Shown here piece after piece: positions 1-64,000 of a stretch of DNA of 64,000 bases. How positions within the stretch are numbered: the stretch's first letter is position 1; each line of letters starts with the position of its first letter. Location of the stretch: positions 16,565 through 80,564 of the forward strand of contig JARXKK010000001.1 in NCBI GenBank assembly GCA_030278895.1, given 5' to 3'. Below the pieces are notes generated by a model. That model ran no database searches. It saw only the letters and a program-made list of their open reading frames with translations, and was not told where the DNA came from. This stretch comes from Acidobacteriota bacterium. Its GTDB lineage: Bacteria; Acidobacteriota; Thermoanaerobaculia; UBA5066. The translations under genes were made by a program, and so were the position numbers.

Positions 1-1
1 G

Positions 2-1525
<1,524 letters not shown>

Positions 1526-1614
1526 CTCCCGCTCGCCGCCTCTGGAGGTCGATTCACCGAATTCCACGGGCCGAACGGCCGCGAGCGGCGTACCTTTCAA
1601 CCGGGAGAATTGCC

Positions 1615-2334
1615 ATGGACAGCAACGAACTCAAAGGAAGCCCCGACACCAGCCCCCGCCCCGACACGATGTCCCGTCTCGTCGCCGGCGTCTCGCTCAT
1701 CGCCGTGGGCCTGCTCTTCACGCTAAGCAATTTCGGCGTCATCGAGATCCGGGAACTCTGGAAGTACTGGCCCCTGATCCTCATCGCCGTCGGCGTCACG
1801 AAGCTCGTCGCGCGGTCCTTCTTCGCGGGAACCGTGCTGATCGCCCTCGGCGCTCTCCTGTTCCTCCGCACGTTCGGCCTCATCGATTTCCGGCTCCGCC
1901 ATCTCCTACCGCTCATCCTTGTCTTCATCGGGGTCCGGATCGTCTTCGCGCAGCGTCCGGGCGCGCGTTCGTGGGACGCGTCCCACAACCCCGGCGACAC
2001 CCTGAACGAATGGGCGGTCTTCGGGGGCGGCGAGCGCCGCATCTCCTCCCCGAACTTTCAGGGCGGGCAGGCGAACGCCGTCTTCGGCGGATTCAACCTG
2101 GACCTCCGCGACTCGAAGATGGCGGGCGACAACGCGACGATCGACGTCTTCTGCTTCTGCGGCGGCGGCGAGCTCCGCGTGCCCGAGGACTGGAACGTGA
2201 TCCTGAAGGTCGTCCCGATCTTCGGCGGCACGGACGACAAGAGCCGCCACGTCCCGAGCGAACCCGCACGCGCGCAGAAGGAGCTTCTCGTCACCGGCTT
2301 CATCCTCTTCGGCGGCCTCGGCATCAAGAACTAG
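1615..2334 (+). CDS. LiaF-like membrane protein (N-terminal TM helices plus DUF2154/toastrack-like C-terminal domain); likely accessory to the downstream kinase
   Basis: Hydrophobic N-terminus (LVAGVSLIAVGLLFTLSNFG..). The C-terminus carries Gly-rich beta-strand repeats (FGGGERRISSPNFQGGQANAVFGGFNLDL...CGGGELRVPEDWNVILKVVPIFGG) typical of the LiaF/YvqF cell-envelope stress family. It is the first gene of a three-gene block with the kinase and regulator. Confidence 0.55.
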   Translation: MDSNELKGSPDTSPRPDTMSRLVAGVSLIAVGLLFTLSNFGVIEIRELWKYWPLILIAVGVTKLVARSFFAGTVLIALGALLFLRTFGLIDFRLRHLLPLILVFIGVRIVFAQRPGARSWDASHNPGDTLNEWAVFGGGERRISSPNFQGGQANAVFGGFNLDLRDSKMAGDNATIDVFCFCGGGELRVPEDWNVILKVVPIFGGTDDKSRHVPSEPARAQKELLVTGFILFGGLGIKN

Positions 2335-2343
2335 GGGCGCGCG

Positions 2344-3399
2344 ATGCACCCCTTCTTCACGCAGTCGGGACGCCTCGGCGTCTACCTTCTCGGCTGGATT
2401 CCGCTGACCGCGATCCTCGGCGGGCTGCTCATGCTCGCGGGAGGGCTCTCGCTTCTCGAGGCGGCCGCCCTCGCGGCGCCGCTCGGGCTTCTCTACGCGT
2501 TTCTCTGCCTCTCGTCCTGGTACCTGTGCCGGGCGTTTCCAGTCGACTCGGCGCGGCTTCTCGCGACCGCGTCGGCGCTCGCGGTGGCCTCGATCGTGGC
2601 CGCCTCGCTCTGGCTTCTTTCCGGCACGACGCTGGCGTGGGTTCTCGCGCTCCTCCCCGCTTTCGAGACCTTGCCCGACCGCCTCCAGCACGCGGGACCC
2701 GTCGTTTTCCTGCTCGGCGTCCTCCTCTATCTGCTCGTCCTCGCGATGCACTACGTGCTCGAAGCCGCGGAGGCGGCGCGCGATCAGGAGCGCCGCGCGG
2801 CCGAGCTTCGGACTCTCGCCCGAGAGGCCGAGCTTCAGGCCCTCCGGGAGCGGCTCAATCCGCATTTCCTCTTCAACAGCCTGAACTCGATCGCGGCCCT
2901 CGTCGCCGTCCGCCCCGAGGAGGCGCGCTCGATGTGCGCTCTCCTCTCCGACTTCCTGAGGACGACCCTCGGCATGTCGGAGCGCTCCTCGATCACGCTT
3001 CGCGAAGAGCTCGCGCTCGCGCATCGCTATCTCGCGATCGAGCAGGTGAGGTTCGGCGATCGGCTCACGATGGCCGAAGACCTCGACGACTCCGCGTTCG
3101 ACGTGGCCGTTCCGCCCCTCCTCCTGCAGCCGCTCGTCGAGAACGCCGTCAAGCACGGCATTGGAGCGCGCCTCGAAGGCGGCACGCTCTCCCTCGTGAC
3201 GAAGCGCCGGGGAGACCGCATTTCGATCGTGGTCGAGAATCCGGCCGACGCCGGATCGGAAAAGCCGGCCGGCGCGGGAATGGGACTCTCGAACGTCAGG
3301 CGCCGTGTGGCGGCGTGCTGGGGCGACGCCGGGCACGTCGGCGCCGGCCTCTCGAACGGCCGCTTCCGCGTCGAGATCGAGCTGCCCGCGAGGCCCTGA
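2344..3399 (+). CDS. sensor histidine kinase, LytS/YehU family (intramembrane-sensing; His_kinase plus HATPase_c)
   Basis: About 150 aa with 4-5 TM helices precede the conserved LytS-type H-box region RERLNPHFLFNSLNSIAALV. The ATPase motifs QPLVENAVKHG and GMGLSNVRRR are present. Confidence 0.85.
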   Translation: MHPFFTQSGRLGVYLLGWIPLTAILGGLLMLAGGLSLLEAAALAAPLGLLYAFLCLSSWYLCRAFPVDSARLLATASALAVASIVAASLWLLSGTTLAWVLALLPAFETLPDRLQHAGPVVFLLGVLLYLLVLAMHYVLEAAEAARDQERRAAELRTLAREAELQALRERLNPHFLFNSLNSIAALVAVRPEEARSMCALLSDFLRTTLGMSERSSITLREELALAHRYLAIEQVRFGDRLTMAEDLDDSAFDVAVPPLLLQPLVENAVKHGIGARLEGGTLSLVTKRRGDRISIVVENPADAGSEKPAGAGMGLSNVRRRVAACWGDAGHVGAGLSNGRFRVEIELPARP

Positions 3400-3436
3400 C
3401 GCCGCTGTTCGGGAGGCCCGGCGCTATCCTCGCGCC

Positions 3437-4192
3437 GTGCCCAGCCCTCCTCTCGGCGCCGTCCTCGTGGACGACGAGCCGCTCGCGCGGTCCCTCGTGC
3501 GCCAGCTTCTCGCGGCCCACCCCGACATCCGGATCCTGGCCGAGTGCGCGAACGGCTTCGAGGCCATCCGGGCCGTCGCCGAGACGAACCCCGACATTCT
3601 CTTCCTCGACGTCCAGATGCCGCAGCTCGACGGGCTCGAGGTGCTCGAGCTGATCGACCGCGACGCCGCGGGCCGCCCGGCGGTCATTTTCGTCACCGCC
3701 TACGACCAGTACGCGCTGAAGGCCTTCGACGCGAACGCCGTGGACTACCTCCTCAAGCCGTTCGACCGCGCGCGCTTCGACCGGGCGCTCGAACGGGCGC
3801 GCACCCGGCTCGCGGCGGGCGGCGGGCCGGTCGCCTTGCCCCTCGCGCCGCGCGGCATGCCGCTCGCGCGCGTCGTCGTGAAGGACGGCGTTACGGTGAC
3901 GGTCCTCCCCGTCGAGAAGATCGACTACGTGAAGGCCGAGGACGACTACGTCCTGCTCTTCTCGGGCGGCCGGAATCACATCAAGAAGCAGACGCTCGCG
4001 AGCCTCGAAGACGCGCTTCCCCGCGAGCGCTTCGTGAGGATTCACCGGTCCTATCTCCTCAACCTCGACCGCCTCGCGCGTGTCGAAGGCTCTGTGGCGG
4101 GGGGCTCCATGGCCGTCCTCATCGACGGGACCAGCCTTCCCGTCAGCCGCGCGGGCGCCCAGCGCCTCCGCGCGCTCCTCGGATCGCCGTGA
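3437..4192 (+). CDS. LytTR-family two-component response regulator (REC plus LytTR DNA-binding domain)
   Basis: The receiver domain has the conserved Asp in ILFLDVQMPQLDG and the motif AYDQYALKAFDANAVDYLLKP. The C-terminal LytTR domain reads ..IDYVKAEDDYVLLFSGGRNHIKKQTLASLEDALPRERFVRIHRSYLLNLDRL. The start was refined to an in-frame GTG just after the kinase stop. Confidence 0.85.
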   Translation: MPSPPLGAVLVDDEPLARSLVRQLLAAHPDIRILAECANGFEAIRAVAETNPDILFLDVQMPQLDGLEVLELIDRDAAGRPAVIFVTAYDQYALKAFDANAVDYLLKPFDRARFDRALERARTRLAAGGGPVALPLAPRGMPLARVVVKDGVTVTVLPVEKIDYVKAEDDYVLLFSGGRNHIKKQTLASLEDALPRERFVRIHRSYLLNLDRLARVEGSVAGGSMAVLIDGTSLPVSRAGAQRLRALLGSP

Positions 4193-4194
4193 AC

Positions 4195-4863
4195 GTGAAG
4201 TGGCTCTTCAAAAGGAAGAAGCCCGCGCCGCAGGCCATCCCGAAGGACATTCCGAGGGACGACGACCGGCGCGGGCCCGTGCCGCCCCCGCCGCGCACGG
4301 CGCATGCGCCGGGCGTGACGATTCACAAGTTCGCTCAGATTCCCGCGCAACACTCGCTGCGCCGAAGCGAAGGCCCCGGTGGTTTCTTCTTAGAAGGTGA
4401 AGAGGGGAAGGCGCGCGCTGCGGTGTTGCTCGTCCTCGAGGCTGGCGGTGAATTCGGCGCGGGCCCCGGCGACGTCTTGCTCGTCTCTCCCTCTTCCTCA
4501 TTCGAAGAAATTTCCAGAACGTCACCCCCGCCCGGCCATCACATCCGGCGCGACGGCGTCGCGGGCGCGGCCTTTCCGGGAATCACGGGTCTCCGCGTCC
4601 TCGCGCGCCTGCCGGAGGCGGGCCTGGCCGTGCTGCGCCTCGGGCCGCCTCCGGGCGCGCGATGGGTCTTTCGCGGAATCCGCGCGTTCGCCGTCTTCTC
4701 GGGGCGCCTCGCCGCGTTCGACGGAGACGACGTGAGGGAGATTCGCGCGGGCTCGCTCGCGCGCGTCGCGGATCCCTCGGCGACGCTCTATCTCGAAGCG
4801 GGAAACGACGCGGCGCTCGCCGTCGCGCTCGCGGCGGACGACTTCATCGCGGCCCTGGGTTAA
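4195..4863 (+). CDS. hypothetical protein (doubtful call; contains a lower-GC island)
   Basis: An open frame continues 3' of the regulator stop, with GTG three nt after the TGA, and fills an otherwise empty 715-nt gap. The first ~120 codons use atypical AT-ending codons (aaa, agg, tta, att, tct) while the 3' half has normal high GC3. No recognisable domain. Confidence 0.3.
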   Translation: MKWLFKRKKPAPQAIPKDIPRDDDRRGPVPPPPRTAHAPGVTIHKFAQIPAQHSLRRSEGPGGFFLEGEEGKARAAVLLVLEAGGEFGAGPGDVLLVSPSSSFEEISRTSPPPGHHIRRDGVAGAAFPGITGLRVLARLPEAGLAVLRLGPPPGARWVFRGIRAFAVFSGRLAAFDGDDVREIRAGSLARVADPSATLYLEAGNDAALAVALAADDFIAALG

Positions 4864-4906
4864 CGCGGGCCGGGACTACAATGGCGCTCCGAATTTCGGA
4901 GGACTC

Positions 4907-6814
4907 ATGGTCAGTCCCAGAACCGCCCCGCCCGCACGCGGGTCCGCGGAAGCCCCGCCAAAGGAAATCTCGCCGACGATGAACCCGAAAGGCGAGATGT
5001 TGTGGGAGAGCTCTCCCTCGCGCTACATCGCGAAGGTGAGCCTCGCGACCGGCAAGGAAGTGCTCCGGCCGATCGATCCCGACGAATTGCTTGTCGGCGC
5101 CCACCGGGACAAGAACCCCATCGACGTCACCGCGCAATACCTCGCGAGCCGGCTCATCCAGTGGACGGGCAACGAGAATGCCGTCAAGGACGGCCTCCGA
5201 AAGGTGAACCTCCTCGGGATCAAGCTCGCCGAGGCGCTGGGCCAGGCAACGGGAAGCAAGGCGGTCGAGAAGAGCGCCAAAAGCCTCATCGGCGTCACCG
5301 ACCGGAACGTCTTCTTCAAGTTCCGCGAGGCCTCCCACCTCTCGGAAAAGGAGGTCAAGGCGCGAATCTCGAAGCTGCAGCACGAGGCGCGCCTGCTCCT
5401 CAAGGCGCGCGGCCGGAGCCCGCGGCTCAACGTCCTCCTGACCGGCGCGACCGGATTCCTGGGCAAGGAGCTCCTCGCGCAGGCCGCGAACGACCGCCGG
5501 ATCGAGCGCGTCGTCTGCGTCGTGAGGCCCGAAAAGATCCGCGACCCCAAGACGAAGGAAGTCGTCAGGGTCCTGTCGCCGGCTCAGCGGGGCGCCCTTC
5601 TGCTCAAGCGTCTCCACCTCGCCGGCGCGAAGGCCAGGAAGTTCGTCTTCGTGGACGGAGACATCGAGAAGCCGGACCTCGGCATCGCGCCGCGGGAGAT
5701 GGCACGCCTCCGGAAAACGCTCACGCACGTCATCCACTGCGCCGCGAGCGTGTCCTTCGACGACACTTACGAGAACTCCTTCCGCGCGAACGTGCAGGGG
5801 GCGCGTAACGCCCTCCAGTTCGCCCTCGGGATCCAGGGTGCCAAAGGCTCGAAGTTCATCCAGCATGTCGCCATCGAGACGTCGTACATCCACGGGCGGA
5901 AAAAGAAGACGACGGCGCAGGAGAACGCCCTCGTCTTCCCCCGGAACTTCTACAACAATTTCTACGAGCTCACGAAGGCGATGGCGTCGCTCGAGACGGA
6001 CTACACGCTCGTCGACAAGGGCCTCCGGGTCTCGCAGCTTCTCCCCTCGATCGTCATCGGCCACAGCAAAACCGGCAACAACCGGGGCGACACGAAGGTC
6101 GTGAACGCGCCCATCAACGCCTTCGGACGCAGCAAGGAAGCGATCGATGCCCTGCAGTCCGATACCGTCGGCCGCGGGAAGGCGTGGCTCATCGGCGCGA
6201 TCGCGTCGAATTTTCCAGGGGACGCGTCGGCCGAGCTGAACCTCGTGCCCGTGGACCGCGTCGTCGAGGGAATCCTCGCGGCCCTCACGGTGCCCGAGTC
6301 GATCGGCGAGCGGATTCACCTCGCGACGGACAACCGCATCCGCTCCGACGACATCGCCCGCATCGCGCGCGAGGAGATCGGCATCGACGTGCGCCTCGCC
6401 GACCCCACGCTCTTCCGCAACATCACGCTCCCGATCGTGAAGGCGGCGCTCGAAAGGGGCGGGCAGCCCAAGCTCGCGAACGCCCTCGACAAGCTCGGGA
6501 CGATTTTCGGCGGCTACAACGAGTGGGGCCAGCCGATCCACGACGTGGGCAACGACGTCCGCATCCTCGGCCTGCCGGTGCGGCGCCCGAACACCGAGCA
6601 CGCGTTCCGCATGCTCTGCCGCCACAACAAGTTCGTCCAGGACTTCGGGCAGGTGCGCGACCTCGACGAGATCGCGCGCCGCGAGTTCCTCTGGGAGAAC
6701 GTCCTCGGCGAAATCGAGAACAAGACCGGGCGCCAGGTCGCCTCCCTTCCGCCGGACGAGTTCCGGCGGTATCTCACCCAGCGCATCGACCTGAAGACCT
6801 TCACGGAGAGATAG
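4907..6814 (+). CDS. NAD(P)-binding thioester-reductase/fatty-acyl-CoA-reductase-like protein (SDR, NAD_binding_4-like core) with unassigned N- and C-terminal extensions
   Basis: The Rossmann motif LLTGATGFLGKELL sits about 170 aa into the protein and the catalytic YxxxK is present (FYELTK). ATG 4907 is preceded by GGAGGA; the alternative start is ATG ~4978 (MNPKGEM). Confidence 0.6.
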   Translation: MVSPRTAPPARGSAEAPPKEISPTMNPKGEMLWESSPSRYIAKVSLATGKEVLRPIDPDELLVGAHRDKNPIDVTAQYLASRLIQWTGNENAVKDGLRKVNLLGIKLAEALGQATGSKAVEKSAKSLIGVTDRNVFFKFREASHLSEKEVKARISKLQHEARLLLKARGRSPRLNVLLTGATGFLGKELLAQAANDRRIERVVCVVRPEKIRDPKTKEVVRVLSPAQRGALLLKRLHLAGAKARKFVFVDGDIEKPDLGIAPREMARLRKTLTHVIHCAASVSFDDTYENSFRANVQGARNALQFALGIQGAKGSKFIQHVAIETSYIHGRKKKTTAQENALVFPRNFYNNFYELTKAMASLETDYTLVDKGLRVSQLLPSIVIGHSKTGNNRGDTKVVNAPINAFGRSKEAIDALQSDTVGRGKAWLIGAIASNFPGDASAELNLVPVDRVVEGILAALTVPESIGERIHLATDNRIRSDDIARIAREEIGIDVRLADPTLFRNITLPIVKAALERGGQPKLANALDKLGTIFGGYNEWGQPIHDVGNDVRILGLPVRRPNTEHAFRMLCRHNKFVQDFGQVRDLDEIARREFLWENVLGEIENKTGRQVASLPPDEFRRYLTQRIDLKTFTER

Positions 6815-6835
6815 AAGTCGGCGACGGTTCCATCT

Positions 6836-7249
6836 CTAGCCGACGAACGGATTCACGGTCGAGACGCCCGTCGACGCGACGTCTTTCACGTTTCGCGTCG
6901 CGAGGACGAGACCGTGGACCTTTGCGGTCGCGGCCATGAGCGCGTCGAGGACCGGAAGCGGGTCCGGGACGTTCATGCGCCCCCACTCCTCGGCCACGCG
7001 CCGGTCGACGGGAAGGATGCGGTCCTCGAAGCCCGCCGCGAGGCCAAGGAGCCATCGGTCGAGGGCCTGAGCGGTCTTCGTGTCGCGCCGGCGGATCCCC
7101 TCGATCCCCCGGCGAATCTCGCCGACGACGAGAACGCTCAGGAAGAGATCGTCCGGGTCGAGTCCGTGAAACCACGCCGCGACCCTGCGGTCGGCGCGCG
7201 GGCCCTTTCTCAGCTCCGAAACGACGTTCGTGTCGAGGAGGAACCTCAC
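6836..7249 (-). CDS. vapC: PIN-domain ribonuclease toxin VapC
   Basis: The N-terminus VRFLLDTNVVSEL is a PIN signature with acidic residues, and the ~137-aa size fits. The GTG start overlaps the vapB stop by 4 nt. Confidence 0.8.
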   Translation of the reverse strand: MRFLLDTNVVSELRKGPRADRRVAAWFHGLDPDDLFLSVLVVGEIRRGIEGIRRRDTKTAQALDRWLLGLAAGFEDRILPVDRRVAEEWGRMNVPDPLPVLDALMAATAKVHGLVLATRNVKDVASTGVSTVNPFVG

Positions 7250-7479
7250 AGGTTGACGCGCCGGCCCCGGTCCCGCCGACGGGTGAAGTCCGCATCCGTC
7301 CCGCCCGGCGGCATCGCGAGGAGCCAGTCCTTGAGCGTGCCGCGCGGCCCTCGGGGAAGGAGCGCCTCCTCGAGGATGCGCCGGTGCTCGGCCTCGGCGG
7401 AACGGCCGTGCCGCGCCGCGCGCACTTTCAAGGAACGCACGACGGCCTCCGGAAGATCGCGGACGAGAAGCTGGGCCAT
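7246..7479 (-). CDS. vapB: VapB-type antitoxin (RHH/Arc-like)
   Basis: 77-aa ORF MAQLLVRDLPEAVVRSLKVRAARHGRSAEAEHRRILEEAL.. immediately upstream of vapC and overlapping it, the classic type II toxin-antitoxin layout. Confidence 0.65.
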   Translation of the reverse strand: MAQLLVRDLPEAVVRSLKVRAARHGRSAEAEHRRILEEALLPRGPRGTLKDWLLAMPPGGTDADFTRRRDRGRRVNL

Positions 7480-7541
7480 CGGGCACCTCCGCCGTGATGA
7501 TAGCATTGATATCACAGGCGAGCGGGACTGCGTTGCCTCCC

Positions 7542-9185
7542 CTAGGGCATCGCGAGCAGGTAATCCGACATCGCCGAGAGCTCCGCGTCGGACAGGAATT
7601 TGAAGGACGGCATCTTCGAGCCCTCGACGAGCTTCTTCGGCTCTTTGAAGTGCGCGACGAGCCAGTCCTTGTCGCGCTTGCCGAGAAGGTGGGCGAGCAC
7701 GGGCCCGCGGCGGCCGCCTTCCCCGTAGAGCTGGTGGCACTGCCGGCAGTCCTCGCGGTCGATCACGGCGCCACCCGCGCGGATCGGCTGGGGCAGCGCC
7801 GAGAAGCGCGCCCCGTCCTTCCCGAGCGCCTCGACGTAAGCGAGAAGGGACGGAATGTCCTTGTTCGGATTTTCTCCGTCCTCGTCTTCGGCAGGCGCCT
7901 TGACGCTTTTCTCCTTCACGTGAAGCGTCGCCGCGTCGCCCGTGAGCGTGTGCGATCGCGCGGCCAGGGGAAGAAGGGCGGCTCCGCCCGCGGCCGCGCC
8001 CGCGCCCGGCGACGGCGCAGGCGCGGGCCTGCCGTCCATCCCGTGGCAGGAGGCGCAGCCCCGGCGTTCGTACGAGGCGAGGCCGCCGAGGAGCCGCGCG
8101 TCGGGCGGCGGTTGCGACGCCGGGTCGAGGCCCGAAGAGCTTCCTTTCGGGGAATCGAGGTTGCCGAAATAGAGCAGGCCGAGGAGCAGGGCCGCGCCGG
8201 CGCCGCCCGCCGCGAGGACGAGCCGCCGGTCGCGGGGGCGCCGGGAGGCCCCGCGGTCGAGCCACGGAACGAGCGCGAGGAGAAGAATCGAGACCCCCGG
8301 GAGGACCGCGGTGCCGACCGGCTCGAGCGGGCCCTTGAAGAACTTCAGGAGCTGAAAGAGCGGGAGGAAATACCACTCCGGCCGCGGCACGTAGGAGGTG
8401 TCCGTCGGGTCCGCGAGACGTTCGAGCGGCGCGGGGTGCCGCGCCGCGAGCCAGAAGAGCGCGAGGACGAGCGTCAGGCCGACGGCGCCGTCCCGCGCGG
8501 CCTGGTAAGGGAAGAACGGCTCGCGCGGGTCGGGTCCGTCCGTCGGCCCCGCATGCGCGTGCTTGCGCATCAGGAGGAGGTGAACGCCGACGAACGCGAA
8601 GGTGAGAAGAGGCAGCAGGACGACGTGAAGCGCGTAAAAGCGCGTCAGCGTCGCCGCGCCGACGACGGGGCCGCCCGCCATGAGGCGCGAGGCCGCGGCC
8701 CCGACGACAGGAAGCGCCGCGGGCACCTTCGTGCCGACCACTGTCGCCCAATACGCCTTCTGATCCCACGGAAGAAGATAGCCCGTGAAGCCGAATCCGA
8801 GGACGAGGAGAAGCAGCGCGAGACCCACGAGCCAGTTCAATTCCCGGGGCCGCCGATACGCGCCGAAGAAAAACGTCCGCGCCATGTGCAGCGCGACGAA
8901 GAGCACCATAGCGGACGCGCCCCAGTGGTGGAGGCCGCGGACGAGCGCACCCGCCGGGAGCCGTGTCTGGATCGCCCGCACGCTTTCCCATGCGTGATCC
9001 GGCGTCGGGGCATAGGCGAGCGCGAGCGCGAAGCCCGAGGCAAACTGAACGAGGAGCGCGACGAGAGCCGCCGAGCCCAGGGTATACAGCCAGGCCCCGC
9101 GAACCGGAACGGCCTCGTCCGCGAAGGCGCGCCACAGCGACGTGACAGAGGCGCGCGACTCCAGAAACTCGAGGAGCCTCTTCAC
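7542..9185 (-). CDS. cytochrome bc-complex cytochrome b (b6-like N-domain plus subunit-IV-like PEWYFLP region) fused to a C-terminal di-haem cytochrome c domain
   Basis: Eight or more TM helices carry conserved haem-ligand His residues (..GLHHWGASAMVLFVALHMARTFFFGAYRRPRE..). PEWYFLPLFQLLK is present. The C-terminus has two CxxCH motifs (CASCHG, CRQCHQ). The GTG start overlaps the Rieske stop (GTGA). Confidence 0.8.
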   Translation of the reverse strand: MKRLLEFLESRASVTSLWRAFADEAVPVRGAWLYTLGSAALVALLVQFASGFALALAYAPTPDHAWESVRAIQTRLPAGALVRGLHHWGASAMVLFVALHMARTFFFGAYRRPRELNWLVGLALLLLVLGFGFTGYLLPWDQKAYWATVVGTKVPAALPVVGAAASRLMAGGPVVGAATLTRFYALHVVLLPLLTFAFVGVHLLLMRKHAHAGPTDGPDPREPFFPYQAARDGAVGLTLVLALFWLAARHPAPLERLADPTDTSYVPRPEWYFLPLFQLLKFFKGPLEPVGTAVLPGVSILLLALVPWLDRGASRRPRDRRLVLAAGGAGAALLLGLLYFGNLDSPKGSSSGLDPASQPPPDARLLGGLASYERRGCASCHGMDGRPAPAPSPGAGAAAGGAALLPLAARSHTLTGDAATLHVKEKSVKAPAEDEDGENPNKDIPSLLAYVEALGKDGARFSALPQPIRAGGAVIDREDCRQCHQLYGEGGRRGPVLAHLLGKRDKDWLVAHFKEPKKLVEGSKMPSFKFLSDAELSAMSDYLLAMP

Positions 9186-9679
9186 GCGTCGAGCGCCGAC
9201 GTGTCGATCTGCACGCGCCCGCCGGTGACGACGAGCGGCAGGCGCGTGAGGGATCTCGGCGGCGGCCCGGCCACGACGGCGCCGTCGGGCCCGTAGACAC
9301 CGCCGTGGCAGGGACAGAGGAAAGCCTTCCGGCCCGCGTCCCACGAGACGCCGCACCCGAGATGGCTGCACGTCGTGACGAGCGCCGCGAGCCCGGACGC
9401 GGCGCGGCCGTCGTGCACGATCGCGAATCGCTCCTTCACGCGGCGCGTCATGTAGCCGTCCTCGACCGTGCGTTCGACGAGTATTTCTTCGGGCGCGGCC
9501 GCGCCCGCGCGGAGCGCCTCGAAGGCCGCCGCCGGGCCGGCGTCGAGAAGGACATGCTCCTGCGGAGCGCGCCGGCGGAGCGGGCCGAGGACGAAGGCGA
9601 CGACGGCCCCCGAGACGGAGGACGCGGCGGCGACGGCGGTCCCGAGCGCCGCGAGCGTGAACGTCCTACGGGTTGCCAT
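9182..9679 (-). CDS. Rieske [2Fe-2S] iron-sulfur subunit with twin-arginine signal
   Basis: Cluster-binding boxes CSHLGC and CPCHGG are present. The N-terminal TRRTFTLAALG fits a TAT motif. Confidence 0.85.
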   Translation of the reverse strand: MATRRTFTLAALGTAVAAASSVSGAVVAFVLGPLRRRAPQEHVLLDAGPAAAFEALRAGAAAPEEILVERTVEDGYMTRRVKERFAIVHDGRAASGLAALVTTCSHLGCGVSWDAGRKAFLCPCHGGVYGPDGAVVAGPPPRSLTRLPLVVTGGRVQIDTSALDA

Positions 9680-9691
9680 GGGGGACGAGAG

Positions 9692-10210
9692 CTACCTCGG
9701 CTTGTCCTTGACCATCTTGAACGTCGCGCTTCCCATGGGTCTCCCGTCTTCTTTTCCCGCCGGCTCGACGAGGGACATCTCGAGCACGTAGTCCCCGGTC
9801 GGCCAGGCCTTCGAGTCGGCCTTGAAAGAGACGGCCGGCTTGTCCGGCGAGAGCGGCACTTCCTGGCGCGAGACGGGCTTACGGTCCGGGAGCGGGGCCC
9901 ACGTGACGCGCATCTTCGACCCCTGGGGCGCGTTCAGGATCTCGAACGACGTGAAGACCGCTTCTCCCACCGCGAAGACGTGCGCCTCGGCGGCGACGAC
10001 GCCGTCGGCACCCGCCGACGATCCGAGCCGGAACTTCGTGATGACCGTGCCTTTCGGCGCCTCCGCGGCCGGTGCCGGGGTCGCGACGACCGCGACCGGC
10101 TTCTCGGCTGCGCCGGTGGCCTTGGGCGCCTCGGCCTTTTTCCCGCCGCAACCCAGGGAGAGAACGCACAGAGCAACCGGAATGCAGCGCCACTTGTCCC
10201 TCATGGTCAT
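9692..10210 (-). CDS. predicted lipoprotein, first gene of the bc operon
   Basis: Signal peptide with lipobox LSLGC followed by a Pro/Ala-rich linker. It is co-directional and adjacent to the Rieske gene. Confidence 0.5.
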   Translation of the reverse strand: MTMRDKWRCIPVALCVLSLGCGGKKAEAPKATGAAEKPVAVVATPAPAAEAPKGTVITKFRLGSSAGADGVVAAEAHVFAVGEAVFTSFEILNAPQGSKMRVTWAPLPDRKPVSRQEVPLSPDKPAVSFKADSKAWPTGDYVLEMSLVEPAGKEDGRPMGSATFKMVKDKPR

Positions 10211-10260
10211 ACTCCTCGCTCCTCACCGGTATCCTACCAAGCGGAGAGCCCTCCAAGACC

Positions 10261-11154
10261 TTGGCCGCTCCGTATCGCCTCGAAACATGCGCCTGCCCGC
10301 TCTGCGGCGAGAACCCGCCGCCGAAGATCCGTGCTGCGTTCGGGCCGCACCGCGTCGTGGATTGCCCCTCCTGTTCGATGCGCTATCTCACCCCGCGCGT
10401 TCACGAGGGCGACGTGGCCCGTCTCTACGGCGCGCCGGAGTACTGGGAGAGCGGCGGCCCCGAGAGCGGATACTCCTCCTATTCCTCCATGGAGCCCCTT
10501 CTCGTCCGCACGTTCGTCCGGCGCCTCTCGCCTTTTCCGCCGCGCGGGGCCGGCGCCCGTCTCCTCGATGTCGGATGCGGCCCCGGCGCCGGCCTCGAGG
10601 CAGCGCTTTCTCTCGGTTACGAAGCGTGGGGGCTCGACGTGTCCTCCGCCGCGGTCGAGGTCGCGTCCTCTCGCCAACCCGGCCGTGTGCGCCTCGGGAC
10701 CCTCTCGGACCGCCTCTTTCCGCAGGGCTTCTTCGACGTCATCACACTCTTCGACGTGATCGAGCACATCTACGATCTCCGCCAGCTCGCGGTGGACCTC
10801 GCGTGGCACCTCGCGCCGGAGGGGCTCCTCGCGATCGCGACGCCGAACGTGGAGAGCCTCCTCGCGCGGATGACGGGGCGCCGGTGGGTGTCCTACAAGA
10901 TCCCGGAGCACGTTTCGTATTTCTCGCCGCGGACGCTCGCCGCGGCGCTCGCGCCCGGGTTCGAGATCGAGAGCGTTTCTCCGTGCGGCCAGTACGTGTC
11001 GCTGGACTTCCTCCTCGCGCGCGTCGGGGATGCCCTTCCCGCCGGCGGTGGGCTGCTGCGCGCGGCCTCGCGTCTCTTTCGCCCGGGCCGCCCCGCTCTC
11101 TACGCGAATTCCGGATCGATGTTCGTGACGGCGCGCCGGAGCCGGAATTCGTGA
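10261..11154 (+). CDS. class I SAM-dependent methyltransferase with N-terminal Zn-ribbon (CPLCG..CPSC)
   Basis: SAM motif I LLDVGCGPGAG and a downstream acidic motif FDVITLFDVIEH are present. The TTG start was chosen as the first in-frame start after the divergent lipoprotein gene; the start is uncertain. Confidence 0.65.
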   Translation: MAAPYRLETCACPLCGENPPPKIRAAFGPHRVVDCPSCSMRYLTPRVHEGDVARLYGAPEYWESGGPESGYSSYSSMEPLLVRTFVRRLSPFPPRGAGARLLDVGCGPGAGLEAALSLGYEAWGLDVSSAAVEVASSRQPGRVRLGTLSDRLFPQGFFDVITLFDVIEHIYDLRQLAVDLAWHLAPEGLLAIATPNVESLLARMTGRRWVSYKIPEHVSYFSPRTLAAALAPGFEIESVSPCGQYVSLDFLLARVGDALPAGGGLLRAASRLFRPGRPALYANSGSMFVTARRSRNS

Positions 11155-11951
11155 CGGCCGTGACGGTGCCCGACCTCTCCCTCGTCCTGCCGGTTTTCAA
11201 CGCGGCGCTTTTCGTGGAGCGAAGCCTCGCGGAAGCGGCGGAATTTCTCGGCCGGGGAAGCCTCTCGTGGGAGATCATCGCGGTCGACGACGGGAGCACG
11301 GACGACACGGCGGCCCGCCTGGCCGCCCGTTCCGGGGAGAACGTGCGGATCGTCTCCCTGCCCCGCAACCTCGGAAAGTTCGGTGCGCTGAGAGCCGGGA
11401 TGCAGGCGGGCCGGGGGCGATGCCGCGTCTTCACGGACGCCGATCTTCCGTTCGACCTCGATGCGGTTCTGTACATGGCGCGCCTCGTGAACGACCGCGG
11501 GTTTCACGTCGTCACCGGCGACCGCACGCTCATGGGTTCGGACTACCGGCCCCACGTCTCGCGGCGCCGCGACACGGCTTCGGCCGCCTTCTCGTTTCTC
11601 GTGCGCATGCTCGTGACGGGCGGGCTCTTCGACACGCAGTGCGGCCTGAAGGCATTTCGGAGCGACGTCGCCGAGGCGCTCTTCCCCCTCCTCGCGGAGA
11701 ACGGCTTCGCCGGAGACGTCGAGCTGCTCTACGTGGCGCTCAAGTACAACCTCGAGATCAAGCGCGTGCCGGTTCGCCTGCGGCGCTCGGAGCCGACGAC
11801 CGTCCATCTCGGCCTCGACTCCCTGCGCATGCTGGGGCGCATCGCCTCGCTCCGGCAGGCGTGGGACGCGGGCCGCTATCGCTCCCCCGCGCTCGAGCGG
11901 ATCGGGAGGCAGACCTACTGGACCCCGGAGGCGGAAAGGCCGGCGCCCTGA
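11151..11951 (+). CDS. family-2 glycosyltransferase (DPM1/polyprenyl-phosphate sugar synthase-like, soluble)
   Basis: GT-A motifs LSLVLPVFNAA, IAVDDGSTDDT and the DxD motif TDADL are present. The GTG start overlaps the methyltransferase stop (GTGA). Confidence 0.8.
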   Translation: MTAVTVPDLSLVLPVFNAALFVERSLAEAAEFLGRGSLSWEIIAVDDGSTDDTAARLAARSGENVRIVSLPRNLGKFGALRAGMQAGRGRCRVFTDADLPFDLDAVLYMARLVNDRGFHVVTGDRTLMGSDYRPHVSRRRDTASAAFSFLVRMLVTGGLFDTQCGLKAFRSDVAEALFPLLAENGFAGDVELLYVALKYNLEIKRVPVRLRRSEPTTVHLGLDSLRMLGRIASLRQAWDAGRYRSPALERIGRQTYWTPEAERPAP

Positions 11952-11958
11952 ACCTTGC

Positions 11959-14844
11959 CTACCACCGGAGGTAAGCGGGGCGGTCGACGAGAGGGCCCTT
12001 CTCGGACGGTCCAAAGTCTTCCGGCGTGCACGGCGGCCCAACGCCCGCGCCCGGCGGCGGCCGGAGAGCGGACGGAGGAACGATCGAGGATTTCCCTCCC
12101 GGCGGCGTCCAGGTCCATTCGAGTCTCGCGGGTTCGATCGACTCCTTGAACGTCAGCTCCACCGCGTGTTCGCCGACCGAGAGGACGACGTTCGCGTCGA
12201 CGGGCTTGTCGTGCTCTCCCTCGCTCCTGAGAACGGTCCGCCCGTCGAGCTTCAGCTCGGCCGTCCCCGAGGCCAGGAGACCCATCCCGTAAGACCCGGA
12301 GGCCGGTGCGACGAGCGCTCCCGTCCACACGGCGCCGAAGCGTTCGCCCCCGAACTGAAACTCGTCGGAGAGGTTCCACGTCGCGAGCGTGCCGTCGAGC
12401 CGCTCCTGCCGGCGCCCGCTGCGAAACGTGACGACGCCGAAAAGCCCGCCGGGGGGCGCGGCGAGAGGCCTCAGCATCGCGGAGGGGAGCGCGCGGAACG
12501 CCGCCTCTCCTCCCGTGTCCGCCTGCGCCCAGCGCGGAGCCCACCGGAGAAGGGCAGGGTCCCCTTCGCGAGTGGGCGCGCCCTCCAGCTCGACGAAGTG
12601 ATCGCCGCGCGCGAGGCAAAGGGACGCCTCCTTCCCCTTCTCGCCCGCGGAGGTCCGCAGGATCTCGCGGCCATCGATCGCGAGGCGGGCCGGACCGGGG
12701 CCGACGCGGAACGCATAGTTGCCGTAACTGGGGACGCGCATCGCCGCCGTCCACCGGAGCGTCGAGGCGGGAAGGGCCCCCGGGGCAGGATCTCCGGGGC
12801 CGACGACGCGGACCGACGTCCCGTCCGGGAGGTGAACGAGCGCGCCCTGCGTGGCCTGCCACACGGCCCGCGGCACGCGGTAGACGTCGAAAATCCATTG
12901 CCCCGGCGGAAGCGGCACGCGGCGAACGGCTCCGCCCGGATAGAACGTTTCGACGAGCTGCCGATACTCCTCCTGCCCGGGGTAAAAGAGGAATGCGAGA
13001 TCGCGGTTCGCGGGCATCGTCAGGGGAAGGTGAAAGCCCGGAGACAGGACTCCGGCCCGAAGGGAGTCGGGCGCGAGGTGGTAGACCCAGCCGGAATTGA
13101 CCATGTGGAACTGGCCGGCGAGGCTCACGACCCAGGCGTCCTGGCCCTCGCGTGCGATCGCGCCCCCCTCGATGCGCGGGTACGGCCACGGGTCGAGCTT
13201 CGCGTACTCTCCGAAATAGAAGACCAGCTCCCGCGCCGCGAGCGCGAGCGCGACCGCCGCCACGAGCCCGGCGACGGCGACGCGGCCACCGCGCCTCGTA
13301 AGCGGCGCCGCGAAACGGCGCGCCCCGTCGTCCAGTACGAGCGCGGCGAAGATCGCGAGAACGGGCACGGCCGTCGCCATGCGGTGGAGGTTCGGCGTCT
13401 CGACGGTGACGATGACGCCGACGAAGCCGGTCCAGAACCATGCCGTGAGAAGAGCGAGTCTCGGATCCCGGATGCGCCAGAGGCTCGCGAAGAGCCCGGT
13501 GACCGCCAGCGCCGAAAGGACGGGCGGCAGGATCGGCTTTCCCGTGGGCCAGAAGTAGTTGCCGTCCGGAAAGCGGTTGAATATCCCGATGGACCGCTCG
13601 ACCTGTGCGAGAAGAACGCGGGGCATCGGCCACTCGCGGTGGATGTACGGCAGGCGCGACAGGTTCGAAGGGACGAAGATGCTCGTCTCCCGGGCGCGAA
13701 CGACGAACCAGTCCGGGTTGACGTAGGCCCGATAGAGAAAGGGCGCGCCGATGACGAGCGCCGCGAGCGCTGCGAGAAGCGCGCCGAGGAAGATCTTCGC
13801 GCGGACGCCGCGGGGTGCGGTCGCGAGAAGACCGACCACGAAAAGGAGGGCGAAGACGCTCCACAGGCGTCCTGTCGGGTAGAAGTAGAGCGAGAAGCCT
13901 CCCGCGAGCCCCGAAAGGATCCAGGCCCACGCGCGCCCTCCGCGCGCCGCTTCGAGAAACAGAAGGGCGCTCGCCGTCCAGAGCGTCGCCGTGGGGCCGG
14001 CACAGGTCGTCTCCCGCGAAAACTGCAGGGCCGGCCCGAGTGTCGCGACGAGGAGTCCGGCGAGAAGCCCGGCACGGCGGCCGAAATGCCGGACGCCGAG
14101 GGTGAGAACGACGACGACCGTGACGATTCCACAGAGCGCCCCGAACGTCCGCGCCCCGGCCACGGTCGCGCCCGCCACACCCATGACCGCGGCGAGAAGC
14201 CGGAAGTAGACGATCGAGATGTGGTACCAGCCGACTCCGAAGAGAGGAGACGTGTTGTGGCCGCGCAGAATCGAGAGCGCCACGGCCGCCTGGTCGCCCT
14301 CGTCCGCGTTGATGCCGAAGGGGATCCTGTCGAGCGCCGGAAGACGGGTCGCGGCCGCGAGGCAGAGGATCAGGACCACCGCGAGCGCGAAGAGGCCGCG
14401 GCGCGGCAGGCTCCCGAGAGGGGGCGCGGCGTCCCAGCGCGGAGAGAAGGCCGTGAGCGGGCTCCCGAGAAAACCCGCCGCGGCCACGAGAAGGATGGCC
14501 GCCATCCACGGGGCCTCGCCCCCCGTTTCGTTTCCCCCGGCGTAGAGCCTCAGACACCAGACGATCGACGCGATCGCTCCCGCCAGGGCGGCCGCGAAAG
14601 CGAGGGGCCGGCCCCAGCCCTTTCGGCGCGCGGGCGGCGCGGACGCGGGGGGTGCCGGCTTCGGCCACGCGCCCCACGCGAAGATTCCCGACGCGACGAG
14701 CTCGGCGCCGATTCCTGCCCACGGGGCGCGACCCGTCCGGATCAGCTCTTCGCCGAGAAGGGCGAGGCCGACGGCGACGAGCGCCAGCGTCCGGAGCGGC
14801 GCCCAGCCGGCCTTGACCGGTTCGAGCGGCGCGTCCGGGCTCAC
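11959..14844 (-). CDS. GT-C fold glycosyltransferase, family 39/83 (PMT/ArnT-like), with C-terminal PA14-like lectin domains
   Basis: The multi-TM N-terminal half has the DE loop motif (FGINADEGDQAAV). The C-terminal ~400 aa is soluble and beta-rich, with repeated PA14-like segments. The GTG start overlaps the upstream gene stop (GTGA). Confidence 0.65.
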   Translation of the reverse strand: MSPDAPLEPVKAGWAPLRTLALVAVGLALLGEELIRTGRAPWAGIGAELVASGIFAWGAWPKPAPPASAPPARRKGWGRPLAFAAALAGAIASIVWCLRLYAGGNETGGEAPWMAAILLVAAAGFLGSPLTAFSPRWDAAPPLGSLPRRGLFALAVVLILCLAAATRLPALDRIPFGINADEGDQAAVALSILRGHNTSPLFGVGWYHISIVYFRLLAAVMGVAGATVAGARTFGALCGIVTVVVVLTLGVRHFGRRAGLLAGLLVATLGPALQFSRETTCAGPTATLWTASALLFLEAARGGRAWAWILSGLAGGFSLYFYPTGRLWSVFALLFVVGLLATAPRGVRAKIFLGALLAALAALVIGAPFLYRAYVNPDWFVVRARETSIFVPSNLSRLPYIHREWPMPRVLLAQVERSIGIFNRFPDGNYFWPTGKPILPPVLSALAVTGLFASLWRIRDPRLALLTAWFWTGFVGVIVTVETPNLHRMATAVPVLAIFAALVLDDGARRFAAPLTRRGGRVAVAGLVAAVALALAARELVFYFGEYAKLDPWPYPRIEGGAIAREGQDAWVVSLAGQFHMVNSGWVYHLAPDSLRAGVLSPGFHLPLTMPANRDLAFLFYPGQEEYRQLVETFYPGGAVRRVPLPPGQWIFDVYRVPRAVWQATQGALVHLPDGTSVRVVGPGDPAPGALPASTLRWTAAMRVPSYGNYAFRVGPGPARLAIDGREILRTSAGEKGKEASLCLARGDHFVELEGAPTREGDPALLRWAPRWAQADTGGEAAFRALPSAMLRPLAAPPGGLFGVVTFRSGRRQERLDGTLATWNLSDEFQFGGERFGAVWTGALVAPASGSYGMGLLASGTAELKLDGRTVLRSEGEHDKPVDANVVLSVGEHAVELTFKESIEPARLEWTWTPPGGKSSIVPPSALRPPPGAGVGPPCTPEDFGPSEKGPLVDRPAYLRW

Positions 14845-17800
14845 GGCGCCTCGCCGGGAGTCAGCTCGTGGATCGCCGACGTGGATTCGTCGAGAACGAA
14901 GAGCGCCTGCGGCGCGTGCGAAAAGCGATACGGCGACGCGAGATCCTTGCGGCTGAGGCCGCTCGCCGCATGCGCCGGCATCAACCGCGTGCCCTGAACG
15001 TCGACGATGATCGGCGCCTCGTCGGGATTGTAGGGGACCAGAAGCCGCGGTCCGTCGAACGCGGCGCCGCGGAGATATTCGGGATGAGGCTCGCGCGCGA
15101 AAGCCAGCCTGAATCGGCCTTCGGGCACGAGAACGACCGGATCGCCGCCGAAGCGGAACAGATGCACGCCGCCGGCTTGCTCGACCACCGCGAGCCTGTC
15201 CCCCTCGAACGTCACGGCGATCGGCAGCTCGAACGTCCCACGCATCTCCCCTTCCGGTCCCCAGACGCTCTCGACCCGCCCGTCCGCGCGGAAGATGTGG
15301 AGAAAACTCCCGGTCGGAACGGCGAGGCGACCGCCCGGAAGACGCGCCGCGTGGGAGCCCGTGAGGCCGCCCGGAAGCTCCCAGCGCGCCTGGAGCGCGA
15401 GGTCCTTGTCGTAGCGCTCGAAAACCCGGAGCGAAAAAGCGGTGCATCCGCCGTCGGGTTCGACGAGAAGCGTCCCCGTGCTCGCGTCGCGCGGCAGGTC
15501 CGCGCGCACGCGCTTCGTCTCGATCCCGTCGCGCCCGAATCGGCGGATCTCCCACGTCTGGTCGCGGAGGAAAAGCGCGTAGAGGCGCCCCTCCCGGTCC
15601 ACGCCGAAATCCGAGATCCGGTGCGGCGGGCGCAGAACCTCCCGCGCGCGAGGCCAGCCCGCGAACGAGACCGGCTCGACGCCTCGCGTCTCGGGAACGA
15701 GGGCAAGAGCGGGCGCCGTCAATGCAGGCGCGAACGTTCCGTCGGCGCCCGAGACCGCGAGCAGCGGCCGGGTCCGCGAGGCGCAGCCGGCAGGCCCCGA
15801 GATCTCGAAGGGAAAGATGCCCGGGAGAAGCGGCCGCTCCTCTTCGCCATCCCAGCGCGCGGCACCGGCCGCGATGCGGGCGCCCGGACAGGGTGGGTCG
15901 AGGAGGAGCCGGTACCAGCCCGGCTTCGGTACCAGGAAGCCGCCGCGCAGGCCGGCCGGCGACATCTCGGGTGTCGTGGCGCGATGGAGCGCTTCGGGTT
16001 TCACCTCGAAGGTCATGAGCCGCTCCACCATGAGAGGCCAGTCGCGCTCCAGGACACGCGCCGCGGGGTCGATCGCGGGAAGAACGGACATGGCCAGCCG
16101 GGCGGACGGCACGTCGCGAAAGAGATACGCGACACGTGACACGCGAAGGGCGCTGCGCCGGGCCTCGATCTCGGCAGCCGCCATCGTCAGGGCGTAGACC
16201 TCCTCGCGGAAATCGCACGCGGGCCGCAGGAGCGACAGCAATTCGTCGCCCCGGTCGACGAACTGCATGCACGGCCCGGCCGGCGACAGCAGCCGGTCGA
16301 GAAAACCGAACTCGAGCGTCTTGCCGTGCCGGTAGAAGAGGTTGTGCAGGACGACGTCGTTCTTCTCGACGAGCGGGCGGGCGAAACGGATCTGCTCGTC
16401 CCGCACGATCGGAAGGGCGGGCAGCAGCAGATTCGAGGCGAGGCCCGAGGCCGAGATGCCCGCGAGAGCCAGGCCCGCGCTCGCCATCGCGAGGTTGCCC
16501 GCGAGGCGGCCGCCCGCCTCCCGCGCGAGACGAACCCAGGCCGTCACGACGAGAGCGGCGAGGAGGAGGATCGGAACGAAGATGACCGAGAGCCGCCGCG
16601 CGTCGGGCTCATCGGAAAGGACCCCGGGCAGGAGGCCGAGGCCGAGCCAGAAGAGAACGAGCGCGGATCGTCGCTCCGCAATCTGGCCGAGGAGATAGCC
16701 GAGGCCGACGGCCGCGAGGATCGTCAGCCCCACGCAAACCATCGGATCGCGCCCCGGCGCGACCGTGAAGCGCTCGTACCAGTGCGTCGCATATGCCTGG
16801 TGGGACGTCAGAGCCACGCCCACGCTCGCGAGGTTCCCGGCGACGCGCGCGGCCTGTCCCCGCAGGACTTCCACGAGAGGCGCGGTCGAGGAAAACCCCG
16901 CCCGCCACGCGGGCTCACCGCGCACCCGCGCCGGGTCGACGAACCCTCTTTCGCCCCCCGCGGCGGCGACGGCGATCGATACGCTCACGCCCCAGATCGC
17001 GATGCCGAGCAGCAGAACCGGCAGCGCGACGAGCGCACGGCGCGCGACTCCTTTCGCGAACAGAACGGCGTGCCCCGCGAGAAGAGCCGGGTACACGAAG
17101 AGGACGTGACCGGCCGTGTAAAAGAAGCGGCAGAGCGGTGTCAGGCAGGCGGCCAGCAGGACCGGCGCGATTCCGAAGCGAGCGATCATCGACAGGCCGA
17201 CGTGGGCGAAGAGGAGGCCGAGGGCGGCAACCGGCGCGAAGACCGACACCTCGCTTCGCGACCAGAAAAGCTGCTCGGGCGCGCAGACGAAAAGGAGAGT
17301 CGCCCCGAACGCCGGGAGCGCGCCCCCCGAGAGGCGTCGGACGAGACCCCAGAAAAGGGGCACGGCGGCAAGACCCCAGAGGAGAGCCGTGACGCGCGTC
17401 GCATAGAGCGACACGCCGAGCGCGGCGAACACGAGCCGGTTCGTCAGCGGCGTCGCGAGGCCGTTGCTCGTCCCGACGAACTCCGTCGCCGTGAACTGAC
17501 GGAGGCCGTGCGCGGTCCGGCTCTGCGTTTGCACGGAGATCATCTCCTCGTCGAAGTTCGACGGAAGCTGGTTGATGGCCCAGGCCCGCGTGAGGAGGGC
17601 AAGGAGAAACAGCGCGAGGAGACCCAGGGACTCGGTCCAGCCCGGCAGCGCCCCGCTCCGGGAGGGCTCCGGGGAGAGATCCGGAGGAAGCGCGGGAAAC
17701 CCCGGCGTCTTCGCGAGCGGCTGGATCCGTGCGGCGGCGGCCGCCGTCAGCACCGCGGCCGCGAAGAGAAGGAAGCCGGCGGGCCGCACGTCGCGGAGAA

Positions 17801-18137
17801 GGAGGATTTCCCCCCACACCGCGGCGACGGCCGCCGCGGAGAGGAGCGCCGCCGGAAGGCCGCGCCGGATCCCACGCGCGCACGCGGCCGCCGCGGTCGC
17901 CGCGACGAGCAGCGTCGCGAAGAGCGCCACGCCCGCGCGATGTTCGAAGAGCCAGCCGAGAGCCACGGCCGCCCCCGCCCGGAATCCGAACGCGAGAGGA
18001 TCGAGCGCGGACAGGACGCGGTCACCCCGCGCGGCTTCGCTTCGCCCGAGAAGAAGGGCGGCGAGAAGCAGGACGAACGCGGCGGCCCCCGCCGCGAGGA
18101 GCGGCAGCGCATCGCGAGACGCTCTTCCACGTCCCAT
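14841..18137 (-). CDS. GT-C fold glycosyltransferase, family 39-like (PMT/ArnT-like), with large C-terminal beta-propeller-like domain
   Basis: More than 12 TM helices and the DE motif (NQLPSNFDEEMISV). It is a paralog of the downstream gene. The 500-aa C-terminal extension is soluble and beta-rich. Confidence 0.65.
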   Translation of the reverse strand: MGRGRASRDALPLLAAGAAAFVLLLAALLLGRSEAARGDRVLSALDPLAFGFRAGAAVALGWLFEHRAGVALFATLLVAATAAAACARGIRRGLPAALLSAAAVAAVWGEILLLRDVRPAGFLLFAAAVLTAAAAARIQPLAKTPGFPALPPDLSPEPSRSGALPGWTESLGLLALFLLALLTRAWAINQLPSNFDEEMISVQTQSRTAHGLRQFTATEFVGTSNGLATPLTNRLVFAALGVSLYATRVTALLWGLAAVPLFWGLVRRLSGGALPAFGATLLFVCAPEQLFWSRSEVSVFAPVAALGLLFAHVGLSMIARFGIAPVLLAACLTPLCRFFYTAGHVLFVYPALLAGHAVLFAKGVARRALVALPVLLLGIAIWGVSVSIAVAAAGGERGFVDPARVRGEPAWRAGFSSTAPLVEVLRGQAARVAGNLASVGVALTSHQAYATHWYERFTVAPGRDPMVCVGLTILAAVGLGYLLGQIAERRSALVLFWLGLGLLPGVLSDEPDARRLSVIFVPILLLAALVVTAWVRLAREAGGRLAGNLAMASAGLALAGISASGLASNLLLPALPIVRDEQIRFARPLVEKNDVVLHNLFYRHGKTLEFGFLDRLLSPAGPCMQFVDRGDELLSLLRPACDFREEVYALTMAAAEIEARRSALRVSRVAYLFRDVPSARLAMSVLPAIDPAARVLERDWPLMVERLMTFEVKPEALHRATTPEMSPAGLRGGFLVPKPGWYRLLLDPPCPGARIAAGAARWDGEEERPLLPGIFPFEISGPAGCASRTRPLLAVSGADGTFAPALTAPALALVPETRGVEPVSFAGWPRAREVLRPPHRISDFGVDREGRLYALFLRDQTWEIRRFGRDGIETKRVRADLPRDASTGTLLVEPDGGCTAFSLRVFERYDKDLALQARWELPGGLTGSHAARLPGGRLAVPTGSFLHIFRADGRVESVWGPEGEMRGTFELPIAVTFEGDRLAVVEQAGGVHLFRFGGDPVVLVPEGRFRLAFAREPHPEYLRGAAFDGPRLLVPYNPDEAPIIVDVQGTRLMPAHAASGLSRKDLASPYRFSHAPQALFVLDESTSAIHELTPGEAP

Positions 18138-18140
18138 GCG

Positions 18141-19340
18141 CTAGCGGCCCGAGGGGGGAATCAGTTTTTTCGAGTCCAGGAATTCCACCGTCTGCTTCGC
18201 GAGGGCCGCGTAGCCATTCGGCCTGTAGTGGCAGTGATCGTAAAAGAGCCTCTCGTGGTTGGCCTGCCACGCCCGCCGCAGGAAGGGAAGCGGGTCGTCG
18301 AACGGAACATCCAGCCGTGCGCACATCCGGAGGCAGCTCTCCTGCGGCTCGAAGTTCTCGACCGTCCCCATCACCTGGATGTGCACGGGGAAGAGCACGA
18401 CGGCGAGGCGCGCCCCCTGCGCGTTCACGGCGTCGCGCAACGCCGCGGTGATCGCTTCGATGATCGTCCACGCCTTCGGGTTCCAGCCGAGGCCGAAATC
18501 CATGTACGCGTTGTAGATCTCGAAGTCGAATCCGTCGCGCGCCCCCATCATGTCGCCGCTTTTCAGATTCCGCCCCGCGCGAAACGTCTCGCGCCAGGCC
18601 GGATCGATCTCTCCCGGAAACGCGTTTCGGAAGAAGCGCGAGTCGAGGATCTGGAAGCGGTCCGAAAGCCAGCTCAGGAATCGGCTCTTCGCCCACGGGT
18701 CCGGAAGTTTCTTCGTGAAGAAGAGGCTTCCCGACTGCGCGTCGTTGAGATACATCCCCACGAGGACGAGATCGGGCTTCACGTGCTCCCCGATCTCCCG
18801 GAAGAGCGCGAGCTCCTCCGCCGTGCCGGCACCGGGCAGGCCCGCATTGACGAATCGGATCGTCTTCTTCCGCCCTTCGGTCAGGGATTCCATCTGCCGG
18901 GTCCACGTCTCGCTCTCCAGGACGAAGTCCCCGAACGTGATCGAGTCCCCGAGCACGAGCACGCGGAACTCGCCTTCGGGCTTCGGACCGAGCTCGGCGT
19001 ACCGAAGCCCCAGAGAGTTGACCTCGATGACGATGTCGCGTCCGCTCAGGACGTGATTGTGAATTTCGCCGCGCGTGTTCGGGCGAAGCCTGACGCCGTG
19101 AGGCCCGCCGAAGAGAACGACGGAGTCGATCGACTTCTCCGCCTTCGTGTCGAGCCGCTCGAAGCCGGACGGCGCCTCGTACTTTTCCTCCTTCTGGAGG
19201 ACTTTCACGGTCTGGGGCGCCGGGAGAAGGAGGCGCGCGCCGACCTCGCAAAGGGCGAGCGCCACGAATGTCGAGACGAGCAAAACGGCGAGGTTCAAGG
19301 CGAGCCTGCGCCTGCTCGACCCGAAAGTTGTGTCGTACAC
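18141..19340 (-). CDS. SGNH/GDSL-family hydrolase, membrane-anchored (possible sugar O-acyl esterase/transferase)
   Basis: N-terminal TM helix and the GDSx block VLVLGDSITFGD are present. The catalytic DxxH is near the C-terminus (FYDHCHYRPNGY). Confidence 0.75.
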   Translation of the reverse strand: MYDTTFGSSRRRLALNLAVLLVSTFVALALCEVGARLLLPAPQTVKVLQKEEKYEAPSGFERLDTKAEKSIDSVVLFGGPHGVRLRPNTRGEIHNHVLSGRDIVIEVNSLGLRYAELGPKPEGEFRVLVLGDSITFGDFVLESETWTRQMESLTEGRKKTIRFVNAGLPGAGTAEELALFREIGEHVKPDLVLVGMYLNDAQSGSLFFTKKLPDPWAKSRFLSWLSDRFQILDSRFFRNAFPGEIDPAWRETFRAGRNLKSGDMMGARDGFDFEIYNAYMDFGLGWNPKAWTIIEAITAALRDAVNAQGARLAVVLFPVHIQVMGTVENFEPQESCLRMCARLDVPFDDPLPFLRRAWQANHERLFYDHCHYRPNGYAALAKQTVEFLDSKKLIPPSGR

Positions 19341-19363
19341 TTGCTGCCACTATCTTAAGCGAA

Positions 19364-22300
19364 ATGGCTCCGCCACCACCCGCGGGACCTGCCTCTTCAC
19401 CGCGGGCGTTTCGCGGAATCCTGCTTCTGCTCGCCCTCTTCGCCCTCGTCGTCCGGGTGATCGGGCTCGATTTCGACCAGAACCACTTCTTCCACCCGGA
19501 CGAGCGCGCGATCGGCGACGCGATCCTCAAGCTCTCGTTCCAGCCCCTTCAGCTGAACCCCCACTTCTTCGCCTATGGCTCGCTTCCGTTCTACCTGACC
19601 AGGGGGCTCTCGTCCCTTCTCGCCACGATCTCGGGGCGCGACTGGTTCATTTCCTACGACGGCGTCATCCACGTCGGGCGATTCCTGTCGGCCCTCGCGG
19701 GCGCGCTCACCGTCGCGCTCCTCGCCGCCGTGGGACGCCGCCTTTACGGGCCGAAGACAGGCCTCCTCGCGGGGCTCCTCCTCGCGCTCGCCGTTCTCCA
19801 CGTCCAGACCTCGCACTTCGCCGCGACGGACGTGACGCTCACCCTTTTCGTCCTCCTCGCGCTCGCCGCCTCGGGCCGTCTCGCAAGGCATGGGCGTTTC
19901 GGCGACGCTCTTCTCGCCGGCGCGCTCACGGGCTTCGCAGTCGCGACGAAGGCGAGCGCGGCTCCCCTCGTTCTCCCCCTCGCCGTCGGGGTCTTCTTCG
20001 CCTGCCGGCCGGCGCGTGCCTGGGGGCGCGGGCTGCTGCTTCTCGCGGCCGGGGGATCCGCCGCTTTGGTCGCGTTCTTCGTCGGCGAACCCTACGCGTT
20101 TCTGGACTTCCACACGTTCTGGCGTTCTCTCTCCGAACAGGGCGCGATGGTCCGCCACGCGGGAATGCTGCCGTACACGAACCAGTACGTCGGCGTCCCG
20201 AACTTCCTTTACGAGGCGAAGGAAATCGTGCTCTGGGGCCTCGGTCCGCTCCTCGGCGTCGCCGCGCTGTGGGCTTCGGCCCGGCGCCTGGTTCGGGTCC
20301 GGAAGCTCTCGGACGTCGAGTGGGTCTTCGCCTCTTTCTTCGTGCCCTACGTCCTCCTGACGTGCACGTTCGAGGTGAAGTTCCCGCGCTATCTTCTGCC
20401 CGTCTACCCGCTTCTTGTCCTGTGGGCGGCGGCCTGGCTCACGGAGAAGGCCGAGCGCGGGCGGGCGGGACGCATCCTCCGGGCCGCGGTCGTGGGCGGC
20501 TCCGCCGTGTGGCTTCTCGCGTTCGCCGGGATCTACACGCGTCCGCACAGCTCGGTCACGGCGTCCCGGTGGTTCCACGACGCCGTCCCCGACGGCGCCC
20601 GGGTCCTGGAGCAGGACTGGGACGAGGGGTTCCCGTTCACGTTTCCCGACCGCTCGGCCGAGCGTTACAGGATCGTCACGTTCGGCTTCTACGAGCCCGA
20701 CTCGCCCGAGAAGATGGCGAAGCTCGCCCGGGAGCTGGCCGGCGCGGACTGGGTCGTCCTGCAGACGAAGCGTCTTTACGGCGCCGTCACGCGCGCCCCG
20801 GAGAAGTTCCCGCTCACGAACCGCGCGTTCCGCCTCCTCTTCGCGGGCGATCTCGGCTACACGCTGGTCCGGGAAGTCGCGTCACGCCCGTCTCTCTTCG
20901 GAATCCAGGTGCCCGACGAGCTCGCCGACGAGTCGTTCACCGTCTACGACCACCCGAAGGTCGTTTTCTTCCAGAACACGAAGCGCCTCTCTGCCGAGGC
21001 GCTCGAAAGCGCCCTCCTGTCGGCGACGCCGTCCAAGACCCTGACGCGGAACGACCTCCTTCTGGCGCACCCGGCGTCCACTGCGGCGACCGCCACGACG
21101 GCCACGGCCGGCGTCACGGGCCCCGCGGGCGACGCCGCGGAGCCGGGCCCCGGAGTCCCCACTCTCAGGCTCTCCCTCCTGGCGCTCCTTCTCTTCGCTG
21201 CATGGCTCGAAGCGGTGGGGCGGGCGGGCGCGGGAATCCTCGCCGTCCTGCTCCCCGCTCGGCCGGGTCGCGACGCGCTCGGGCGCGTCACCGGCGTCCT
21301 TCTCTTCGCGTTCGTGCCGTGGCTCGTCGTCGCGTGGCACTGGGCGCCGTTCACGCGGGGCCTCCTCGTCGTCACGACGGCCGCGCTCCTCGCCGCCGGC
21401 TTCCTGTGCGCGCGCCGCGCGCGCGTCACCGGAACCGCGACGCCCGCGCCCGAGCGACGGAAGACGGCGCTCGTCTTCTGGGCCACGTTCTTTTTCTTTC
21501 TCGCCGTCCGCGCCGCGAACCCCGAGATCTATTCGGGCGAGAAGACGATGGACTTCTCGTTCCTGAACACGCTCCTCAGGTCCACGGAGCTTCCGCCACC
21601 CGAGCCGTGGCTCGCCGGCACGACGCTGTCGTACACCTACTTCGGCCACTTCCTCGCCGCTGCGGCCGGGAAGCTTCTCGGCATCCACCCGGGCCTGCTC
21701 TTCAACCTCGCGATCGCGATGACGGCCGCGCTCGCGGCCTCGGCGATCTTCGCGGCCGGCGCCGCGCTCGGCGGACGCCTGCGGACGGGCGCCGTCGCGG
21801 TGCTGCTCGCGCTCTATCTCGCGCCGCCCTCCGGCCCCTGGACCGCGTTCGATTTCCACTGGCGCCAGGCGGGCCGTCCGCTCGACTGGCACTACTTCTG
21901 GGCGACTTCACGCGTCATCGCCCCGAACGGGATCAGCGAGTACTTCTTCTGGAGCTTCCTCTTCGCGGACCTCCACGCGCACGTCCTCGCGCTGCCTTTC
22001 ACCGCCGCCTTCGTCGCCGTCCTCCTTCTCTTCGTGACGCGCGATCGGCTCGCTTCTTTCGCTCCCCGTCATGGGGTGGCGCTCGTCGGGCTCGCAGGCC
22101 TCTTCTTCGCCGCGCTTCAGATCACGAACGGCTGGTCGACACCCGTCTACGCGTGCCTTCTCCTCTTTCTTCCCGGCGTCCTCTGGCTCGGAACCCGGGC
22201 GCCCTCCTTCACCGCATCGGCCCGGGCGCTCGCGAGCGGCGTCCTCCTGCCGGCCGCCGGCGTCGCGCTTTCGGCCGCGCTCCTCGCGCGCCCGTTCTGG

Positions 22301-24217
22301 GCGCACTTCTCGCCGCCGCCCCGAAACTGGGGCCGCGAGGTAGGCCCGTGGGCGCGGCCGTGGGACTTCTTCAACGTCTGGGCCTTCTTCGTCGCACTCC
22401 TCCTCCCGTTTGCTTTCTACGCGTGGAAGACGGGCGCCTCGCCTCGCGGAAAGGCCGCGCGCGCGTTCCTGATTCTCGCGGCGATTGCCCTCCCCCTGTC
22501 CGTCGTGTCCTTCTCTTTCCATCCGCCTCGGCTCGCGGAAGTGCCTTCTTCGGCGTTCTTCACCGCCATCGCCTTTCTCGTCGCGCTCGGTGCCGCGCTC
22601 CGGCGCGCGACCGACGACCGCCTTCGCCCCGCCCTCGCTCTCGTCGCCTTCGGCTTCGCGATCCTCACGGGGTGTGAGGTCGTCTACGTGTGGGACCGGA
22701 TGAACACGATCTTCAAGTTCCACTTCGAGACCTGGCTCCTCTTCTCCCTCGCGGGAGCCCTCGCGTGGGAGACGTTCCGGGCTTCGAAGAACTTCCTTTG
22801 GCGCGTCGCGATCGTCCTGACGGGCTGCGCCGCCCTGTACACGACCGTCACCGCGTTCACCGGTTTCCTGAGGCTCGACCGGGGCGGATGGCCCAAGGGC
22901 ACGCTCGACGGCACGGCGTATCTCGAGAAGCAGAGCCCCGGCGACCGCGGCGCCATCGAGTGGATCAACGCGAACGTCCGCGGACTGCCCGTGCTCCTCG
23001 AGGCGCAGGGCCCCGCGTACCAGGACTTCACGCGTCTCTCCATGAACACCGGGCTTCCCACCGTCCTCGGCTGGGACTACCACGTCTACCAGCGCGGCCA
23101 CGCGCAGGCGGAGGTCGACCGCCGCAAGCTGGATGTCGTCCTGGCTTACACCTCGGCCGACGAGACCGTCGTCAAACGGATCCTCTCGCGCACCCACGTC
23201 GCGCTCGTCGCCGTCGGAAATCTCGAGCGCAAGACGTACGCCGGCGCGAATCTCGCGCGTTTCGAGGCGTGGACGGATCTCCTGACGCCCGTCTACCGCA
23301 ATCCCGAGTTCGTCCTCTTCGCCGTGAATGGCGTTTTTTCCGCCGGCGCCGCCGTGGCTGCCGTGCAGGTGGAAGAACTCCGCGCCCCGCCGAGGCAGGC
23401 GGAAGCCGCCCCACCTCCGGCCGACGCTCCGGGCCGCCTCCGCCAGCCTCGCGGCGCCGCATCCGATCGCACCGGCCGCGTCTGGGTCGCCGACTTCGGG
23501 AACCAGCGGATCCAGCTCTTCGCCGCGGACGGATCCCCCGGGCTCGCGCTCGGCACGCGCGGCAGCGGGCCCATGCAGTTCAACGACCCGTGCGGGGTCG
23601 CGGTTGGTCCGTCAGGCCTCGTCTTCGTGGCCGATACGTGGAATGCCCGCGTCCAGGTCTTCGACGAGAAGGGAGTCTGGCAGCGCGAGTGGGGCGACGC
23701 CTTCTTCGGACCGCGCGGCATCGCCGTGGATTCCGGCGGCTCGGTCTTCGTCGCGGACACGGGAAACGGCCGCATCGTCCGCTTCGACGCCTTCGGGCAT
23801 CGGGAAGCCGAGTGGGGCCGCGCGGACGGCGCCGGAAAGCTCGCCGACCCGCAGGGCGTCGTCGCCGCCAAAGACGGCAAGATCTACGTGGCCGACAACG
23901 GAAACGGAAGGGTCGCCGTCTTCGACAGGAACGGAGGATTCGTGCGCGCCTTCGACGTCGCGGGCTGGAAACGCGCCTCGCTCTCCGAGCCCTACCTCGC
24001 GCTGGACGCGGGCGGCCTTCTCTGGGTGTCCGTGCCGCTCCTCGACGAGGTGCGCGGCTACACCCCGGAGGGACGCCTCGTGACGACGCTGCGCGGAAAG
24101 GACCTCCCGGAGGGCCAGCGGTTCGAGAAGCCCTCCGGGCTCGCCCTGCTGCCGAAGAGACGCCTCTTCGTGTCGGACCTCGAGGGAGGGTTCGCGGTCG
24201 TCCCTCTTCCGCGCTGA
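19364..24217 (+). CDS. giant (1617 aa) membrane glycosyltransferase: GT39/PMT-like N-domain, DUF2298 (YYY-type) central domain and C-terminal NHL-repeat beta-propeller
   Basis: The DE motif is HFFHPDERAIGD. A central segment (EKTMDFSFLNTLLRSTELPPPEPWLAGTTLSYTYFGHF) is paralogous to the stand-alone DUF2298 gene at 29412. The C-terminus has at least six NHL-type repeats (VWVADFGNQRIQLF, VFVADTWNARVQVF, VFVADTGNGRIVRF, IYVADNGNGRVAVF ...). The ATG start was chosen downstream of the divergent SGNH gene. Confidence 0.8.
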   Translation: MAPPPPAGPASSPRAFRGILLLLALFALVVRVIGLDFDQNHFFHPDERAIGDAILKLSFQPLQLNPHFFAYGSLPFYLTRGLSSLLATISGRDWFISYDGVIHVGRFLSALAGALTVALLAAVGRRLYGPKTGLLAGLLLALAVLHVQTSHFAATDVTLTLFVLLALAASGRLARHGRFGDALLAGALTGFAVATKASAAPLVLPLAVGVFFACRPARAWGRGLLLLAAGGSAALVAFFVGEPYAFLDFHTFWRSLSEQGAMVRHAGMLPYTNQYVGVPNFLYEAKEIVLWGLGPLLGVAALWASARRLVRVRKLSDVEWVFASFFVPYVLLTCTFEVKFPRYLLPVYPLLVLWAAAWLTEKAERGRAGRILRAAVVGGSAVWLLAFAGIYTRPHSSVTASRWFHDAVPDGARVLEQDWDEGFPFTFPDRSAERYRIVTFGFYEPDSPEKMAKLARELAGADWVVLQTKRLYGAVTRAPEKFPLTNRAFRLLFAGDLGYTLVREVASRPSLFGIQVPDELADESFTVYDHPKVVFFQNTKRLSAEALESALLSATPSKTLTRNDLLLAHPASTAATATTATAGVTGPAGDAAEPGPGVPTLRLSLLALLLFAAWLEAVGRAGAGILAVLLPARPGRDALGRVTGVLLFAFVPWLVVAWHWAPFTRGLLVVTTAALLAAGFLCARRARVTGTATPAPERRKTALVFWATFFFFLAVRAANPEIYSGEKTMDFSFLNTLLRSTELPPPEPWLAGTTLSYTYFGHFLAAAAGKLLGIHPGLLFNLAIAMTAALAASAIFAAGAALGGRLRTGAVAVLLALYLAPPSGPWTAFDFHWRQAGRPLDWHYFWATSRVIAPNGISEYFFWSFLFADLHAHVLALPFTAAFVAVLLLFVTRDRLASFAPRHGVALVGLAGLFFAALQITNGWSTPVYACLLLFLPGVLWLGTRAPSFTASARALASGVLLPAAGVALSAALLARPFWAHFSPPPRNWGREVGPWARPWDFFNVWAFFVALLLPFAFYAWKTGASPRGKAARAFLILAAIALPLSVVSFSFHPPRLAEVPSSAFFTAIAFLVALGAALRRATDDRLRPALALVAFGFAILTGCEVVYVWDRMNTIFKFHFETWLLFSLAGALAWETFRASKNFLWRVAIVLTGCAALYTTVTAFTGFLRLDRGGWPKGTLDGTAYLEKQSPGDRGAIEWINANVRGLPVLLEAQGPAYQDFTRLSMNTGLPTVLGWDYHVYQRGHAQAEVDRRKLDVVLAYTSADETVVKRILSRTHVALVAVGNLERKTYAGANLARFEAWTDLLTPVYRNPEFVLFAVNGVFSAGAAVAAVQVEELRAPPRQAEAAPPPADAPGRLRQPRGAASDRTGRVWVADFGNQRIQLFAADGSPGLALGTRGSGPMQFNDPCGVAVGPSGLVFVADTWNARVQVFDEKGVWQREWGDAFFGPRGIAVDSGGSVFVADTGNGRIVRFDAFGHREAEWGRADGAGKLADPQGVVAAKDGKIYVADNGNGRVAVFDRNGGFVRAFDVAGWKRASLSEPYLALDAGGLLWVSVPLLDEVRGYTPEGRLVTTLRGKDLPEGQRFEKPSGLALLPKRRLFVSDLEGGFAVVPLPR

Positions 24218-24241
24218 ACAAGGCTCGAAACGCAACCATTC

Positions 24242-25288
24242 ATGGATGATATGAACGCGACCTTCAAGGCCGCCTGGTGGCTGCGAGGCCGTCACGCGCA
24301 GACGACATGGGGGCGGCTGGCCCGCTCCCGGACACAGATGCCCCTCCGGCGCGAGGCGTTGATCGCGCCCGACGGCGACACGGTGCTCCTCGACCACCTC
24401 GAACGCCCCCCGTCGGAGGGCACGGACGGCGCGGCGAGGCTCCTCATCCTCCACGGCCTCGAGGGCAGCTCCAACTCGGTTTACGTACAGGGCCTCCTCG
24501 CCCTCGCCGCACGAAAGGGGCTTCGCGCCAGCGTCCTGAACTTCCGGTACTGCGCGCGCGACGCGAAAGATCTTGCGCGCTGCATTCCGAACGAGCGCCC
24601 GCGCCTCTATCACTCGGGCGAGACCTCCGACTTCGACTTCGTCGCGCGCACACTCGCGGCCCGGGACGAACGCCCCCTGGTCGCGGCGGGCATTTCCCTC
24701 GGGGGTAACGCCCTCCTCAAGTGGCTGGGAGAACACCCGAATGATCCGACCGTCGCCGCGGCCGCGACCCTGTCCGTCCCCTACGACCTCGCGGCCGGGG
24801 ATCGGTACATGTCGTCGTTTCCGACCAACCTCTATGTGCGCGGCTTCGTGAAGACGCTCACGGCAAAGGCCGAAGACCTCCTGCGCCGCTTTCCCGAAGC
24901 GGCCGAGAGAATCGATCTCCCGCGCGCACGGCGCGCGTATACGTTTCGCGAATTCGACGCCGCCGCCACGGCACCGCTTCACGGCTTCGCAAGCGCGGAC
25001 GACTACTACACCCGCTCGAGTTCTCTTCCGTTCCTCCCGTACATCACCGTCCCGACGCTCTGTATTTCGGCGCTGGACGATCCGTTTCTGCCGCCCGAGG
25101 CGACGCGCCGCGCCCAGGCCACGGCGTCCTCAGCCGTCACGTTCGTCGTGACGGAACGGGGCGGGCACGCGGGCTTCGTCGCGGCGCGGGGGCTCACGCC
25201 GGTGTACTGGGCCGAGGAAGCCGTGATCGCGTTCCTCGCCCTCCGCGCTCGCGGAGAGGATTCCCGCGACGACTGGCGGAGCGGGTAG
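24242..25288 (+). CDS. alpha/beta-fold hydrolase, YheT-like
   Basis: HGLEGSS, the nucleophile elbow GISLGGN and a C-terminal catalytic His region are present. Confidence 0.7.
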   Translation: MDDMNATFKAAWWLRGRHAQTTWGRLARSRTQMPLRREALIAPDGDTVLLDHLERPPSEGTDGAARLLILHGLEGSSNSVYVQGLLALAARKGLRASVLNFRYCARDAKDLARCIPNERPRLYHSGETSDFDFVARTLAARDERPLVAAGISLGGNALLKWLGEHPNDPTVAAAATLSVPYDLAAGDRYMSSFPTNLYVRGFVKTLTAKAEDLLRRFPEAAERIDLPRARRAYTFREFDAAATAPLHGFASADDYYTRSSSLPFLPYITVPTLCISALDDPFLPPEATRRAQATASSAVTFVVTERGGHAGFVAARGLTPVYWAEEAVIAFLALRARGEDSRDDWRSG

Positions 25289-25298
25289 GCTCGCCCGC

Positions 25299-26546
25299 GT
25301 GACACAGGCCGCCGATCTCGGGCCGGTCCCCGATGCCGAGAAGACACAGTCCCCCTTCGATCTCTTCCTCATCATCGCGGGGGCGAATCTCGTCGCGACG
25401 ACGCTTCAGACGGGCGCGAGCCTCGCTCCCGCGTTCGGACTGAAACAAGCGGCGTTCCTCGCCGCGGCAGGCGTCATCCTGGGGACCGGGCTCGTAGCCG
25501 CGCTCACGCCTCTCGGGCCGCGTCTCGGCGTCCCCTCCGTCGTGGCGTGCCGGGCCGCGCTCGGCCTCCGAGGCGGCGCCCTGGTCTCGCTCATCCTGTA
25601 CGTGACGAACTTCGCGTGGATCGCCGTAAACAATGTGATCGCGGCCTCCGCGTGCGCGCGCGTTTTCGGAGGCCCCGGCAGCGAACGGTTCTGGGCGTTC
25701 GGCCTCGGCCTCCTCGCCGCCGCCGTCGTGGCGGGCGGACCCCGGGCCGTCTCCCACGCGGACCGCGTCGCCGTTCCCCTCCTTCTCGTCGTGGGCGGCA
25801 TCCTGACGTTCGCGTTCCTGCGCCTGCCGGCGGCCGTGACGGCGGCGCCCGGAAACGGTTCGATGTCGGCCGTCCGCGGCCTCGACGTCGTGATCGGCTA
25901 CCAGGTCTCGTGGCTCCTCATCTTCGGCGACTACCCGCGCTACACACGCTCGCCGGGAAAGGCCACGGTCGCCGTCTTCCTCGGCCTCGCGCTCACGAGT
26001 CTGTGGTTCGTGCCCCTCGGCTTCGTCGCGGCGCGCGCCGCCGGCTCGACGAACCCCGGCGCGATGCTCGCGGCCGCCGGCATCGGCGGCCTCGGCGCCG
26101 TCCTTCTTGCCCTCGCGACACTCACGACGAACTTCGTGAACATCTACATGTCCGCCCTCGCATGGAAGAGCCTCGTCCCGGCGGCGCGCGACCGCGTGTC
26201 CATCTGGACGATCGGCGTCGTCGGCGCGGGACTCTCCCTTTTCTCCGGCTGGCTCGATCGCTACGCGGACTTCATGCTCCTTCTCGGCGGACTCCTCGTA
26301 CCCGTCGGCGGCGTCCTTCTCGCCCACTTCTTCCTGCTACGGCGCGCCGTCGCCGTCCAGGACCTCTATGCCGAAAACGGGCCCCCGAGCCGCCACGGTG
26401 GCTTCGCGATCCCCGGGATGTGCGGCTGGGCCGCCGGCGCGGCCGCGTACTTTCTCGCCGGCTCGACGGGCGGGACGCTGCCCGCGCTCGTGACGGCCCT
26501 CGTCGTGACGTGGGGTCTCGAGCGGGCGCTTCCCCGCTCCGCGTAG
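25299..26546 (+). CDS. NCS1-family nucleobase:cation symporter (purine-cytosine/CytX-like permease)
   Basis: 12-TM topology, length, and the N-terminal PFDLFLIIAGANL and WIAVNNVIAAS segments fit NCS1 permeases. Confidence 0.65.
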   Translation: MTQAADLGPVPDAEKTQSPFDLFLIIAGANLVATTLQTGASLAPAFGLKQAAFLAAAGVILGTGLVAALTPLGPRLGVPSVVACRAALGLRGGALVSLILYVTNFAWIAVNNVIAASACARVFGGPGSERFWAFGLGLLAAAVVAGGPRAVSHADRVAVPLLLVVGGILTFAFLRLPAAVTAAPGNGSMSAVRGLDVVIGYQVSWLLIFGDYPRYTRSPGKATVAVFLGLALTSLWFVPLGFVAARAAGSTNPGAMLAAAGIGGLGAVLLALATLTTNFVNIYMSALAWKSLVPAARDRVSIWTIGVVGAGLSLFSGWLDRYADFMLLLGGLLVPVGGVLLAHFFLLRRAVAVQDLYAENGPPSRHGGFAIPGMCGWAAGAAAYFLAGSTGGTLPALVTALVVTWGLERALPRSA

Positions 26547-26557
26547 AGAATCGCGGC

Positions 26558-27664
26558 GTGAGCGCGCCCCCCCGCCGCATCCTTCACCTCGACATGGATG
26601 CGTTCTACGCGTCCGTCGAGCAACGCGACGACCCCTCCCTGCGCGGCAGGCCCGTCGCGGTCGGCGGGGATCCGAAGGGCCGCGGCGTCGTCGTGGCCGC
26701 GAGCTACGAGGCGCGGAAGTTCGGCGTGCGCTCGGCGATCCCGATGGCGCGCGCGGTGCGCCTCTGCCCGCATCTCGCGATCGTCCGTCCCGACTTCAAG
26801 CGCTACGCCGCCGTCTCGAAGCAGATCTTCGACCTCTACCGGGCCGTCACGCCGCTCGTCGAGCCGCTTTCCCTCGACGAGGCGTACCTCGACGTGACGG
26901 AGAACGCGTGGAATGAACCGCTCGGCATGTCGGTCGCGCGCCGCCTGAAGGCGGAGGTCTTCGAGGCGACCTCTCTCACCGTCTCGGCGGGCGTCGCGCC
27001 GAACAAGTTCCTCGCGAAGATCGCCTCCGGCTGGAAGAAGCCCGACGGCCTGACGGTCATCGCGCCCGAAAGGGTCGAGAGGTTCCTCGAGAAGCTGCCG
27101 GTCGACGCGCTCTGGGGCGTCGGACCGAAGACGGCGGAGAAGCTGCTCGCGATCGGATGCGTCCGGCTCGTGGACGTACGGAAGGTTCCCGTGGAAGAGC
27201 TCCGGCGCGTCGTCGGCAGCTGGGCGGATTCCCTTCAGCGCCTCGCCCACGGCGAGGATTCCCGCCGCGTCGTCCCGAATCAGCGGGCGAAGTCGTGCAG
27301 CACCGAGGACACCTACGCGAAGGACCTGACCGACCTCGCCGAGATGCGGGCCGAGATCGAGGCCATGGCGCGCCATGACGCTTCGTGGCTCGCGCGGCGC
27401 GATCTCTTCGCGCGCACGGTCGTCCTGAAGGTGCGTTACGGGGACTTCACGACCGTCACGCGCAGCAACACACGGCGGCCTACGCGCGACGCGGACGAGC
27501 TCGCCGCGCGCGCCGCCCGGCTTCTCGAGCGGACGGACGCCGCCACGCGCCCCGTCCGTCTCCTCGGCGTCGGCGTCCACGGCCTCCTCACGCCCGAGGA
27601 GCTAAAGCGGGCGATCCCGCTCGACCCGCAGCTATCGTTCGTCTCCCTCGTCGAAGGGCCCTGA
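26558..27664 (+). CDS. dinB: DNA polymerase IV (Y-family translesion polymerase)
   Basis: RRILHLDMDAFYASVEQRDDPSLRGRPVAVGG, SLDEAYLDVT and the little-finger domain are present. GTG start. Confidence 0.9.
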   Translation: MSAPPRRILHLDMDAFYASVEQRDDPSLRGRPVAVGGDPKGRGVVVAASYEARKFGVRSAIPMARAVRLCPHLAIVRPDFKRYAAVSKQIFDLYRAVTPLVEPLSLDEAYLDVTENAWNEPLGMSVARRLKAEVFEATSLTVSAGVAPNKFLAKIASGWKKPDGLTVIAPERVERFLEKLPVDALWGVGPKTAEKLLAIGCVRLVDVRKVPVEELRRVVGSWADSLQRLAHGEDSRRVVPNQRAKSCSTEDTYAKDLTDLAEMRAEIEAMARHDASWLARRDLFARTVVLKVRYGDFTTVTRSNTRRPTRDADELAARAARLLERTDAATRPVRLLGVGVHGLLTPEELKRAIPLDPQLSFVSLVEGP

Positions 27665-27666
27665 AC

Positions 27667-28002
27667 TCAGCGGGCGCCGAGCTCCGCGCGAAGCGATTCC
27701 TCGTGGAACCCGACGAGGAGGCGCCGCCCGATCCGCATCATGGGCGCGCGAAAGTTGCCCGTCGGGCCGCGCAGATCGCCGAGCGTCACGTCCTTCGCCG
27801 GCACGGTCCGCGCGGATTTCCCCTTCGCGATGACGACCTCGTCGACCTGCTTCAGGAGGCCGTGGACGTCCTTGTCCGAGAGCGGTTCCGACCTGGCCTT
27901 GCGCGTCGTGGCGACGCGGGCCTTCGCGGCGTCCAGCACCTCACGGGTGCGGCCGCAGCTCGTTCAACCCTGGCGGTGGTAGTAGAAGTCGACGTTTCGC
28001 AT
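27667..28002 (-). CDS. candidate selenoprotein, ArsC/Spx/YffB (glutaredoxin-fold) family, with in-frame TGA read as Sec in a UxxC redox motif
   Basis: From ATG at 28000-28002 (minus) the frame reads MRNVDFYYHRQG-TGA-TSCGRTREVLDAAKARV... The TGA aligns with the first Cys of the family CxxC motif (compare Spx ..LYTSPSCTSCRKARAWL). The track ORF 27667..27939 is the same frame after the TGA. The C-terminus GNFRAPMMRIGRRLLVGFHEESL matches the family. Total 111 aa. Confidence 0.55.
27933..27952 (-). promoter_or_regulatory. putative bacterial SECIS hairpin 3' of the in-frame UGA
   Basis: The mRNA segment GCACC-CGUGA-GGUGC forms a 5-bp stem with a 5-nt loop starting 16 nt after the UGA. An extra CC/GG lower stem with a bulged U is possible. 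Loop G and U fall at +23/+24 from the U of UGA. Confidence 0.4.
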
Positions 28003-28027
28003 ATACCCGAGTCTAGCGAACGCGCTC

Positions 28028-29356
28028 TTACCGCAGCGAGGCGAGGATCGCGTCCGCCGCGTCGCGGCCGATCCGGATCGCGTAGTTCTGGCCGCGGTCC
28101 TCCGGATACGTCTGCGCCATGCACGCGGACCAGAGCCCTTCGACGGGCGTTCGAAGCGGCGGGAGGAGCTTCGAGTAGTGGGGCACGACGATCGGCTGCG
28201 CGTACTCCGCGCGCCCGATCTGTTTCGCGAGAATCCAGCTCGGATCGAAGGCCGGGTTGATCACCTTCAACGCAGGGAGGTATTCGGCCCACAAATCCTC
28301 GTCGCGCTTTTTCCACTTCGGGTCGTCGGGCAGGACGTAGTTCGAGATGTAGACCACGTGGCGCCCGCCGTAGTCCTCGGGGGACAGGAAGTTCGTGTGC
28401 TCGATGACGCCGCCGAACGGCATGGAGTCGTCGCCCACGTTCAGCCAGTAGTACGGCGAGAGCGAGCGGTCGAGCTCGAGGATCGGGCAGAGGGCGTGAC
28501 AGTACGAGATCGCACTCCAGGCCTTGCGCGTTTCTTCCGGGAGGTCCGGCGCGAGCTTGAGGAGCTCGGGAATCGCGACGGTCGACAGGACGAGGTCGAA
28601 CGATTCCGTGCCTCCCGCGGCGCCCCCCAGGAACGTCACGTCGAAGCCGCCGCCACCGCGTTTCACGATGCGTACGGGGCGGGAGGTTCTGACGTCGCCG
28701 CCGCGCTCCTTGACGCGCGCGAGAACCGCCTCGACGCCGCGCCCGAAGGAGCCCTTCAGGTAGCCGAGGCGCTCGCCGAGACCCGTCTTGTCGCGCGAGC
28801 GTGTCCGGAGCGAGATCTTTCCCCACAGCCACACCAACCCCACGTCTTCCGCGCGGCGGCCGTACTTCTGCCGGAGGAGCGGCCCCCATACGGCGTCGAG
28901 CGCGCGGCCGTACCCGTTCCGCCGCATCCACCCCATCGCGGTCTCGGCCTCGAGACTCTTCCAGTCGGCGTCGTGCCGCAGCTTGAGCGTCGAGAGGATG
29001 AACTCCAGCCTCCCCAGGAGCCCGAGCGGGCTGAACCCGAGAAGCGAAGCGGGCGTGCCGAAATCGTAAAGCCTGCCGCCGGACAGAAATCCCATCCGGG
29101 ACTTCAGCCAGACGAGATCCCCCTCGAGGCCGAACTCCTTCGCGAACGAGACGTAGTCGACGTCGCTCGTGAAAAGGTGGTGGTAGTACCTTTCGAGCGG
29201 GGTCCCGCCCACGTTCACGACGCCCACGAGGCCCCCCGCCTCGGGAAACTTCTCGAAGATCGTGACGGACAGGCCCGCACCGAGGAGGCGGTCGGCCGCG
29301 ACGAGGCCGGCCAGTCCGCCGCCGATCACGGCGACCCGGGGCGGCGCGCTTTTCAT
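28028..29356 (-). CDS. FAD-dependent oxidoreductase, amine-oxidase/phytoene-desaturase (HemY/HpnE/CrtI-like) family
   Basis: The N-terminal dinucleotide fold is RVAVIGGGLAGLVAADRL. Length 442 aa. It ends 25 nt upstream of the selenoprotein gene on the same strand. Confidence 0.7.
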   Translation of the reverse strand: MKSAPPRVAVIGGGLAGLVAADRLLGAGLSVTIFEKFPEAGGLVGVVNVGGTPLERYYHHLFTSDVDYVSFAKEFGLEGDLVWLKSRMGFLSGGRLYDFGTPASLLGFSPLGLLGRLEFILSTLKLRHDADWKSLEAETAMGWMRRNGYGRALDAVWGPLLRQKYGRRAEDVGLVWLWGKISLRTRSRDKTGLGERLGYLKGSFGRGVEAVLARVKERGGDVRTSRPVRIVKRGGGGFDVTFLGGAAGGTESFDLVLSTVAIPELLKLAPDLPEETRKAWSAISYCHALCPILELDRSLSPYYWLNVGDDSMPFGGVIEHTNFLSPEDYGGRHVVYISNYVLPDDPKWKKRDEDLWAEYLPALKVINPAFDPSWILAKQIGRAEYAQPIVVPHYSKLLPPLRTPVEGLWSACMAQTYPEDRGQNYAIRIGRDAADAILASLR

Positions 29357-29411
29357 CCCGACGAGTGTAAGCCGGGTCCGGCGGGCCGGTGTGCTACCTT
29401 GATTCCGTCCC

Positions 29412-31502
29412 GTGACGGTCTCGACGGCGCTCCTTTTCGCCTTCGTTCTTGTCCTGACGGCTGCGTCGGGTGCGGCCCTGCTCGCCCGTCTTTTCCGGGA
29501 CGACGACGCGGACCCCGGCTCCCGGGCCGACGCGGTTGTCTCTTTCGCCCTCCCCGTGGGCCTCGTGCTGGCCGCCCTGCCGGGCTGGCTCCTGTCGTCG
29601 ATCTTCTACGTCCCGATCACCCGGCTCGCGCTGCCGCTCGCGTTTCTCTCCCTGTCCGCGGCGCTCCTCTGGGGCGGAGCCCACCTGCCGGGAGTTCTTC
29701 CCCGCACGCGCGCACGCCTTCTCCCTCTCGCCGTCTTTTTCGGCGTCTTTCTCTTCTTCCTGTGGGTCCGCTGGACCTTCGCCGAGATCCGTCAGACGGA
29801 AAAGCCCATGGACTTCGCGGTCCTGTCGGGACTCATGACGACCGTGCGTCTCCCGTTCCCGGATCCGTGGCTTTCCGGCGAGCGGTTCCCGTACTACCAC
29901 TTCGGGACGTATCTGTTCGCCCTGCCTGCCCGCGCGGCCCGCGTCCCGTCGGAGTACGCCTACAACCTGATCGCGGCACTCCTGCCGGCCCTCGCGGCGC
30001 TCGCGGGATTCGGAGCGATCCGCGCCCGGCGGGGCGGAGCGGCGATCGCGGTGTTCGGCGGCCTCCTTCTCGTCCTCGGCGGGACGTTCGACGGCGCGCG
30101 GCAGTTCCTCTCGGACAAGCCCCTCAAGGACCTCGACTGGTGGATGTCCTCCCGCCGCGTCGACAACCCCCACACGATCACCGAGTGGCCGCTCTTCACG
30201 TTTCGCCTCGGGGACCTGCATCCACACGCGGTCGTCTTTCCGTTCTTCGTGACGTTCATCGGCCTCGCGGGCCGGATCTCCCGCGTGGGCGGGACCTTGC
30301 TCGACGGCGTACTCCTTGCGACCGTCCTCTCGGCGAACCCGTGGGATCTCCCCGCGACTCTCCTCGTCCTGGGCGCCGGAAACCTCGCCGAGCGGGATTT
30401 CAGGCCCGCCTTCATCCGCAGTCTCGCGACGCTCCTTCCCGCCGCCTTCTTTCTGACGCCCTTCGCACTCTCACCCCGCCCCGCGTTCAACGGCCTCTCC
30501 TGGTGGAAGGAAGGGACCGGATCCTGGGACGCCTTTCTTCACTTCGGCGTTCTCGCCGTGATTCCGGCCCTCGCGTTCGGGATCGCCCTCGTCCGCAGCC
30601 AGGTGCGCGCGGACCGGGCGCTCGTCGCGGCGTGCGCGTTTCCCGCCCTCGCGCTCGCGCTCGTCGTCCTCACGAAAAAACCGGTCTTTTCTCTTGCGGC
30701 CGGATTCGCCGCGGGCGTGCTCTGGCTGCTCCTCCGCGACGCGCCGCCGGGAGATCCCGCGCCTCCCGCCGGGGCGATCCGGGCCGGGCTTCTCCTCGCG
30801 GCATCGGGCGCGGTCCTCGCGGCCGTGCCGGACGTCGTCCTCGTCGCGGACACGTACGGCGAGGCGGCGCGCCGGATGAACACCGTCTTCAAGTGCTTCA
30901 TGGGGGCCTGGCCGCTCCTCGCGCTGGGCGGTGCCCTTCTCCTGCCGCTCGCGCTCGCGACGCGCCACGCGCGCGTCTTCGTCCGCATCGCCGTCGCCTG
31001 CGCCCTCGTCGGCGCCCTCGCCCACCCGCTTTCCGCCGTCGTCTTTCGCGCGAAATGGACGGGCGCCCTCGACGGGCTCGACGGCCTCCGTTGGATGACG
31101 CGCGAGGCGCCCGGCGATCGCGACGCGATCTCCTGGCTTCGCGCGCACGCCGTGGAGGGCGCGGTCCTCGCCGAGGCGACCGGGAACCCCTACACGGACT
31201 ACGGGCGCATCGGGGCGGCCACGGGGATCCCGACCGTTCTCGGCTGGGAGAACCACGAGGGGCTGTGGCGCGGCAACCGCTCCATCGCCGAGACGACGGC
31301 CCGTAAGGACGCCCTCCGGGCGATCTACTCTTCCGAGGACTCCGAGGCGGTCTTCAACATCCTGCACCGTTACAAGGTGCGTTACGTCTTCGTCGGCGCC
31401 CTCGAAAAGCGCGACTTCGGCCCGAGCGCCTTCCCGATGCGCGCCAACTTCCGCCGCGCCTTCACGGCCGGCGACTCCGCGGTCTTCGAGATTCTGAAAT
31501 GA
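29412..31502 (+). CDS. DUF2298 (chlor_Arch_YYY-type) polytopic membrane protein
   Basis: More than 14 TM helices. The conserved block EKPMDFAVLSGLMTTVRLPFPDPWLSGERFPYYHFGTYLF matches the family and the central domain of the 1617-aa protein. Confidence 0.7.
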   Translation: MTVSTALLFAFVLVLTAASGAALLARLFRDDDADPGSRADAVVSFALPVGLVLAALPGWLLSSIFYVPITRLALPLAFLSLSAALLWGGAHLPGVLPRTRARLLPLAVFFGVFLFFLWVRWTFAEIRQTEKPMDFAVLSGLMTTVRLPFPDPWLSGERFPYYHFGTYLFALPARAARVPSEYAYNLIAALLPALAALAGFGAIRARRGGAAIAVFGGLLLVLGGTFDGARQFLSDKPLKDLDWWMSSRRVDNPHTITEWPLFTFRLGDLHPHAVVFPFFVTFIGLAGRISRVGGTLLDGVLLATVLSANPWDLPATLLVLGAGNLAERDFRPAFIRSLATLLPAAFFLTPFALSPRPAFNGLSWWKEGTGSWDAFLHFGVLAVIPALAFGIALVRSQVRADRALVAACAFPALALALVVLTKKPVFSLAAGFAAGVLWLLLRDAPPGDPAPPAGAIRAGLLLAASGAVLAAVPDVVLVADTYGEAARRMNTVFKCFMGAWPLLALGGALLLPLALATRHARVFVRIAVACALVGALAHPLSAVVFRAKWTGALDGLDGLRWMTREAPGDRDAISWLRAHAVEGAVLAEATGNPYTDYGRIGAATGIPTVLGWENHEGLWRGNRSIAETTARKDALRAIYSSEDSEAVFNILHRYKVRYVFVGALEKRDFGPSAFPMRANFRRAFTAGDSAVFEILK

Positions 31503-33184
31503 ACGAAGCCGCCCCCCGCTCCGCCGCCGAGCCGCCGTTCTCGGACCTCGAGAAGAAGGCCTGGATCGCGCTCTTCGCCCTCTCGGCGCTCCTCCATCTC
31601 GTTCAGCTCGGGTCGCACGCGCTCCACCACGACGAGTCGATTCACGCGTGGGCCGCGCTGCATCTCATCCAGGACGGGACGTACAAGTACGACCCCGTCT
31701 ACCACGGGCCGGTTCAGTACTTCGCGGTCGCGCTCGCGTACAAGACGTGGGGCCTTCTGACCCTGAGCTCGGGCGACTCGGACTTCTCCGCGCGCCTCGC
31801 GCCCGCGCTCGGAGGCATCGCGCTCTCGATGATGGCGCTCCTTCTCCGGCGAAGGTTCGGCCCCGCCGCGGCCTTCGCCACGGGCGTCCTCGCGGCGTTC
31901 TCGCCGAACCTCCTCTACTACTCGCGCTTCTGCCGGGACGACATCTGGAGCCTTCTCGGCACGGCCGGCCTCTTCCTGTGGCTCGACCAGTACCTCGCGC
32001 GCGGGCGCCTTCGCGACCTCTGCTTCGCTTCCCTGTCGGCCTCGGTCGCATTCGCGTCAAAGGAAAACTTCTACGTCCTGCTCGCGCTCATGGTGCCGTC
32101 GGTCGCGGCCGCGTGGGCCGAGCCCGGTCGCGGGATCGACGTGTGGAACCGGCTGCGCCGCATCATCGACTGGCTCGAGGCGCACACCGTTCCTCTCGTG
32201 GGCGCCCTCCTCCTGTTCTTCTGCGTTTCCGAAGTTCTCTACACGTTTTTCCTCGTCCACCCAGAATCGGGCAATCCCGTCTTCGACGCGATCTCGTACT
32301 GGTGGGGCCAGCACAAGCTGGAGCGCGTCGGCGGCCCGAAGACGTTCTACCTGCCGCGCCTCCTGCAGTACGAGTTCGCGATCGTCCTGCCGGCGCTCGC
32401 CTTCATCGCGACGCGCTGGTCACGGTTCACCTTCGCCGAGCGCTTCCTCGCGGGCTGGGCGCTCTCGTCCGTCGCGATGTATGCGTACCTCGGCGAGAAG
32501 GCGGGCTGGCTCATCGTCCACCAGGTGCTCCCCTTCCTGCCGCTCGCCGGCGCCGCGTGGGCGCTCCTCGCCGGGAAGGGATCGCGCGCGCGGCTCGGCG
32601 GCGCGGTCGTCGTGGCCGCGTCGCTCCTGACGGCGGTGACCCTCTCCTTCGTCTATCCCGTCCTCACGCCCAATTCCCGCAAGGCGGAGTCGGCCATTCA
32701 GGTCCAGACCTGTCCGGAGATGCTGGGCCTCGTGGACGAGATCCTCGCGTACGGAAAGGTGGGCGAAGTGCCGGCCGCCATCGTCTCGGGGGAGGCGGGC
32801 TGGCCGATGAGCTGGTACGTCCGCAAGGCGCCCGTGAACTGGCAAGCTCCGAAGGGCGACCTCCGTCCGCCGATCGTCGTCTGCGACGACGCCGACGCCG
32901 ACAAGCAGGCTGAGGTTCTCGGGCCGTCCTACAAGCGCGACCGCGTGCCTTTCCGCGCCTGGTGGATTCCGGACGTGGCGCCCAAGCCGCTTCGGCCGAA
33001 CCTGAGACAGCTTCTTCTCTACCTCTTCACGCGCGAGACCTGGGACCGCGCCGACGGCAACAATCCGATCGGCTCGGTCTGGGTGACGGTCTTCCGGCGG
33101 ACGGGCCCGGCCACCTTGCCGCCCGTGCCGCCGCCGGCGCCCGCGCCCGCTGAGGCTCCTGCCGAGGCGAAGGGCACGTCATGA
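31499..33184 (+). CDS. GT-C fold glycosyltransferase-like membrane protein (TIGR03663/PMT_2-like)
   Basis: The DE motif HHDESIHAWAALHL follows TM1 and the protein is polytopic. The start overlaps the DUF2298 stop (ATGA). Confidence 0.7.
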   Translation: MNEAAPRSAAEPPFSDLEKKAWIALFALSALLHLVQLGSHALHHDESIHAWAALHLIQDGTYKYDPVYHGPVQYFAVALAYKTWGLLTLSSGDSDFSARLAPALGGIALSMMALLLRRRFGPAAAFATGVLAAFSPNLLYYSRFCRDDIWSLLGTAGLFLWLDQYLARGRLRDLCFASLSASVAFASKENFYVLLALMVPSVAAAWAEPGRGIDVWNRLRRIIDWLEAHTVPLVGALLLFFCVSEVLYTFFLVHPESGNPVFDAISYWWGQHKLERVGGPKTFYLPRLLQYEFAIVLPALAFIATRWSRFTFAERFLAGWALSSVAMYAYLGEKAGWLIVHQVLPFLPLAGAAWALLAGKGSRARLGGAVVVAASLLTAVTLSFVYPVLTPNSRKAESAIQVQTCPEMLGLVDEILAYGKVGEVPAAIVSGEAGWPMSWYVRKAPVNWQAPKGDLRPPIVVCDDADADKQAEVLGPSYKRDRVPFRAWWIPDVAPKPLRPNLRQLLLYLFTRETWDRADGNNPIGSVWVTVFRRTGPATLPPVPPPAPAPAEAPAEAKGTS

Positions 33185-34152
33185 ACCGCCCCGACGTCTC
33201 GGTCGCTCTGCCCGTTTTCAACGAAGTCGAGAATCTAGACGAGCTGAACGAGCGGCTCACGCGCGTTCTGACCGCGACCTCTCGCACGTGGGAGATCGTC
33301 TACGTGGACGACGGCTCGAGCGACCTCTCGTTCGAGAAGATGGCCGCCTTCGCCCGCCAGGATCCGCGCGTCCGTGCGCTCCGGTTCTCCCGGAATTTCG
33401 GCCACCAGATGGCGCTCACCGCGGGTGTCGACGCCGCGCGGGGTCGGGTCGTGGCGGTCATGGACGCGGACCTGCAGGACCCTCCCGAGCTTCTCTCAGA
33501 GATGCTGAAGAAGGTCGATGAGGGTTACGAAGTCGTCTATGCGCAGCGCAGCAAACGCGAGGGCGAGAGTGCTTTCAAGCTCTGGACCGCCCACGTCTTT
33601 TACCGGCTTCTGAAGCGCTGGACGAACGTGGACATCCCGGTCGACGTCGGGGACTTCCGTCTCATGGGGCCGAAGGCCGTGGCCGCGTTTCGGCGCCTGC
33701 GCGAGCGGCACCGCTTCATCCGCGGCATGACGGCGTGGGTGGGCTTCCGGCAGACGGGCGTCCTGTACGTACGGCCGCCGCGGACCAGGGGCGAGACGAA
33801 GTTCCCGCTCCGCAAGATGCTGCGGTTCGCCCTCGACGGACTCACCTCCTTCAGCCACGTGCCCCTCCAGCTCGCGACGTGGCTCGGATTCGCCGTGTCG
33901 TTCTTCGCGTTTCTCTACATCGTCGTCGTCGTTCTTCTCAAAGTGCTCGGGATCAACGAGCGCGGCTGGACGACGCTCATGGGATGGATCCTCCTCCTCG
34001 GCGGCGTGCAGCTCCTCATGATCGGCGTCCTCGGCGAATACCTCGGCCGAATCTACGACGAGGTGAAGGGCCGCCCGCTCTATCTCGTGGCGGAAGAGGT
34101 CGGAGGGAATACCTCGCCGGCCCAGGACGTTGACGTAACCTTGGAGCGATGA
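33181..34152 (+). CDS. polyprenyl-phosphate glycosyltransferase, GT2 (ArnC/GtrB/DPM1-like, with C-terminal TM helices)
   Basis: VSVALPVFNEVENL, IVYVDDGSSD, the DxD motif MDADLQD, and two C-terminal TM helices are present. The start overlaps the previous stop (ATGA). Confidence 0.85.
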   Translation: MNRPDVSVALPVFNEVENLDELNERLTRVLTATSRTWEIVYVDDGSSDLSFEKMAAFARQDPRVRALRFSRNFGHQMALTAGVDAARGRVVAVMDADLQDPPELLSEMLKKVDEGYEVVYAQRSKREGESAFKLWTAHVFYRLLKRWTNVDIPVDVGDFRLMGPKAVAAFRRLRERHRFIRGMTAWVGFRQTGVLYVRPPRTRGETKFPLRKMLRFALDGLTSFSHVPLQLATWLGFAVSFFAFLYIVVVVLLKVLGINERGWTTLMGWILLLGGVQLLMIGVLGEYLGRIYDEVKGRPLYLVAEEVGGNTSPAQDVDVTLER

Positions 34153-35114
34153 AGTCGGGCTACTACCACCAGGCGATCGGGGACCTCCGTCAGCGGCTCG
34201 CGGCCGCGGTCCCGCACGAGGTTCTGAAGGGGCTCCATCGCAAGAGCCCCTCGAGGCACTTCGCGGTCGCCGTCCGCCAGCTCGTCTTCTTCGCCGCCGC
34301 GCTTGCGCTCGGCTGGCACTTCGAGAGCCTGTGGGTCCGGATCCCGTGCGCGCTCGTCCTCGGGTTCGTCGTGTTCGACGGCACCGTCCTCCTTCACGAG
34401 GTCGTCCACAAGGCCGTCTTCGACGGTGACCGGCCGCGCGCCTACCGCGCCCTCGGCCTCCTCTACGCCCTGCCTTCCGGCATCTCGCCGGCGCAGTTCA
34501 CGCGCTGGCACCTCGATCACCATGCCGAGCTCGGCTCCTCGATCGACGACCCGAAGCGCGCGCACTTGTCCCCCAAGCTCAACGCGCGCTGGCTGAAGCT
34601 CCTCTACGCGACGCCCGCGCTCTTTCCCATCTACTTCCGCGCGGCCCGAACGGAGACCGCCACGTACCCGGAAACGCTGCAGCGCCGCATTCGGGCCGAG
34701 CGCTTCGCGGCCATCCTCCTGCACCTCGCCGCCGCCGCGGCGATCGGCTTTTTCGGCGGCGCCGCGCGCCTCCTGTGGCTGTATGCCGTTCCCGTTTTTC
34801 TCGTCTTCCCTCCCGCCTTCGCTCTCAATCGCCTCGGCCAGCACTACGACATCGTTCCCGCGGAACCCGCGAAGTGGGGCACCCGGATGGCCCGCGCGCC
34901 GCTTTGGGAGTTCGTCTACCTGTGGTCGAACCTTCACCTCGAGCACCATTACTTCCCGGCCGTTCCCTTCTACCGCCTTCCCGCCCTGAACGCCTCCCTC
35001 GAGCCCTTCTTCACCGAGGAGGGCATCACGGCGCGCACCTACCGGGATCTCCTCTACGGGTGGATCGTCGAGAATCGCGTGCCGCATTCGGACTGGCACG
35101 CCGATTTCCGGTAA
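34149..35114 (+). CDS. membrane fatty-acid desaturase-family protein (three His boxes)
   Basis: HEVVH, HLDHH and HLEHH boxes are spaced as in membrane desaturases/hydroxylases/ketolases. ATGA overlap with the GT2. Confidence 0.8.
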
Positions 35115-35124
35115 TCTCCGCGCG

Positions 35125-37269
35125 ATGGCGACGGAAATCGCGCCGCCGCAAGCGGACCAGTACGAGGGCCTTTCGCGCGAGGACCTGCTCCGGGCGTACC
35201 GGAACATGCTCACGTCCCGCCGGATCGACGACAAGGAAATCCAGCTCAAGCGCCAGAACCGCATCTTCTTCCAGATCAGCGGGGCCGGGCACGAAGCCGT
35301 CCAGACGGCGATCGCGTTTCAGATGCGAAAGGGCTCGGACTGGCTCTTCCCGTACTACCGTGACCGTGCGCTCTGCCTCGGCCTCGGCGTGAGCCCACGG
35401 GACATGTTCCTGCAGGCGGTCGGAGCCGCCGACGACCCGGCGTCCGCCGGGCGACAGATGCCATCGCATTGGGGTTCGGCCGCGCTCCGCATCTTCACGA
35501 CCTCCTCGCCGACGGCCACCGAATGCCTGCCAGGCGTCGGCGCGGCCGAAGCCGGCCGGTATCTCCAGCGCGAACAGGCGTCCGGCGCGGCCGGCCTCCT
35601 CGGCGCCGTCCAGGGCGCGGCGGCGGGCGAGATCGTCGTCGTGACGATCGGCGACGGCGCCACCTCCGAAGGCGAGTTCTGGGAGGCCTTGAACGCGGCG
35701 TGCCTGTCGAAGCTCCCCGTCGTCTTCGTCGTCGAGGACAACGGCTACGCGATCTCCGTGCCCGTCGAGGTGAACACCCCGGGGGGCTCCATCTCGAAGC
35801 TCGTGCGCTCGTATCCCGGCCTTTTCGTCGCCGAGACGGACGGCTGCGACTTCCTGGCCTCGTACGACGCGATGCGCTACGCGTTCGCGTACGCGCGCGA
35901 GAGGAAGGGCCCGTCGCTCGTCCACGCGCACGTCGTTCGCCCGTATTCGCACTCCCTTTCGGACGACGAGAAACTCTACCGCCCCGAGGCGGAACGGAAG
36001 AAGGACCTCGCCCGCGACCCGCTCGAGCTGTTCGCCGCCTTCCTCGCGAAAGAGAACCTCGCTTCCGCCGAGGAGCTCCTCGCTCTCGGCGAAGAGGTGA
36101 GCGCCCTCGTGAGCACCGCGGCGGACGAGGCCCTCGCGCGCCCGCAGCCCGGCCCCGACTCCGTCTTCGGGCACATCGTGTCTCGAGACGTCGATCCGAC
36201 GTCGGGTGCCTTCGACACGGAGGACCGGCCGGCATTCACGGGCGAGCCCACGACGATGGTCGACCTCATCAATGCCGCGCTTCGCGACGAGATGGCGCGC
36301 GACCAGCGCATCGCGATCTGGGGCGAGGACGTGGCGGACGCGAGTCGGAGCGACGTCCTCGGCGAGTGCAAGGGGAAGGGCGGCGTCTTCAAGGTGACGG
36401 CCGGCCTCCAGAAGGAGTTCGGGCCCGCGCGCGTGTTCAATTCGCCTCTCGCCGAGGCGAGCATCGTCGGCCGCGCCATCGGGTGGGCCGCGCGCGGACT
36501 GAGGCCGGTGGTCGAGATCCAGTTCTTCGATTACATCTGGCCCGCCATGCTGCAGATTCGCGACGAGCTCGCGACGACGCGCTGGCGCTCGGGCGGGTCC
36601 TTCCGCGCGCCGGTCGTCATCCGGGTCGCGATCGGCGGCTATCTCACGGGCGGAGGGCCCTACCACTCACAGTCGGGCGAGGTGACCTTCGCGCACATCC
36701 CGGGGCTCCGCGTCGTCATGCCGTCCAACGCTCTCGACGCGAATGGCCTTCTCCGCACGGCGATCCGTTGCGACGATCCCGTGCTCTTTCTCGAGCACAA
36801 GCACCTGTACCGCCAGACGCACAACAAGGGCCGCTACCCCGGTCCGGATTTCATGGTTCCCTTCGGCAAGGCGAAAACCGTGCGGCCCGGGACCGATGCC
36901 ACGATCGTGACCTACGGGGCGACGGTCTTCCGGAGCGCGGTCGCTGCCGCCCGCCTCGCGGAAGAGGACGGCCGGGACGCCGAGGTCATCGACCTGCGCT
37001 CGCTCGCGCCGTACGATTTCGACGCGATCGCCGAGAGCGTGAAGCGGACCAACCGGCTCCTCGTCGTCCACGAGGACTGGCAGACGCACGGCTTCGGGGC
37101 GGAGATCGCCGCGCGCGCCGCGGACGAGCTCTTCGGGTGGCTCGACGCGCCCGTGCGGCGCGTCGCCGCGAAGAACGTGTTCTGCGGCTACGCCCCGGAG
37201 CTGGAGAACGCCACGCTTCCGCAAAGCGAGGACATCCTCGCGGCGCTGCGCTCGCTGCTCGCATACTGA
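35125..37269 (+). CDS. 2-oxoacid dehydrogenase E1 component, fused alpha/beta subunits (TPP-dependent)
   Basis: The alpha part has the TPP motif [16 protein letters not shown]...[10 protein letters not shown]. The beta (transketolase-like) part is fused in the same 714-aa ORF. Confidence 0.85.
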
Positions 37270-37271
37270 CG

Positions 37272-38264
37272 ATGCGCCTCCGGAGCGTGGTTCTCGGAGC
37301 AACGGCTTTCTCCCTCTTCTTCCTCTTCGGCGCGATCGCCGTCGATCCCCTCCCCGTTTACCGCTCTCTCCAGGAGAAGCGTCTTTTCCTGTCGGGAGCG
37401 AAGCGCGAGGTCTTTGCCGCGGACGACGGAACATCCCTCTCGGCGTACGTTCTCGGACCGCTCTCCGCCGAGCGGCCCGTCGTCCTCCTCCACGGCCTCG
37501 GAGCCGACGCGACGTATTGGACAGAGGCCGCGCGCTTCCTCGCCCGGCAGGGCCGGACCGTGATCCTTCCGGACGCGCCTGGCTCGGGGCTCAGCGCGGC
37601 GCCGCACGATGCCGCCAGCTTCGGTGTGCGCGGCCGGGTGGCCGCGATGGACGCGCTCGCGCGGGCCCTCGCGCTCGAGAAGTTCGATTTCGTCGGCCAC
37701 TCCCTCGGCGGCTGGACGGCGGGCTGGTACGCGCTGGAGTTTCCCTGGAAGGTCTCACGGCTGGTCTTCGTGGACGCGGCGGGCCTCTCGCTTCCGGAGG
37801 ACACGGATGCAGAGCGCACGCGAGTGCTCCCGCGCGACCGCGCGGGAGCCCGCCGGATTTTCGACCTTCTCTTCTTCCGGAAGCCCGCGCCTTCCGCTGG
37901 TTTCATCCTCGACGCGTTTGGCCGGAACTACGGAAGCGGCACCGCAGCCGCAACGGTCGCGCGCCTCGCCGAGGCGGACGGCCTGCTGTCGCGCCTGCCC
38001 GACCTGCCGCCGCGAGCGACGCTCATCTGGGGCGAACGGGACACGCTCTTCCCTCTCGCCGAAGCACGCGGCGCCGCCTCGAAGATGCGCGAGGCGCGCT
38101 TCGTCGTCCTCGAGGGGACCGGACACGATGGGCCCCTCGAGGCCCCCGCCGCGTTCCATGCCGCTCTTCTCGCGGCGCTCGAAGGTCCGGCCCGCGTGAC
38201 GGGAGCTACTGCGGTCCCGCCGCCTCGAAGGTCGACACGATCGGAACGCTCGCCGACTCCGTGA
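37272..38264 (+). CDS. membrane-anchored alpha/beta hydrolase
   Basis: N-terminal TM helix, HGLGADATYW, and the nucleophile elbow GHSLGG are present. The 3' end overlaps the convergent gene by ~59 nt, so the stop is somewhat uncertain. Confidence 0.6.
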   Translation: MRLRSVVLGATAFSLFFLFGAIAVDPLPVYRSLQEKRLFLSGAKREVFAADDGTSLSAYVLGPLSAERPVVLLHGLGADATYWTEAARFLARQGRTVILPDAPGSGLSAAPHDAASFGVRGRVAAMDALARALALEKFDFVGHSLGGWTAGWYALEFPWKVSRLVFVDAAGLSLPEDTDAERTRVLPRDRAGARRIFDLLFFRKPAPSAGFILDAFGRNYGSGTAAATVARLAEADGLLSRLPDLPPRATLIWGERDTLFPLAEARGAASKMREARFVVLEGTGHDGPLEAPAAFHAALLAALEGPARVTGATAVPPPRRSTRSERSPTP

Positions 38265-39864
38265 GCCGCTCGTCGAACGCTTCGGCAAGGACGCGCCCGT
38301 CCATGTCGCGGGCGACGGGCTCGCCCGCGAGGACGAGCAGCGTCGGCGCGAGATCCAGGACGTTCGCGGACGTGAGCCGCACCCCCGACCGCACTCCGGC
38401 GCCCGAGAAGAGAACGAATCCATCGCGCGCGGCATCGGGGCTCGCGGCGGGTGTTTTTCCGCGCAGGAACCGCGCGACGGCCTCGAGCGTCGGCGGCGGC
38501 CCCCACGAGGCCGGAGCGAAGAGGCAGATCGTGCGATCCTGGCCCTCGCGTTCCAGGATCTCCCCCAGCAGGTCGTCGAGAAACCGGTAGTAGGCGCGAA
38601 GCGCGGCGGCTCGCGCGTCGGCCTCCGGGACGGAGAGGCCCCAGTAACGTGCGTTGCCCGCGGCTCCGAAGAGCCCGCTCACCTCCGCGAGGCCCGCGAG
38701 AACGACGGCCGAGACATTTCGCGGGCCGCCCGGCAGCGCCGCGAGAGCCGCCCCGGTGACCGTGAGATCGCGCGCGGCTCCGCGGAGGGGGGAGAGTCGA
38801 GCTTCACCCCTCGCAAGTCCGTCCGGAACGAGCGCGCGCGCGAGCGGCCGGTCGAGGCCGTCGGGCGAGACGCGAAAGAGCCGTGCCCGTGCGGCGGCCT
38901 CGACGGGGAGCGCCGTGTTCCCGGCCGCGCTCCCCTCGAAAAAGGCGTCGCTCGCCCAGAGGACGAGCCCCTCCCGCGCCGGCGAAGACGCGGGCCAGCC
39001 GAGGACCGCCGCCTCGTGGCCGCGCGAGGCGAGAATCTCCCAGAACGTCAGGCTGCGGCGCGCCGCCGCCGCATCTGCCGCCGGATGCGTGCGTCCCGGC
39101 ATCGCCAAGCCGGGCAGAACGGGGAGGAGGCGGAGCGTTCCCAGGGGCGTCTCCCAGCGACGCGACGACACGACGCCGTGCTTCAGGGGCCGTTTGCCCG
39201 TCGCGGCCGTCGTCCAGAGCGCAGCCCTGTCGTACGGAGAGAGAGCGGCCAGCGGGCCGGCCGCTCCCTCGCGCAGGAGCCGGGCGACCACCGGCATCGC
39301 CCCCTCCGAAGCGTAAGCCGTGAGGAGGTCCCACGACGCCCCCTCGAATCCGACGACGAGGAGGTTCCGCCGCGGCGCGCGGAGGGGAGCGGTCGCGGGC
39401 CCGGGCGCCGGGCGCTCCGGCGCGCGCCGGCCCACAGCGGGCGCGAGCAGGAAGAGGGCGAGCGAGATCGAAAGCGTCCCGGCGTTGGGCCCGCCGCGCA
39501 AGGCGCGGGCCGCGAGGACGGCCGCAGAAAGAAACGCGGCCAGGGCCGTCGCGACGAGCACACGCCGGACCCCGGAAGGGACGAAGTCGTGGAGCGCCTG
39601 CCGCTGGAACTCGACGAACACGCCGAACGCCGCGAGCAGGACGGCGCTCCAGGCCGCGCCGGCGCGCGAAGGGCGTCTGGCTCGCGACAGGAGGACGAGA
39701 GGCGAGGCGAGGATCGCTCCCGAAGCGGCGGCGACAAAGAGAAGGCGCGCGGCCGGAAGGAATTGCAGGAGCTCCGGATTGAGACCCAGCAGCAGGTCGC
39801 CCGCCGCGAGGCCGAAGAGCGCGCCTCCGAGAGGAAGGTGGTACGCCGGTCTGCCCTCGCTCAT
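38206..39864 (-). CDS. polytopic membrane protein with C-terminal alkaline-phosphatase-superfamily (type I phosphodiesterase-like) domain
   Basis: The N-terminal ~170 aa has 5-6 TM helices, then LLVVGFEGASWDLL and a long soluble domain. The start was set at ATG (MSEGRPAYHL); the upstream part of the track ORF is an R-rich artefact. Confidence 0.55.
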   Translation of the reverse strand: MSEGRPAYHLPLGGALFGLAAGDLLLGLNPELLQFLPAARLLFVAAASGAILASPLVLLSRARRPSRAGAAWSAVLLAAFGVFVEFQRQALHDFVPSGVRRVLVATALAAFLSAAVLAARALRGGPNAGTLSISLALFLLAPAVGRRAPERPAPGPATAPLRAPRRNLLVVGFEGASWDLLTAYASEGAMPVVARLLREGAAGPLAALSPYDRAALWTTAATGKRPLKHGVVSSRRWETPLGTLRLLPVLPGLAMPGRTHPAADAAAARRSLTFWEILASRGHEAAVLGWPASSPAREGLVLWASDAFFEGSAAGNTALPVEAAARARLFRVSPDGLDRPLARALVPDGLARGEARLSPLRGAARDLTVTGAALAALPGGPRNVSAVVLAGLAEVSGLFGAAGNARYWGLSVPEADARAAALRAYYRFLDDLLGEILEREGQDRTICLFAPASWGPPPTLEAVARFLRGKTPAASPDAARDGFVLFSGAGVRSGVRLTSANVLDLAPTLLVLAGEPVARDMDGRVLAEAFDERLTESASVPIVSTFEAAGPQ

Positions 39865-39897
39865 AATCCGCGCCCGGCGAGTGTCGCCCTCTTCCCG

Positions 39898-40704
39898 ATG
39901 GCCGTCAACGAATCCCTCCGCGTCCTCAGGACGACTCATTACGACGAACAGCACTACTCGCTGTTTCTGTCGGCGGGCTCGATCGGCCCGGCCACGCGGC
40001 CGGGACACTTCGCGATGATTCAGGCCGGCGAGGGGCTGCGCCCGTATCTCCGCCGCGCGTTCTCCATCGCCGACGTCACCACGGTCGCGGGCGTGCCCGC
40101 GCTGGAGTTCGTCGTCAAGGTGGTCGGCGTCGGGACGGCCGCGCTCGCGCGTTTCGCCGAAGGGACGCCGCTCCCGGTCCTCGGCCCGCTCGGCGTGCCG
40201 TTCCCGATCGACGACCTCCTCCCCACGGACCGCGTCGCCCTCGTCGCCGGCGGGATAGGCCTCGCGCCCCTCGTCCTCCTCGCCCGGACGCTCGCCGCCC
40301 GCGGGATCGCCGCCGACCTTTTCTACGGCGGACGCAACGAGAACGACATCCTGAAGAGGCCCGAGTTCGAGCGATTCCTCGGCTCCCACCGGTGCCGCTA
40401 CGCGACGGACGACGGTTCGCTCGGACGGCGGGGCCTCGTCACCGACCTTTTCACGCATGCGCTCGCCGGCGGCGCGCGTTACCGCCGCGCCTACGCCTGC
40501 GGCCCACTGCCGATGTTCCGCGCGCTCACCCGGCTTCTCGCGGACGCGGAGCTCGAAGGCTCGTTCGCGATGGAGTCCGAGATGGCCTGCGGCTTCGGCG
40601 TCTGCCTCGGCTGCGTCGTTCCGATGGCCGACGGGCGCTTCGCGACGATCTGCAAGGAAGGGCCGTGCGTCGCGCCCAGCCGGATCGACTGGACCCGGCT
40701 ATGA
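39898..40704 (+). CDS. pyrK: dihydroorotate dehydrogenase electron-transfer subunit
   Basis: FAD/NAD-binding ferredoxin-reductase fold and the C-terminal 2Fe-2S motif MACGFGVCLGCVV. Confidence 0.85.
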   Translation: MAVNESLRVLRTTHYDEQHYSLFLSAGSIGPATRPGHFAMIQAGEGLRPYLRRAFSIADVTTVAGVPALEFVVKVVGVGTAALARFAEGTPLPVLGPLGVPFPIDDLLPTDRVALVAGGIGLAPLVLLARTLAARGIAADLFYGGRNENDILKRPEFERFLGSHRCRYATDDGSLGRRGLVTDLFTHALAGGARYRRAYACGPLPMFRALTRLLADAELEGSFAMESEMACGFGVCLGCVVPMADGRFATICKEGPCVAPSRIDWTRL

Positions 40705-40717
40705 CCGAAAAGGCGCC

Positions 40718-41662
40718 ATGAAGGTCGACCTTTCGACGCCCTTCGGCCGGCTGCGCCTCAAGAATCCGATCGGTACGGCCTCGGGCACCTTCGGCTACGG
40801 CCTCGAGTTCGCCGAGTACCTCGACCTCGCGGCGCTCGGGGCGATCTCGGTCAAGGGGCTCTCGCGCCGCCCGTGCCACGGCAATCCGCCTCCGCGCATC
40901 TGCGAGACGGACGCGGGGATGCTGAACGCGATCGGCCTCCAGAACGTCGGCGTGGACGCCTTTCTCGCGGACAAGCTCCCTGAGCTCGCGCGGCTCGGCG
41001 CAACCGTTATCGCGAACGTCTGGGGAGACACCGAGGACGACTACGTGGCCGTCGTCGAGCGCATCGGTGCGGATCGGCGCATCGCCGCCATCGAGATGAA
41101 CGTCTCCTGCCCGAACGTGGTCAAGGGCGGGATGATCTTCGGGAACAACCCCGATGCGCTCGCGGGCCTCGTGAAGAGGATCCGCGCGGCGACCCGCCAT
41201 CCGCTCATCGTCAAGCTCTCTCCTAACGTGACGGACATCGTGGCTTCCGCGCGCGCCGCCGTGGACGCCGGAGCGGACGCCCTCTCCCTGATCAACACGC
41301 TCGTCGGCCTCGCGATCGACATCGAGCGCCGCGAGCCGAAGATCGGGTTCACGACCGGCGGCCTTTCGGGGCCCGCGATTCGCCCCGTCGCCCTGCGCAT
41401 GGTGTGGGAAGTGAGAACGGCGCTCCCGAAGGTGCCGATCTTCGGGATGGGCGGCATCGAGACCGTCGAACACGTCGTCGAGTTCCTCATCGCCGGCGCG
41501 AACGCCGTGCAGATCGGCACCGCGAACTTCCGGGATCCCTCGCTCGCGGGCCGTCTCGTGAAGGAACTGTCGGTGTGGTGCGCGGATCACGGCGTCGCGC
41601 GCGTCTCCGATCTCGTCGGCACCCTGAAGACGCGGCCCCGGCCCGACCACTTCTTCTCATGA
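40718..41662 (+). CDS. pyrD: dihydroorotate dehydrogenase catalytic subunit (class 1B)
   Basis: [35 protein letters not shown] and the FMN-binding core are present. Confidence 0.9.
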
Positions 41663-41669
41663 GCCGGTC

Positions 41670-42431
41670 ATGAGCCGGACCGACGCGGCACGGGGACGGC
41701 TCGCCGTCGCGCTGGACCTGCCCGATGGGGCCCAGATCCTCGCGATGGCGCGCCGCGTCGCCCCTGAAGCCGGTTTCCTGAAGCTGGGGCTCGAGGCATT
41801 CGTGGCCGAGGGGCCTTCCCTCGTGCGGGAGATCGCCCGATCCCGGGCCGGTGTCTTCCTCGACCTGAAGCTCCACGACATCCCGAACACCGTCGGCCGC
41901 TCCGCCGCCGCCGCGGTTCGTACCGGCGCCACGATCGTGAACTGCCATGCCGCGGGCGGCGCCGAGATGATGAAAGCGTTCGGCGAAGACGGCCGCGCCG
42001 CCGCCGCGAAGGCGGGCCTCCCCGCGCCGAGGCTCATCGCCGTGACGATTCTGACGTCCCTCGACGCCGCCGCGGTTCACGCGGTCGGGCTCACCGGGTC
42101 TCCCCGCGAGGCCGCGCTCCGGCTCGCGGTCCTCGCGCAAAGCGCAGGCCTCGACGGCGTCGTGTGCTCCGCGGAGGAGATCACGGCGATCCGCGCCGCG
42201 TGCGGGCGGGATTTTCTCCTCGTCGTTCCCGGCGTGCGCCCCACGGGCGCGGCGTCGGGCGACCAGAAACGCGTCGCGACGCCAGGCGAAGCGATCCGCG
42301 CGGGCGCGGACGTTCTCGTCGTGGGCCGCCCGATCACGGGCGCACCCGATCCCGCCGTCGCTGCGCGCGCGATCGTCGCCGAGATCGCAGCGGCGTTTCC
42401 GCCGCCGGACATCGGCCTCACTCCACCTTGA
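41670..42431 (+). CDS. pyrF: orotidine-5'-phosphate decarboxylase
   Basis: [19 protein letters not shown] and VVGRPIT motifs are present. Confidence 0.85.
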
Positions 42432-42750
42432 TCTTCTCGTAACGGGAAGGCTTCCCGCCCGCCCCCGCGGCACGTTCGGCGAGGGCGATCTCCTCGTCGA
42501 GGAAATCGCGGAGAGCCTTCATGAACTCGATGCCCGAGGTCGCCGCACGGGAGAGCGAGCTCCCGTGCCCCCGCGCGAGGCGCAGCGAGAATTTCCCCAC
42601 GAGGTCGGCCGCGGGCTTGAAGAGGCAGCCGTCTCCCGCGCAGGCGAGGCCCGGAATGGGCCCCGATGTCGGGCGCGCTCCGTCCTTCTCCCCGCGGACC
42701 CCGGGGCCGAAATCGTTCTCGAGCGGGTCCTTCTTGGTTCTCCTCGCCAT
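42418..42750 (-). CDS. hypothetical small protein, translationally coupled to the ArsA-like ATPase
   Basis: Its ATG overlaps the ATPase stop (ATGA). 110 aa, no recognisable motif. Confidence 0.45.
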
Positions 42751-43943
42751 CAGCGTGCCTCCGGACCCGTGAAGCGTACCGTGAGCCGTCCGTCCTCCAC
42801 CTTTGCGCCGCTCGGCGCGTGGCCCGCGAGCATGCGCGGCACCGGGATGTGGTGACGCACGTTTCCGATCCGGACGATGAGGTCTCCCGAGGCCATCGCG
42901 AGGTCGACTTCGTGCTTGTCGACGAACGGCAGATCGAGCGTGAGGACGTACTTGCCGTTCTTCTTCGCGTACCGGTACGGCGGGTCCGAGCGGAAGGAGT
43001 CGGCTGGGTTCTTCGCCGCCCAGAGGTCCCGTCCGAGCGCGACGAGCGCCGCGGAGCCGAGCACCTGGTCGTCCCGGAGCGGCAGCGTAAAGATCGGAAC
43101 CGGATCGAAGTAGCCGCGCGCCTCCTCGAGAAACTGCGCCTGAGTCTTACGCCATTTGTCGAAGAACGGATCGTGGACGCCGTCCGGCAGGAGCCGATTC
43201 ACGATGACGGCGTCCACCGTGAACCCGTAAAGGCCGAAGTACATGAAGGCGCGTTGCGTCTCCTTGATGACGATCTTCTCCGCGTTCGTCACGAGGCGGA
43301 CGGTCGTCGTCTTCGGGTCCTTCAGGAGTGCATCCACCCCTTCGAGCTTCTGCGCGAGGGACTGGACGTTGTCGAAGTAGCGGTCTGGCGGAAGGGGAAG
43401 GTCGGTCATCTTCTTGGCGACGGGGCGCGCGACCTTGAGGATCGACCGCTCGAGCCGGAAGAGCTTCTTCATGTACCAGTCGAGCGTCGGCGGGAGCGAG
43501 ACGAACCGGAGAGATTCCCCCGTGGGCGCGCAGTCGAGAATGAGGACGTCGAACGCCTTCTCACGCGCGTACTGGTTGACGTAAAGGAGCGCCGACACCT
43601 CCTCCATGCCCGGGAAGATCGCGAGCTCCTCGGCGAGGACTTCCTCGACGCCCGTGACCGCGAGAAGCGTCGTGATGTACCCCGAGATGTCCTTCCAGTG
43701 GCGGCCGATTTCCTCGGTGACGTCGACCTCCTGGATCCAGAGGTTCTCGGAGACGGCGACGGTCGTCCCGTGCGCGTGGTCGGTGAGAGCGACGTCGCGG
43801 TCGAAAGCGTCCGCGAGCGAGTGAGCCGCGTCCACGGACATGACGAGCGTCTTGAGGCCGCGCGCCGCCAGGACGAGCCCCGTCGCGGCCGCCACCGTCG
43901 TCTTGCCGACGCCGCCCTTTCCCGTGAAGAGGAGGATCCGCAT
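42750..43943 (-). CDS. ArsA/GET3-family P-loop ATPase with C-terminal Hsp20/alpha-crystallin-like domain
   Basis: Walker A FTGKGGVGKTT follows the start MRILLFTGKGG. The C-terminal ~90 aa (..YVLTLDLPFVDKHEVDLAMASGDLIVRIGNVRHHIPVP..) is Hsp20/CS-like. The ATG chosen matches the family N-terminus; the track TTG 43994 is the alternative. Confidence 0.8.
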   Translation of the reverse strand: MRILLFTGKGGVGKTTVAAATGLVLAARGLKTLVMSVDAAHSLADAFDRDVALTDHAHGTTVAVSENLWIQEVDVTEEIGRHWKDISGYITTLLAVTGVEEVLAEELAIFPGMEEVSALLYVNQYAREKAFDVLILDCAPTGESLRFVSLPPTLDWYMKKLFRLERSILKVARPVAKKMTDLPLPPDRYFDNVQSLAQKLEGVDALLKDPKTTTVRLVTNAEKIVIKETQRAFMYFGLYGFTVDAVIVNRLLPDGVHDPFFDKWRKTQAQFLEEARGYFDPVPIFTLPLRDDQVLGSAALVALGRDLWAAKNPADSFRSDPPYRYAKKNGKYVLTLDLPFVDKHEVDLAMASGDLIVRIGNVRHHIPVPRMLAGHAPSGAKVEDGRLTVRFTGPEAR

Positions 43944-43953
43944 CGAAGGGATG

Positions 43954-44937
43954 TTACGCGGAAGGCACGCTCCGGCTCCCCGCCGCACATGCAACCCAGG
44001 CGAGAAGCAGGGCCGCGTAACCGTCGATCGCGTAGTGCCAGCCGCTCACGACCGCCGTGAAGAACGTGACGGCCGTGAGGACGGCGTAGAGGAGGAAGAG
44101 CACCCGCGACCGCTTGCGCGCGAAGAACATCAGGAAAGCCTGCGCGGCGACGTGAAGTGAGGGCATGGCCGCGATTCCGAGGTACGGAGAGAGATCCGTC
44201 CCTTCCGGGTGTCGGCGGAAGGCGCGCATGCGGCCATAGTGCGCGAAGAGAAGGTTCATCGTGGCGGATTGCTCCGGCATCGCCGCGCGGACCTCCGTGT
44301 AGTCGTCCGTGAGGACGTAGCACGGCCCGAGGGACGGGACCGCGAAGTAGAACCACGACCCGAGGATCCACAGGAACGAAAAGCCCGCGGCAAAACGCGC
44401 GCGGTCGCGGATCGAGAGCGCCGCCCCGAACCAGCCGACGCCCGTGATGACCGTCAGGATGAAGGCGCCGTAGTAACCGCCGAGGACCCGCCAGAACGCC
44501 GGATACGGGAACAGGCTCTGCAGGAAGCGTCCGGGGTTCACGCCGAAGTGAAGGGCGGTCTCGAGCCGGAAGAGGCCCGCGTCGTAGAGGACGTCGGGCC
44601 GGAGCAGCGGGAGCCCGAGCTTCAGCCAGCTGTAGACGTACGACGTGAGCCCGAGCGCGGCCAGAAAGCGCAGCAGGTCGAAGACGGATCGCGGCCTGAA
44701 GCTGGCGCGGAGGCGCGCCGCCCCGCGCCGCCATCCCCGGCGCGCGGCGAAGAGCGCGCGCAGCGCGATCCCGCCCAGGAGGAACAGGGCCGCGAACGTG
44801 ACGAATTCCCCCATGTCGAGGAGCGTGCGCAGGACGTCGAGGCCGAGCCGCGCGCGGACCCTCAGGAGCAGGACGACGGCCACGAAGTCGGCGAGGAGAA
44901 CGATCTCGTAAAGCCGCGGGCGCGGGGGGCGCCTCAC
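43954..44937 (-). CDS. PAP2-superfamily membrane protein (IPC-synthase/phosphatidic-acid-phosphatase-like)
   Basis: Six TM helices and the PAP2 C2/C3 motifs MPSLHVA and SGWHYAIDG. The GTG start overlaps the hslR stop (GTGA). Confidence 0.6.
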   Translation of the reverse strand: MRRPPRPRLYEIVLLADFVAVVLLLRVRARLGLDVLRTLLDMGEFVTFAALFLLGGIALRALFAARRGWRRGAARLRASFRPRSVFDLLRFLAALGLTSYVYSWLKLGLPLLRPDVLYDAGLFRLETALHFGVNPGRFLQSLFPYPAFWRVLGGYYGAFILTVITGVGWFGAALSIRDRARFAAGFSFLWILGSWFYFAVPSLGPCYVLTDDYTEVRAAMPEQSATMNLLFAHYGRMRAFRRHPEGTDLSPYLGIAAMPSLHVAAQAFLMFFARKRSRVLFLLYAVLTAVTFFTAVVSGWHYAIDGYAALLLAWVACAAGSRSVPSA

Positions 44938-45347
44938 CAGCCGCGCGCCTTGTCCCGGTCGCGTCGCTCTTTCTTGGACAGCTTGCCGCCCTTCTCGTCC
45001 CGGCGGGGCGCGAGCAGGCGCTCGAGCCGCCGGGCCTCGAGAACCTCGGGGGGGAGAGGCGGCGTCGTTTCCTCGTAAAGGAGCCGGGCCTGGGCCTTCG
45101 GAATGCTTCTCTCGACGAGACCCTTTACGACGAACGTCCGCCGATCGCGCGCGAACGTGATTTCGAGCCGGTCGCGAACGCGCAGCAGCTTGTGGGCCGC
45201 GGCCGCGTGACCGTTCAGGTGCACCTTGCCCCCCGTGCACGCCGCGGCCGCCTGCGAACGCGTCGGAAAGAGGCACGAGACGTCCAGCCACACGTCGAGG
45301 CGGATCTCGTTGAGCGGCGGCGTTTCTTCGTCGGTTCGGGGTGGCAC
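44934..45347 (-). CDS. hslR: ribosome-associated heat-shock protein Hsp15 (S4 RNA-binding domain)
   Basis: IRLDVWLDVSCLFPTRSQAAAACTGGKVHLNGH...LLYEETT matches E. coli HslR (VRLDKWLWAARFYKTRALAREMIEGGKVHYNG). Confidence 0.8.
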   Translation of the reverse strand: MPPRTDEETPPLNEIRLDVWLDVSCLFPTRSQAAAACTGGKVHLNGHAAAAHKLLRVRDRLEITFARDRRTFVVKGLVERSIPKAQARLLYEETTPPLPPEVLEARRLERLLAPRRDEKGGKLSKKERRDRDKARGW

Positions 45348-45715
45348 TAGAAGACGGGTTTTTCGACCCGCTTGTCGAACCGGTACACGTACTTGTAGCC
45401 GAAGATGTCGACGGTCTGATCGTAGCGGGCGGAGATGGCGATGTAGGCGCCGTTCTTCTCCACGCGGATCGCTTCCATCTTGAGCGGCACCTTCGCGTCC
45501 TGCGCGCGCAGGTAGACGTCCACCTGGAGTTTCTCGAGAGTCTTCAGACCGCCGAAGTTGGCGGCTTCGTTCATCGCATCCAGAACCTCGTTCCCGTGAA
45601 TGTGCAGGGGAACGATGCGGACGCACGCGACGACGACGACGAACAGGACGGCCAGCCCGACGACGAGACCGAAGGCTCCCTCTCCCCTCCGGGCGCTTCT
45701 TGCGGCGTGCCGCAT
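45347..45715 (-). CDS. DUF4845-like small membrane-anchored protein
   Basis: N-terminal TM helix followed by NEVLDAMNEAANFGG; about 120 aa. Confidence 0.5.
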   Translation of the reverse strand: MRHAARSARRGEGAFGLVVGLAVLFVVVVACVRIVPLHIHGNEVLDAMNEAANFGGLKTLEKLQVDVYLRAQDAKVPLKMEAIRVEKNGAYIAISARYDQTVDIFGYKYVYRFDKRVEKPVF

Positions 45716-45751
45716 CGTGTTCTCCTTCCGGCGCGACCGTGCTCGCGCGCT

Positions 45752-46432
45752 CTAGCGAATGACGTGAAAGCTTCGTTCCCAGCGAGTCCGAGTCAAAAAG
45801 TTTAGCGCGGTATCGATCGTACGGCGTAACGCCGCTCCACGGCCCGAAAAAGACCGTGGTCCCTCGCGGACGGACCAGAGAACGACGACGGCGCGGCCTT
45901 CCAGGTGCGCCAGGGGCACGGAGCCCCAGAATCGGGAGTCCTGCGACTCGTCGCGGTTGTCTCCCAGCGCGAAAAATCGGCCCTCCTCGATCTCGATCGG
46001 TCCGAGTCGGTCACGGACCCTCACGGCCGCGGGCGCGTCGGCCCCGAACGTCCTCGCGTCGCGATGCACGGCCCAGGGCTCGATCACGACGTGCCCGCCG
46101 ACCACGAGGCTCTTCGCCTCCACGGCGACCTTGTCTCCCGGCAGACCGACGACGCGCTTCACGAAATCGCGGTCCGGATCGGGCGGATACCGGAAAACGA
46201 CGACGTCTCCGCGCGTCAGGTCCCGATACGGGAGGAGACGCCCCCAGGCGCCCTTGTGCTCGCCGTACGCGAACTTGTTCACGAGAACGTAGTCACCCGC
46301 CAGCACCGTGTCTTCCATCGAGGCGCTCGGCACGTGGTAGATCTGGAAGACGAAGCCCTTGAAGGCCAGGGCGAGAGCGGCGGCCACGAGGACGGCCTCG
46401 GCCGTCTCCACGACGCGCGCCACCCGCGTCAT
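45752..46432 (-). CDS. lepB: signal peptidase I
   Basis: SASMEDTVLAGDYVLVNK and VKRVVGLPGD boxes and the GDNRDESQDSRFWG box are present. Confidence 0.85.
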   Translation of the reverse strand: MTRVARVVETAEAVLVAAALALAFKGFVFQIYHVPSASMEDTVLAGDYVLVNKFAYGEHKGAWGRLLPYRDLTRGDVVVFRYPPDPDRDFVKRVVGLPGDKVAVEAKSLVVGGHVVIEPWAVHRDARTFGADAPAAVRVRDRLGPIEIEEGRFFALGDNRDESQDSRFWGSVPLAHLEGRAVVVLWSVREGPRSFSGRGAALRRTIDTALNFLTRTRWERSFHVIR

Positions 46433-48231
46433 CAGTCGACCTTCAGGACCGCGAGGAAGGCCTCCTGCGGAAGATCGACCCGGCCGACCTTCTTCATGCG
46501 GCGCTTGCCTTCCTTCTGCTTCTCGAGGAGCTTCTTCTTGCGCGTGATGTCGCCGCCGTAGCACTTCGCGATCACGTTCTTGCGCATCGCCCGCACGGTC
46601 GAGCGCGCCAGAATCTTCGAGCCGATCGCCGCCTGGATGACGACCTCGAACATCTGCTGCGGGATCATCTCCTTCATCTTCTCCACGATCGAGCGGCCCT
46701 TCGTCTGCGCCTTGTCGCGGTGGACGATGAACGCGAGGGCGTCCACGGCCTCGCCGTTGATGAGGACGTCGAGCTTTACGAGGTCGCCCGGCCGGTAGTC
46801 GATGAGCTGATAGTCGAACGAGGCGTAGCCCCGGGAGAGCGACTTGAGCTTGTCGTAGAAGTCGAGGATGACCTCGTTCAGCGGGAGCTCGTACTTCAGG
46901 ACGGCGCGCTGCGTCCCCGCGTACTCGAGCGACACCTGCGTGCCCCGCCGTTCCTCGGCCAACGCGAGAATCCCACCGAGAAACTCGTCCTTCGTGATGA
47001 TCGTCGCGAGGATGTATGGCTCCCGGATCACGTCGATCAGCTGGACCTCGGGGAGCTTCACCGGATTCGAGATCTCGAGCTCCTGCCCGCGCGTCGTCTT
47101 CACCCGGTAGGGCACGGACGGCGCCGTCGTGATGAGTGACAGGTTGAATTCGCGCTCGAGGCGCTCCTGGATGATCTCCATGTGGAGAAGGCCCAGATAG
47201 CCGCACCGAAAGCCAAAACCGAGCGCCGTGGACGACTCCGGCTCGAACGTGAACGACGCATCGTTGAGCCGGAGTTTCTCCATGGCATCTCTGAGGTCCT
47301 CGTACGCGTCCGTCTCCGTCGGGAAGATCGACGCGAAGACCATCGGCTTGACGTCCAGGAAGCCGGGGAACGCCTCGCCGGTCGGGTGTTCGGCCTCCGT
47401 GACCGTGTCGCCGATCTTCGCGGCGTGGAGGTCCTTGATGCCCGCGATGACGTAGCCGACCTCGCCCACGGACAGCGCGGGCACGACCAGCGGCTTCGGG
47501 TTGAAGATCCCGACTTCCTGCACCTCGCCGCCGAGACCCGTCCCCATCATCCGGATCTTCATGCCCGGCTTGATCGTCCCTTCGTGGACCCTGACGAGAC
47601 ACGTGACGCCGCGGTAGACGTCGAACCACGAGTCGAAGAGGAGCGCCTTGAGCGGCGCCAGGGGATCGCCCTTCGGCGCCGGGATGTCGTGGACGATCTG
47701 CTCGAGGAGGTCGTGAACGCCCGTCCCGACCTTGCCGGATGTGAGAACGGCATGCCGCGCGGGAATCCCGATGACGTCTTCGATCTGCTCGCGGGCCATC
47801 TCGGGCACGGCCGAGGGCAGGTCGACCTTGTTGATGCACGGGACGATCGTGAGGTTGTTGTGGATCGCGAGGTAGGCGTTCGCGAGCGTCTGCGCCTCGA
47901 CACCCTGCGTGGCGTCGACGACGAGGACCGCGCCCTCGCAGGCGGCGAGCGAGCGCGACACCTCGTAGGTGAAATCCACGTGCCCCGGCGTGTCGATGAG
48001 GTTCAGCGTGTAGTCGAGGCCGTCCTCGGCGCGGTACTTGAGGGTGACCGAGCGCGCCTTGATCGTGATGCCGCGCTCCTTTTCGATCGGGTTGTCGTCG
48101 AGAACCTGCTCCGTCATCTCGCGGGCCGTCAGCGCTCCCGTGATCTCGAGAATCCGGTCCGAAAGCGTCGTCTTCCCATGGTCGATGTGGGCGACGATCG
48201 AGAAATTACGGATGCGCGAGGGGTCGGTCAT
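46432..48231 (-). CDS. lepA: elongation factor 4
   Basis: [20 protein letters not shown] and DTPGHVDF G-domain motifs; full-length 599 aa. Confidence 0.95.
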
Positions 48232-48316
48232 GAGGGGTCGCGGCGCGAAAGGCGCCGCGGAGCGCGGATTCTAGCGGACAGAGGGCCGGCGCCTATTTCT
48301 CGTGTTTCCCGCCACC

Positions 48317-49105
48317 TCAACGGTCGTGCCAGACCACCACGAAGACCCTCCTGTCCTTCTCGACCTTTGCAGGAACGAGCTGCGTGATCTCACCGTGGGC
48401 GGGTACGTCTCGCAGAATCAACCCGAGTTCGCCCGCGTTCGTCCTGCCGAAGGAGTCGGCTTCGATCGCCAGGTTGAACCACGTGTTCTCAGACGACACG
48501 GCATTCGGACACGAATTCTGAACGTGAACCTCGACCTGGTCGAACACCTTCGCCTTCTCGTTGAAAACCGGCTTGGCCCAGAAGCCGAGGCAGGCGGCCT
48601 GCACCTCGTATTCTCGGCCCTCGGGCGCCCACAAGCGAAAGCTAGGAAGAATATGCAGTCTCGCGCCCGCAGTGTCGAAACGCAGGCTTCGCGGATCCGT
48701 CAACACGTTTGGCGCCGCAAGCTCGCTCGAGAACGTCGTCCGGCCTTGGAACTCCTTGAACGGGACGAATCCCTGGGCCGTCGTCCCGTCGCGTCGGGAC
48801 GCGAAGACCTCGATGACTCCCTGGACGAGGGCGACGCGCTCAATGACGAGATCCCCGCTAATCACGAGGCCGCTCGTCTCGACCCTCGCCGAGACATTCT
48901 CCGTTCTCACGGTCTCTATTCGCGTCGTCATCGAGAGCGTGCCCTGCCCTGAGCTTCCTGACGAGAGACTGCGCCTCTCGCGGGCGAGGTCCTGGAGCGA
49001 GCGTTTCGCGGGAACCGGTGTCGTGCGCCCGACGGACGGTCCCGGAGTAGGCGTGGCAGGCGGAAATCCTGCCTGCAGAAGGAGCCCGAAAAGAGCGGGG
49101 ATCAA
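48317..49105 (-). CDS. secreted hypothetical protein
   Basis: N-terminal signal peptide MIPALFGLLLQAGFPPA; no known motif. Confidence 0.5.
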   Translation of the reverse strand: MIPALFGLLLQAGFPPATPTPGPSVGRTTPVPAKRSLQDLARERRSLSSGSSGQGTLSMTTRIETVRTENVSARVETSGLVISGDLVIERVALVQGVIEVFASRRDGTTAQGFVPFKEFQGRTTFSSELAAPNVLTDPRSLRFDTAGARLHILPSFRLWAPEGREYEVQAACLGFWAKPVFNEKAKVFDQVEVHVQNSCPNAVSSENTWFNLAIEADSFGRTNAGELGLILRDVPAHGEITQLVPAKVEKDRRVFVVVWHDR

Positions 49106-50346
49106 CGCTGCACCTTCCAGATCTTCAAAAGGTCATCCACCACCTCGACGGGGATCGCGAAGCCGAGCCCCTGCGCGTTTCCCGACATTTTCCATGTGTT
49201 GACCCCAACCAGGCGTCCTCGCATGTCGACGAGCGGGCCGCCGCTGTTTCCCGGGTTGATCGCGGCATCGTGCTGGAGATAGGCGTGTCCCGAGAAGAGC
49301 CGCAGGGGGCTGCTGACAATCCCGCGCGTCACGGAGAAGCCCAATTCTTTGGCGAGCGGCGACCCGATCGCCCAAACCTGATCGCCGTAATTCAACTCCT
49401 TCGCGGAGCCGAATGAAAGCGCCGGAAAGGGTCCTTCGCCCATCGCCGCAAAGAGGCCGAGGTCCGTTTCGCGCGATCGCTCGCGATCCGAAAGGTCCAA
49501 CCAGCGGCCGTCGTATGTCCGGCCCCTATAGGCTCCTCTCTGCTCCATCACGTGCGCGTTCGTGATGATCATCCCCGTTTTCGAGACGAAGAAGCCCGAG
49601 CCGATGACCTCGCCGATTCGGTCACCGATCGCGACGCTGCCAGTGATTGAAACGACGGACCGCAGGGCCACGTTCAACGGGTTTTCCGATACGGCGGAGA
49701 CCGCGGTCGTCGCGGGTACGGGCGCCGCGGGGGACGGGGATGGCGCCACCGGGCGGCTCGCGCCTACACCGGCGCTTCGGGGCACCGTGGGTTCCGGCTC
49801 GCTGGGTTTGAAGAGACTCTTGATCCCGCCGGCCCGGTGCTGGGCGAGCTTTGCGTCTTCCGGGGCGAGCGGCGCTCGCCACTTCACGCTCCGGGCGGAA
49901 TGGACCGCCCATGCCGCTCCGAAGATCGCCAGAGTGACGGCGGCCACCCGCAGAAGCGGAAGGCCCTCGCGCGGCGCCGGGGCCTCGACCCTTCGCGGCG
50001 CCGGAGCCGTCGCCTTCGGGACCGGCCTCGGAACGACTTCAACGGTCGGGTCGGTCGCCTCGCGGGCCGCGTCCGAGACCGTCACCTCAACATTCCCAAA
50101 GCGCAGGACGTCTCCTTCGTGAAGGCTCTGCGACCGAATGGGTATCCCGTTCACCAGAAGAAGAGGAGCGACCGCCGTGACGACCGGTGGCGAGACCCTC
50201 GCGTCGATCGTCGCGTGAAAGCGTGCGACGGAGGTATCCGTGAGCTGGACTTCCGCCTCCGTGCTTCGGCCTATGCGAAGAGATCCCCTGAGGACGCGCA
50301 CGCGCGGCTTGCCAAAGGCGTCGACCCAGAGGAGTACCAGGCTCAT
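49102..50346 (-). CDS. FHA-domain-containing trypsin-like serine protease (HtrA/S1C-like)
   Basis: The N-terminal FHA region is LRIGRSTEAEVQLTDTSVARFHATI, followed by one TM helix. The C-terminal S1 protease region has TNAHV...DLGL...GNSGGPLVD. Confidence 0.8.
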   Translation of the reverse strand: MSLVLLWVDAFGKPRVRVLRGSLRIGRSTEAEVQLTDTSVARFHATIDARVSPPVVTAVAPLLLVNGIPIRSQSLHEGDVLRFGNVEVTVSDAAREATDPTVEVVPRPVPKATAPAPRRVEAPAPREGLPLLRVAAVTLAIFGAAWAVHSARSVKWRAPLAPEDAKLAQHRAGGIKSLFKPSEPEPTVPRSAGVGASRPVAPSPSPAAPVPATTAVSAVSENPLNVALRSVVSITGSVAIGDRIGEVIGSGFFVSKTGMIITNAHVMEQRGAYRGRTYDGRWLDLSDRERSRETDLGLFAAMGEGPFPALSFGSAKELNYGDQVWAIGSPLAKELGFSVTRGIVSSPLRLFSGHAYLQHDAAINPGNSGGPLVDMRGRLVGVNTWKMSGNAQGLGFAIPVEVVDDLLKIWKVQR

Positions 50347-51377
50347 GCAAGCGTCTCGAGCGGCCAGCGCGAGCGCGCGACCGCGCCGAGCCCCTCGCCG
50401 AGGCGCCCCGCGGCGAGCCGCCGCTGCCCCGCAAACGCGATCATCACGGCATTGTCGCCCGTGAGCGCCCTGGGAGCGACCCTCACGTCGACGCCGCGCG
50501 AGCGCCCCCAGGCGGGGATGCGCTCCCGGACGAGCGTGTTCGCCGCGACGCCTCCCGACACGGAGAGAACGCCGAAGCGCCGTGTGTCGTGCAGCCTCGC
50601 GAGGCGGTCGAGAAGCTGCGCGACGATCGCCTCCTCGACGTCGGCCATCAGGTCGCAGAGTCCCTGCGGCGCGTCCTCCTCGGGAGTGCGGCCGAGCTCA
50701 CCGAGCCGTTCCCGGACGGCCGTCTTCAGGCCCGAGAAGCTGAAGTCCAAAGATCGGTCCTTGAACTGTGCGACCGCGAACGGCCGTCTTGCCGCACCGC
50801 GCCGGGCCAGCCGGTCGACAGCCGGCCCGCCCGGATAGCCGAGGCCCGCCATCTTCGCGACCTTGTCGAACGCCTCCCCCGCCGCGTCGTCGCGCGTCCG
50901 CGCGAGACGCTCGATCCCGCGGCCCGAGAAGGCGAAGACGTGCGTGTGGCCGCCCGAGACGACGAGCGCCGCGAAGCTCTCCGGAACGGCAGACGCCGCT
51001 TCGCCGTCGACCGAGAGAAACGGGGAGAGCGCGTGCCCCTCGATGTGGTTCACGGGGACGAAAGGCACGCCGAGCCCGAGCGCGAGACCTTTGCCCTCCG
51101 AGAGGCCGACGAGAAGCGCGCCCACGAGGCCGGGACCAGCCGTGGCCGCGACGGCCGAGACGTCCGCGAGCTTCACGCCGGCGTCCCGGAGCGCCGCGTC
51201 GAGGAGCGGCGGCAGGTTCTCGAGGTGCGCGCGCGCCGCGATCTCGGGGACGACGCCGCCGAAGAGGCGGTGCGCGTCTTCCTGCGACGCGATGCGGGAC
51301 GAAAGGACGTGCCCCGCGGCGTCCATGAGCGCGACGGCCGTCTCGTCGCAGGAGGTCTCGAGCGCGAGGATGATCAT
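50343..51377 (-). CDS. tsaD: tRNA N6-adenosine threonylcarbamoyltransferase
   Basis: MIILALETSCDETAVAL and the Kae1/Gcp motifs HIEGHALS and GGVAAN are present. Confidence 0.9.
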   Translation of the reverse strand: MIILALETSCDETAVALMDAAGHVLSSRIASQEDAHRLFGGVVPEIAARAHLENLPPLLDAALRDAGVKLADVSAVAATAGPGLVGALLVGLSEGKGLALGLGVPFVPVNHIEGHALSPFLSVDGEAASAVPESFAALVVSGGHTHVFAFSGRGIERLARTRDDAAGEAFDKVAKMAGLGYPGGPAVDRLARRGAARRPFAVAQFKDRSLDFSFSGLKTAVRERLGELGRTPEEDAPQGLCDLMADVEEAIVAQLLDRLARLHDTRRFGVLSVSGGVAANTLVRERIPAWGRSRGVDVRVAPRALTGDNAVMIAFAGQRRLAAGRLGEGLGAVARSRWPLETLA

Positions 51378-52471
51378 GGCGGCACGAACCGCGCGAGCGT
51401 CCGGGCGTGCGGCGGTTCTGAAATCCCAAGTTCCGTCACGATCGCATCGACGAGGGCGGCCGGCGTCACGTCGAACGCGGGATAGAGGGCTCCGACTCCC
51501 TCCGGCGCCAGGGCGACACTTCCTCCGCCGGGGAGAGGAAGCGTCACCACTTCTTTCCCGTCGCGCTCCTCGATCGGAATCGACGCGCCGTCCGGAGTCG
51601 CAAGGTCGATCGTCGTCGTCGGTGCCGCGACGACGAAAGGGACACCATGGGCACGCGCCGCGAGCGCGAGGCCGTATGTACCGACCTTGTTCGCGACGTC
51701 GCCGTTCGCCGCGATGCGGTCCGCGCCCACGACGACGCCCTGCACCCGGCCGCGGGCGATCAGCGAAGCCGCCGCGACGTCCGGGAGGAGCACGACGTCG
51801 AGCCCGTCTTCGCGGAGCTCCCATGCCGTCAAGCGCGCGCCCTGCAGGAAGGGCCGCGTCTCGTCCGCAAGAATCGCGATCGGGCCTTCGGCCGCGAGCG
51901 CCCGGACGACGCCGAGCGCCGTGCCGATCCCCGCCGTCGCGAGCGCCCCCGCGTTGCAGTGCGTGAGAACCGTCGGCGTTCCCGCGAGCCCCGTCCAGCG
52001 CGCCCGTAGCCACGCGGCTCCGAGGCGACCGATCGTGAGACAGGCGAGCCGGTCCTCCTCGGCGATGCGGTGGGCCTCGGCCTCGAGCATGAGAATCCGC
52101 TCTCCCGCGTCGCGGCCCGATGAGGCCTCGGCAACGGCGCGCATCCGTCCGACCGCCCAGGCAAGATTCACGGCCGTGGGCCGGGAGGAAACGAGCCTCT
52201 CCGCCCCGAGTGCGAGCGCGACGTCGAGGTCGTCGGGGACACGCGCGACCACGCGGCGCGCCTCCGCACAGAGGCCGTACGCCGCGGCGACGCCGATCAG
52301 AGGGGCTCCGCGCACGGCAAGACTGCGGATCGCCTCGGCGGTCTGGGCAGCGCTTTCGCAGTCGAGAAACGCTTCTTGGTGCGGGAGAAGGCGCTGGTCG
52401 AGGAGCCGGAGACGGCCGGCCGCATAAGAGTAGGGGCTGACCCGCGTGGTGGGAACGGAGCCTTTCGTCAC
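51374..52471 (-). CDS. mtnA: S-methyl-5-thioribose-1-phosphate isomerase
   Basis: VLTHCNAGALATAGIGTALGV, RPFLQGARLTAWEL and GADRIAANGDVANKVGTY match MtnA. Confidence 0.8.
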   Translation of the reverse strand: MTKGSVPTTRVSPYSYAAGRLRLLDQRLLPHQEAFLDCESAAQTAEAIRSLAVRGAPLIGVAAAYGLCAEARRVVARVPDDLDVALALGAERLVSSRPTAVNLAWAVGRMRAVAEASSGRDAGERILMLEAEAHRIAEEDRLACLTIGRLGAAWLRARWTGLAGTPTVLTHCNAGALATAGIGTALGVVRALAAEGPIAILADETRPFLQGARLTAWELREDGLDVVLLPDVAAASLIARGRVQGVVVGADRIAANGDVANKVGTYGLALAARAHGVPFVVAAPTTTIDLATPDGASIPIEERDGKEVVTLPLPGGGSVALAPEGVGALYPAFDVTPAALVDAIVTELGISEPPHARTLARFVPP

Positions 52472-52527
52472 GGGCGAGACTATAGAGGTCGCCGACGCTT
52501 AAGATGGAACGGCTGCCCTTTCCAAAC

Positions 52528-52533
52528 AGGAGG
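52528..52533 (+). promoter_or_regulatory. Shine-Dalgarno AGGAGG for pgk
   Basis: AGGAGG lies 5 nt upstream of the pgk ATG. Confidence 0.6.
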
Positions 52534-52538
52534 ACTCC

Positions 52539-53738
52539 ATGTCCGGCCTTCCGCGCTCGATCCGGGATCTCGACCTCGACGGCAAGCGCGTCTTCGTGCG
52601 CGTGGACTTCAACGTGCCGCTCAAGGACGGCGTCGTGAAGGACGACACGCGCGTCGTCGAGGCGCTGCCCACCCTCCACCTCGCCCGCGAGCGGGGCGCC
52701 CGCCTCGTCCTCGCGTCGCACCTCGGCAAGGCGAAAGGCGCGAAGGATCCGAAGTACTCGCTGGCGCCGGTGGCTCGCAAGCTGGAGGAGCGCCTCGGTG
52801 TGCCGGTCGCCTTCGCGTCCGACTGCATCGGCCCCGAGACGGAGAAGGCCGTCGCCGCGCTCGCGCCGGGCGGGGTCCTCCTTCTCGAGAACCTGCGCTT
52901 CCACGCCGGCGAGGAGGGAAACGACCCGGCGTTCTGCCGCGAGCTCGCCGCCCTCGCCGAGGTCTACGTCAACGATGCGTTCGGCACGGCGCATCGCGCG
53001 CACGCCTCGACCGCGGGGATGGCGGCCCTCTTTCCGAAGGACCGGCGCGGGATGGGACTCCTGATAGAACGGGAGCTGCAGGCGCTCGCGCGGGTCGTCA
53101 CCGAGATCGACCGGCCCTTCGCCGCGATCCTCGGCGGCGCCAAGATCATGGGCAAGCTCGCGGCCCTCAGGGTTCTCGTCGAGAAGGCGGACGTCGTCCT
53201 CGTGGGCGGGGGAATGGCGAACCATTTCGTCGCGGCCCTGGGCCTTCCCGTCGGCGGGTCTCTGCTCGAGAAAGAAGGCGTCCCCGTCGCCCGGCAGATC
53301 ATCGACCGCTGCAAGGAGCGCGGTGTTCAGCTCGTCCTGCCCTCGGATTTCGTCGTCGCGCCGTCGCTCGAGAAAGCGGGCGTGCCGAACGCCGTCAAGA
53401 CGGTCGCCATGAACGCAATCCCCGGGAACATGGCCGCGTTCGACATCGGAGAGAAAACGGTCGAGATGTTTCGCCGGATGACGCGGGACGCGAAGACGAT
53501 CTTCTGGAATGGGCCCATGGGCGTCTTCGAGACGAAGCCGTTCGATGCGGGAACGCGCGCCGTGGCGCAGATTCTTGCGGACTCCGCGGGCTTCACCGTC
53601 GTGGGCGGCGGGGAGAGCGTGGAGGCCGTGAAAGAGGCGGGGCTTGCCGCGAAGATCTCGCATGTGTCCACGGGCGGCGGCGCGTCCCTCGACCTCATCG
53701 CCGGCGAAAAGCTTCCCGGCGTGGAGGCGTTGCGTTGA
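52539..53738 (+). CDS. pgk: phosphoglycerate kinase
   Basis: RVDFNVPL, the hinge and C-domain motifs are present; 399 aa. Confidence 0.95.
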
Positions 53739-53748
53739 GACCACGGCC

Positions 53749-54528
53749 TTGAGAGCCCGCCGCCGCCTCCTCGTCGCGAACTGGAAGATGTCGCGCACGC
53801 CGTCGGCGGCCGCGGCGCTCGCGAGGGCCCTCGTGGCGATTCCTCGGCCTGCGCAACTGGACCTTGCCATCGCGCCGTCGTTCCCCGCGCTCGACCGCGT
53901 CGGCGCGGCCCTGGCCGGCACGGGGATCACACTCGCCGCGCAGGACGTGTACGTCGAGAAGGAGGGGGCCTTCACCGGCGAAGTGTCCGCGTCGATGCTG
54001 AAGGACGCGGGCGTGGCGCTCGTCCTCGTCGGCCACAGCGAGCGGCGGCTCTTCCGTGGAGAACGCGAGCCCGATTTCGCCCGCAAGATGGAGCGGCTCG
54101 TCGAGCAGGGGCTCGCGCCCGTCTATTGCGTTGGCGAGACGCGCGCCGAGCGCGACGCCGGACGCACGGCCGATGTCCTCCGGAGCCAGCTCGCCGCCCT
54201 GGACGGGTTCTCCGCACCGCCCTCCGGGCTGATTCTCGCCTACGAGCCCGTCTGGGCGATCGGGACGGGCCTCCCCGCCACGCCGGCGATGGCCGCCGAG
54301 GTCCATGCGCGCCTTCGCGCCGAGCTTGCGGCACGGTTCGGCACCGGCGTCGCCGGTTCGACCCGGATTCTTTACGGGGGCTCGGTGTCGCCCGTCAGCG
54401 CGCCCGGCCTCTTCGCGGAGGAGGAGGTGGACGGCGGCCTCGTGGGGAACGCCTCCCTCGTGGCAAGCGACGTCGCGGCCCTTCTGGCCGCCGCCGCCGC
54501 GCCCACCACCGGCGCCGCTCGCGCCTGA
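53749..54528 (+). CDS. tpiA: triosephosphate isomerase
   Basis: LVANWKM, VGHSERR, AYEPVWAIGTG and YGGSV are present. A TTG start is assumed, since the first ATG lies after the essential NWK. Confidence 0.9.
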   Translation: MRARRRLLVANWKMSRTPSAAAALARALVAIPRPAQLDLAIAPSFPALDRVGAALAGTGITLAAQDVYVEKEGAFTGEVSASMLKDAGVALVLVGHSERRLFRGEREPDFARKMERLVEQGLAPVYCVGETRAERDAGRTADVLRSQLAALDGFSAPPSGLILAYEPVWAIGTGLPATPAMAAEVHARLRAELAARFGTGVAGSTRILYGGSVSPVSAPGLFAEEEVDGGLVGNASLVASDVAALLAAAAAPTTGAARA

Positions 54529-54594
54529 GGGGCGATTCCGCTATCATCTTCGGCCCCCCGGGCTTGTCGCCCGCGGGTCCGGAGCACCACCGAA

Positions 54595-54960
54595 ATGATT
54601 TACGTTCTCGTTCCCATTTACGTCATCGTCTGCGTCTTCCTCATCCTCGTCGTCCTTCTGCAGCAGGGAAAGGGCGCGGACGTTTCGGCCGCCTTCGGCG
54701 CTTCGTCCTCCCAGACAACCTTCGGAGCGCGCGGCGCCACGACGCTTCTCGAGAGGATCACGACGTGGTCCTTCGTGGCGTTCTCCGTTCTCGCCGTCGT
54801 GATCTCGCTCATCCAGGCAAGGCCGAGGGGTTCGGTCCTCGCGAAAGCGAATGCGGCTTCGCCAGCGAAGGCGGGCACGCCCGCGAAGGCCGCCGTTCCG
54901 GCTCCGGCCCCCGCGCCGGCGCCTGCTCTTCCGGCCGCGCCCGCAACGGCTCCGAAGTAG
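54595..54960 (+). CDS. secG: preprotein translocase subunit SecG
   Basis: LLQQGKGADVSAAFGASSSQTTFG is the signature, with two TM helices. Confidence 0.9.
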   Translation: MIYVLVPIYVIVCVFLILVVLLQQGKGADVSAAFGASSSQTTFGARGATTLLERITTWSFVAFSVLAVVISLIQARPRGSVLAKANAASPAKAGTPAKAAVPAPAPAPAPALPAAPATAPK

Positions 54961-55008
54961 TTTCGGCAAATCGTTTTCGGTTAGTATCCGCTTCCCTCGC
55001 GTCCCCGT

Positions 55009-55093
<85 letters not shown>

Positions 55094-55107
55094 TTTCTTA
55101 TCTGCCC

Positions 55108-55956
55108 TTACTTGCGGGCCGGAGCCGCCGCCGCGTCCGCCACGTGAAGCCGAACGTCGCCGTTCACGGTCTCGACGGCGAGGCTCTCCCGCCCGCCGTT
55201 GATGGCGCCGCGGGCCTCCTTCGGGCCCCACTTTCCTTCGACCGTGACCTCCGGAAACTGCGACTGGATGCGGCCGTTCGTCGTCTGCAGCGTGCAGCGG
55301 ATCGACGACTCGCGCGCGCAGGTCACGGTCACCGAACCGTTGACGGTTTCGAGGCTCGCCTGCCGCATCGGGCCGGCGAAGGACACCTCGACCGAGCCGT
55401 TCACCGTGTTCACCTTGAGCGGCCCGTCGTGCCCGTCCACGCGGACCGCGCCGTTCACGGTCGACAACACGAGGTCTCCGGAGCGGTTCGACGCGGTGAG
55501 GCGCCCGTTCACGGTCTCTGCCTCGAGCGCGAACGCGGCGGGGAGCGTGATCTGGTACGCGACGTCCGCGGACCCGGACCGCCCGAAGAACGACCACCGG
55601 AAGAACCGCCCGTGCTTGGGCAGGATCGTCTCCACTTCGATCGTGCTTCCGGACTTCGTCACCCTGATCTCCGTTTCCTTGAGGAGGTCGGTGTCGGAGG
55701 CGGACTTCACCTTCTTGACGGCCACGACCTGCAGCTGATCGCCGCCCGACTCGATCTGGATGACGCCGTTGACGTTCTGAACCCTCACCTTGCGAACGCC
55801 GGCCAGGTCGTACTTCTTCTCAAAACGTTCCTGCGTCACGTCCTCGGCCTTCAGGCCGGACGCCGCGAGGAGGGCCACCGAAAGGGCGGCCTGGACGACC
55901 CGGTTCAGGCGGCGTCGTCTGGTCTGCGTGCAGGCACCGGATGAGGTCTCGGACAT
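55108..55956 (-). CDS. DUF4097/LiaG-like beta-helix (putative adhesin-like) protein with signal peptide
   Basis: Repeated TVNG(S/A)V(x)V units occur at least seven times. The ATG is preceded by AGGGAG. Confidence 0.6.
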   Translation of the reverse strand: MSETSSGACTQTRRRRLNRVVQAALSVALLAASGLKAEDVTQERFEKKYDLAGVRKVRVQNVNGVIQIESGGDQLQVVAVKKVKSASDTDLLKETEIRVTKSGSTIEVETILPKHGRFFRWSFFGRSGSADVAYQITLPAAFALEAETVNGRLTASNRSGDLVLSTVNGAVRVDGHDGPLKVNTVNGSVEVSFAGPMRQASLETVNGSVTVTCARESSIRCTLQTTNGRIQSQFPEVTVEGKWGPKEARGAINGGRESLAVETVNGDVRLHVADAAAAPARK

Positions 55957-56018
55957 TTCAAGGCTCCCTGATAGAGAGAACGGCGAACCCTTCGGGAAAG
56001 TTTCGGTACCGGGCGTCA

Positions 56019-56399
56019 TCAGGCCTCCACCAGCGCGGTTCCCGCGGCCCGGTCACCGGGCCTCCGGCCATCCTTTCGGCGGATAAGTAACACCAGCTCA
56101 ACGAGATTCCACCCTGGGACGAGGAGCGGGAGGTTGCGTAACAGCGACTGGAGGAGGCCCGCCCCGGCCCCCCCCCTGCGGATCAGGCGCAGGCCGAAGA
56201 GCCGCTTCCCTGGGCTGCCTCCATCGGAATCCCGCAGAAGAAAGAGACCCACCGCGACGGCCTGGGCGGCCCGAAAGCCGGCGTCGAGACCCGTCGGAGC
56301 CCGGGAGGCCGCCTGAACTCCGAGGACGATCGCGGAGGCGAGCAGAAGCGGCGCGCCCGCCACGAGGATGAGGTCGATCCCGAAGGCGGCGGCGCGCAT
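56019..56399 (-). CDS. RDD-family membrane protein
   Basis: MRAAAFGIDLILVAG...GKRLFGLRLI is typical of RDD, with three TM helices. Only the 3'-terminal 126 codons of the long track ORF are accepted. Confidence 0.55.
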   Translation of the reverse strand: MRAAAFGIDLILVAGAPLLLASAIVLGVQAASRAPTGLDAGFRAAQAVAVGLFLLRDSDGGSPGKRLFGLRLIRRGGAGAGLLQSLLRNLPLLVPGWNLVELVLLIRRKDGRRPGDRAAGTALVEA

Positions 56400-56474
56400 C
56401 CAGAGCCGCGCGCGCGGCGGCGTTCCGAGAGGAACCGGGCCGGTTTCGAAGGGCTTCTCGTACGATGGGCGCAC

Positions 56475-57470
56475 GTGACCGCGCGGCGAGACGCCCAGGC
56501 CTTCCTTCACCGCTTCGCTTCCGCGTCGAAGTTCGAGCTCCACCTGCACCTCGAAGGAGCGGTTCCGGCGGCGACTCTCGTCCGCCTGTCGTCCCGCTCG
56601 CCGAAGCCCATCTTCCCCGATGTAGCCTCCGTGCGCGCGCGCCGGCGCGCCCTCGGGTCGCCGGAGGCTTTTTTCGCCTTCTACCGCGACATATGCCGGC
56701 AGCTCAACAGCCCGGCCGATTACGGCCTCGCGGCGCGCGGCCTCGTGGCGCGGCTCGCGCGGGAGAACGTGCGCTGGGCCGAGGTCTACGTCTCGCCCGC
56801 GGTCGTGGAGAAGATCGGGCTCGACTGGTTCGACGTCCGAGACGCGCTCGAGAGCGTGTTCGCCGAACACGAGGCGAGGGGCCGGGGCCGCGTGCGCGTC
56901 CTCCTCGACTTCGTCAGGCACTGGGGGCCGGAGGGAGCCTCGCGCGTCCTCGACCTCCACGCCGAGCGTCCGTGGCCGCGCGTCGTCGGCTTCGGCCTCG
57001 GCGGGGATGAGACGGCCTTCGCCGCGCGTGATTTCGCCGAGGTCTTCCGCCGCGGACGGAAGGCGGGCCTTTTCCCCGTCGTGCACGCGGGCGAGTGGGC
57101 GGGACCCGAGTCCGTCGCGGATGCGCTTCTCTTCCTGAAGCCCGTGCGGATCGCGCACGGAATCCGGGCCGTCGAAGACCCTGCGCTGCTGAACGCGCTC
57201 GCGCGAACGGGCATCGTCTGCGACGTGTGCCCGACGTCGAACCTCAGGACGGGGGCCGTCCCCCGTGGCTCCCCGCACCCGCTCCTCCGCATGCTCCGCT
57301 CGGGCGTGGCCGTGACGCTCTCGACGGACGATCCCGGGCTCTTCGGGACGACGCTCCTCGGAGAGTTCCGGCGCGCCGCCGTTTGGGGAGCCACCGCGGC
57401 CGAGCTCTCGCGTTGCGCGGTCGTCGCACGTCAGGCCGCGGCGAGGACGCGCTCGTACAACGCGACGTAG
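56475..57470 (+). CDS. add: adenosine/adenine deaminase-family metallohydrolase
   Basis: ELHLHLEG, the catalytic HAGE region (VVHAGEWAG) and TLSTDDP are present. Confidence 0.8.
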   Translation: MTARRDAQAFLHRFASASKFELHLHLEGAVPAATLVRLSSRSPKPIFPDVASVRARRRALGSPEAFFAFYRDICRQLNSPADYGLAARGLVARLARENVRWAEVYVSPAVVEKIGLDWFDVRDALESVFAEHEARGRGRVRVLLDFVRHWGPEGASRVLDLHAERPWPRVVGFGLGGDETAFAARDFAEVFRRGRKAGLFPVVHAGEWAGPESVADALLFLKPVRIAHGIRAVEDPALLNALARTGIVCDVCPTSNLRTGAVPRGSPHPLLRMLRSGVAVTLSTDDPGLFGTTLLGEFRRAAVWGATAAELSRCAVVARQAAARTRSYNAT

Positions 57471-58552
57471 CGCGATACGATCGCGTCCGCGTCGAAGAGC
57501 CGGATCGCGCGTTCCCGCGACGCGCGCGCCATCGTCTCGTACCGCGGCGGGTCCAGAAGCAGCGCGGCGCCGTCGTCCGCGAGGCCCGCGACGTCGCCCA
57601 CGCCGCGCAGGAAACCCGTCTCGCCGGCGGCGACGACCTCGGGTAACCCGCCGACAGCATAGCCCAGGACCGGAACGCCGCACGCCTGGGCTTCAAGCGC
57701 CGACAGGCCGAAGGACTCCGAGTCGGACGGAAGGAGATAGAGGTCCGCCGCGGGCATCACGGCCTCGAGCGCCGGCATGTTGCCGAGGAACGACACGGAG
57801 GGCGCGATCCCCTTCTCGCGGCAGAGCGCCTCGGCGGCCGGACGGTCCGGGCCGTCTCCGATCATGACGAGGGTGGCCGGAACGCGCTGCCGGAGCCGGT
57901 CGAAGATTTCCACGACGTCGAGGACGCGCTTCACGGGCCGGAAGTTCGAGACGTGAAGGAGCACCTTCCGCCCCTCGGGCCCCAGCCGGCACGCGAGCTG
58001 GGGCGACTCCGGCGTCCACCGCGCGGGGTCGATGAAGTTCGGCACGACCTCGATCTCCCTCTTGGGCCGGAAGACGTCGATCGTGACTTTCTTCAGGTGC
58101 TCCGACACGGCGGTCACGGCGTCGGACTTCTCGATGCCGAAGCGCGTGATCGGAAGATACGAGCGGTCCTGCCCGACGATGGTCACGTCCGTGCCGTGCA
58201 GCGTCGTCACGAGGCCGAGCCGGCGCGGGGCGAGCATCTCGCGCGCGAGATGGGCCGAAATCGCGTGCGGGAGCGCGTAGTGAACGTGGATGAGGTCGAG
58301 GCCGACGTGCGTCGCCACGTCCCCCATGCGCGTCGCCAGCGCGAGGTCATACGGGGCGTACTGGAACAGCGGATACGACGGTACCGACACCTCGTGATAC
58401 GTGACGCGCTCGGCGAACACGTTGAGGCGCGACGGCATCGCATAGGTGATGAAGTGGACGTCGTGGCCCCGCTTCGCGAGCTCGTGTCCGAGCTCCGTCG
58501 CGACGACTCCGGAACCCCCGAAGGTCGGGTAGCAGGTGATCCCGATCTTCAC
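57431..58552 (-). CDS. bshA: N-acetyl-alpha-D-glucosaminyl L-malate synthase (GT4), bacillithiol biosynthesis
   Basis: [36 protein letters not shown] is near-identical in pattern to B. subtilis BshA ([36 protein letters not shown]). GTG start. Confidence 0.85.
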   Translation of the reverse strand: [373 protein letters not shown]

Positions 58553-58559
58553 GCTCTCT

Positions 58560-59306
58560 TCACTCTTTCTTCCCGCCTTCGTATCCGAGAAACGCAGCGA
58601 CCGGATCCGCCAGGGTCGGCGGCACGTTCGCGACAAAGCCTTCCGCATGTTCCACGTTCGCAATCCTCCCGAGCGCGCGCGATCGGGCTTCGATCCCGTC
58701 GAAAAAGCCCTTCGATGAGACATACGTCTCGGGCTCCCGCGAGTTTTCGTCGTGAAACTGGCTCCGATACGCGCGGAGGGCCGCGATCTTCGTCGCGAAC
58801 GACGCCGAGACGTCCACGAGGAACGTGGGCGACGCGAAGACGTACGCCGCATAGAAGACCACCTGGTCGGGGCGGTGCGGCGGGAGGCCCGTCTCGAGCT
58901 TCGCGAGCCCCGCGTACCAAGACGCGTCGGAGACGAGGCGGCTCGCGCGGACGTGATCCGGATGGCGATCCGCCACGAGGGGCGCGAGGACGAGCCGCGG
59001 GCGCGCGCGGCGCACGGCGTCCACGACCAGGCTCTGGGCCGCGCGATCCGTCCGGAGGTCACCGTCGCCGAGGTCCAGGTTCGTGCGGAAACGCGCGCCC
59101 AGAATCCGGGCGGCCTCCGCAGCCTCCCGGGCGCGCAGCTCGGGCGTCCCGCGCGTCCCCATCTCGCCGCGGGTCAGGTCCACGATGCCGAAGCTCGACC
59201 CGCGCGCCGCGAGGGCCGCGAGGGTCCCGCCGCAACCCAGCTCGACGTCGTCCGGGTGCGGCCCGAAGGCCAGGATCTCGACGGGTTCCACGCTCGTCGC
59301 CGTCAT
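58560..59306 (-). CDS. bshB: N-acetyl-alpha-D-glucosaminyl L-malate deacetylase (LmbE/PIG-L family)
   Basis: ILAFGPHPDDVELGCGGT and the downstream HPDH motif. The start is taken at MTATSV (ATGA overlap with bshC). Confidence 0.85.
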   Translation of the reverse strand: MTATSVEPVEILAFGPHPDDVELGCGGTLAALAARGSSFGIVDLTRGEMGTRGTPELRAREAAEAARILGARFRTNLDLGDGDLRTDRAAQSLVVDAVRRARPRLVLAPLVADRHPDHVRASRLVSDASWYAGLAKLETGLPPHRPDQVVFYAAYVFASPTFLVDVSASFATKIAALRAYRSQFHDENSREPETYVSSKGFFDGIEARSRALGRIANVEHAEGFVANVPPTLADPVAAFLGYEGGKKE

Positions 59307-60880
59307 AGCTCGATCACCTGAAGGCCGGGCTCGTTCCACTTCAGCTCTCGGCGAAGGGCTCCCACGAGGGCGCCACGGCCGAATCGCAGGGCATACGGCA
59401 GAGCCGGGTAGACGCGTTCGGCCAATGTTCCTCGTGGAAGAATCTCTTCCGCGAGGCGGGCCACCTGCGCGGCCGTCCGTTCGTCGGCGCGCCCCGCGGC
59501 GCTGGCCGTTTTTTCCGCAAGCTTCTCGAAGGCGAAGGCCGTCTTTTCGCGCGTCGTCTCGACCGCCTTCTCGAGCGACGGGTCCACGCCGAGAAGATCC
59601 GGCCTCAGCGAGAGAAGATTCCTCACCGCGTCATCGCCGACCGCGCTGAGGCGCGCGAGAAGCGTCCGGACTTCTCCCGAACCCTTCTTTCGGAGCATGG
59701 CCTCCGGTCCCTCGAGGACGTCTGCGACGGAGAGACTGAGCTTCTCGAGCCCCCTCTTGGCCGACGGAGACAGCAACGCCACGAGCGGCCGCGGAACGAG
59801 AACGGGGGGGACGAGCCCCGCCCAGGCGAAGAGCGGCCAGGCTTGCGCCCAGTACGCGATCTCGGCCGGGCCGAGGATCGTCGCGACGACGGGATAGAGC
59901 GTCGAGGCCGCGAGCGGGCGCGTGAGCGCCGAGAAGGACGGCAGCCAGTCTCCGCCCGCGAAGCGCGAGACGACGTCCTCGGCTTCGAACGACCCGTCGC
60001 GCCCCTTGAGCGCGAGCCTCCCGCCCGATTCGACGAGGAGCAGGCGGTCTTCGCCGACCCGCGCGAAGAGCGGCAGCGCGGCGGGGTCCGATTTGACCTG
60101 AAGAGGGTGCCCCGCGGCCTCGAGCGCCGCCCCGCGCTCTCCGAGAATCCGCTTGACCTCCGCGCGCTCACGCACGATGCGCGAGGCGAGCGGCACGAGG
60201 AACGTCTTGTCGGCGGCGCTGGCCGCATCCACGACGGGCATGGCCTCCCGGCCCTCGCCGCCGAGGAGCCAGGCGAGCGTCGCGGAGAACGCATCGAAAA
60301 ACGTCGCGTCCCGATGCGCAGCGGTCAAAGCCGCCACCGCCTCCTCGTCCGGTGGTTGCGCGAGGCCGGCGGCAGCCGCCGCCACGAGCGCGCCAACGTC
60401 CACACCGATCGGGAGCCGGCCCACGGGCCGGTGATTCCCCGCGAGCGGGCCGGCTTCGGGACCGAAGTCCTTCGGTCCCTCCGGAGTCGGCAAGACGAGT
60501 CGCGTGACCTCCACGAGGTCGTGGTCTTCCGACGCGCACCAGAAAGCGGCGCCGGCCGGCGTCCCGGCGGCATCGAGCTCCGCCGCGAGCTTCTCTGCCG
60601 CGAGAGCTTTAACGAGCGTCAGCAGCGGGCCGCCGAAGAGTCCCGCCTGTTGTCCCGTCAGGATGGCCGCGCGCTCGCCGCGGGCGAGGGATGCGAGCGC
60701 GGGGCTCGCCTCGGTCCCGGCGCGCGGAACGAACGCGGCGCGGACCTCCCGCGCGCGCGTGCGAATCGCCTTCGGGTCCGGGCGATCCGGAAGGAAGGCG
60801 CGGACGTCGGGATCGCCCGTCGCGAGGCCACGCGCGAGCGCGGGAATTCCCGGAACCCGGGAGAGCGGAATTGCCGTCAT
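59303..60880 (-). CDS. bshC: bacillithiol biosynthesis cysteine-adding enzyme
   Basis: AILTGQQAGLFGGPLLTLVKAL is the BshC signature; 525 aa. Confidence 0.85.
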   Translation of the reverse strand: MTAIPLSRVPGIPALARGLATGDPDVRAFLPDRPDPKAIRTRAREVRAAFVPRAGTEASPALASLARGERAAILTGQQAGLFGGPLLTLVKALAAEKLAAELDAAGTPAGAAFWCASEDHDLVEVTRLVLPTPEGPKDFGPEAGPLAGNHRPVGRLPIGVDVGALVAAAAAGLAQPPDEEAVAALTAAHRDATFFDAFSATLAWLLGGEGREAMPVVDAASAADKTFLVPLASRIVRERAEVKRILGERGAALEAAGHPLQVKSDPAALPLFARVGEDRLLLVESGGRLALKGRDGSFEAEDVVSRFAGGDWLPSFSALTRPLAASTLYPVVATILGPAEIAYWAQAWPLFAWAGLVPPVLVPRPLVALLSPSAKRGLEKLSLSVADVLEGPEAMLRKKGSGEVRTLLARLSAVGDDAVRNLLSLRPDLLGVDPSLEKAVETTREKTAFAFEKLAEKTASAAGRADERTAAQVARLAEEILPRGTLAERVYPALPYALRFGRGALVGALRRELKWNEPGLQVIEL

Positions 60881-61665
60881 CGCCCGCCCTCGCCGGGCGC
60901 CCGGGCAATCGACTTCGTCGCGAGGAGGATCAGGCGCGGCGACTTGCCCCGGTCGAACGGCGTGCCGTCGAAATTCCCGTATGCCGCGCGCACGGTAAGC
61001 CCGGCCGCCCGATGCAGGCTCCGAAGCTCGTGCTCCGTGTAGGCGCGCACGCGCTCCTTGAACACGCGCTTTTCCTCGCCGGAGCCCATCTCGATCTCCT
61101 TCTCCACGCGCCGGGTCGCCGCATCGTACCGTCGGCGGATGCTCACGCGGGCGCCGGCCACGGTTTTTTCCTCACGCACGGCAAGCGCCCCGATGACGCG
61201 CTCGGCGTTGAAGACGTCCGAGAGGAAAGCGCCCCCGGGCACGAGCAGGCGCGCGACTTCCTGGACCACGCGCGCGTCGTCTGCGAGATCGTCGAAGTAG
61301 CCGAACGACGTGAAGAAGTTCACGACGGCCCCGAACGAGCCCGTGCGGAAGGGAAGCCGCCGCATGTCCGAGCGGACCCAGGAGGGGCGCGCCGGCCCCT
61401 GGCGTTGTCGGGCCTGAAGGAGGAGCCGCGCGGAGAGATCGAGCCCGACGACACCACCGAGCCCTTCGTGCAGCGCGACCGCGTGACGCCCCGTTCCGCA
61501 CGCGAGATCGAGAAACCGCAGGCGGCCGAGCCGCGCATATGGCGCCAGCAGCCCGCCCACGAAGACCGCCTGCTGGCGGGCCTCGCGATCGTCACGCTCG
61601 GGATAGAGAGCGAGGTATTCCTCGCCGAACCATTCCGCGTACCAGGGGTCGCGCTCGATGGTCAT
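60877..61665 (-). CDS. class I SAM-dependent methyltransferase
   Basis: FLDLACGTGRH (motif I) and VVNFFTSFGYF are present. The start codon abuts the U-tract of the terminator hairpin, so the true start may be internal. Confidence 0.65.
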   Translation of the reverse strand: MTIERDPWYAEWFGEEYLALYPERDDREARQQAVFVGGLLAPYARLGRLRFLDLACGTGRHAVALHEGLGGVVGLDLSARLLLQARQRQGPARPSWVRSDMRRLPFRTGSFGAVVNFFTSFGYFDDLADDARVVQEVARLLVPGGAFLSDVFNAERVIGALAVREEKTVAGARVSIRRRYDAATRRVEKEIEMGSGEEKRVFKERVRAYTEHELRSLHRAAGLTVRAAYGNFDGTPFDRGKSPRLILLATKSIARAPGEGGR

Positions 61666-61694
61666 GAAAAAGAGGGCTCCGCAGCGCGGAGCCC
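61666..61694 (-). terminator. rho-independent terminator downstream of atpC
   Basis: On the minus strand GGGCTCCGC-GCT-GCGGAGCCC (9-bp perfect stem, 3-nt loop) is followed by TCTTTTTC. Confidence 0.65.
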
Positions 61695-61840
61695 TGGTAG
61701 GAGGCAGGAGGTGTCGTGTCGATCCGGCGCGCCCTTTCGGCGCCCACCGGGCCTACACACCACCATCGCAAGCCCCGTGCCCGAGCGTCCGGTCCCGCGC
61801 GGGGGCGTCATGCCATGCCTCTTGTCGCCTTTTGCAGGGT

Positions 61841-62248
61841 TCAGCCCGGCCGTACCACGGCGAGGCGCGCGTCCGCGAAGCGGGCATCCGCGTCCGCGGC
61901 GTCGAGCTCCTCGTCCCCCGCGGCTCGATCCCGGCGACCCTCGGCTTCCTGCTTCACGGCGGAGACCGCGGCCGCATCGATGACGTCCGGCGCGGCGGCG
62001 TCGTCCGCGAGAACCCTGACGGCGTCGCCGGCGATCTCCACGAAACCGCCGCGCACCGCGACGGCCGCGCGGCGCGACCCGTCGCGATAGCCCACGACGC
62101 CGACGCCGAGGAGCGCGATCAACGGCGTGTGTCCCGGCAGGATCCCGATCTCGCCCCGCTGGGCCGGCAGTGTCACTTCGTCGCACGCCACCGCCTGGAG
62201 TACGGCACGCTCCGGCGTGACGACGGTCAGCGAGAGGCGTCCGTCCAA
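61841..62248 (-). CDS. atpC: F0F1 ATP synthase subunit epsilon
   Basis: LSLTVVTPERAVLQAVACDEVTLPAQRGEIGILPGHTPLIALL. Confidence 0.85.
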   Translation of the reverse strand: MDGRLSLTVVTPERAVLQAVACDEVTLPAQRGEIGILPGHTPLIALLGVGVVGYRDGSRRAAVAVRGGFVEIAGDAVRVLADDAAAPDVIDAAAVSAVKQEAEGRRDRAAGDEELDAADADARFADARLAVVRPG

Positions 62249-62249
62249 C

Positions 62250-63695
<1,446 letters not shown>

Positions 63696-63727
63696 CTAGC
63701 CTTTCCGTACGGAGAGCGGGGCCGTTC

Positions 63728-64000
63728 TCATTCCAGAGCAGCCGCGCCCGAGACGATCTCGATGAGCTCTTTCGTGATGCGCGCCTGCCGCGCGCGGTTG
63801 TAGGTGAGGGTCAGGGAATCGATCATGTCGCCCGCGTTCTTCGTGGCGCTGTCCATCGCGGTCATCTGGGCCGCGAAGAACGCCGCCTGCGACTCGAGGA
63901 TCGCGCGGTACATCTGGAACTCCAGGAAACGCGGGAGGAGCGTCCCGAGGATCTCCTCGGGCGAAGGCTCGTAGAGGTAGTCGGCGCCGCCGGCCGCGTT
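63728..64000 (-). CDS. atpG: F0F1 ATP synthase subunit gamma, 3'-partial gene (C-terminal end; the 5' end lies outside the window)
   Basis: The C-terminus ..[28 protein letters not shown] matches gamma subunits. The frame is open to the window edge. Confidence 0.9.

What the first reader, a model, noticed from the sequence alone, without database searches (positions are those of the whole stretch)
10261..24217. Glycosylation island with three giant GT-C (GT39 PMT/ArnT-like) paralogs fused to lectin/beta-propeller domains, plus GT2, methyltransferase and SGNH hydrolase
Within about 14 kb the window encodes the following:
- a Zn-ribbon SAM methyltransferase;
- a soluble DPM1-like GT2 (the expected polyprenyl-phosphate-sugar donor synthase);
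- a membrane SGNH hydrolase;
- three very large polytopic GT-C proteins of 961, 1098 and 1617 aa, each with the first-loop DE motif of PMT/ArnT enzymes.

Each GT-C protein carries a different large extracytoplasmic C-terminal module: PA14-like repeats, an unassigned beta-rich propeller, and a DUF2298 domain plus six or more NHL repeats. GT-C enzymes fused to carbohydrate-binding or propeller domains would couple lipid-linked sugar transfer to substrate recognition on the outer face of the membrane. Four of the genes are linked by GTGA/ATGA stop-start overlaps, consistent with coupled expression.

Inference: this is a periplasmic protein- or lipid-glycosylation pathway (O-mannosylation-like or lipoglycan synthesis) whose acceptor specificity is set by the fused beta-propellers. 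The acceptor is unknown.
Basis: partly seen in the sequence, partly recalled or inferred. Interest (0 to 1): 0.7.

Follow-up and report, generated by a model that had tools for sequence, protein, structure and literature searches.

The report
Multi-GT-C envelope glycosylation gene cluster
An uncultured Acidobacteriota bacterium carries a conserved gene cluster of three very large membrane glycosyltransferases fused to sugar-binding or propeller domains; it probably builds or decorates a cell-envelope glycan outside the inner membrane, a known type of pathway in an unstudied form.

Summary
Window 10261-24217 encodes a Zn-ribbon SAM methyltransferase, a GT2, a membrane-anchored SGNH hydrolase and three GT-C proteins of exactly 961, 1098 and 1617 aa. 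Each GT-C has a conserved Asp/Glu motif in its first loop.

Corrections:
- The "unassigned" propeller of the 1098-aa protein is a divergent six-bladed NHL propeller.
- DUF2298 is a second polytopic membrane module, not an extracytoplasmic domain.
- The three GT-Cs are only remote relatives, not recent paralogs.

The cluster recurs in Thermoanaerobaculia, other Acidobacteriota and Binatia MAGs, and the fusions are intact there, so this is not misassembly. The locus is larger than reported. A small lipoprotein (9695-10210) travels with it. A second operon (29412-35114) encodes stand-alone DUF2298, an Agl23-like protein and a strong GtrB homolog.

Relatives carry polyprenyl-phosphate ribose/arabinose genes (UbiA-type, DprE1/E2-like) beside the same GT-Cs. 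This points to an Emb/Aft- or Gtr-like periplasmic glycan assembly more than to protein O-mannosylation.

Donor, acceptor and the role of DUF2298 are not determined. Verdict: real, uncharacterised, a new variant of a known kind, of moderate interest.

The parts
9695..10210 (-). 172-aa predicted lipoprotein. It has a signal peptide with an LSLG|C lipobox, an Ala/Pro/Lys/Thr-rich linker (residues 23-54) and a beta-rich domain of about 115 aa. It is a candidate acceptor or accessory factor. It lies just outside the reported coordinates.
   Evidence: Translation. No Pfam hit. Homologs sit inside or beside the GT-C cluster in L002-L007, L009 (two copies), L011, L019, L022 and L023 at 30-96% identity, even where gene order is shuffled. 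The Rieske and cyt b genes that follow it in the window do not co-travel. The lipobox Cys21 is invariant.
10261..11154 (+). Cytoplasmic class I SAM-dependent methyltransferase (297 aa, TTG start) with an N-terminal CxxC...CxxC Zn ribbon. Substrate unknown.
   Evidence: Methyltransf_23, E 1.7e-23. CPLC at 12-15 and CPSC at 35-38. No TM segment. Only generic PDB relatives, some of them sugar-nucleotide methyltransferases. Paired with a GT2 in L002-L006, L019/L020 and L021.
11151..11951 (+). GT2a: 266-aa family-2 glycosyltransferase without C-terminal TM helices. It is translationally coupled to the MTase by a GTGA overlap. Possible polyprenyl-phosphate sugar synthase (weak evidence).
   Evidence: Glycos_transf_2, E 3.4e-21. 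The best NCBIfam and PDB hits are all polyprenyl-phosphate sugar synthases (PpgS, Dol-P-hexose transferase, ArnC, GtrB), but they fall far below family cutoffs, at E about 1e-13 to 2e-10. Overlap shown.
11959..14844 (-). GT-C 'A' (961 aa): a PMT_2-type membrane glycosyltransferase module (about residues 1-545) plus a periplasmic tail containing two PA14 domains.
   Evidence: PMT_2 40.6 bits (cutoff 26.1) and PA14 49.7 bits. Two PA14 stretches. D181 and E182 invariant in 11 homologs down to 26% identity. hhalign to the PMT_2 module of C gives probability 97%. PMT_2+PA14 proteins of 924-965 aa recur in L019, L021, L022 and L023.
14841..18137 (-). GT-C 'B' (1098 aa). Modules in order: an N-terminal extension of about four TM helices, a GT-C core (about 167-572), an alpha/beta plus beta-sandwich linker region (about 578-800) and a six-bladed divergent NHL propeller (about 823-1093).
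18141..19340 (-). Membrane-anchored SGNH/GDSL hydrolase (399 aa) with one N-terminal TM helix and a catalytic domain predicted to be periplasmic.
   Evidence: Lipase_GDSL_2 33.8 bits (cutoff 32.9). GDS at 131-133, ND at 199-200, DHCH at 368-371. TM at 11-40, preceded by RRR. It is the best-conserved cluster protein in distant loci, at 59-65% identity.
19364..24217 (+). GT-C 'C' (1617 aa). Modules in order: a PMT_2-type module (residues 1 to about 392), a soluble domain (393-594), a DUF2298/chlor_Arch_YYY polytopic membrane module with its own soluble domain (about 606-1321), a disordered linker and a six-bladed NHL propeller (1355-1617).
24242..25288 (+). Alpha/beta hydrolase (348 aa) directly downstream of GT-C 'C'. 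Doubtful cluster member.
   Evidence: Abhydrolase_1. A 58%-identical gene follows the GT-C 'C' ortholog in L007 and L023, but it is absent at that position in the closest relatives L002-L006.
29412..31502 (+). Stand-alone DUF2298/chlor_Arch_YYY membrane protein (696 aa), first gene of a second operon outside the finding.
   Evidence: DUF2298, E 1.3e-67. TIGR03662 363 bits. 32% identical to GT-C 'C' residues 621-1292. ATGA overlap with the next gene.
31499..33184 (+). Agl23-like PMT_2 membrane protein (561 aa).
   Evidence: PMT_2. TIGR03663 'flippase activity-associated protein Agl23', 242 bits, cutoff 126. Archaeal Agl23 flips lipid-linked glycans in vitro (PMC11182771).
33181..34152 (+). GT2b: GtrB-type polyprenyl-phosphate glycosyltransferase (323 aa) with C-terminal TM helices.
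   Evidence: E 2.4e-90 over the full length to Synechocystis GtrB (5EKP), and E 3e-44 to ArnC. TM segments at about 236-298. GtrB-like GT2 genes sit immediately after the GT-C 'B' ortholog in L009, L010, L012, L016 and L021.
34149..35114 (+). Fatty-acid-desaturase/hydroxylase-family membrane protein (321 aa), coupled to GT2b by an ATGA overlap. Role unknown.
   Evidence: FA_desaturase, E 2.6e-28. Only weak NCBIfam hits. Overlap shown.

Best explanation
This is a conserved chromosomal locus of a Thermoanaerobaculia (Acidobacteriota) bacterium for glycosylation outside the cytoplasmic membrane, using lipid-linked sugar donors.

Proposed steps:
1. On the cytoplasmic face, GT2 enzymes load a sugar onto polyprenyl phosphate. 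GT2b (GtrB-type) does this with good support. GT2a may do so too, together with its coupled methyltransferase.
2. The lipid-linked sugar is flipped. No classical flippase lies in the cluster. The neighbouring Agl23-like protein is a candidate.
3. In the periplasm, a battery of PMT_2-type GT-C transferases (A, B and the N-terminal module of C) transfers the sugar(s) to an acceptor, using the conserved Asp/Glu in their first periplasmic loop.
4. Each transferase carries its own periplasmic non-catalytic module: two PA14 domains, or a six-bladed NHL propeller. By analogy with the CBMs of EmbC, AftD and GT136, these hold or select the acceptor.
5. The membrane-anchored SGNH enzyme edits O-acyl groups on the product.

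Two observations favour stepwise assembly or decoration of an envelope glycan or lipoglycan (Emb/Aft-like or Gtr-like) over single-step protein O-mannosylation. Several different GT-Cs always occur together. Relatives place polyprenyl-phosphate ribose/arabinose genes beside them. The co-travelling small lipoprotein may be the anchor/acceptor or an accessory factor.

Shown:
- Gene content.
- GT-C fold of B.
- PMT_2, PA14, NHL, DUF2298 and SGNH identities.
- Motif conservation.
- Conservation of the fusions and of the cluster.

Inferred:
- Donor type.
- Periplasmic orientation.
- Role of the fused modules.
- Acceptor.
- Catalytic role of DUF2298.
For: - Domain assignments.
- Conserved first-loop acidic residues.
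- Positive-inside analysis places these loops and the C-terminal modules outside. The closest bacterial structural relative of the propellers is the extracellular PknD sensor.
- Fusions are intact in orthologs down to about 30% identity.
- The cluster (GT-C C | SGNH, B, A, lipoprotein) is kept in L001-L011, L019, L022 and L023 despite shuffled order.
- A GtrB-like GT2 sits immediately downstream of the B ortholog in five distant loci.
- GT2b is a GtrB homolog at E 2e-90.
- A UbiA-type decaprenyl-phosphate phosphoribosyltransferase-like gene (230.5 bits, cutoff 234) lies beside the cluster in L007, L011, L022 and L023. DprE1/E2-like genes (489 bits against cutoff 500; 203 against 250) lie beside it in L009/L019.
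- Precedent for GT-C plus binding-module fusions and for three-component systems: PMC11127046.
- A DUF2298-PMT2/PA14-PMT2 neighbourhood is also listed for a Chloroflexi genome in PMC8756737.
Against: - No donor or acceptor is identified and no experiment exists for any member.
- GT2a matches polyprenyl-phosphate sugar synthases only weakly and lacks TM helices.
- No GtrA, MATE or Wzx-type flippase is seen in the finding.
- The 64-kb window itself contains no UbiA or DprE homolog, so the pentofuranose hint comes from relatives only.
- Part of the synteny (L007, L011, L022, L023) is the same chromosomal region in related genomes. There, co-occurrence partly reflects shared ancestry rather than selection.
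- Topology rests on hydropathy, the positive-inside rule and fold analogy, not on a dedicated predictor.
- DUF2298 could not be shown to have a GT-C fold.
- NHL propellers more often bind proteins, RNA or small molecules than glycans.
Confidence: 0.6

Rival explanations
1. Protein O-glycosylation system (PMT/TMTC/TMEM260-like). The GT-Cs transfer a sugar from polyprenyl-phosphate sugar onto Ser/Thr of secreted proteins or lipoproteins. The NHL propellers and PA14 domains recognise protein substrates. The co-travelling lipoprotein, with its Ala/Pro/Thr-rich linker, would be a dedicated acceptor.
For: - PMT_2 assignments. Best structural matches of B include yeast Pmt2 and Pmt4. Some GT-C 'C' homologs also hit PF02366 PMT.
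- A conserved lipoprotein with a low-complexity linker accompanies the cluster.
- GT-C enzymes fused to protein-recognition repeats are known. TMEM260 is a protein-specific O-mannosyltransferase (PMC10214176, listed).
- NHL propellers commonly bind macromolecules.
Against: - There is no MIR or TPR domain, and no PF02366 hit in the window proteins.
- Three to six different GT-Cs per locus, plus PA14 (a carbohydrate-binding type of domain), fit a multi-step glycan better.
- Polyprenyl-phosphate pentofuranose genes occur in relatives.
- The lipoprotein linker is variable and poor in Ser/Thr in several homologs, and absent in L009/L019.
Confidence: 0.2
2. Not all of the GT-C-like modules are transferases. 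One or more (the Agl23-like protein, the PMT_2 module of C, or DUF2298) act as lipid-linked-sugar flippases/scramblases or as polymerase/translocase components. GT-C 'C' would then be a fused flippase-transferase (or transferase-polymerase) machine. This is compatible with the main explanation but changes the mechanism.
For: - PMT2b in the neighbouring operon is a TIGR03663/Agl23 family member (242 bits, cutoff 126).
- Purified Haloarcula Agl23 translocates lipid-linked oligosaccharide in proteoliposomes and rescues yeast rft1 deletion (PMC11182771).
- No classical flippase gene is seen in the cluster.
- PMT_2 and DUF2298 occur both fused (GT-C 'C') and as adjacent genes, and split in L019/L021.
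- DUF2298 shows no sequence or profile link to PMT_2 modules or to any solved GT-C.
Against: - A, B and the PMT_2 module of C do not hit TIGR03663 at E<=0.01.
- They keep the Asp/Glu first-loop motif typical of catalytic GT-Cs.
- The DUF2298 module has its own invariant acidic motif in an analogous loop, which suits catalysis as well as it suits transport.
Confidence: 0.15
3. ArnT-like modification of lipid A or LPS core (or of another envelope lipid) with a single sugar, to alter charge or resistance. The extra domains would have regulatory roles.
For: PMT_2 covers ArnT-like enzymes. The best PDB sequence hits of GT2a include ArnC. The organism is a diderm phylum member.
Against: - No arnA/B/D/E/F-like genes are found in the window.
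- Three different GT-Cs with large binding modules are unnecessary for a single lipid A modification.
- The NCBIfam ArnC match is far below cutoff (47 bits against 529).
Confidence: 0.05

Closest known systems
Mycobacterial arabinan/mannan GT-C machinery (EmbA/B/C, AftA-D, with UbiA-type DPPR synthase and DprE1/DprE2)
   Same: Several different GT-C transferases are encoded together. Each is large and carries periplasmic carbohydrate-binding-type modules. All depend on polyprenyl-phosphate monosaccharide donors. Relatives of this locus carry near-cutoff homologs of the phosphoribosyltransferase, DprE1 and DprE2 beside the same GT-Cs. CBM roles in EmbC and AftD are summarised in PMC11127046.
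   Different: The membrane modules here are PMT_2-type, not the Emb/Aft families. The fused modules are PA14 and NHL propellers rather than Emb-type CBMs. The phylum is Acidobacteriota. No UbiA or DprE genes lie within this 64-kb window. The product is unknown.
Three-component extracytoplasmic glycosylation systems (GtrA/GtrB/GtrC; GT136 pentofuranose systems, PMC11127046)
   Same: The logic is polyprenyl-phosphate sugar synthase plus GT-C transferase. GT2b is a strong GtrB homolog, and GtrB-like genes directly follow the GT-C 'B' ortholog in five loci. In GT136 ORF12 the GT-C carries a C-terminal binding module.
   Different: There is no GtrA or MATE flippase in the cluster. There are three or four GT-C-type modules instead of one. 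A methyltransferase, an SGNH hydrolase and a lipoprotein also belong to the set.
Protein O-mannosyltransferases (GT39 PMT; TMTC1-4; TMEM260)
   Same: GT-C fold with a first-loop Asp-Glu motif. Yeast Pmt2 and Pmt4 are among the best structural matches of B. The concept of a GT-C fused to an acceptor-recognition domain is shared.
   Different: There are no MIR or TPR domains. The window proteins hit PMT_2 (PF13231) but not PMT (PF02366). No polyprenyl-phosphate mannose synthase has been identified.
Archaeal Agl22/Agl23 module and the TIGR03662 (chlor_Arch_YYY/DUF2298) - TIGR03663 gene pair
   Same: The second operon in the window encodes TIGR03662, TIGR03663 and a GT2 synthase as coupled genes. 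GT-C 'C' fuses a PMT_2-type module to a TIGR03662 module.
   Different: The PMT_2 module of GT-C 'C' is not itself a TIGR03663 hit. Agl23 is described as flippase-associated. DUF2298 has no assigned function: the term appears in only two indexed papers, both incidental.
M. tuberculosis PknD extracellular NHL sensor propeller
   Different: It is attached to a kinase, not to a glycosyltransferase.

Membership tests
GT-C glycosyltransferase superfamily (PMT_2 / GT39-GT83-like) | Polytopic membrane domain with the GT-C fold or a family HMM match | tested here: met
GT-C glycosyltransferase superfamily (PMT_2 / GT39-GT83-like) | Conserved acidic residue(s) in the first extracytoplasmic loop after the first core TM helix | tested here: met
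   A: D181 and E182 invariant. B: E198 invariant, D196 at least 90% conserved. C: D46-E47 in HPDER near-invariant.
GT-C glycosyltransferase superfamily (PMT_2 / GT39-GT83-like) | Acidic loop and C-terminal domain face the periplasm | tested here: inconclusive
   Hydropathy plus the positive-inside rule on AF2 helices fits an outside location, as does fold analogy. No dedicated topology predictor was available.
GT-C glycosyltransferase superfamily (PMT_2 / GT39-GT83-like) | Uses a polyprenyl-phosphate-linked sugar donor | not testable with these tools
   Only genomic association with GT2/GtrB-like and, in relatives, UbiA/DprE-like genes.
GT39 protein O-mannosyltransferase (PMT sensu stricto) | PF02366 PMT match and a luminal MIR domain | tested here: not met
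   No PF02366 or MIR hit in any of the three window proteins. Some GT-C 'C' homologs carry a precomputed PF02366 hit.
ArnT / GT83 lipid A aminoarabinose system | Co-occurrence with arnA/B/C/D/E/F-type genes; ArnC-level GT2 | tested here: not met
   GT2a scores 47 bits against the ArnC model cutoff of 529. No other arn-like genes are in the window.
DUF2298 / TIGR03662 chlor_Arch_YYY | HMM match above the curated cutoff | tested here: met
   GT-C 'C' residues 606-1321: TIGR03662 393 bits (cutoff 300), PF10060 264 bits. The stand-alone copy at 29412-31502 scores 363 bits.
DUF2298 as a GT-C fold family | Structural or profile similarity of the DUF2298 membrane module to known GT-C enzymes | tested here: inconclusive
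   - hhalign against the three PMT_2 modules: probability <1%.
- Profile against PDB sequences and Pfam: nothing.
- Suggestive only: a TM helix followed by two short helices and then another TM helix, with invariant GEKxMDF.
Agl23 / TIGR03663 flippase-associated family | HMM match above the curated cutoff | tested here: not met
   A, B and C give no TIGR03663 hit at E<=0.01. The neighbouring gene at 31499-33184 does match (242 bits, cutoff 126).
Three-component (Gtr-type) extracytoplasmic glycosylation system | Polyprenyl-phosphate sugar synthase (GtrB-type GT2) | tested here: inconclusive
   GT2a inside the finding is weak (E about 2e-10, no TM helices). GT2b, 9 kb away, is a clear GtrB homolog (E 2.4e-90). 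GtrB-like genes abut the B ortholog in L009, L010, L012, L016 and L021.
Three-component (Gtr-type) extracytoplasmic glycosylation system | Dedicated flippase (GtrA, MATE or similar) | tested here: not met
   No such family appears among the Pfam hits of window genes or in L019-L023. The Agl23-like protein is only a candidate.
NHL-repeat six-bladed beta-propeller | NHL HMM match and a six-bladed propeller fold | tested here: met
PA14 domain | HMM match above cutoff | tested here: met
   PF07691 49.7-53.1 bits (cutoff 24), two stretches in the tail of A.
SGNH/GDSL hydrolase | HMM match and the catalytic blocks GDS, ND and DxxH | tested here: met
   Lipase_GDSL_2 33.8 bits against cutoff 32.9. 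GDS at 131-133, ND at 199-200, DHCH at 368-371.

The most novel reading that the evidence does not exclude
GT-C 'C' is a natural fusion of two different membrane modules that handle lipid-linked sugars, a PMT_2-type transferase and a DUF2298/YYY module, plus an NHL propeller. On this reading DUF2298 is a previously unrecognised glycosyltransferase, polymerase or translocase family. It works obligatorily with PMT_2/Agl23-type partners in bacteria and archaea. Together with GT-Cs A and B, the SGNH enzyme and the co-travelling lipoprotein, it would build an arabinan/mannan-like lipoglycan or a glycosylated lipoprotein in Acidobacteriota and Binatia. That would be an Emb/Aft-style envelope polymer pathway outside the Actinobacteria.
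Probability: 0.3. Interest if true: 0.65.

Novelty: new variant of a known kind. Interest (0 to 1): 0.45.

Why it matters
Acidobacteriota and Binatia are abundant in soils and sediments but mostly uncultured, and their envelope glycans are essentially unknown. This locus gives a concrete, conserved and testable gene set for an envelope glycosylation pathway in them.

It links the uncharacterised DUF2298/chlor_Arch_YYY family to PMT_2/Agl23-type proteins and GtrB-type synthases. DUF2298 is widespread, including in archaea and Chloroflexi, but appears only incidentally in two indexed papers. The link rests on both gene fusion and gene adjacency.

It adds NHL propellers and PA14 domains to the list of acceptor-side modules fused to GT-C enzymes. 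It also suggests that polyprenyl-phosphate pentofuranose chemistry, known from mycobacteria, is combined with PMT_2-type transferases in other phyla.

The underlying principle (lipid-linked donor, GT-C transferase, fused binding module) is already established, so the advance would be incremental unless DUF2298 turns out to have a new activity.

Tried and rejected
1. Pairwise BLASTP among the three GT-Cs gave no hits, so 'paralogs' holds only at superfamily level. Local hhalign was needed to see the relationships.
2. I tried five ways to show that DUF2298 has a GT-C fold, and all were uninformative:
   - hhalign against the PMT_2 modules.
   - DUF2298-only profile against PDB sequences at E<=10.
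   - Per-member Pfam scan at E<=10.
   - Foldseek on the same model.
3. Sequence searches of A and of the TM parts of C against PDB found no solved membrane relatives.
4. Literature searches for DUF2298, PF10060, TIGR03662, 'GT-C + NHL' and 'GT-C + PA14' found nothing relevant. The exceptions were a gene-table entry for a Chloroflexi genome and the Agl23 work. Lu et al. 2020 on Agl22/Agl23 is not held.
5. The promoter and terminator scan was uninformative in this 70% GC sequence.
6. Rfam found nothing in the window. ARAGORN found only one tRNA-Leu (55009-55093), far from the cluster.
7. The hydrophobic stretch 1315-1336 of GT-C 'C' looked like a TM helix that would put the propeller on the cytoplasmic side. 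I rejected this because the AF2 model shows a beta strand plus a disordered linker there.
8. The idea that the lipoprotein belongs to the adjacent Rieske/cytochrome b operon was rejected. Those genes are present only in the closest relatives, whereas the lipoprotein follows the GT-C genes.
9. Horizontal-transfer 'island' status was rejected, given uniform GC and conserved housekeeping flanks.
10. A search for UbiA or DprE1/E2 homologs within the window found none.

Full report
**1. What is in the sequence**

The window has about 70% GC, so mechanical ORF lists are full of spurious frames. I called genes from third-position GC and translation. The reported interval contains six genes:
- A methyltransferase, 10261-11154 (+), TTG start.
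- A GT2, 11151-11951 (+).
- GT-C 'A', 11959-14844 (-), 961 aa.
- GT-C 'B', 14841-18137 (-), 1098 aa.
- An SGNH hydrolase, 18141-19340 (-), 399 aa.
- GT-C 'C', 19364-24217 (+), 1617 aa.

There are two GTGA stop-start overlaps, MTase/GT2 and B/A. SGNH and B are 3 nt apart. GT2 and A converge 7 nt apart. The SGNH and C start codons diverge only 23 nt apart.

**2. Domain identities**

- The MTase is Methyltransf_23 with a CPLC...CPSC Zn ribbon and no TM segment.
- The GT2 is Glycos_transf_2.
- A is PMT_2 plus two PA14 stretches.
- C is PMT_2 (104-237), then DUF2298 (PF10060 264 bits; TIGR03662 393 bits, above cutoff), then NHL repeats.
- SGNH only just passes the Pfam cutoff. However, it shows the GDS, ND and DxxH blocks and an N-terminal TM anchor preceded by RRR.
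- B has no Pfam or NCBIfam hit of its own.

**3. GT-C 'B'**

B has 49 full-length homologs down to 31% identity. Fifteen of the 41 aligned members hit PMT_2. A profile of the family hits NHL propellers in the PDB at E 6e-22.

So B consists of these parts:
- An N-terminal extension of about four helices.
- A GT-C core.
- A linker domain.
- A six-bladed divergent NHL propeller.

An exhaustive phmmer search of 1.84 billion representatives finds only 154 hits, 67 of them at E<=1e-30. This is a small, distinctive family.

**4. Catalytic motifs**

- A: D181-E182 (INADEGD) is invariant in 11 homologs down to 26% identity.
- B: E198 is invariant and D196 is at least 90% conserved (NFDEEM).
- C: D46-E47 (HPDER) is near-invariant.

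Each motif directly follows the first core TM helix. The loop preceding that helix is Arg-rich. This fits an N-in, loop-out topology like other GT-Cs. It is an inference from hydropathy, the positive-inside rule and fold analogy, not from a dedicated predictor.

**5. GT-C 'C' and DUF2298**

It is not. The AF2 model of residues 590-1617 (pLDDT 89.1) shows, in order:
- A bundle of more than a dozen long hydrophobic helices (604-1169).
- A soluble alpha/beta domain.
- A disordered linker.

A hydrophobic stretch at 1315-1336 looked like a TM helix in my crude scan. In the model it is a beta strand plus linker. The propeller therefore sits on the same side as the DUF2298 soluble domain.

The DUF2298 module has its own invariant acidic motif, GEKxMDF (E726, K727, D730). 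It lies in the first loop after an Arg-rich cytoplasmic turn and is followed by two short helices and another TM helix. This arrangement resembles GT-C EL1.

I could not show a GT-C fold for DUF2298:
- hhalign to the PMT_2 modules was negative.
- Profile-versus-PDB and Pfam scans were negative.
- Both structure searches returned only propeller hits.

This question stays open.

**6. The three GT-Cs are not close paralogs**

BLASTP finds no similarity among them. Profile comparison relates the PMT_2 modules only remotely: C versus A probability 97%, B versus A 70%, B versus C 38%.

**7. Origin and conservation**

Related loci come from MAGs of Thermoanaerobaculia and other Acidobacteriota, from Candidatus Binatia, and from one labelled Desulfurellales.
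- In L001-L006 and L008 (68-95% identity) the arrangement C | SGNH-B-A | GT2-MTase is identical.
- In L007, L009, L011, L019, L022 and L023 (37-50% identity for B) the same proteins are still clustered, in changed order.
- In L021 (31% identity) a B-like gene is translationally coupled to a GT2 and a Methyltransf_23 gene. It is surrounded by genes for PMT_2+DUF2298+NHL, PMT_2+NHL, PMT_2+PA14 and stand-alone DUF2298 proteins.
- At least 637 database clusters match GT-C 'C' at E<=1e-10, and essentially all of the 120 listed share its architecture. They are annotated only as 'DUF2298/YYY domain-containing' or 'GT39 family'.

Module shuffling also occurs: PMT_2+NHL without DUF2298, and stand-alone DUF2298, in L019 and L021.

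A published gene table for a Chloroflexi genome also lists DUF2298 next to PMT2/PA14 and PMT2 genes (PMC8756737).

**8. The locus is larger than reported**

(a) *A lipoprotein.* Divergent from the MTase, at 9695-10210 (-), lies a 172-aa predicted lipoprotein. It has a lipobox LSLG|C, an Ala/Pro/Lys/Thr-rich linker and a beta-rich domain of about 115 aa, with no Pfam hit. Homologs at 30-96% identity sit in or beside the GT-C cluster in every reasonably complete acidobacterial locus. This includes between two PMT_2+PA14 genes in L009/L019 and next to SGNH in L009. In the window it is followed by Rieske and cytochrome b/c genes, but those are present only in the closest relatives. The lipoprotein is therefore tied to the GT-C genes, not to the bc complex.

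(b) *A second operon.* At 29412-35114 (+), four genes are joined by ATGA overlaps:
- Stand-alone DUF2298/TIGR03662 (363 bits).
- A PMT_2 protein that is a TIGR03663 'flippase activity-associated protein Agl23' member (242 bits, cutoff 126).
- GT2b, a full-length GtrB homolog with TM helices (E 2.4e-90 to 5EKP).
- A fatty-acid-desaturase-family protein.

So PMT_2-type and DUF2298 modules occur fused in GT-C 'C' and as neighbours here. This is a Rosetta-stone type of link.

**9. Donor side**

GT2a inside the finding has its best hits among polyprenyl-phosphate sugar synthases (PpgS, Dol-P-hexose transferase, ArnC, GtrB). All of them fall far below family cutoffs, and GT2a lacks TM helices. 'DPM1-like' is therefore only weakly supported.

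Stronger evidence comes from elsewhere:
- GT2b is GtrB-like.
- GtrB-like GT2 genes directly follow the B ortholog in L009, L010, L012, L016 and L021.
- In L007, L011, L022 and L023, the position that holds Rieske/cyt b + MTase + GT2a in the window holds a UbiA-family gene instead. It scores 230.5 bits on the decaprenyl-phosphate phosphoribosyltransferase model (cutoff 234).
- L009/L019 carry DprE1-like (489 bits, cutoff 500) and DprE2-like (203 bits, cutoff 250) genes.

Relatives thus place the polyprenyl-phosphate ribose/arabinose pathway beside the same GT-C set. The window itself has none of these genes, so its donor may differ. The alternative donor cassettes next to a constant GT-C core suggest donor swapping.

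**10. Flippase question and a rival mechanism**

No GtrA, MATE or Wzx-type gene is seen. Haloarcula Agl23 (TIGR03663) is described as a putative hexose-P-dolichol flippase. The purified protein translocates a lipid-linked oligosaccharide in proteoliposomes and rescues yeast rft1 deletion (PMC11182771).

The Agl23-like gene at 31499-33184 is therefore a candidate flippase. More generally, some GT-C-like modules here may move lipid-linked sugars rather than transfer them. A, B and C themselves do not hit TIGR03663, and they keep catalytic-type acidic motifs.

**11. Most likely mechanism**

Polyprenyl-phosphate sugars are made in the cytoplasm, flipped, and then used in the periplasm by several PMT_2-type GT-Cs. 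The PA14 and NHL modules hold or select the acceptor, as shown for the CBMs of EmbC, AftD and GT136 ORF12 (PMC11127046). A periplasmic SGNH enzyme edits acyl groups.

Three features favour a multi-step envelope glycan or lipoglycan over single-step protein O-mannosylation:
- The multiplicity of GT-Cs.
- The PA14 domains.
- The pentofuranose genes in relatives.

The lipoprotein keeps the protein-glycosylation rival alive. My confidence is about 0.9 that these are GT-C enzymes. It is about 0.6 for the pathway as described. The acceptor is unknown.

**12. Other points**

Between the window and L022, the flanking reductase is 76% identical. SGNH is 62%, C 52%, A 45%, B 39% and the lipoprotein 31%. 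The periplasmic machinery diverges much faster than its neighbours, as surface-glycan loci often do.

Some of the synteny (L007, L011, L022, L023) is the same chromosomal region. It shares the LiaF-HK-LytTR-reductase flank with window 1447-6814. Co-occurrence there partly reflects ancestry. L009/L019, L012 and L021 provide more independent contexts.

**13. Novelty and score**

The principle (lipid-linked donor, GT-C transferase, fused binding module, clustered synthase) is well known. The new elements are:
- NHL propellers and PA14 domains on PMT_2-type GT-Cs.
- The PMT_2-DUF2298-NHL triple fusion.
- The conserved combination with SGNH, the MTase and a lipoprotein in uncultured Acidobacteriota and Binatia.

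No member has been characterised. DUF2298 appears only incidentally in two indexed papers. I rate this a new variant of a known kind, with interest 0.45.

Noticed in passing
window 9695-10210 (-): A 172-aa predicted lipoprotein (lipobox LSLG|C, Ala/Pro-rich linker, beta-rich domain, no Pfam hit), divergent from the MTase. Its homologs follow the GT-C cluster in distant loci (L007, L009 x2, L011, L019, L022, L023), whereas the Rieske and cyt b genes next to it in the window do not. Candidate acceptor or accessory factor.
   Followed up: partly
window 29412-35114 (+): A second operon of four genes joined by ATGA overlaps: stand-alone DUF2298/TIGR03662, an Agl23-like TIGR03663 PMT_2 protein, a strong GtrB homolog (E 2e-90) and a fatty-acid-desaturase-family protein. 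A divergent amine-oxidase/phytoene-desaturase-like gene lies upstream (28028-29356). This is the unfused counterpart of GT-C 'C' and the likely donor-synthesis/flipping module.
   Followed up: partly
L007 20279-21127; L011 15867-16754; L022 16008-16898; L023 19797-20684; L019 1469-3600; L009 1-1577: Relatives carry a UbiA-type gene just under the cutoff of the decaprenyl-phosphate phosphoribosyltransferase model. L009/L019 carry DprE1/DprE2-like genes beside the same GT-C set. In the window and its closest relatives, Rieske/cytochrome b-c genes plus MTase+GT2a occupy that position instead. This suggests alternative donor cassettes.
   Followed up: partly
window 19341-19363: The start codons of the divergent SGNH (GTG 19340) and GT-C 'C' (ATG 19364) genes are only 23 nt apart, in a locally AT-richer stretch (CACTATCTTAAGCGAA). 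This leaves no room for two conventional promoters with leaders, so the promoters may overlap or the transcripts may be leaderless.
   Followed up: no
window 4736-24217 versus L022/L011/L023: There is a strong rate gradient across the locus. Against L022, the flanking NAD_binding_4 reductase is 76% identical, SGNH 62%, GT-C 'C' 52%, 'A' 45%, 'B' 39% and the lipoprotein 31%. The periplasmic machinery evolves much faster than its neighbours.
   Followed up: partly
window 7246-9691 (-): A Rieske protein (9182-9691) and a fused cytochrome b/b6 + cytochrome c protein (ORF up to 7246-9300) sit between the conserved reductase flank and the lipoprotein. They are present only in the closest relatives (L002-L006), so they look like an insertion or replacement at the site where more distant relatives have the UbiA gene.
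   Followed up: partly
window 24242-25288 (+): An alpha/beta hydrolase lies directly after GT-C 'C'. A 58%-identical gene follows the ortholog in L007 and L023, but it is missing at that position in the nearest relatives L002-L006. Cluster membership is unclear.
   Followed up: partly
window 1447-6814 (+): A LiaF-like membrane protein, a LytS-type histidine kinase, a LytTR response regulator and a 692-aa thioester-reductase-like (NAD_binding_4) protein form a conserved flank of the cluster, also seen in L011, L022 and L023. This is a possible envelope-stress regulator next to the glycosylation genes. No functional link was tested.
   Followed up: no
window 57431-59173 (-) and 60877-61752 (-): A 580-aa GT4-family glycosyltransferase and a further class I methyltransferase lie about 35 kb from the cluster. 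Their relation to it is unknown.
   Followed up: no
PMC8756737 appendix (Chloroflexi bacterium 44-23, OJX39484-OJX39487): A published gene table lists DUF2298 adjacent to PMT2/PA14 and PMT2 genes in a Chloroflexi genome. The DUF2298-PMT_2(-PA14) association therefore extends to another phylum.
   Followed up: no

Follow-up and report, generated by a model that had tools for sequence, protein, structure and literature searches.

The divergently transcribed FAD oxidoreductase gene and the DUF2298, TIGR03663 and GT2 genes described here probably encode a system of the Gtr, Arn or Pgf type for polyprenyl-phosphate-sugar-dependent glycosylation outside the cytoplasm, and the DUF2298 protein would act in it as a GT-C transferase. 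GT-C folds use lipid-phosphate-linked donors, and the dependence on a polyprenyl-phosphate sugar, which had been proposed in an earlier sequence-only reading, is supported by the finding that the GT2 is a full-length homologue of GtrB and that the models of the two membrane proteins have GT-C folds. The genes lie in the window, that is, the whole 64,000-nucleotide stretch that was analysed, which comes from a metagenome-assembled genome of an uncultured member of the Thermoanaerobaculia (Acidobacteriota).

Four plus-strand genes occupy positions 29412-35114 and overlap at three junctions, each of them ATGA: the DUF2298/TIGR03662 gene (29412-31502, 696 aa, GTG start), the TIGR03663/Agl23-family gene (31499-33184, 561 aa), the GtrB-type GT2 gene (33181-34152, 323 aa) and an FA_desaturase-family gene (34149-35114, 321 aa). 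The sequence-only reading had described this arrangement; its ORF coordinates and all three junctions were borne out, and its four family calls were upheld by profile searches scoring above the curated cut-offs. The GC3 of the four ORFs is of the coding type (0.86-0.91), and public annotation supports the start sites, at 98% identity for the 696-aa protein and 100% for the 561-aa protein, whose identical public entry carries the TIGR03663 family annotation. The four-gene string has to be corrected in one respect, as the co-directional string runs past position 35114, on to 38264. A consensus promoter scan found no sigma-70 site, the terminator-like sites numbered nine for 6.1 +/- 2.6 expected, with none intergenic, and an Rfam search across the window gave no matches.

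Gene-neighbourhood conservation, suggested earlier as a check on the trio, was analysed on 78 species-level loci, made up of orthologous and more distant DUF2298+GT2 loci; the patterns used to retrieve them came from an acidobacterial alignment, which gives the sample a taxonomic bias. The trio proved to be conserved. GT2 is found beside DUF2298 in 58 of the 64 loci with enough downstream sequence (44/45 orthologous and 14/19 distant), while TIGR03663 is adjacent in 44/45 orthologous loci and missing from 10/19 distant ones. DUF2298 and GT2 form the invariant core of the cassette, and TIGR03663 and the divergent PRK07233 oxidoreductase accompany them throughout the orthologous clade. Because TIGR03663 is missing from those 10 distant loci, it cannot be an obligatory flippase of the DUF2298+GT2 pair. 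No further recurrent partner was found in the distant DUF2298+GT2 neighbourhoods. Thermoanaerobaculia and Holophagales carry the cassette generally, and a search with the DUF2298 profile gave 7524 clusters at 50% identity, so that the earlier description of a functionally uncharacterised cassette, reported mainly from Chloroflexi and Archaea, is no longer fully valid: the distribution is wider, and TIGR03663 is now named after Agl23.

The FAD oxidoreductase (28028..29356, minus strand) has an Amino_oxidase fold of the PRK07233 type (NF005560, 453 bits for a cut-off of 252) and is predicted to be cytoplasmic, with no TM segments. It is divergent and adjacent in 42/44 orthologous loci, and a 39% identical homologue lies within a Dehalococcoidia DUF2298 cluster with the order DUF2298, PMT_2, MprF-type flippase-like, FAD oxidoreductase. 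A PDB sequence search with this protein gave nothing usable, and literature on PRK07233 gave incidental or no mention. Next to it, an ORF that resembles ArsC/Spx and contains a TGA in frame (27667 to about 27999, minus strand) corresponds to the candidate selenoprotein that had been placed, together with the oxidoreductase, at the flank of the cassette; both are present. Alignment of the 55-bp divergent intergenic region (29357..29411) from 14 species showed two conserved blocks, AGTGTAAGCC and TTGTGCTACCTTGA, the second of which is TGnTAnnnT-like and ends 11 nt before the GTG start; we infer a putative promoter role for them.

The gene following GT2 encodes a membrane di-iron enzyme of the FA_desaturase family (PF00487, E 2.6e-28, 99.9 bits for a cut-off of 29.7), and the three His boxes noted previously were located at H83EVVH, H121LDHH and H263LEHH. 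It has no NCBIfam equivalog, the best scores being 34.5 bits (GntB), 27.8 bits (CrtR) and 25.5 bits (DesB), and a PDB sequence search was again of no use. It is followed by a fused E1 alpha+beta component of a TPP-dependent 2-oxoacid dehydrogenase (35125..37269, plus strand, 714 aa; E1_dh, Transket_pyr and Transketolase_C), which starts 10 bp past 35114 and falls below every NCBIfam equivalog cut-off, then by an alpha/beta hydrolase bearing a TM or signal segment at its N-terminus (37272..38264, plus strand, 330 aa; Abhydrolase_1, E 2.3e-26), which starts 2 bp after the E1 stop codon, and by a phosphodiesterase gene, also downstream. The sequence-only reading had joined all four overlapping genes in one pathway, in which a membrane lipid would be glycosylated and modified by the desaturase. 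The overlap of the GT2 stop and the desaturase start in this genome fits co-expression, which counts against placing the desaturase in a separate module; this ATGA coupling is found in the window and five close relatives, and lipid-acceptor GT-C enzymes do exist, with ArnT and PimE among the fold matches. Among 36 orthologous loci, however, the desaturase is adjacent to GT2 in 18, displaced in 6 and absent from 12, and it is found in none of the 14 more distant DUF2298+GT2 loci. Where it is displaced, in other species of the clade, the intervening genes are unrelated ones for multihaem cytochromes, sortilin/BNR proteins and DUF2911. In Holophagales a 74-75% identical orthologue is found within the same assembly but on a different contig, where its neighbours are E1ab, the hydrolase, a phosphodiesterase and a sigma-54 activator; the hydrolase comes after E1ab there as well, and the fused E1 travels with the desaturase in the neighbourhoods compared. 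A 321-aa ORF after GT2 in Holophagales locus L050, considered as a divergent desaturase, was rejected, having no Pfam match. The desaturase is a lineage-specific neighbour outside the conserved cassette, though translationally coupled to it here, and together with the fused E1 and the hydrolase it belongs to a different module, putatively co-transcribed in this lineage. The proposed desaturase role and membrane-lipid acceptor were not supported by these comparisons, and with no match of the desaturase to a characterised equivalog we consider the one-pathway explanation very unlikely.

The assignment of the 696-aa protein to DUF2298/Chlor_Arch_YYY rests on scores above the cut-offs of both Pfam DUF2298 (PF10060, E 1.3e-67, 229 bits for a cut-off of 27.8) and TIGR03662 (362.7 bits for a cut-off of 300.25, over residues 39-693, the full domain). 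We take the family name, following the TIGRFAMs description, to come from a YYYxG motif; at that position the protein reads P-Y161-Y162-H-F-G165 (Y161YHFG), with two of the three tyrosines present, and Y161, Y162 and G165 are retained in 47-48 of 50 relatives. A PDB sequence search gave nothing usable, and literature on DUF2298, TIGR03662 and PF10060 gave incidental or no mention. The structural homology search advised earlier was more informative: when the AF2 model (pLDDT 84.5, pTM 0.90) was compared to the PDB with Foldseek, it matched DPY19 (6.8e-6), AftA (1.4e-4) and PglB (1.1e-3), and the significant high-probability matches (>= 0.8) were all GT-C enzymes, including ALG9, AftD and Pmt1/2, while transporters appeared only at low probability and at E > 0.05. 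The C-terminal domain matched the C-terminal globular domain of AglB (prob 0.99). From this model, the DUF2298 protein is predicted to be a glycosyltransferase of the GT-C fold whose C-terminal alpha/beta domain is extracytoplasmic; counting against a GT-C transferase are the modest TM-scores with solved GT-C enzymes (0.32-0.49).

Comparison of 50 DUF2298 sequences, down to 28% identity, showed that E130, K131, D134, W153, Y161, Y162, D268, H270, H272, N309, D480, E588, R599, W612 and H615 are conserved in 46-50 of them, and the invariant acidic, histidine and arginine residues fall in predicted periplasmic loops. E130 and D134 sit in loop 120-184, which is predicted to be periplasmic by the positive-inside rule because it is flanked on both sides by short Arg-rich loops, PRTRAR (96-101) and RARRGG (204-209). 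E130, D134, D268, H270 and H272 are candidate catalytic residues.

The 561-aa protein matched TIGR03663 (242.4 bits for a cut-off of 126.25, residues 22-444) and Pfam PMT_2 (E 8.9e-8), and it carries the HHDE motif previously noted (H43HDE46) as well as H69GP. Its AF2 model (pLDDT 79.5, pTM 0.82) gave 24 Foldseek matches at E <= 1e-3, all of them GT-C, ArnT and STT3/AglB among them, the best being ArnT (5f15, E 5.6e-7, TM 0.56-0.58). A PDB sequence search gave nothing usable, and literature searched by family identifier gave incidental or no mention. When the DUF2298 and TIGR03663 alignments were compared with hhalign, no sequence-profile similarity was found; the two proteins are related at the fold level only. 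H43, H44, D45, E46, H69, G70, P71, R117, R119, R143 and R146 are invariant in 27 TIGR03663 sequences. From the TIGRFAMs description we take the family signature to be an N-terminal DE dipeptide, an HGP tripeptide and two arginines, all invariant, and it is present here as D45-E46, H69-G70-P71 and R117/R119/R143/R146. D45 and E46 directly follow TM1 (21-39), the N-terminus being positively charged and on the inner side, and the HHDE behind this helix is similar to the acidic motif in loop 1 that is typical of ArnT/PMT GT-C enzymes. NCBIfam now names TIGR03663 'flippase activity-associated protein Agl23'; purified Agl23 of H. hispanica translocates lipid-linked oligosaccharide in vitro, and Agl22/Agl23 serve the synthesis of N- and O-glycans in Haloarcula (PMC11182771). 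The ArnT-like fold and the invariant acidic loop-1 motif of the family call for caution with this flippase label.

The third protein of the trio is a GT2 (Glycos_transf_2, E 5e-32) that is 47% identical to Synechocystis GtrB sll0501 (PDB 5ekp, E 2.8e-90, residues 5-308), a homology that covers the full length and both TM helices. The membrane-anchored ArnC/GtrB/DPM1-type enzyme with a DxD motif that had been read here is confirmed by D95-A-D97 within MDADLQD and by C-terminal TM helices at 235-253 and 266-284. It also matches ArnC (E 3e-44), and such a match, added to the ArnT-like model and the invariant HHDE of the TIGR03663 protein, is what would be expected if that protein were the real transferase of an Arn-like modification of LPS, acting onto lipid A or core, with DUF2298 as a second transferase or accessory. 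The GT2 is far nearer to GtrB than to ArnC (306 vs 155 bits), its score with the ArnC equivalog is 162.3 bits for a cut-off of 529, and the ORFs scanned in the window included neither ArnA/B/D sugar-nucleotide genes nor ArnE/F. Members of the family are also present in Archaea and Dehalococcoidia, which have no LPS, and DUF2298+GT2 pairs dispense with TIGR03663 in the distant loci counted above; these results make an Arn-like modification improbable. The best NCBIfam match of the GT2 is PgfS (272.5 bits, below the equivalog cut-off of 500), and a haloarchaeal dolichyl-phosphate hexose transferase model gives only 22 bits for a cut-off of 375.

Other GT-C modules were found in the island. A fusion of a PMT_2-type GT-C, a full DUF2298/TIGR03662 domain and an NHL beta-propeller is encoded at 19268..24217 on the plus strand (alternative start 19364). 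The sequence-only reading had seen in it a partial duplication of the cassette, which holds for DUF2298/TIGR03662 (full domain, 393 bits, 31% identical) but not for TIGR03663, as the N-terminal part is only PMT_2-like (TIGR03663 BLASTP E 0.001, no NCBIfam match). The proposed tie between this protein and the cassette stands: at least 17 other species have a PMT_2-DUF2298-NHL gene no more than 10 kb from the trio, and it adjoins the trio in, e.g., loci L027, L034, L037-L040, L045, L050, L051 and L076. A PMT_2 + PA14 domain GT-C protein of about 959 aa (PMT_2 4e-10, PA14 4.3e-13) is encoded at 11959..14838 on the minus strand, with an approximate start.

In the glycosylation system that we favour, the GT2, whose catalytic domain would face the cytoplasm, would move a sugar, presumably of the hexose type, from a nucleotide sugar onto polyprenyl phosphate, a step for which GtrB homology was observed. 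The cytoplasmic PRK07233 flavoenzyme would probably, though speculatively, act on the donor sugar or carrier lipid ahead of translocation and modify it. The lipid-linked sugar would then reach the outer face of the inner membrane, presumably helped by the Agl23-family protein, since the archaeal relative of that protein is able to translocate such sugars in vitro; given its ArnT-like fold and invariant HHDE after TM1, this protein may itself be a transferase. Finally, an acceptor outside the cytoplasm would receive the sugar from the DUF2298 GT-C-fold enzyme. Counting against this scheme, the cluster yielded no flippase of the GtrA or Wzx type; for GtrA there was no Pfam match among the ORFs scanned at 11.9-42.4 kb, where small ORFs were covered in part. 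The acceptor is more likely to be an envelope glycan or glycoprotein than bulk membrane lipid, since the island holds more GT-C modules, fused to ligand-binding domains of the NHL and PA14 types. The acceptor is the sole difference between this scheme and a sub-case of it, protein glycosylation, in which DUF2298 and/or TIGR03663 would act on secreted or envelope proteins like PMT, DPY19, OST or S. mutans PgfM1/PgfM2. The top DUF2298 fold matches are protein-modifying GT-Cs (DPY19, PglB) and its C-terminal domain resembles that of AglB, PgfS leads the GT2 matches, and Agl22/Agl23 serve glycan synthesis of both types; AftA, which has a glycan acceptor, scores almost equally with DUF2298, however, the PgfS score is well short of its cut-off, no OST WWDYG motif was identified, and no conserved candidate acceptor protein was found beside the cassette in the neighbourhoods compared. 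We regard protein glycosylation as possible but doubtful.

The cassette shares with GtrA/GtrB/GtrC a cytoplasmic polyprenyl-P-sugar synthase, with the same DxD and two C-terminal TMs, beside a large polytopic GT-C-type transferase, but in place of the single GtrC it has two GT-C-fold proteins from other families (DUF2298 and TIGR03663), it has an FAD oxidoreductase as a conserved partner, and no small GtrA-like flippase gene was found in it. Agl22/Agl23 of Haloarcula hispanica, reportedly treated by Lu et al. in 2020, resemble the 561-aa protein, which exceeds the TIGR03663 cut-off, paired with a GT2 predicted to make a lipid-phosphate-hexose; the cassette, however, is bacterial, its carrier is presumably of the undecaprenyl type rather than dolichol, its GT2 is not an orthologue of the dolichyl-phosphate hexose transferase model, and its DUF2298 partner has no described role in the Haloarcula work. 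The flow from synthase through translocation to GT-C is that of ArnC/ArnT in lipid A aminoarabinose modification, with ArnC homologous to the GT2 and ArnT the structure that the TIGR03663 model matches best, whereas the differences are those given above. One GtrB-like synthase serving two large polytopic membrane proteins recalls S. mutans Pgf (PgfS, PgfM1, PgfE and PgfM2), a likeness that we partly presume; the cassette, unlike Pgf, has no epimerase. Mycobacterial AftA, AftB, AftD and EmbA/B with DprE1 likewise combine several GT-C modules per island, fed by a lipid-linked sugar, with a genetically linked flavoenzyme, and AftA is the second-best DUF2298 fold match, but the cassette has neither sequence homology to the Aft/Emb families nor an arabinose pathway, and its FAD enzyme has the amine-oxidase/PRK07233 fold, not that of DprE1.

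A bolder proposal, which we think unlikely, is that DUF2298 founds an uncharacterised GT-C family which, with the PMT_2/NHL/PA14 paralogues of the island, uses a single polyprenyl-phosphate-sugar to build a hitherto unknown envelope glycan in Acidobacteria (and in Chloroflexota and Archaea), the PRK07233 flavoenzyme remodelling the donor or carrier lipid before export in a DprE1-like manner, as for mycobacterial arabinan. If this were true, Agl23-family proteins would be bifunctional or primarily transferases, not dedicated flippases. The cassette itself is a real and fairly ordinary example of a known, little-studied gene set. Its analysis gives DUF2298, a sizeable family of about 7500 clusters at 50% identity, a testable assignment as a GT-C transferase that would consume the product of the adjacent GtrB-like synthase, and flags the little-studied PRK07233 flavoenzyme as a cross-phylum partner. 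A known scheme of envelope glycosylation would thereby be extended to an unstudied enzyme family and phylum, without overturning current views.

The four plus-strand genes at 29412-35114 were delimited by open reading frames and profile matches, and their families were assigned by profile searches judged against curated thresholds. The 696-aa product of the first gene (29412-31502) matched DUF2298 (Pfam, E 1.3e-67) and TIGR03662 (363 bits; cut-off 300), and that of the second (561 aa, 31499-33184) matched TIGR03663 (242 bits; cut-off 126) and PMT_2, while the third (323 aa, 33181-34152) and fourth (321 aa, 34149-35114) scored above the thresholds of Glycos_transf_2 (GT2) and FA_desaturase, respectively. 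All four families named in the sequence-only reading were thus confirmed, as were its motifs: HHDE at residues 43-46 of the TIGR03663 protein, DAD at 95-97 within MDADLQD of the GT2, and the His boxes HEVVH/HLDHH/HLEHH of the desaturase; the DUF2298 protein carries YYHFG, a variant of the YYY motif. By the curated HMMs, the system is assigned to TIGR03662 and TIGR03663. The coordinates and ATGA junctions read earlier also agreed with the sequence: at all three junctions the start codon overlaps the previous stop, and GC3 is 0.86-0.91 in each gene, the bias expected of real genes in a window of about 70% G+C. The start codons are supported by the nearest public proteins, which are 98-100% identical and of equal length (source MAGs labelled Acidobacteriota/Thermoanaerobaculia). 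The string does not end at 35114, as had been thought, since tightly packed co-directional genes run on to 38264: a 714-aa fused E1 alpha/beta TPP-dependent dehydrogenase (E1ab; 35125-37269, +) starts 10 bp past the desaturase stop, and a 330-aa alpha/beta hydrolase with an N-terminal TM segment (37272-38264, +) starts 2 bp past that of E1ab.

One scan of species-representative genomes gave 78 loci, nearly all from Thermoanaerobaculia and Holophagales with a few from Dehalococcoidia, onto which the proteins of the window were mapped by tblastn. The DUF2298 protein was at least 47% identical in 54 loci (the orthologous clade) and 28-38% identical in 24 (distant loci). TIGR03663 was adjacent in 44 of 45 informative orthologous loci and in 8 of 19 distant ones, and GT2 lay within 3 kb of DUF2298 in 44/45 and 14/19, respectively. 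The linkage of the trio, proposed to be conserved, was kept in the orthologous clade, and these counts make DUF2298 and GT2 the minimal conserved pair. The PRK07233 FAD oxidoreductase (28028-29356, -) was divergent and adjacent in 42 of 44 orthologous loci and in none of 22 distant ones. The MAG 'Acidithiobacillales bacterium MAG235' (JBLMYG01) has FAD oxidoreductase/DUF2298/TIGR03663/GT2 genes 53-75% identical to those of the window on two contigs of just 3.9 and 5.3 kb; mis-binning is the likelier explanation, ahead of horizontal transfer.

The desaturase, read earlier as a member of the cassette, did not follow the trio: among 36 orthologous loci it was adjacent to GT2 in 18, displaced by 0.9-6.7 kb in six and absent from the flank in 12, whereas in the distant loci it was adjacent in 0/14, displaced in none and absent in 14/14. 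The displacing genes are unrelated (multihaem cytochromes, sortilin/BNR proteins, DUF2911). The Holophagales desaturase is 74-75% identical and located away from the trio, in the order desaturase, sigma-54 activator, E1ab, alpha/beta hydrolase and, further on, phosphodiesterase (loci L079 and L080), the same genes as those that follow the desaturase in the window; in one assembly this block (L079) and the trio (L035) lie on different contigs. The desaturase, E1ab, alpha/beta hydrolase and a membrane phosphodiesterase (38206-40458, -), convergent to the genes at 35125-38264 (+), are a separate syntenic block; neither an E2 nor an E3 component was seen near E1ab. Since the desaturase is separable and has its own gene set in Holophagales, the four-gene 'operon' is the junction of two syntenic blocks, which became translationally coupled in the sub-lineage of the window.

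The alignment of the GT2 with the Synechocystis GtrB structure 5ekp is full-length and takes in both C-terminal TM helices (E 2.8e-90, 47% identity); those with ArnC (3e-44) and Dpm synthase (4e-16) are weaker, and in the NCBIfam profile search the GT2 scored below the PgfS and ArnC equivalog cut-offs. On these scores it is a GtrB-type polyprenyl-phosphate glycosyltransferase, not a PgfS or ArnC orthologue.

A PDB sequence search detected no relatives of the DUF2298 and TIGR03663 proteins, and AlphaFold2 models, each computed from an alignment of homologues (pLDDT 84.5 and 79.5, pTM 0.90 and 0.82, respectively), were compared with the PDB by Foldseek. The significant, high-probability matches of both models were GT-C glycosyltransferases. 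For DUF2298 these were DPY19 (6.8e-6), AftA (1.4e-4, TM 0.43-0.49), PglB, ALG9, AftD, Pmt1/2, Emb and ArnT, with the C-terminal domain matching the C-terminal globular domain of AglB; transporters matched with low probability and solely above E 0.05. TIGR03663 matched ArnT (5.6e-7, TM 0.56-0.58), STT3/AglB/PglB, ALG12, ALG9, Pmt4 and DPY19, and all 24 of its matches with E <= 1e-3 were GT-C. No profile-profile sequence similarity was found between the two families. In 50 DUF2298 sequences, which include Dehalococcoidia proteins and the domain of the window's fusion protein, E130, K131, D134, W153, Y161, Y162, D268, H270, H272, N309, D480, E588, R599, W612 and H615 were kept in 46-50, down to 28% identity; positions 256-263 and 488-494 were left out of this argument because they had been used to retrieve the loci. 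The Arg-rich short loops PRTRAR (96-101) and RARRGG (204-209), which flank TM4 and TM5, would, by the positive-inside rule, put the long loop 120-184, which is conserved (EKPMDF...PYYHFG), on the periplasmic side, where the catalytic loop of GT-C enzymes is expected. In the TIGR03663 protein, H43-H44-D45-E46 directly follows TM1 and is invariant, as are HGP and four Arg.

The PRK07233 flavoenzyme has no TM segment and carries its FAD-binding motif at the extreme N-terminus, so its site of action should be the cytoplasm and its substrate the donor or carrier. PRK07233 is a hypothetical protein in NCBIfam, and the best other match there, HpnE, reached 53 bits, the cut-off being 283. At Dehalococcoidia (UBA2158) locus L069, one strand (9911-17506) encodes DUF2298 (803 aa), a PMT_2 GT-C (914 aa), an LPG_synthase_TM/MprF-type flippase-like TM protein (PF03706, 359 aa) and an Amino_oxidase FAD enzyme (483 aa) 39% identical to that of the window, with no GtrB-like GT2 in the flank. 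This locus carries the flavoenzyme link across phyla and independently hints that lipid-linked sugars are flipped. The 55-bp divergent intergenic region (29357-29411) has two blocks kept in 14 species (alignment A3): AGTGTAAGCC, whose reverse complement has TACACT, 7 nt ahead of the ATG of the FAD oxidoreductase, and TTGTGCTACCTTGA, which is TGnTAnnnT-like and ends 11 nt before the DUF2298 GTG. This arrangement points to promoters placed back to back, with mRNAs that would be leaderless or nearly so. Further upstream, an ArsC/Spx-like small ORF (27667-27999, -), an earlier selenoprotein candidate, has an in-frame TGA in MRNVDFYYHRQG-TGA-TSCGR, giving U-x-x-C where such proteins have C-x-x-C; the hairpin downstream of the TGA folded no better than shuffled sequence (z = -0.03), and Rfam gave no match in the window. 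In one Holophagales locus (L051), the vicinity of the trio includes a SelA gene (17011-18390, -). Between the permease and this ORF, a DinB-type (impB/mucB/samB) translesion polymerase gene (26594-27664, +) was concealed in a 705-aa frame of the longest-ORF listing.

The fusion protein (19268/19364-24217, +) was said to duplicate the cassette in part. It has a complete TIGR03662 domain (393 bits), which shares 31% identity with the 696-aa protein, and NHL repeats at the C-terminus; towards the N-terminus, the GT-C part is PMT_2-like only and not a TIGR03663 member. In many species this PMT_2-DUF2298-NHL gene recurs no more than 10 kb from the trio, and in L039 and L076 it lies between DUF2298 and TIGR03663, which supports the link drawn between the two islands. 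In some distant Acidobacteriota, NHL is fused to or follows TIGR03663 (L062, 11751-14144; L052, L057), mirroring the NHL C-terminus of the fusion protein. The window also encodes a PMT_2+PA14 GT-C protein (~11959-14838, -); after it come a 1098-aa protein for which Pfam gave no match (14841-18137, -) and a GDSL lipase (18141-19340, -). The N-terminus of the 1098-aa protein weakly resembles the TIGR03663 loop-1 region, including 'NFDEE' (hhalign E 0.0056, probability 6.5%), and it may be another divergent GT-C. In giant proteins of 2.4-2.7 kaa (P0367-P0389), the DUF2298 profile matched three to five stretches, which means several DUF2298 copies per polypeptide.

DUF2298 is not a rare family: among 1.84 billion cluster representatives, its profile matched 7524 clusters with E <= 1e-3 and 3522 with E <= 1e-30. 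Our literature search on DUF2298/TIGR03662 found incidental mentions alone, one being a Chloroflexi neighbourhood listing DUF2298 beside PMT2/PA14 and PMT2 genes. TIGR03663 is now named 'flippase activity-associated protein Agl23' in NCBIfam. In PMC11182771, Agl23 of H. hispanica is proposed as a hexose-phosphodolichol flippase, with Agl22 as its associated glycosyltransferase; it rescues yeast rft1-delta and, purified in proteoliposomes, translocates M5GN2-PP-lipid.

The system as established has a GtrB-type synthase and two membrane proteins of GT-C fold in which polar residues are invariant, all in conserved gene linkage. The GT2 would make polyprenyl-phosphate-hexose on the cytoplasmic face, this would be moved outward, the Agl23-family protein being the obvious candidate, and DUF2298 would transfer the sugar to an extracytoplasmic acceptor. 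Given its ArnT-like fold, its acidic loop-1 motif and the DUF2298 and GT2 pairs found without it, the TIGR03663 protein may be a second transferase rather than, or besides, a flippase. For the acceptor, read earlier as a membrane lipid, we favour a glycan or glycoprotein over bulk lipid because of the NHL and PA14 domains on the paralogous GT-Cs and because the enzymes matched by fold comprise both protein modifiers and glycan modifiers. The Gtr, Arn, Pgf and mycobacterial DPA/PPM systems share this scheme of a lipid-phosphate-sugar synthase with GT-C transferases; unlike in Gtr, no GtrA-type flippase gene was found among the ORFs scanned between 11.9 and 42.4 kb. The cassette itself was already known as a computationally defined association; what is new is its presence throughout Thermoanaerobaculia and Holophagales, the modelled GT-C fold of DUF2298, the association with the flavoenzyme and the finding that the desaturase is no part of it. 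This puts forward a clean, testable function for DUF2298, one that holds nothing surprising to a glycobiologist.
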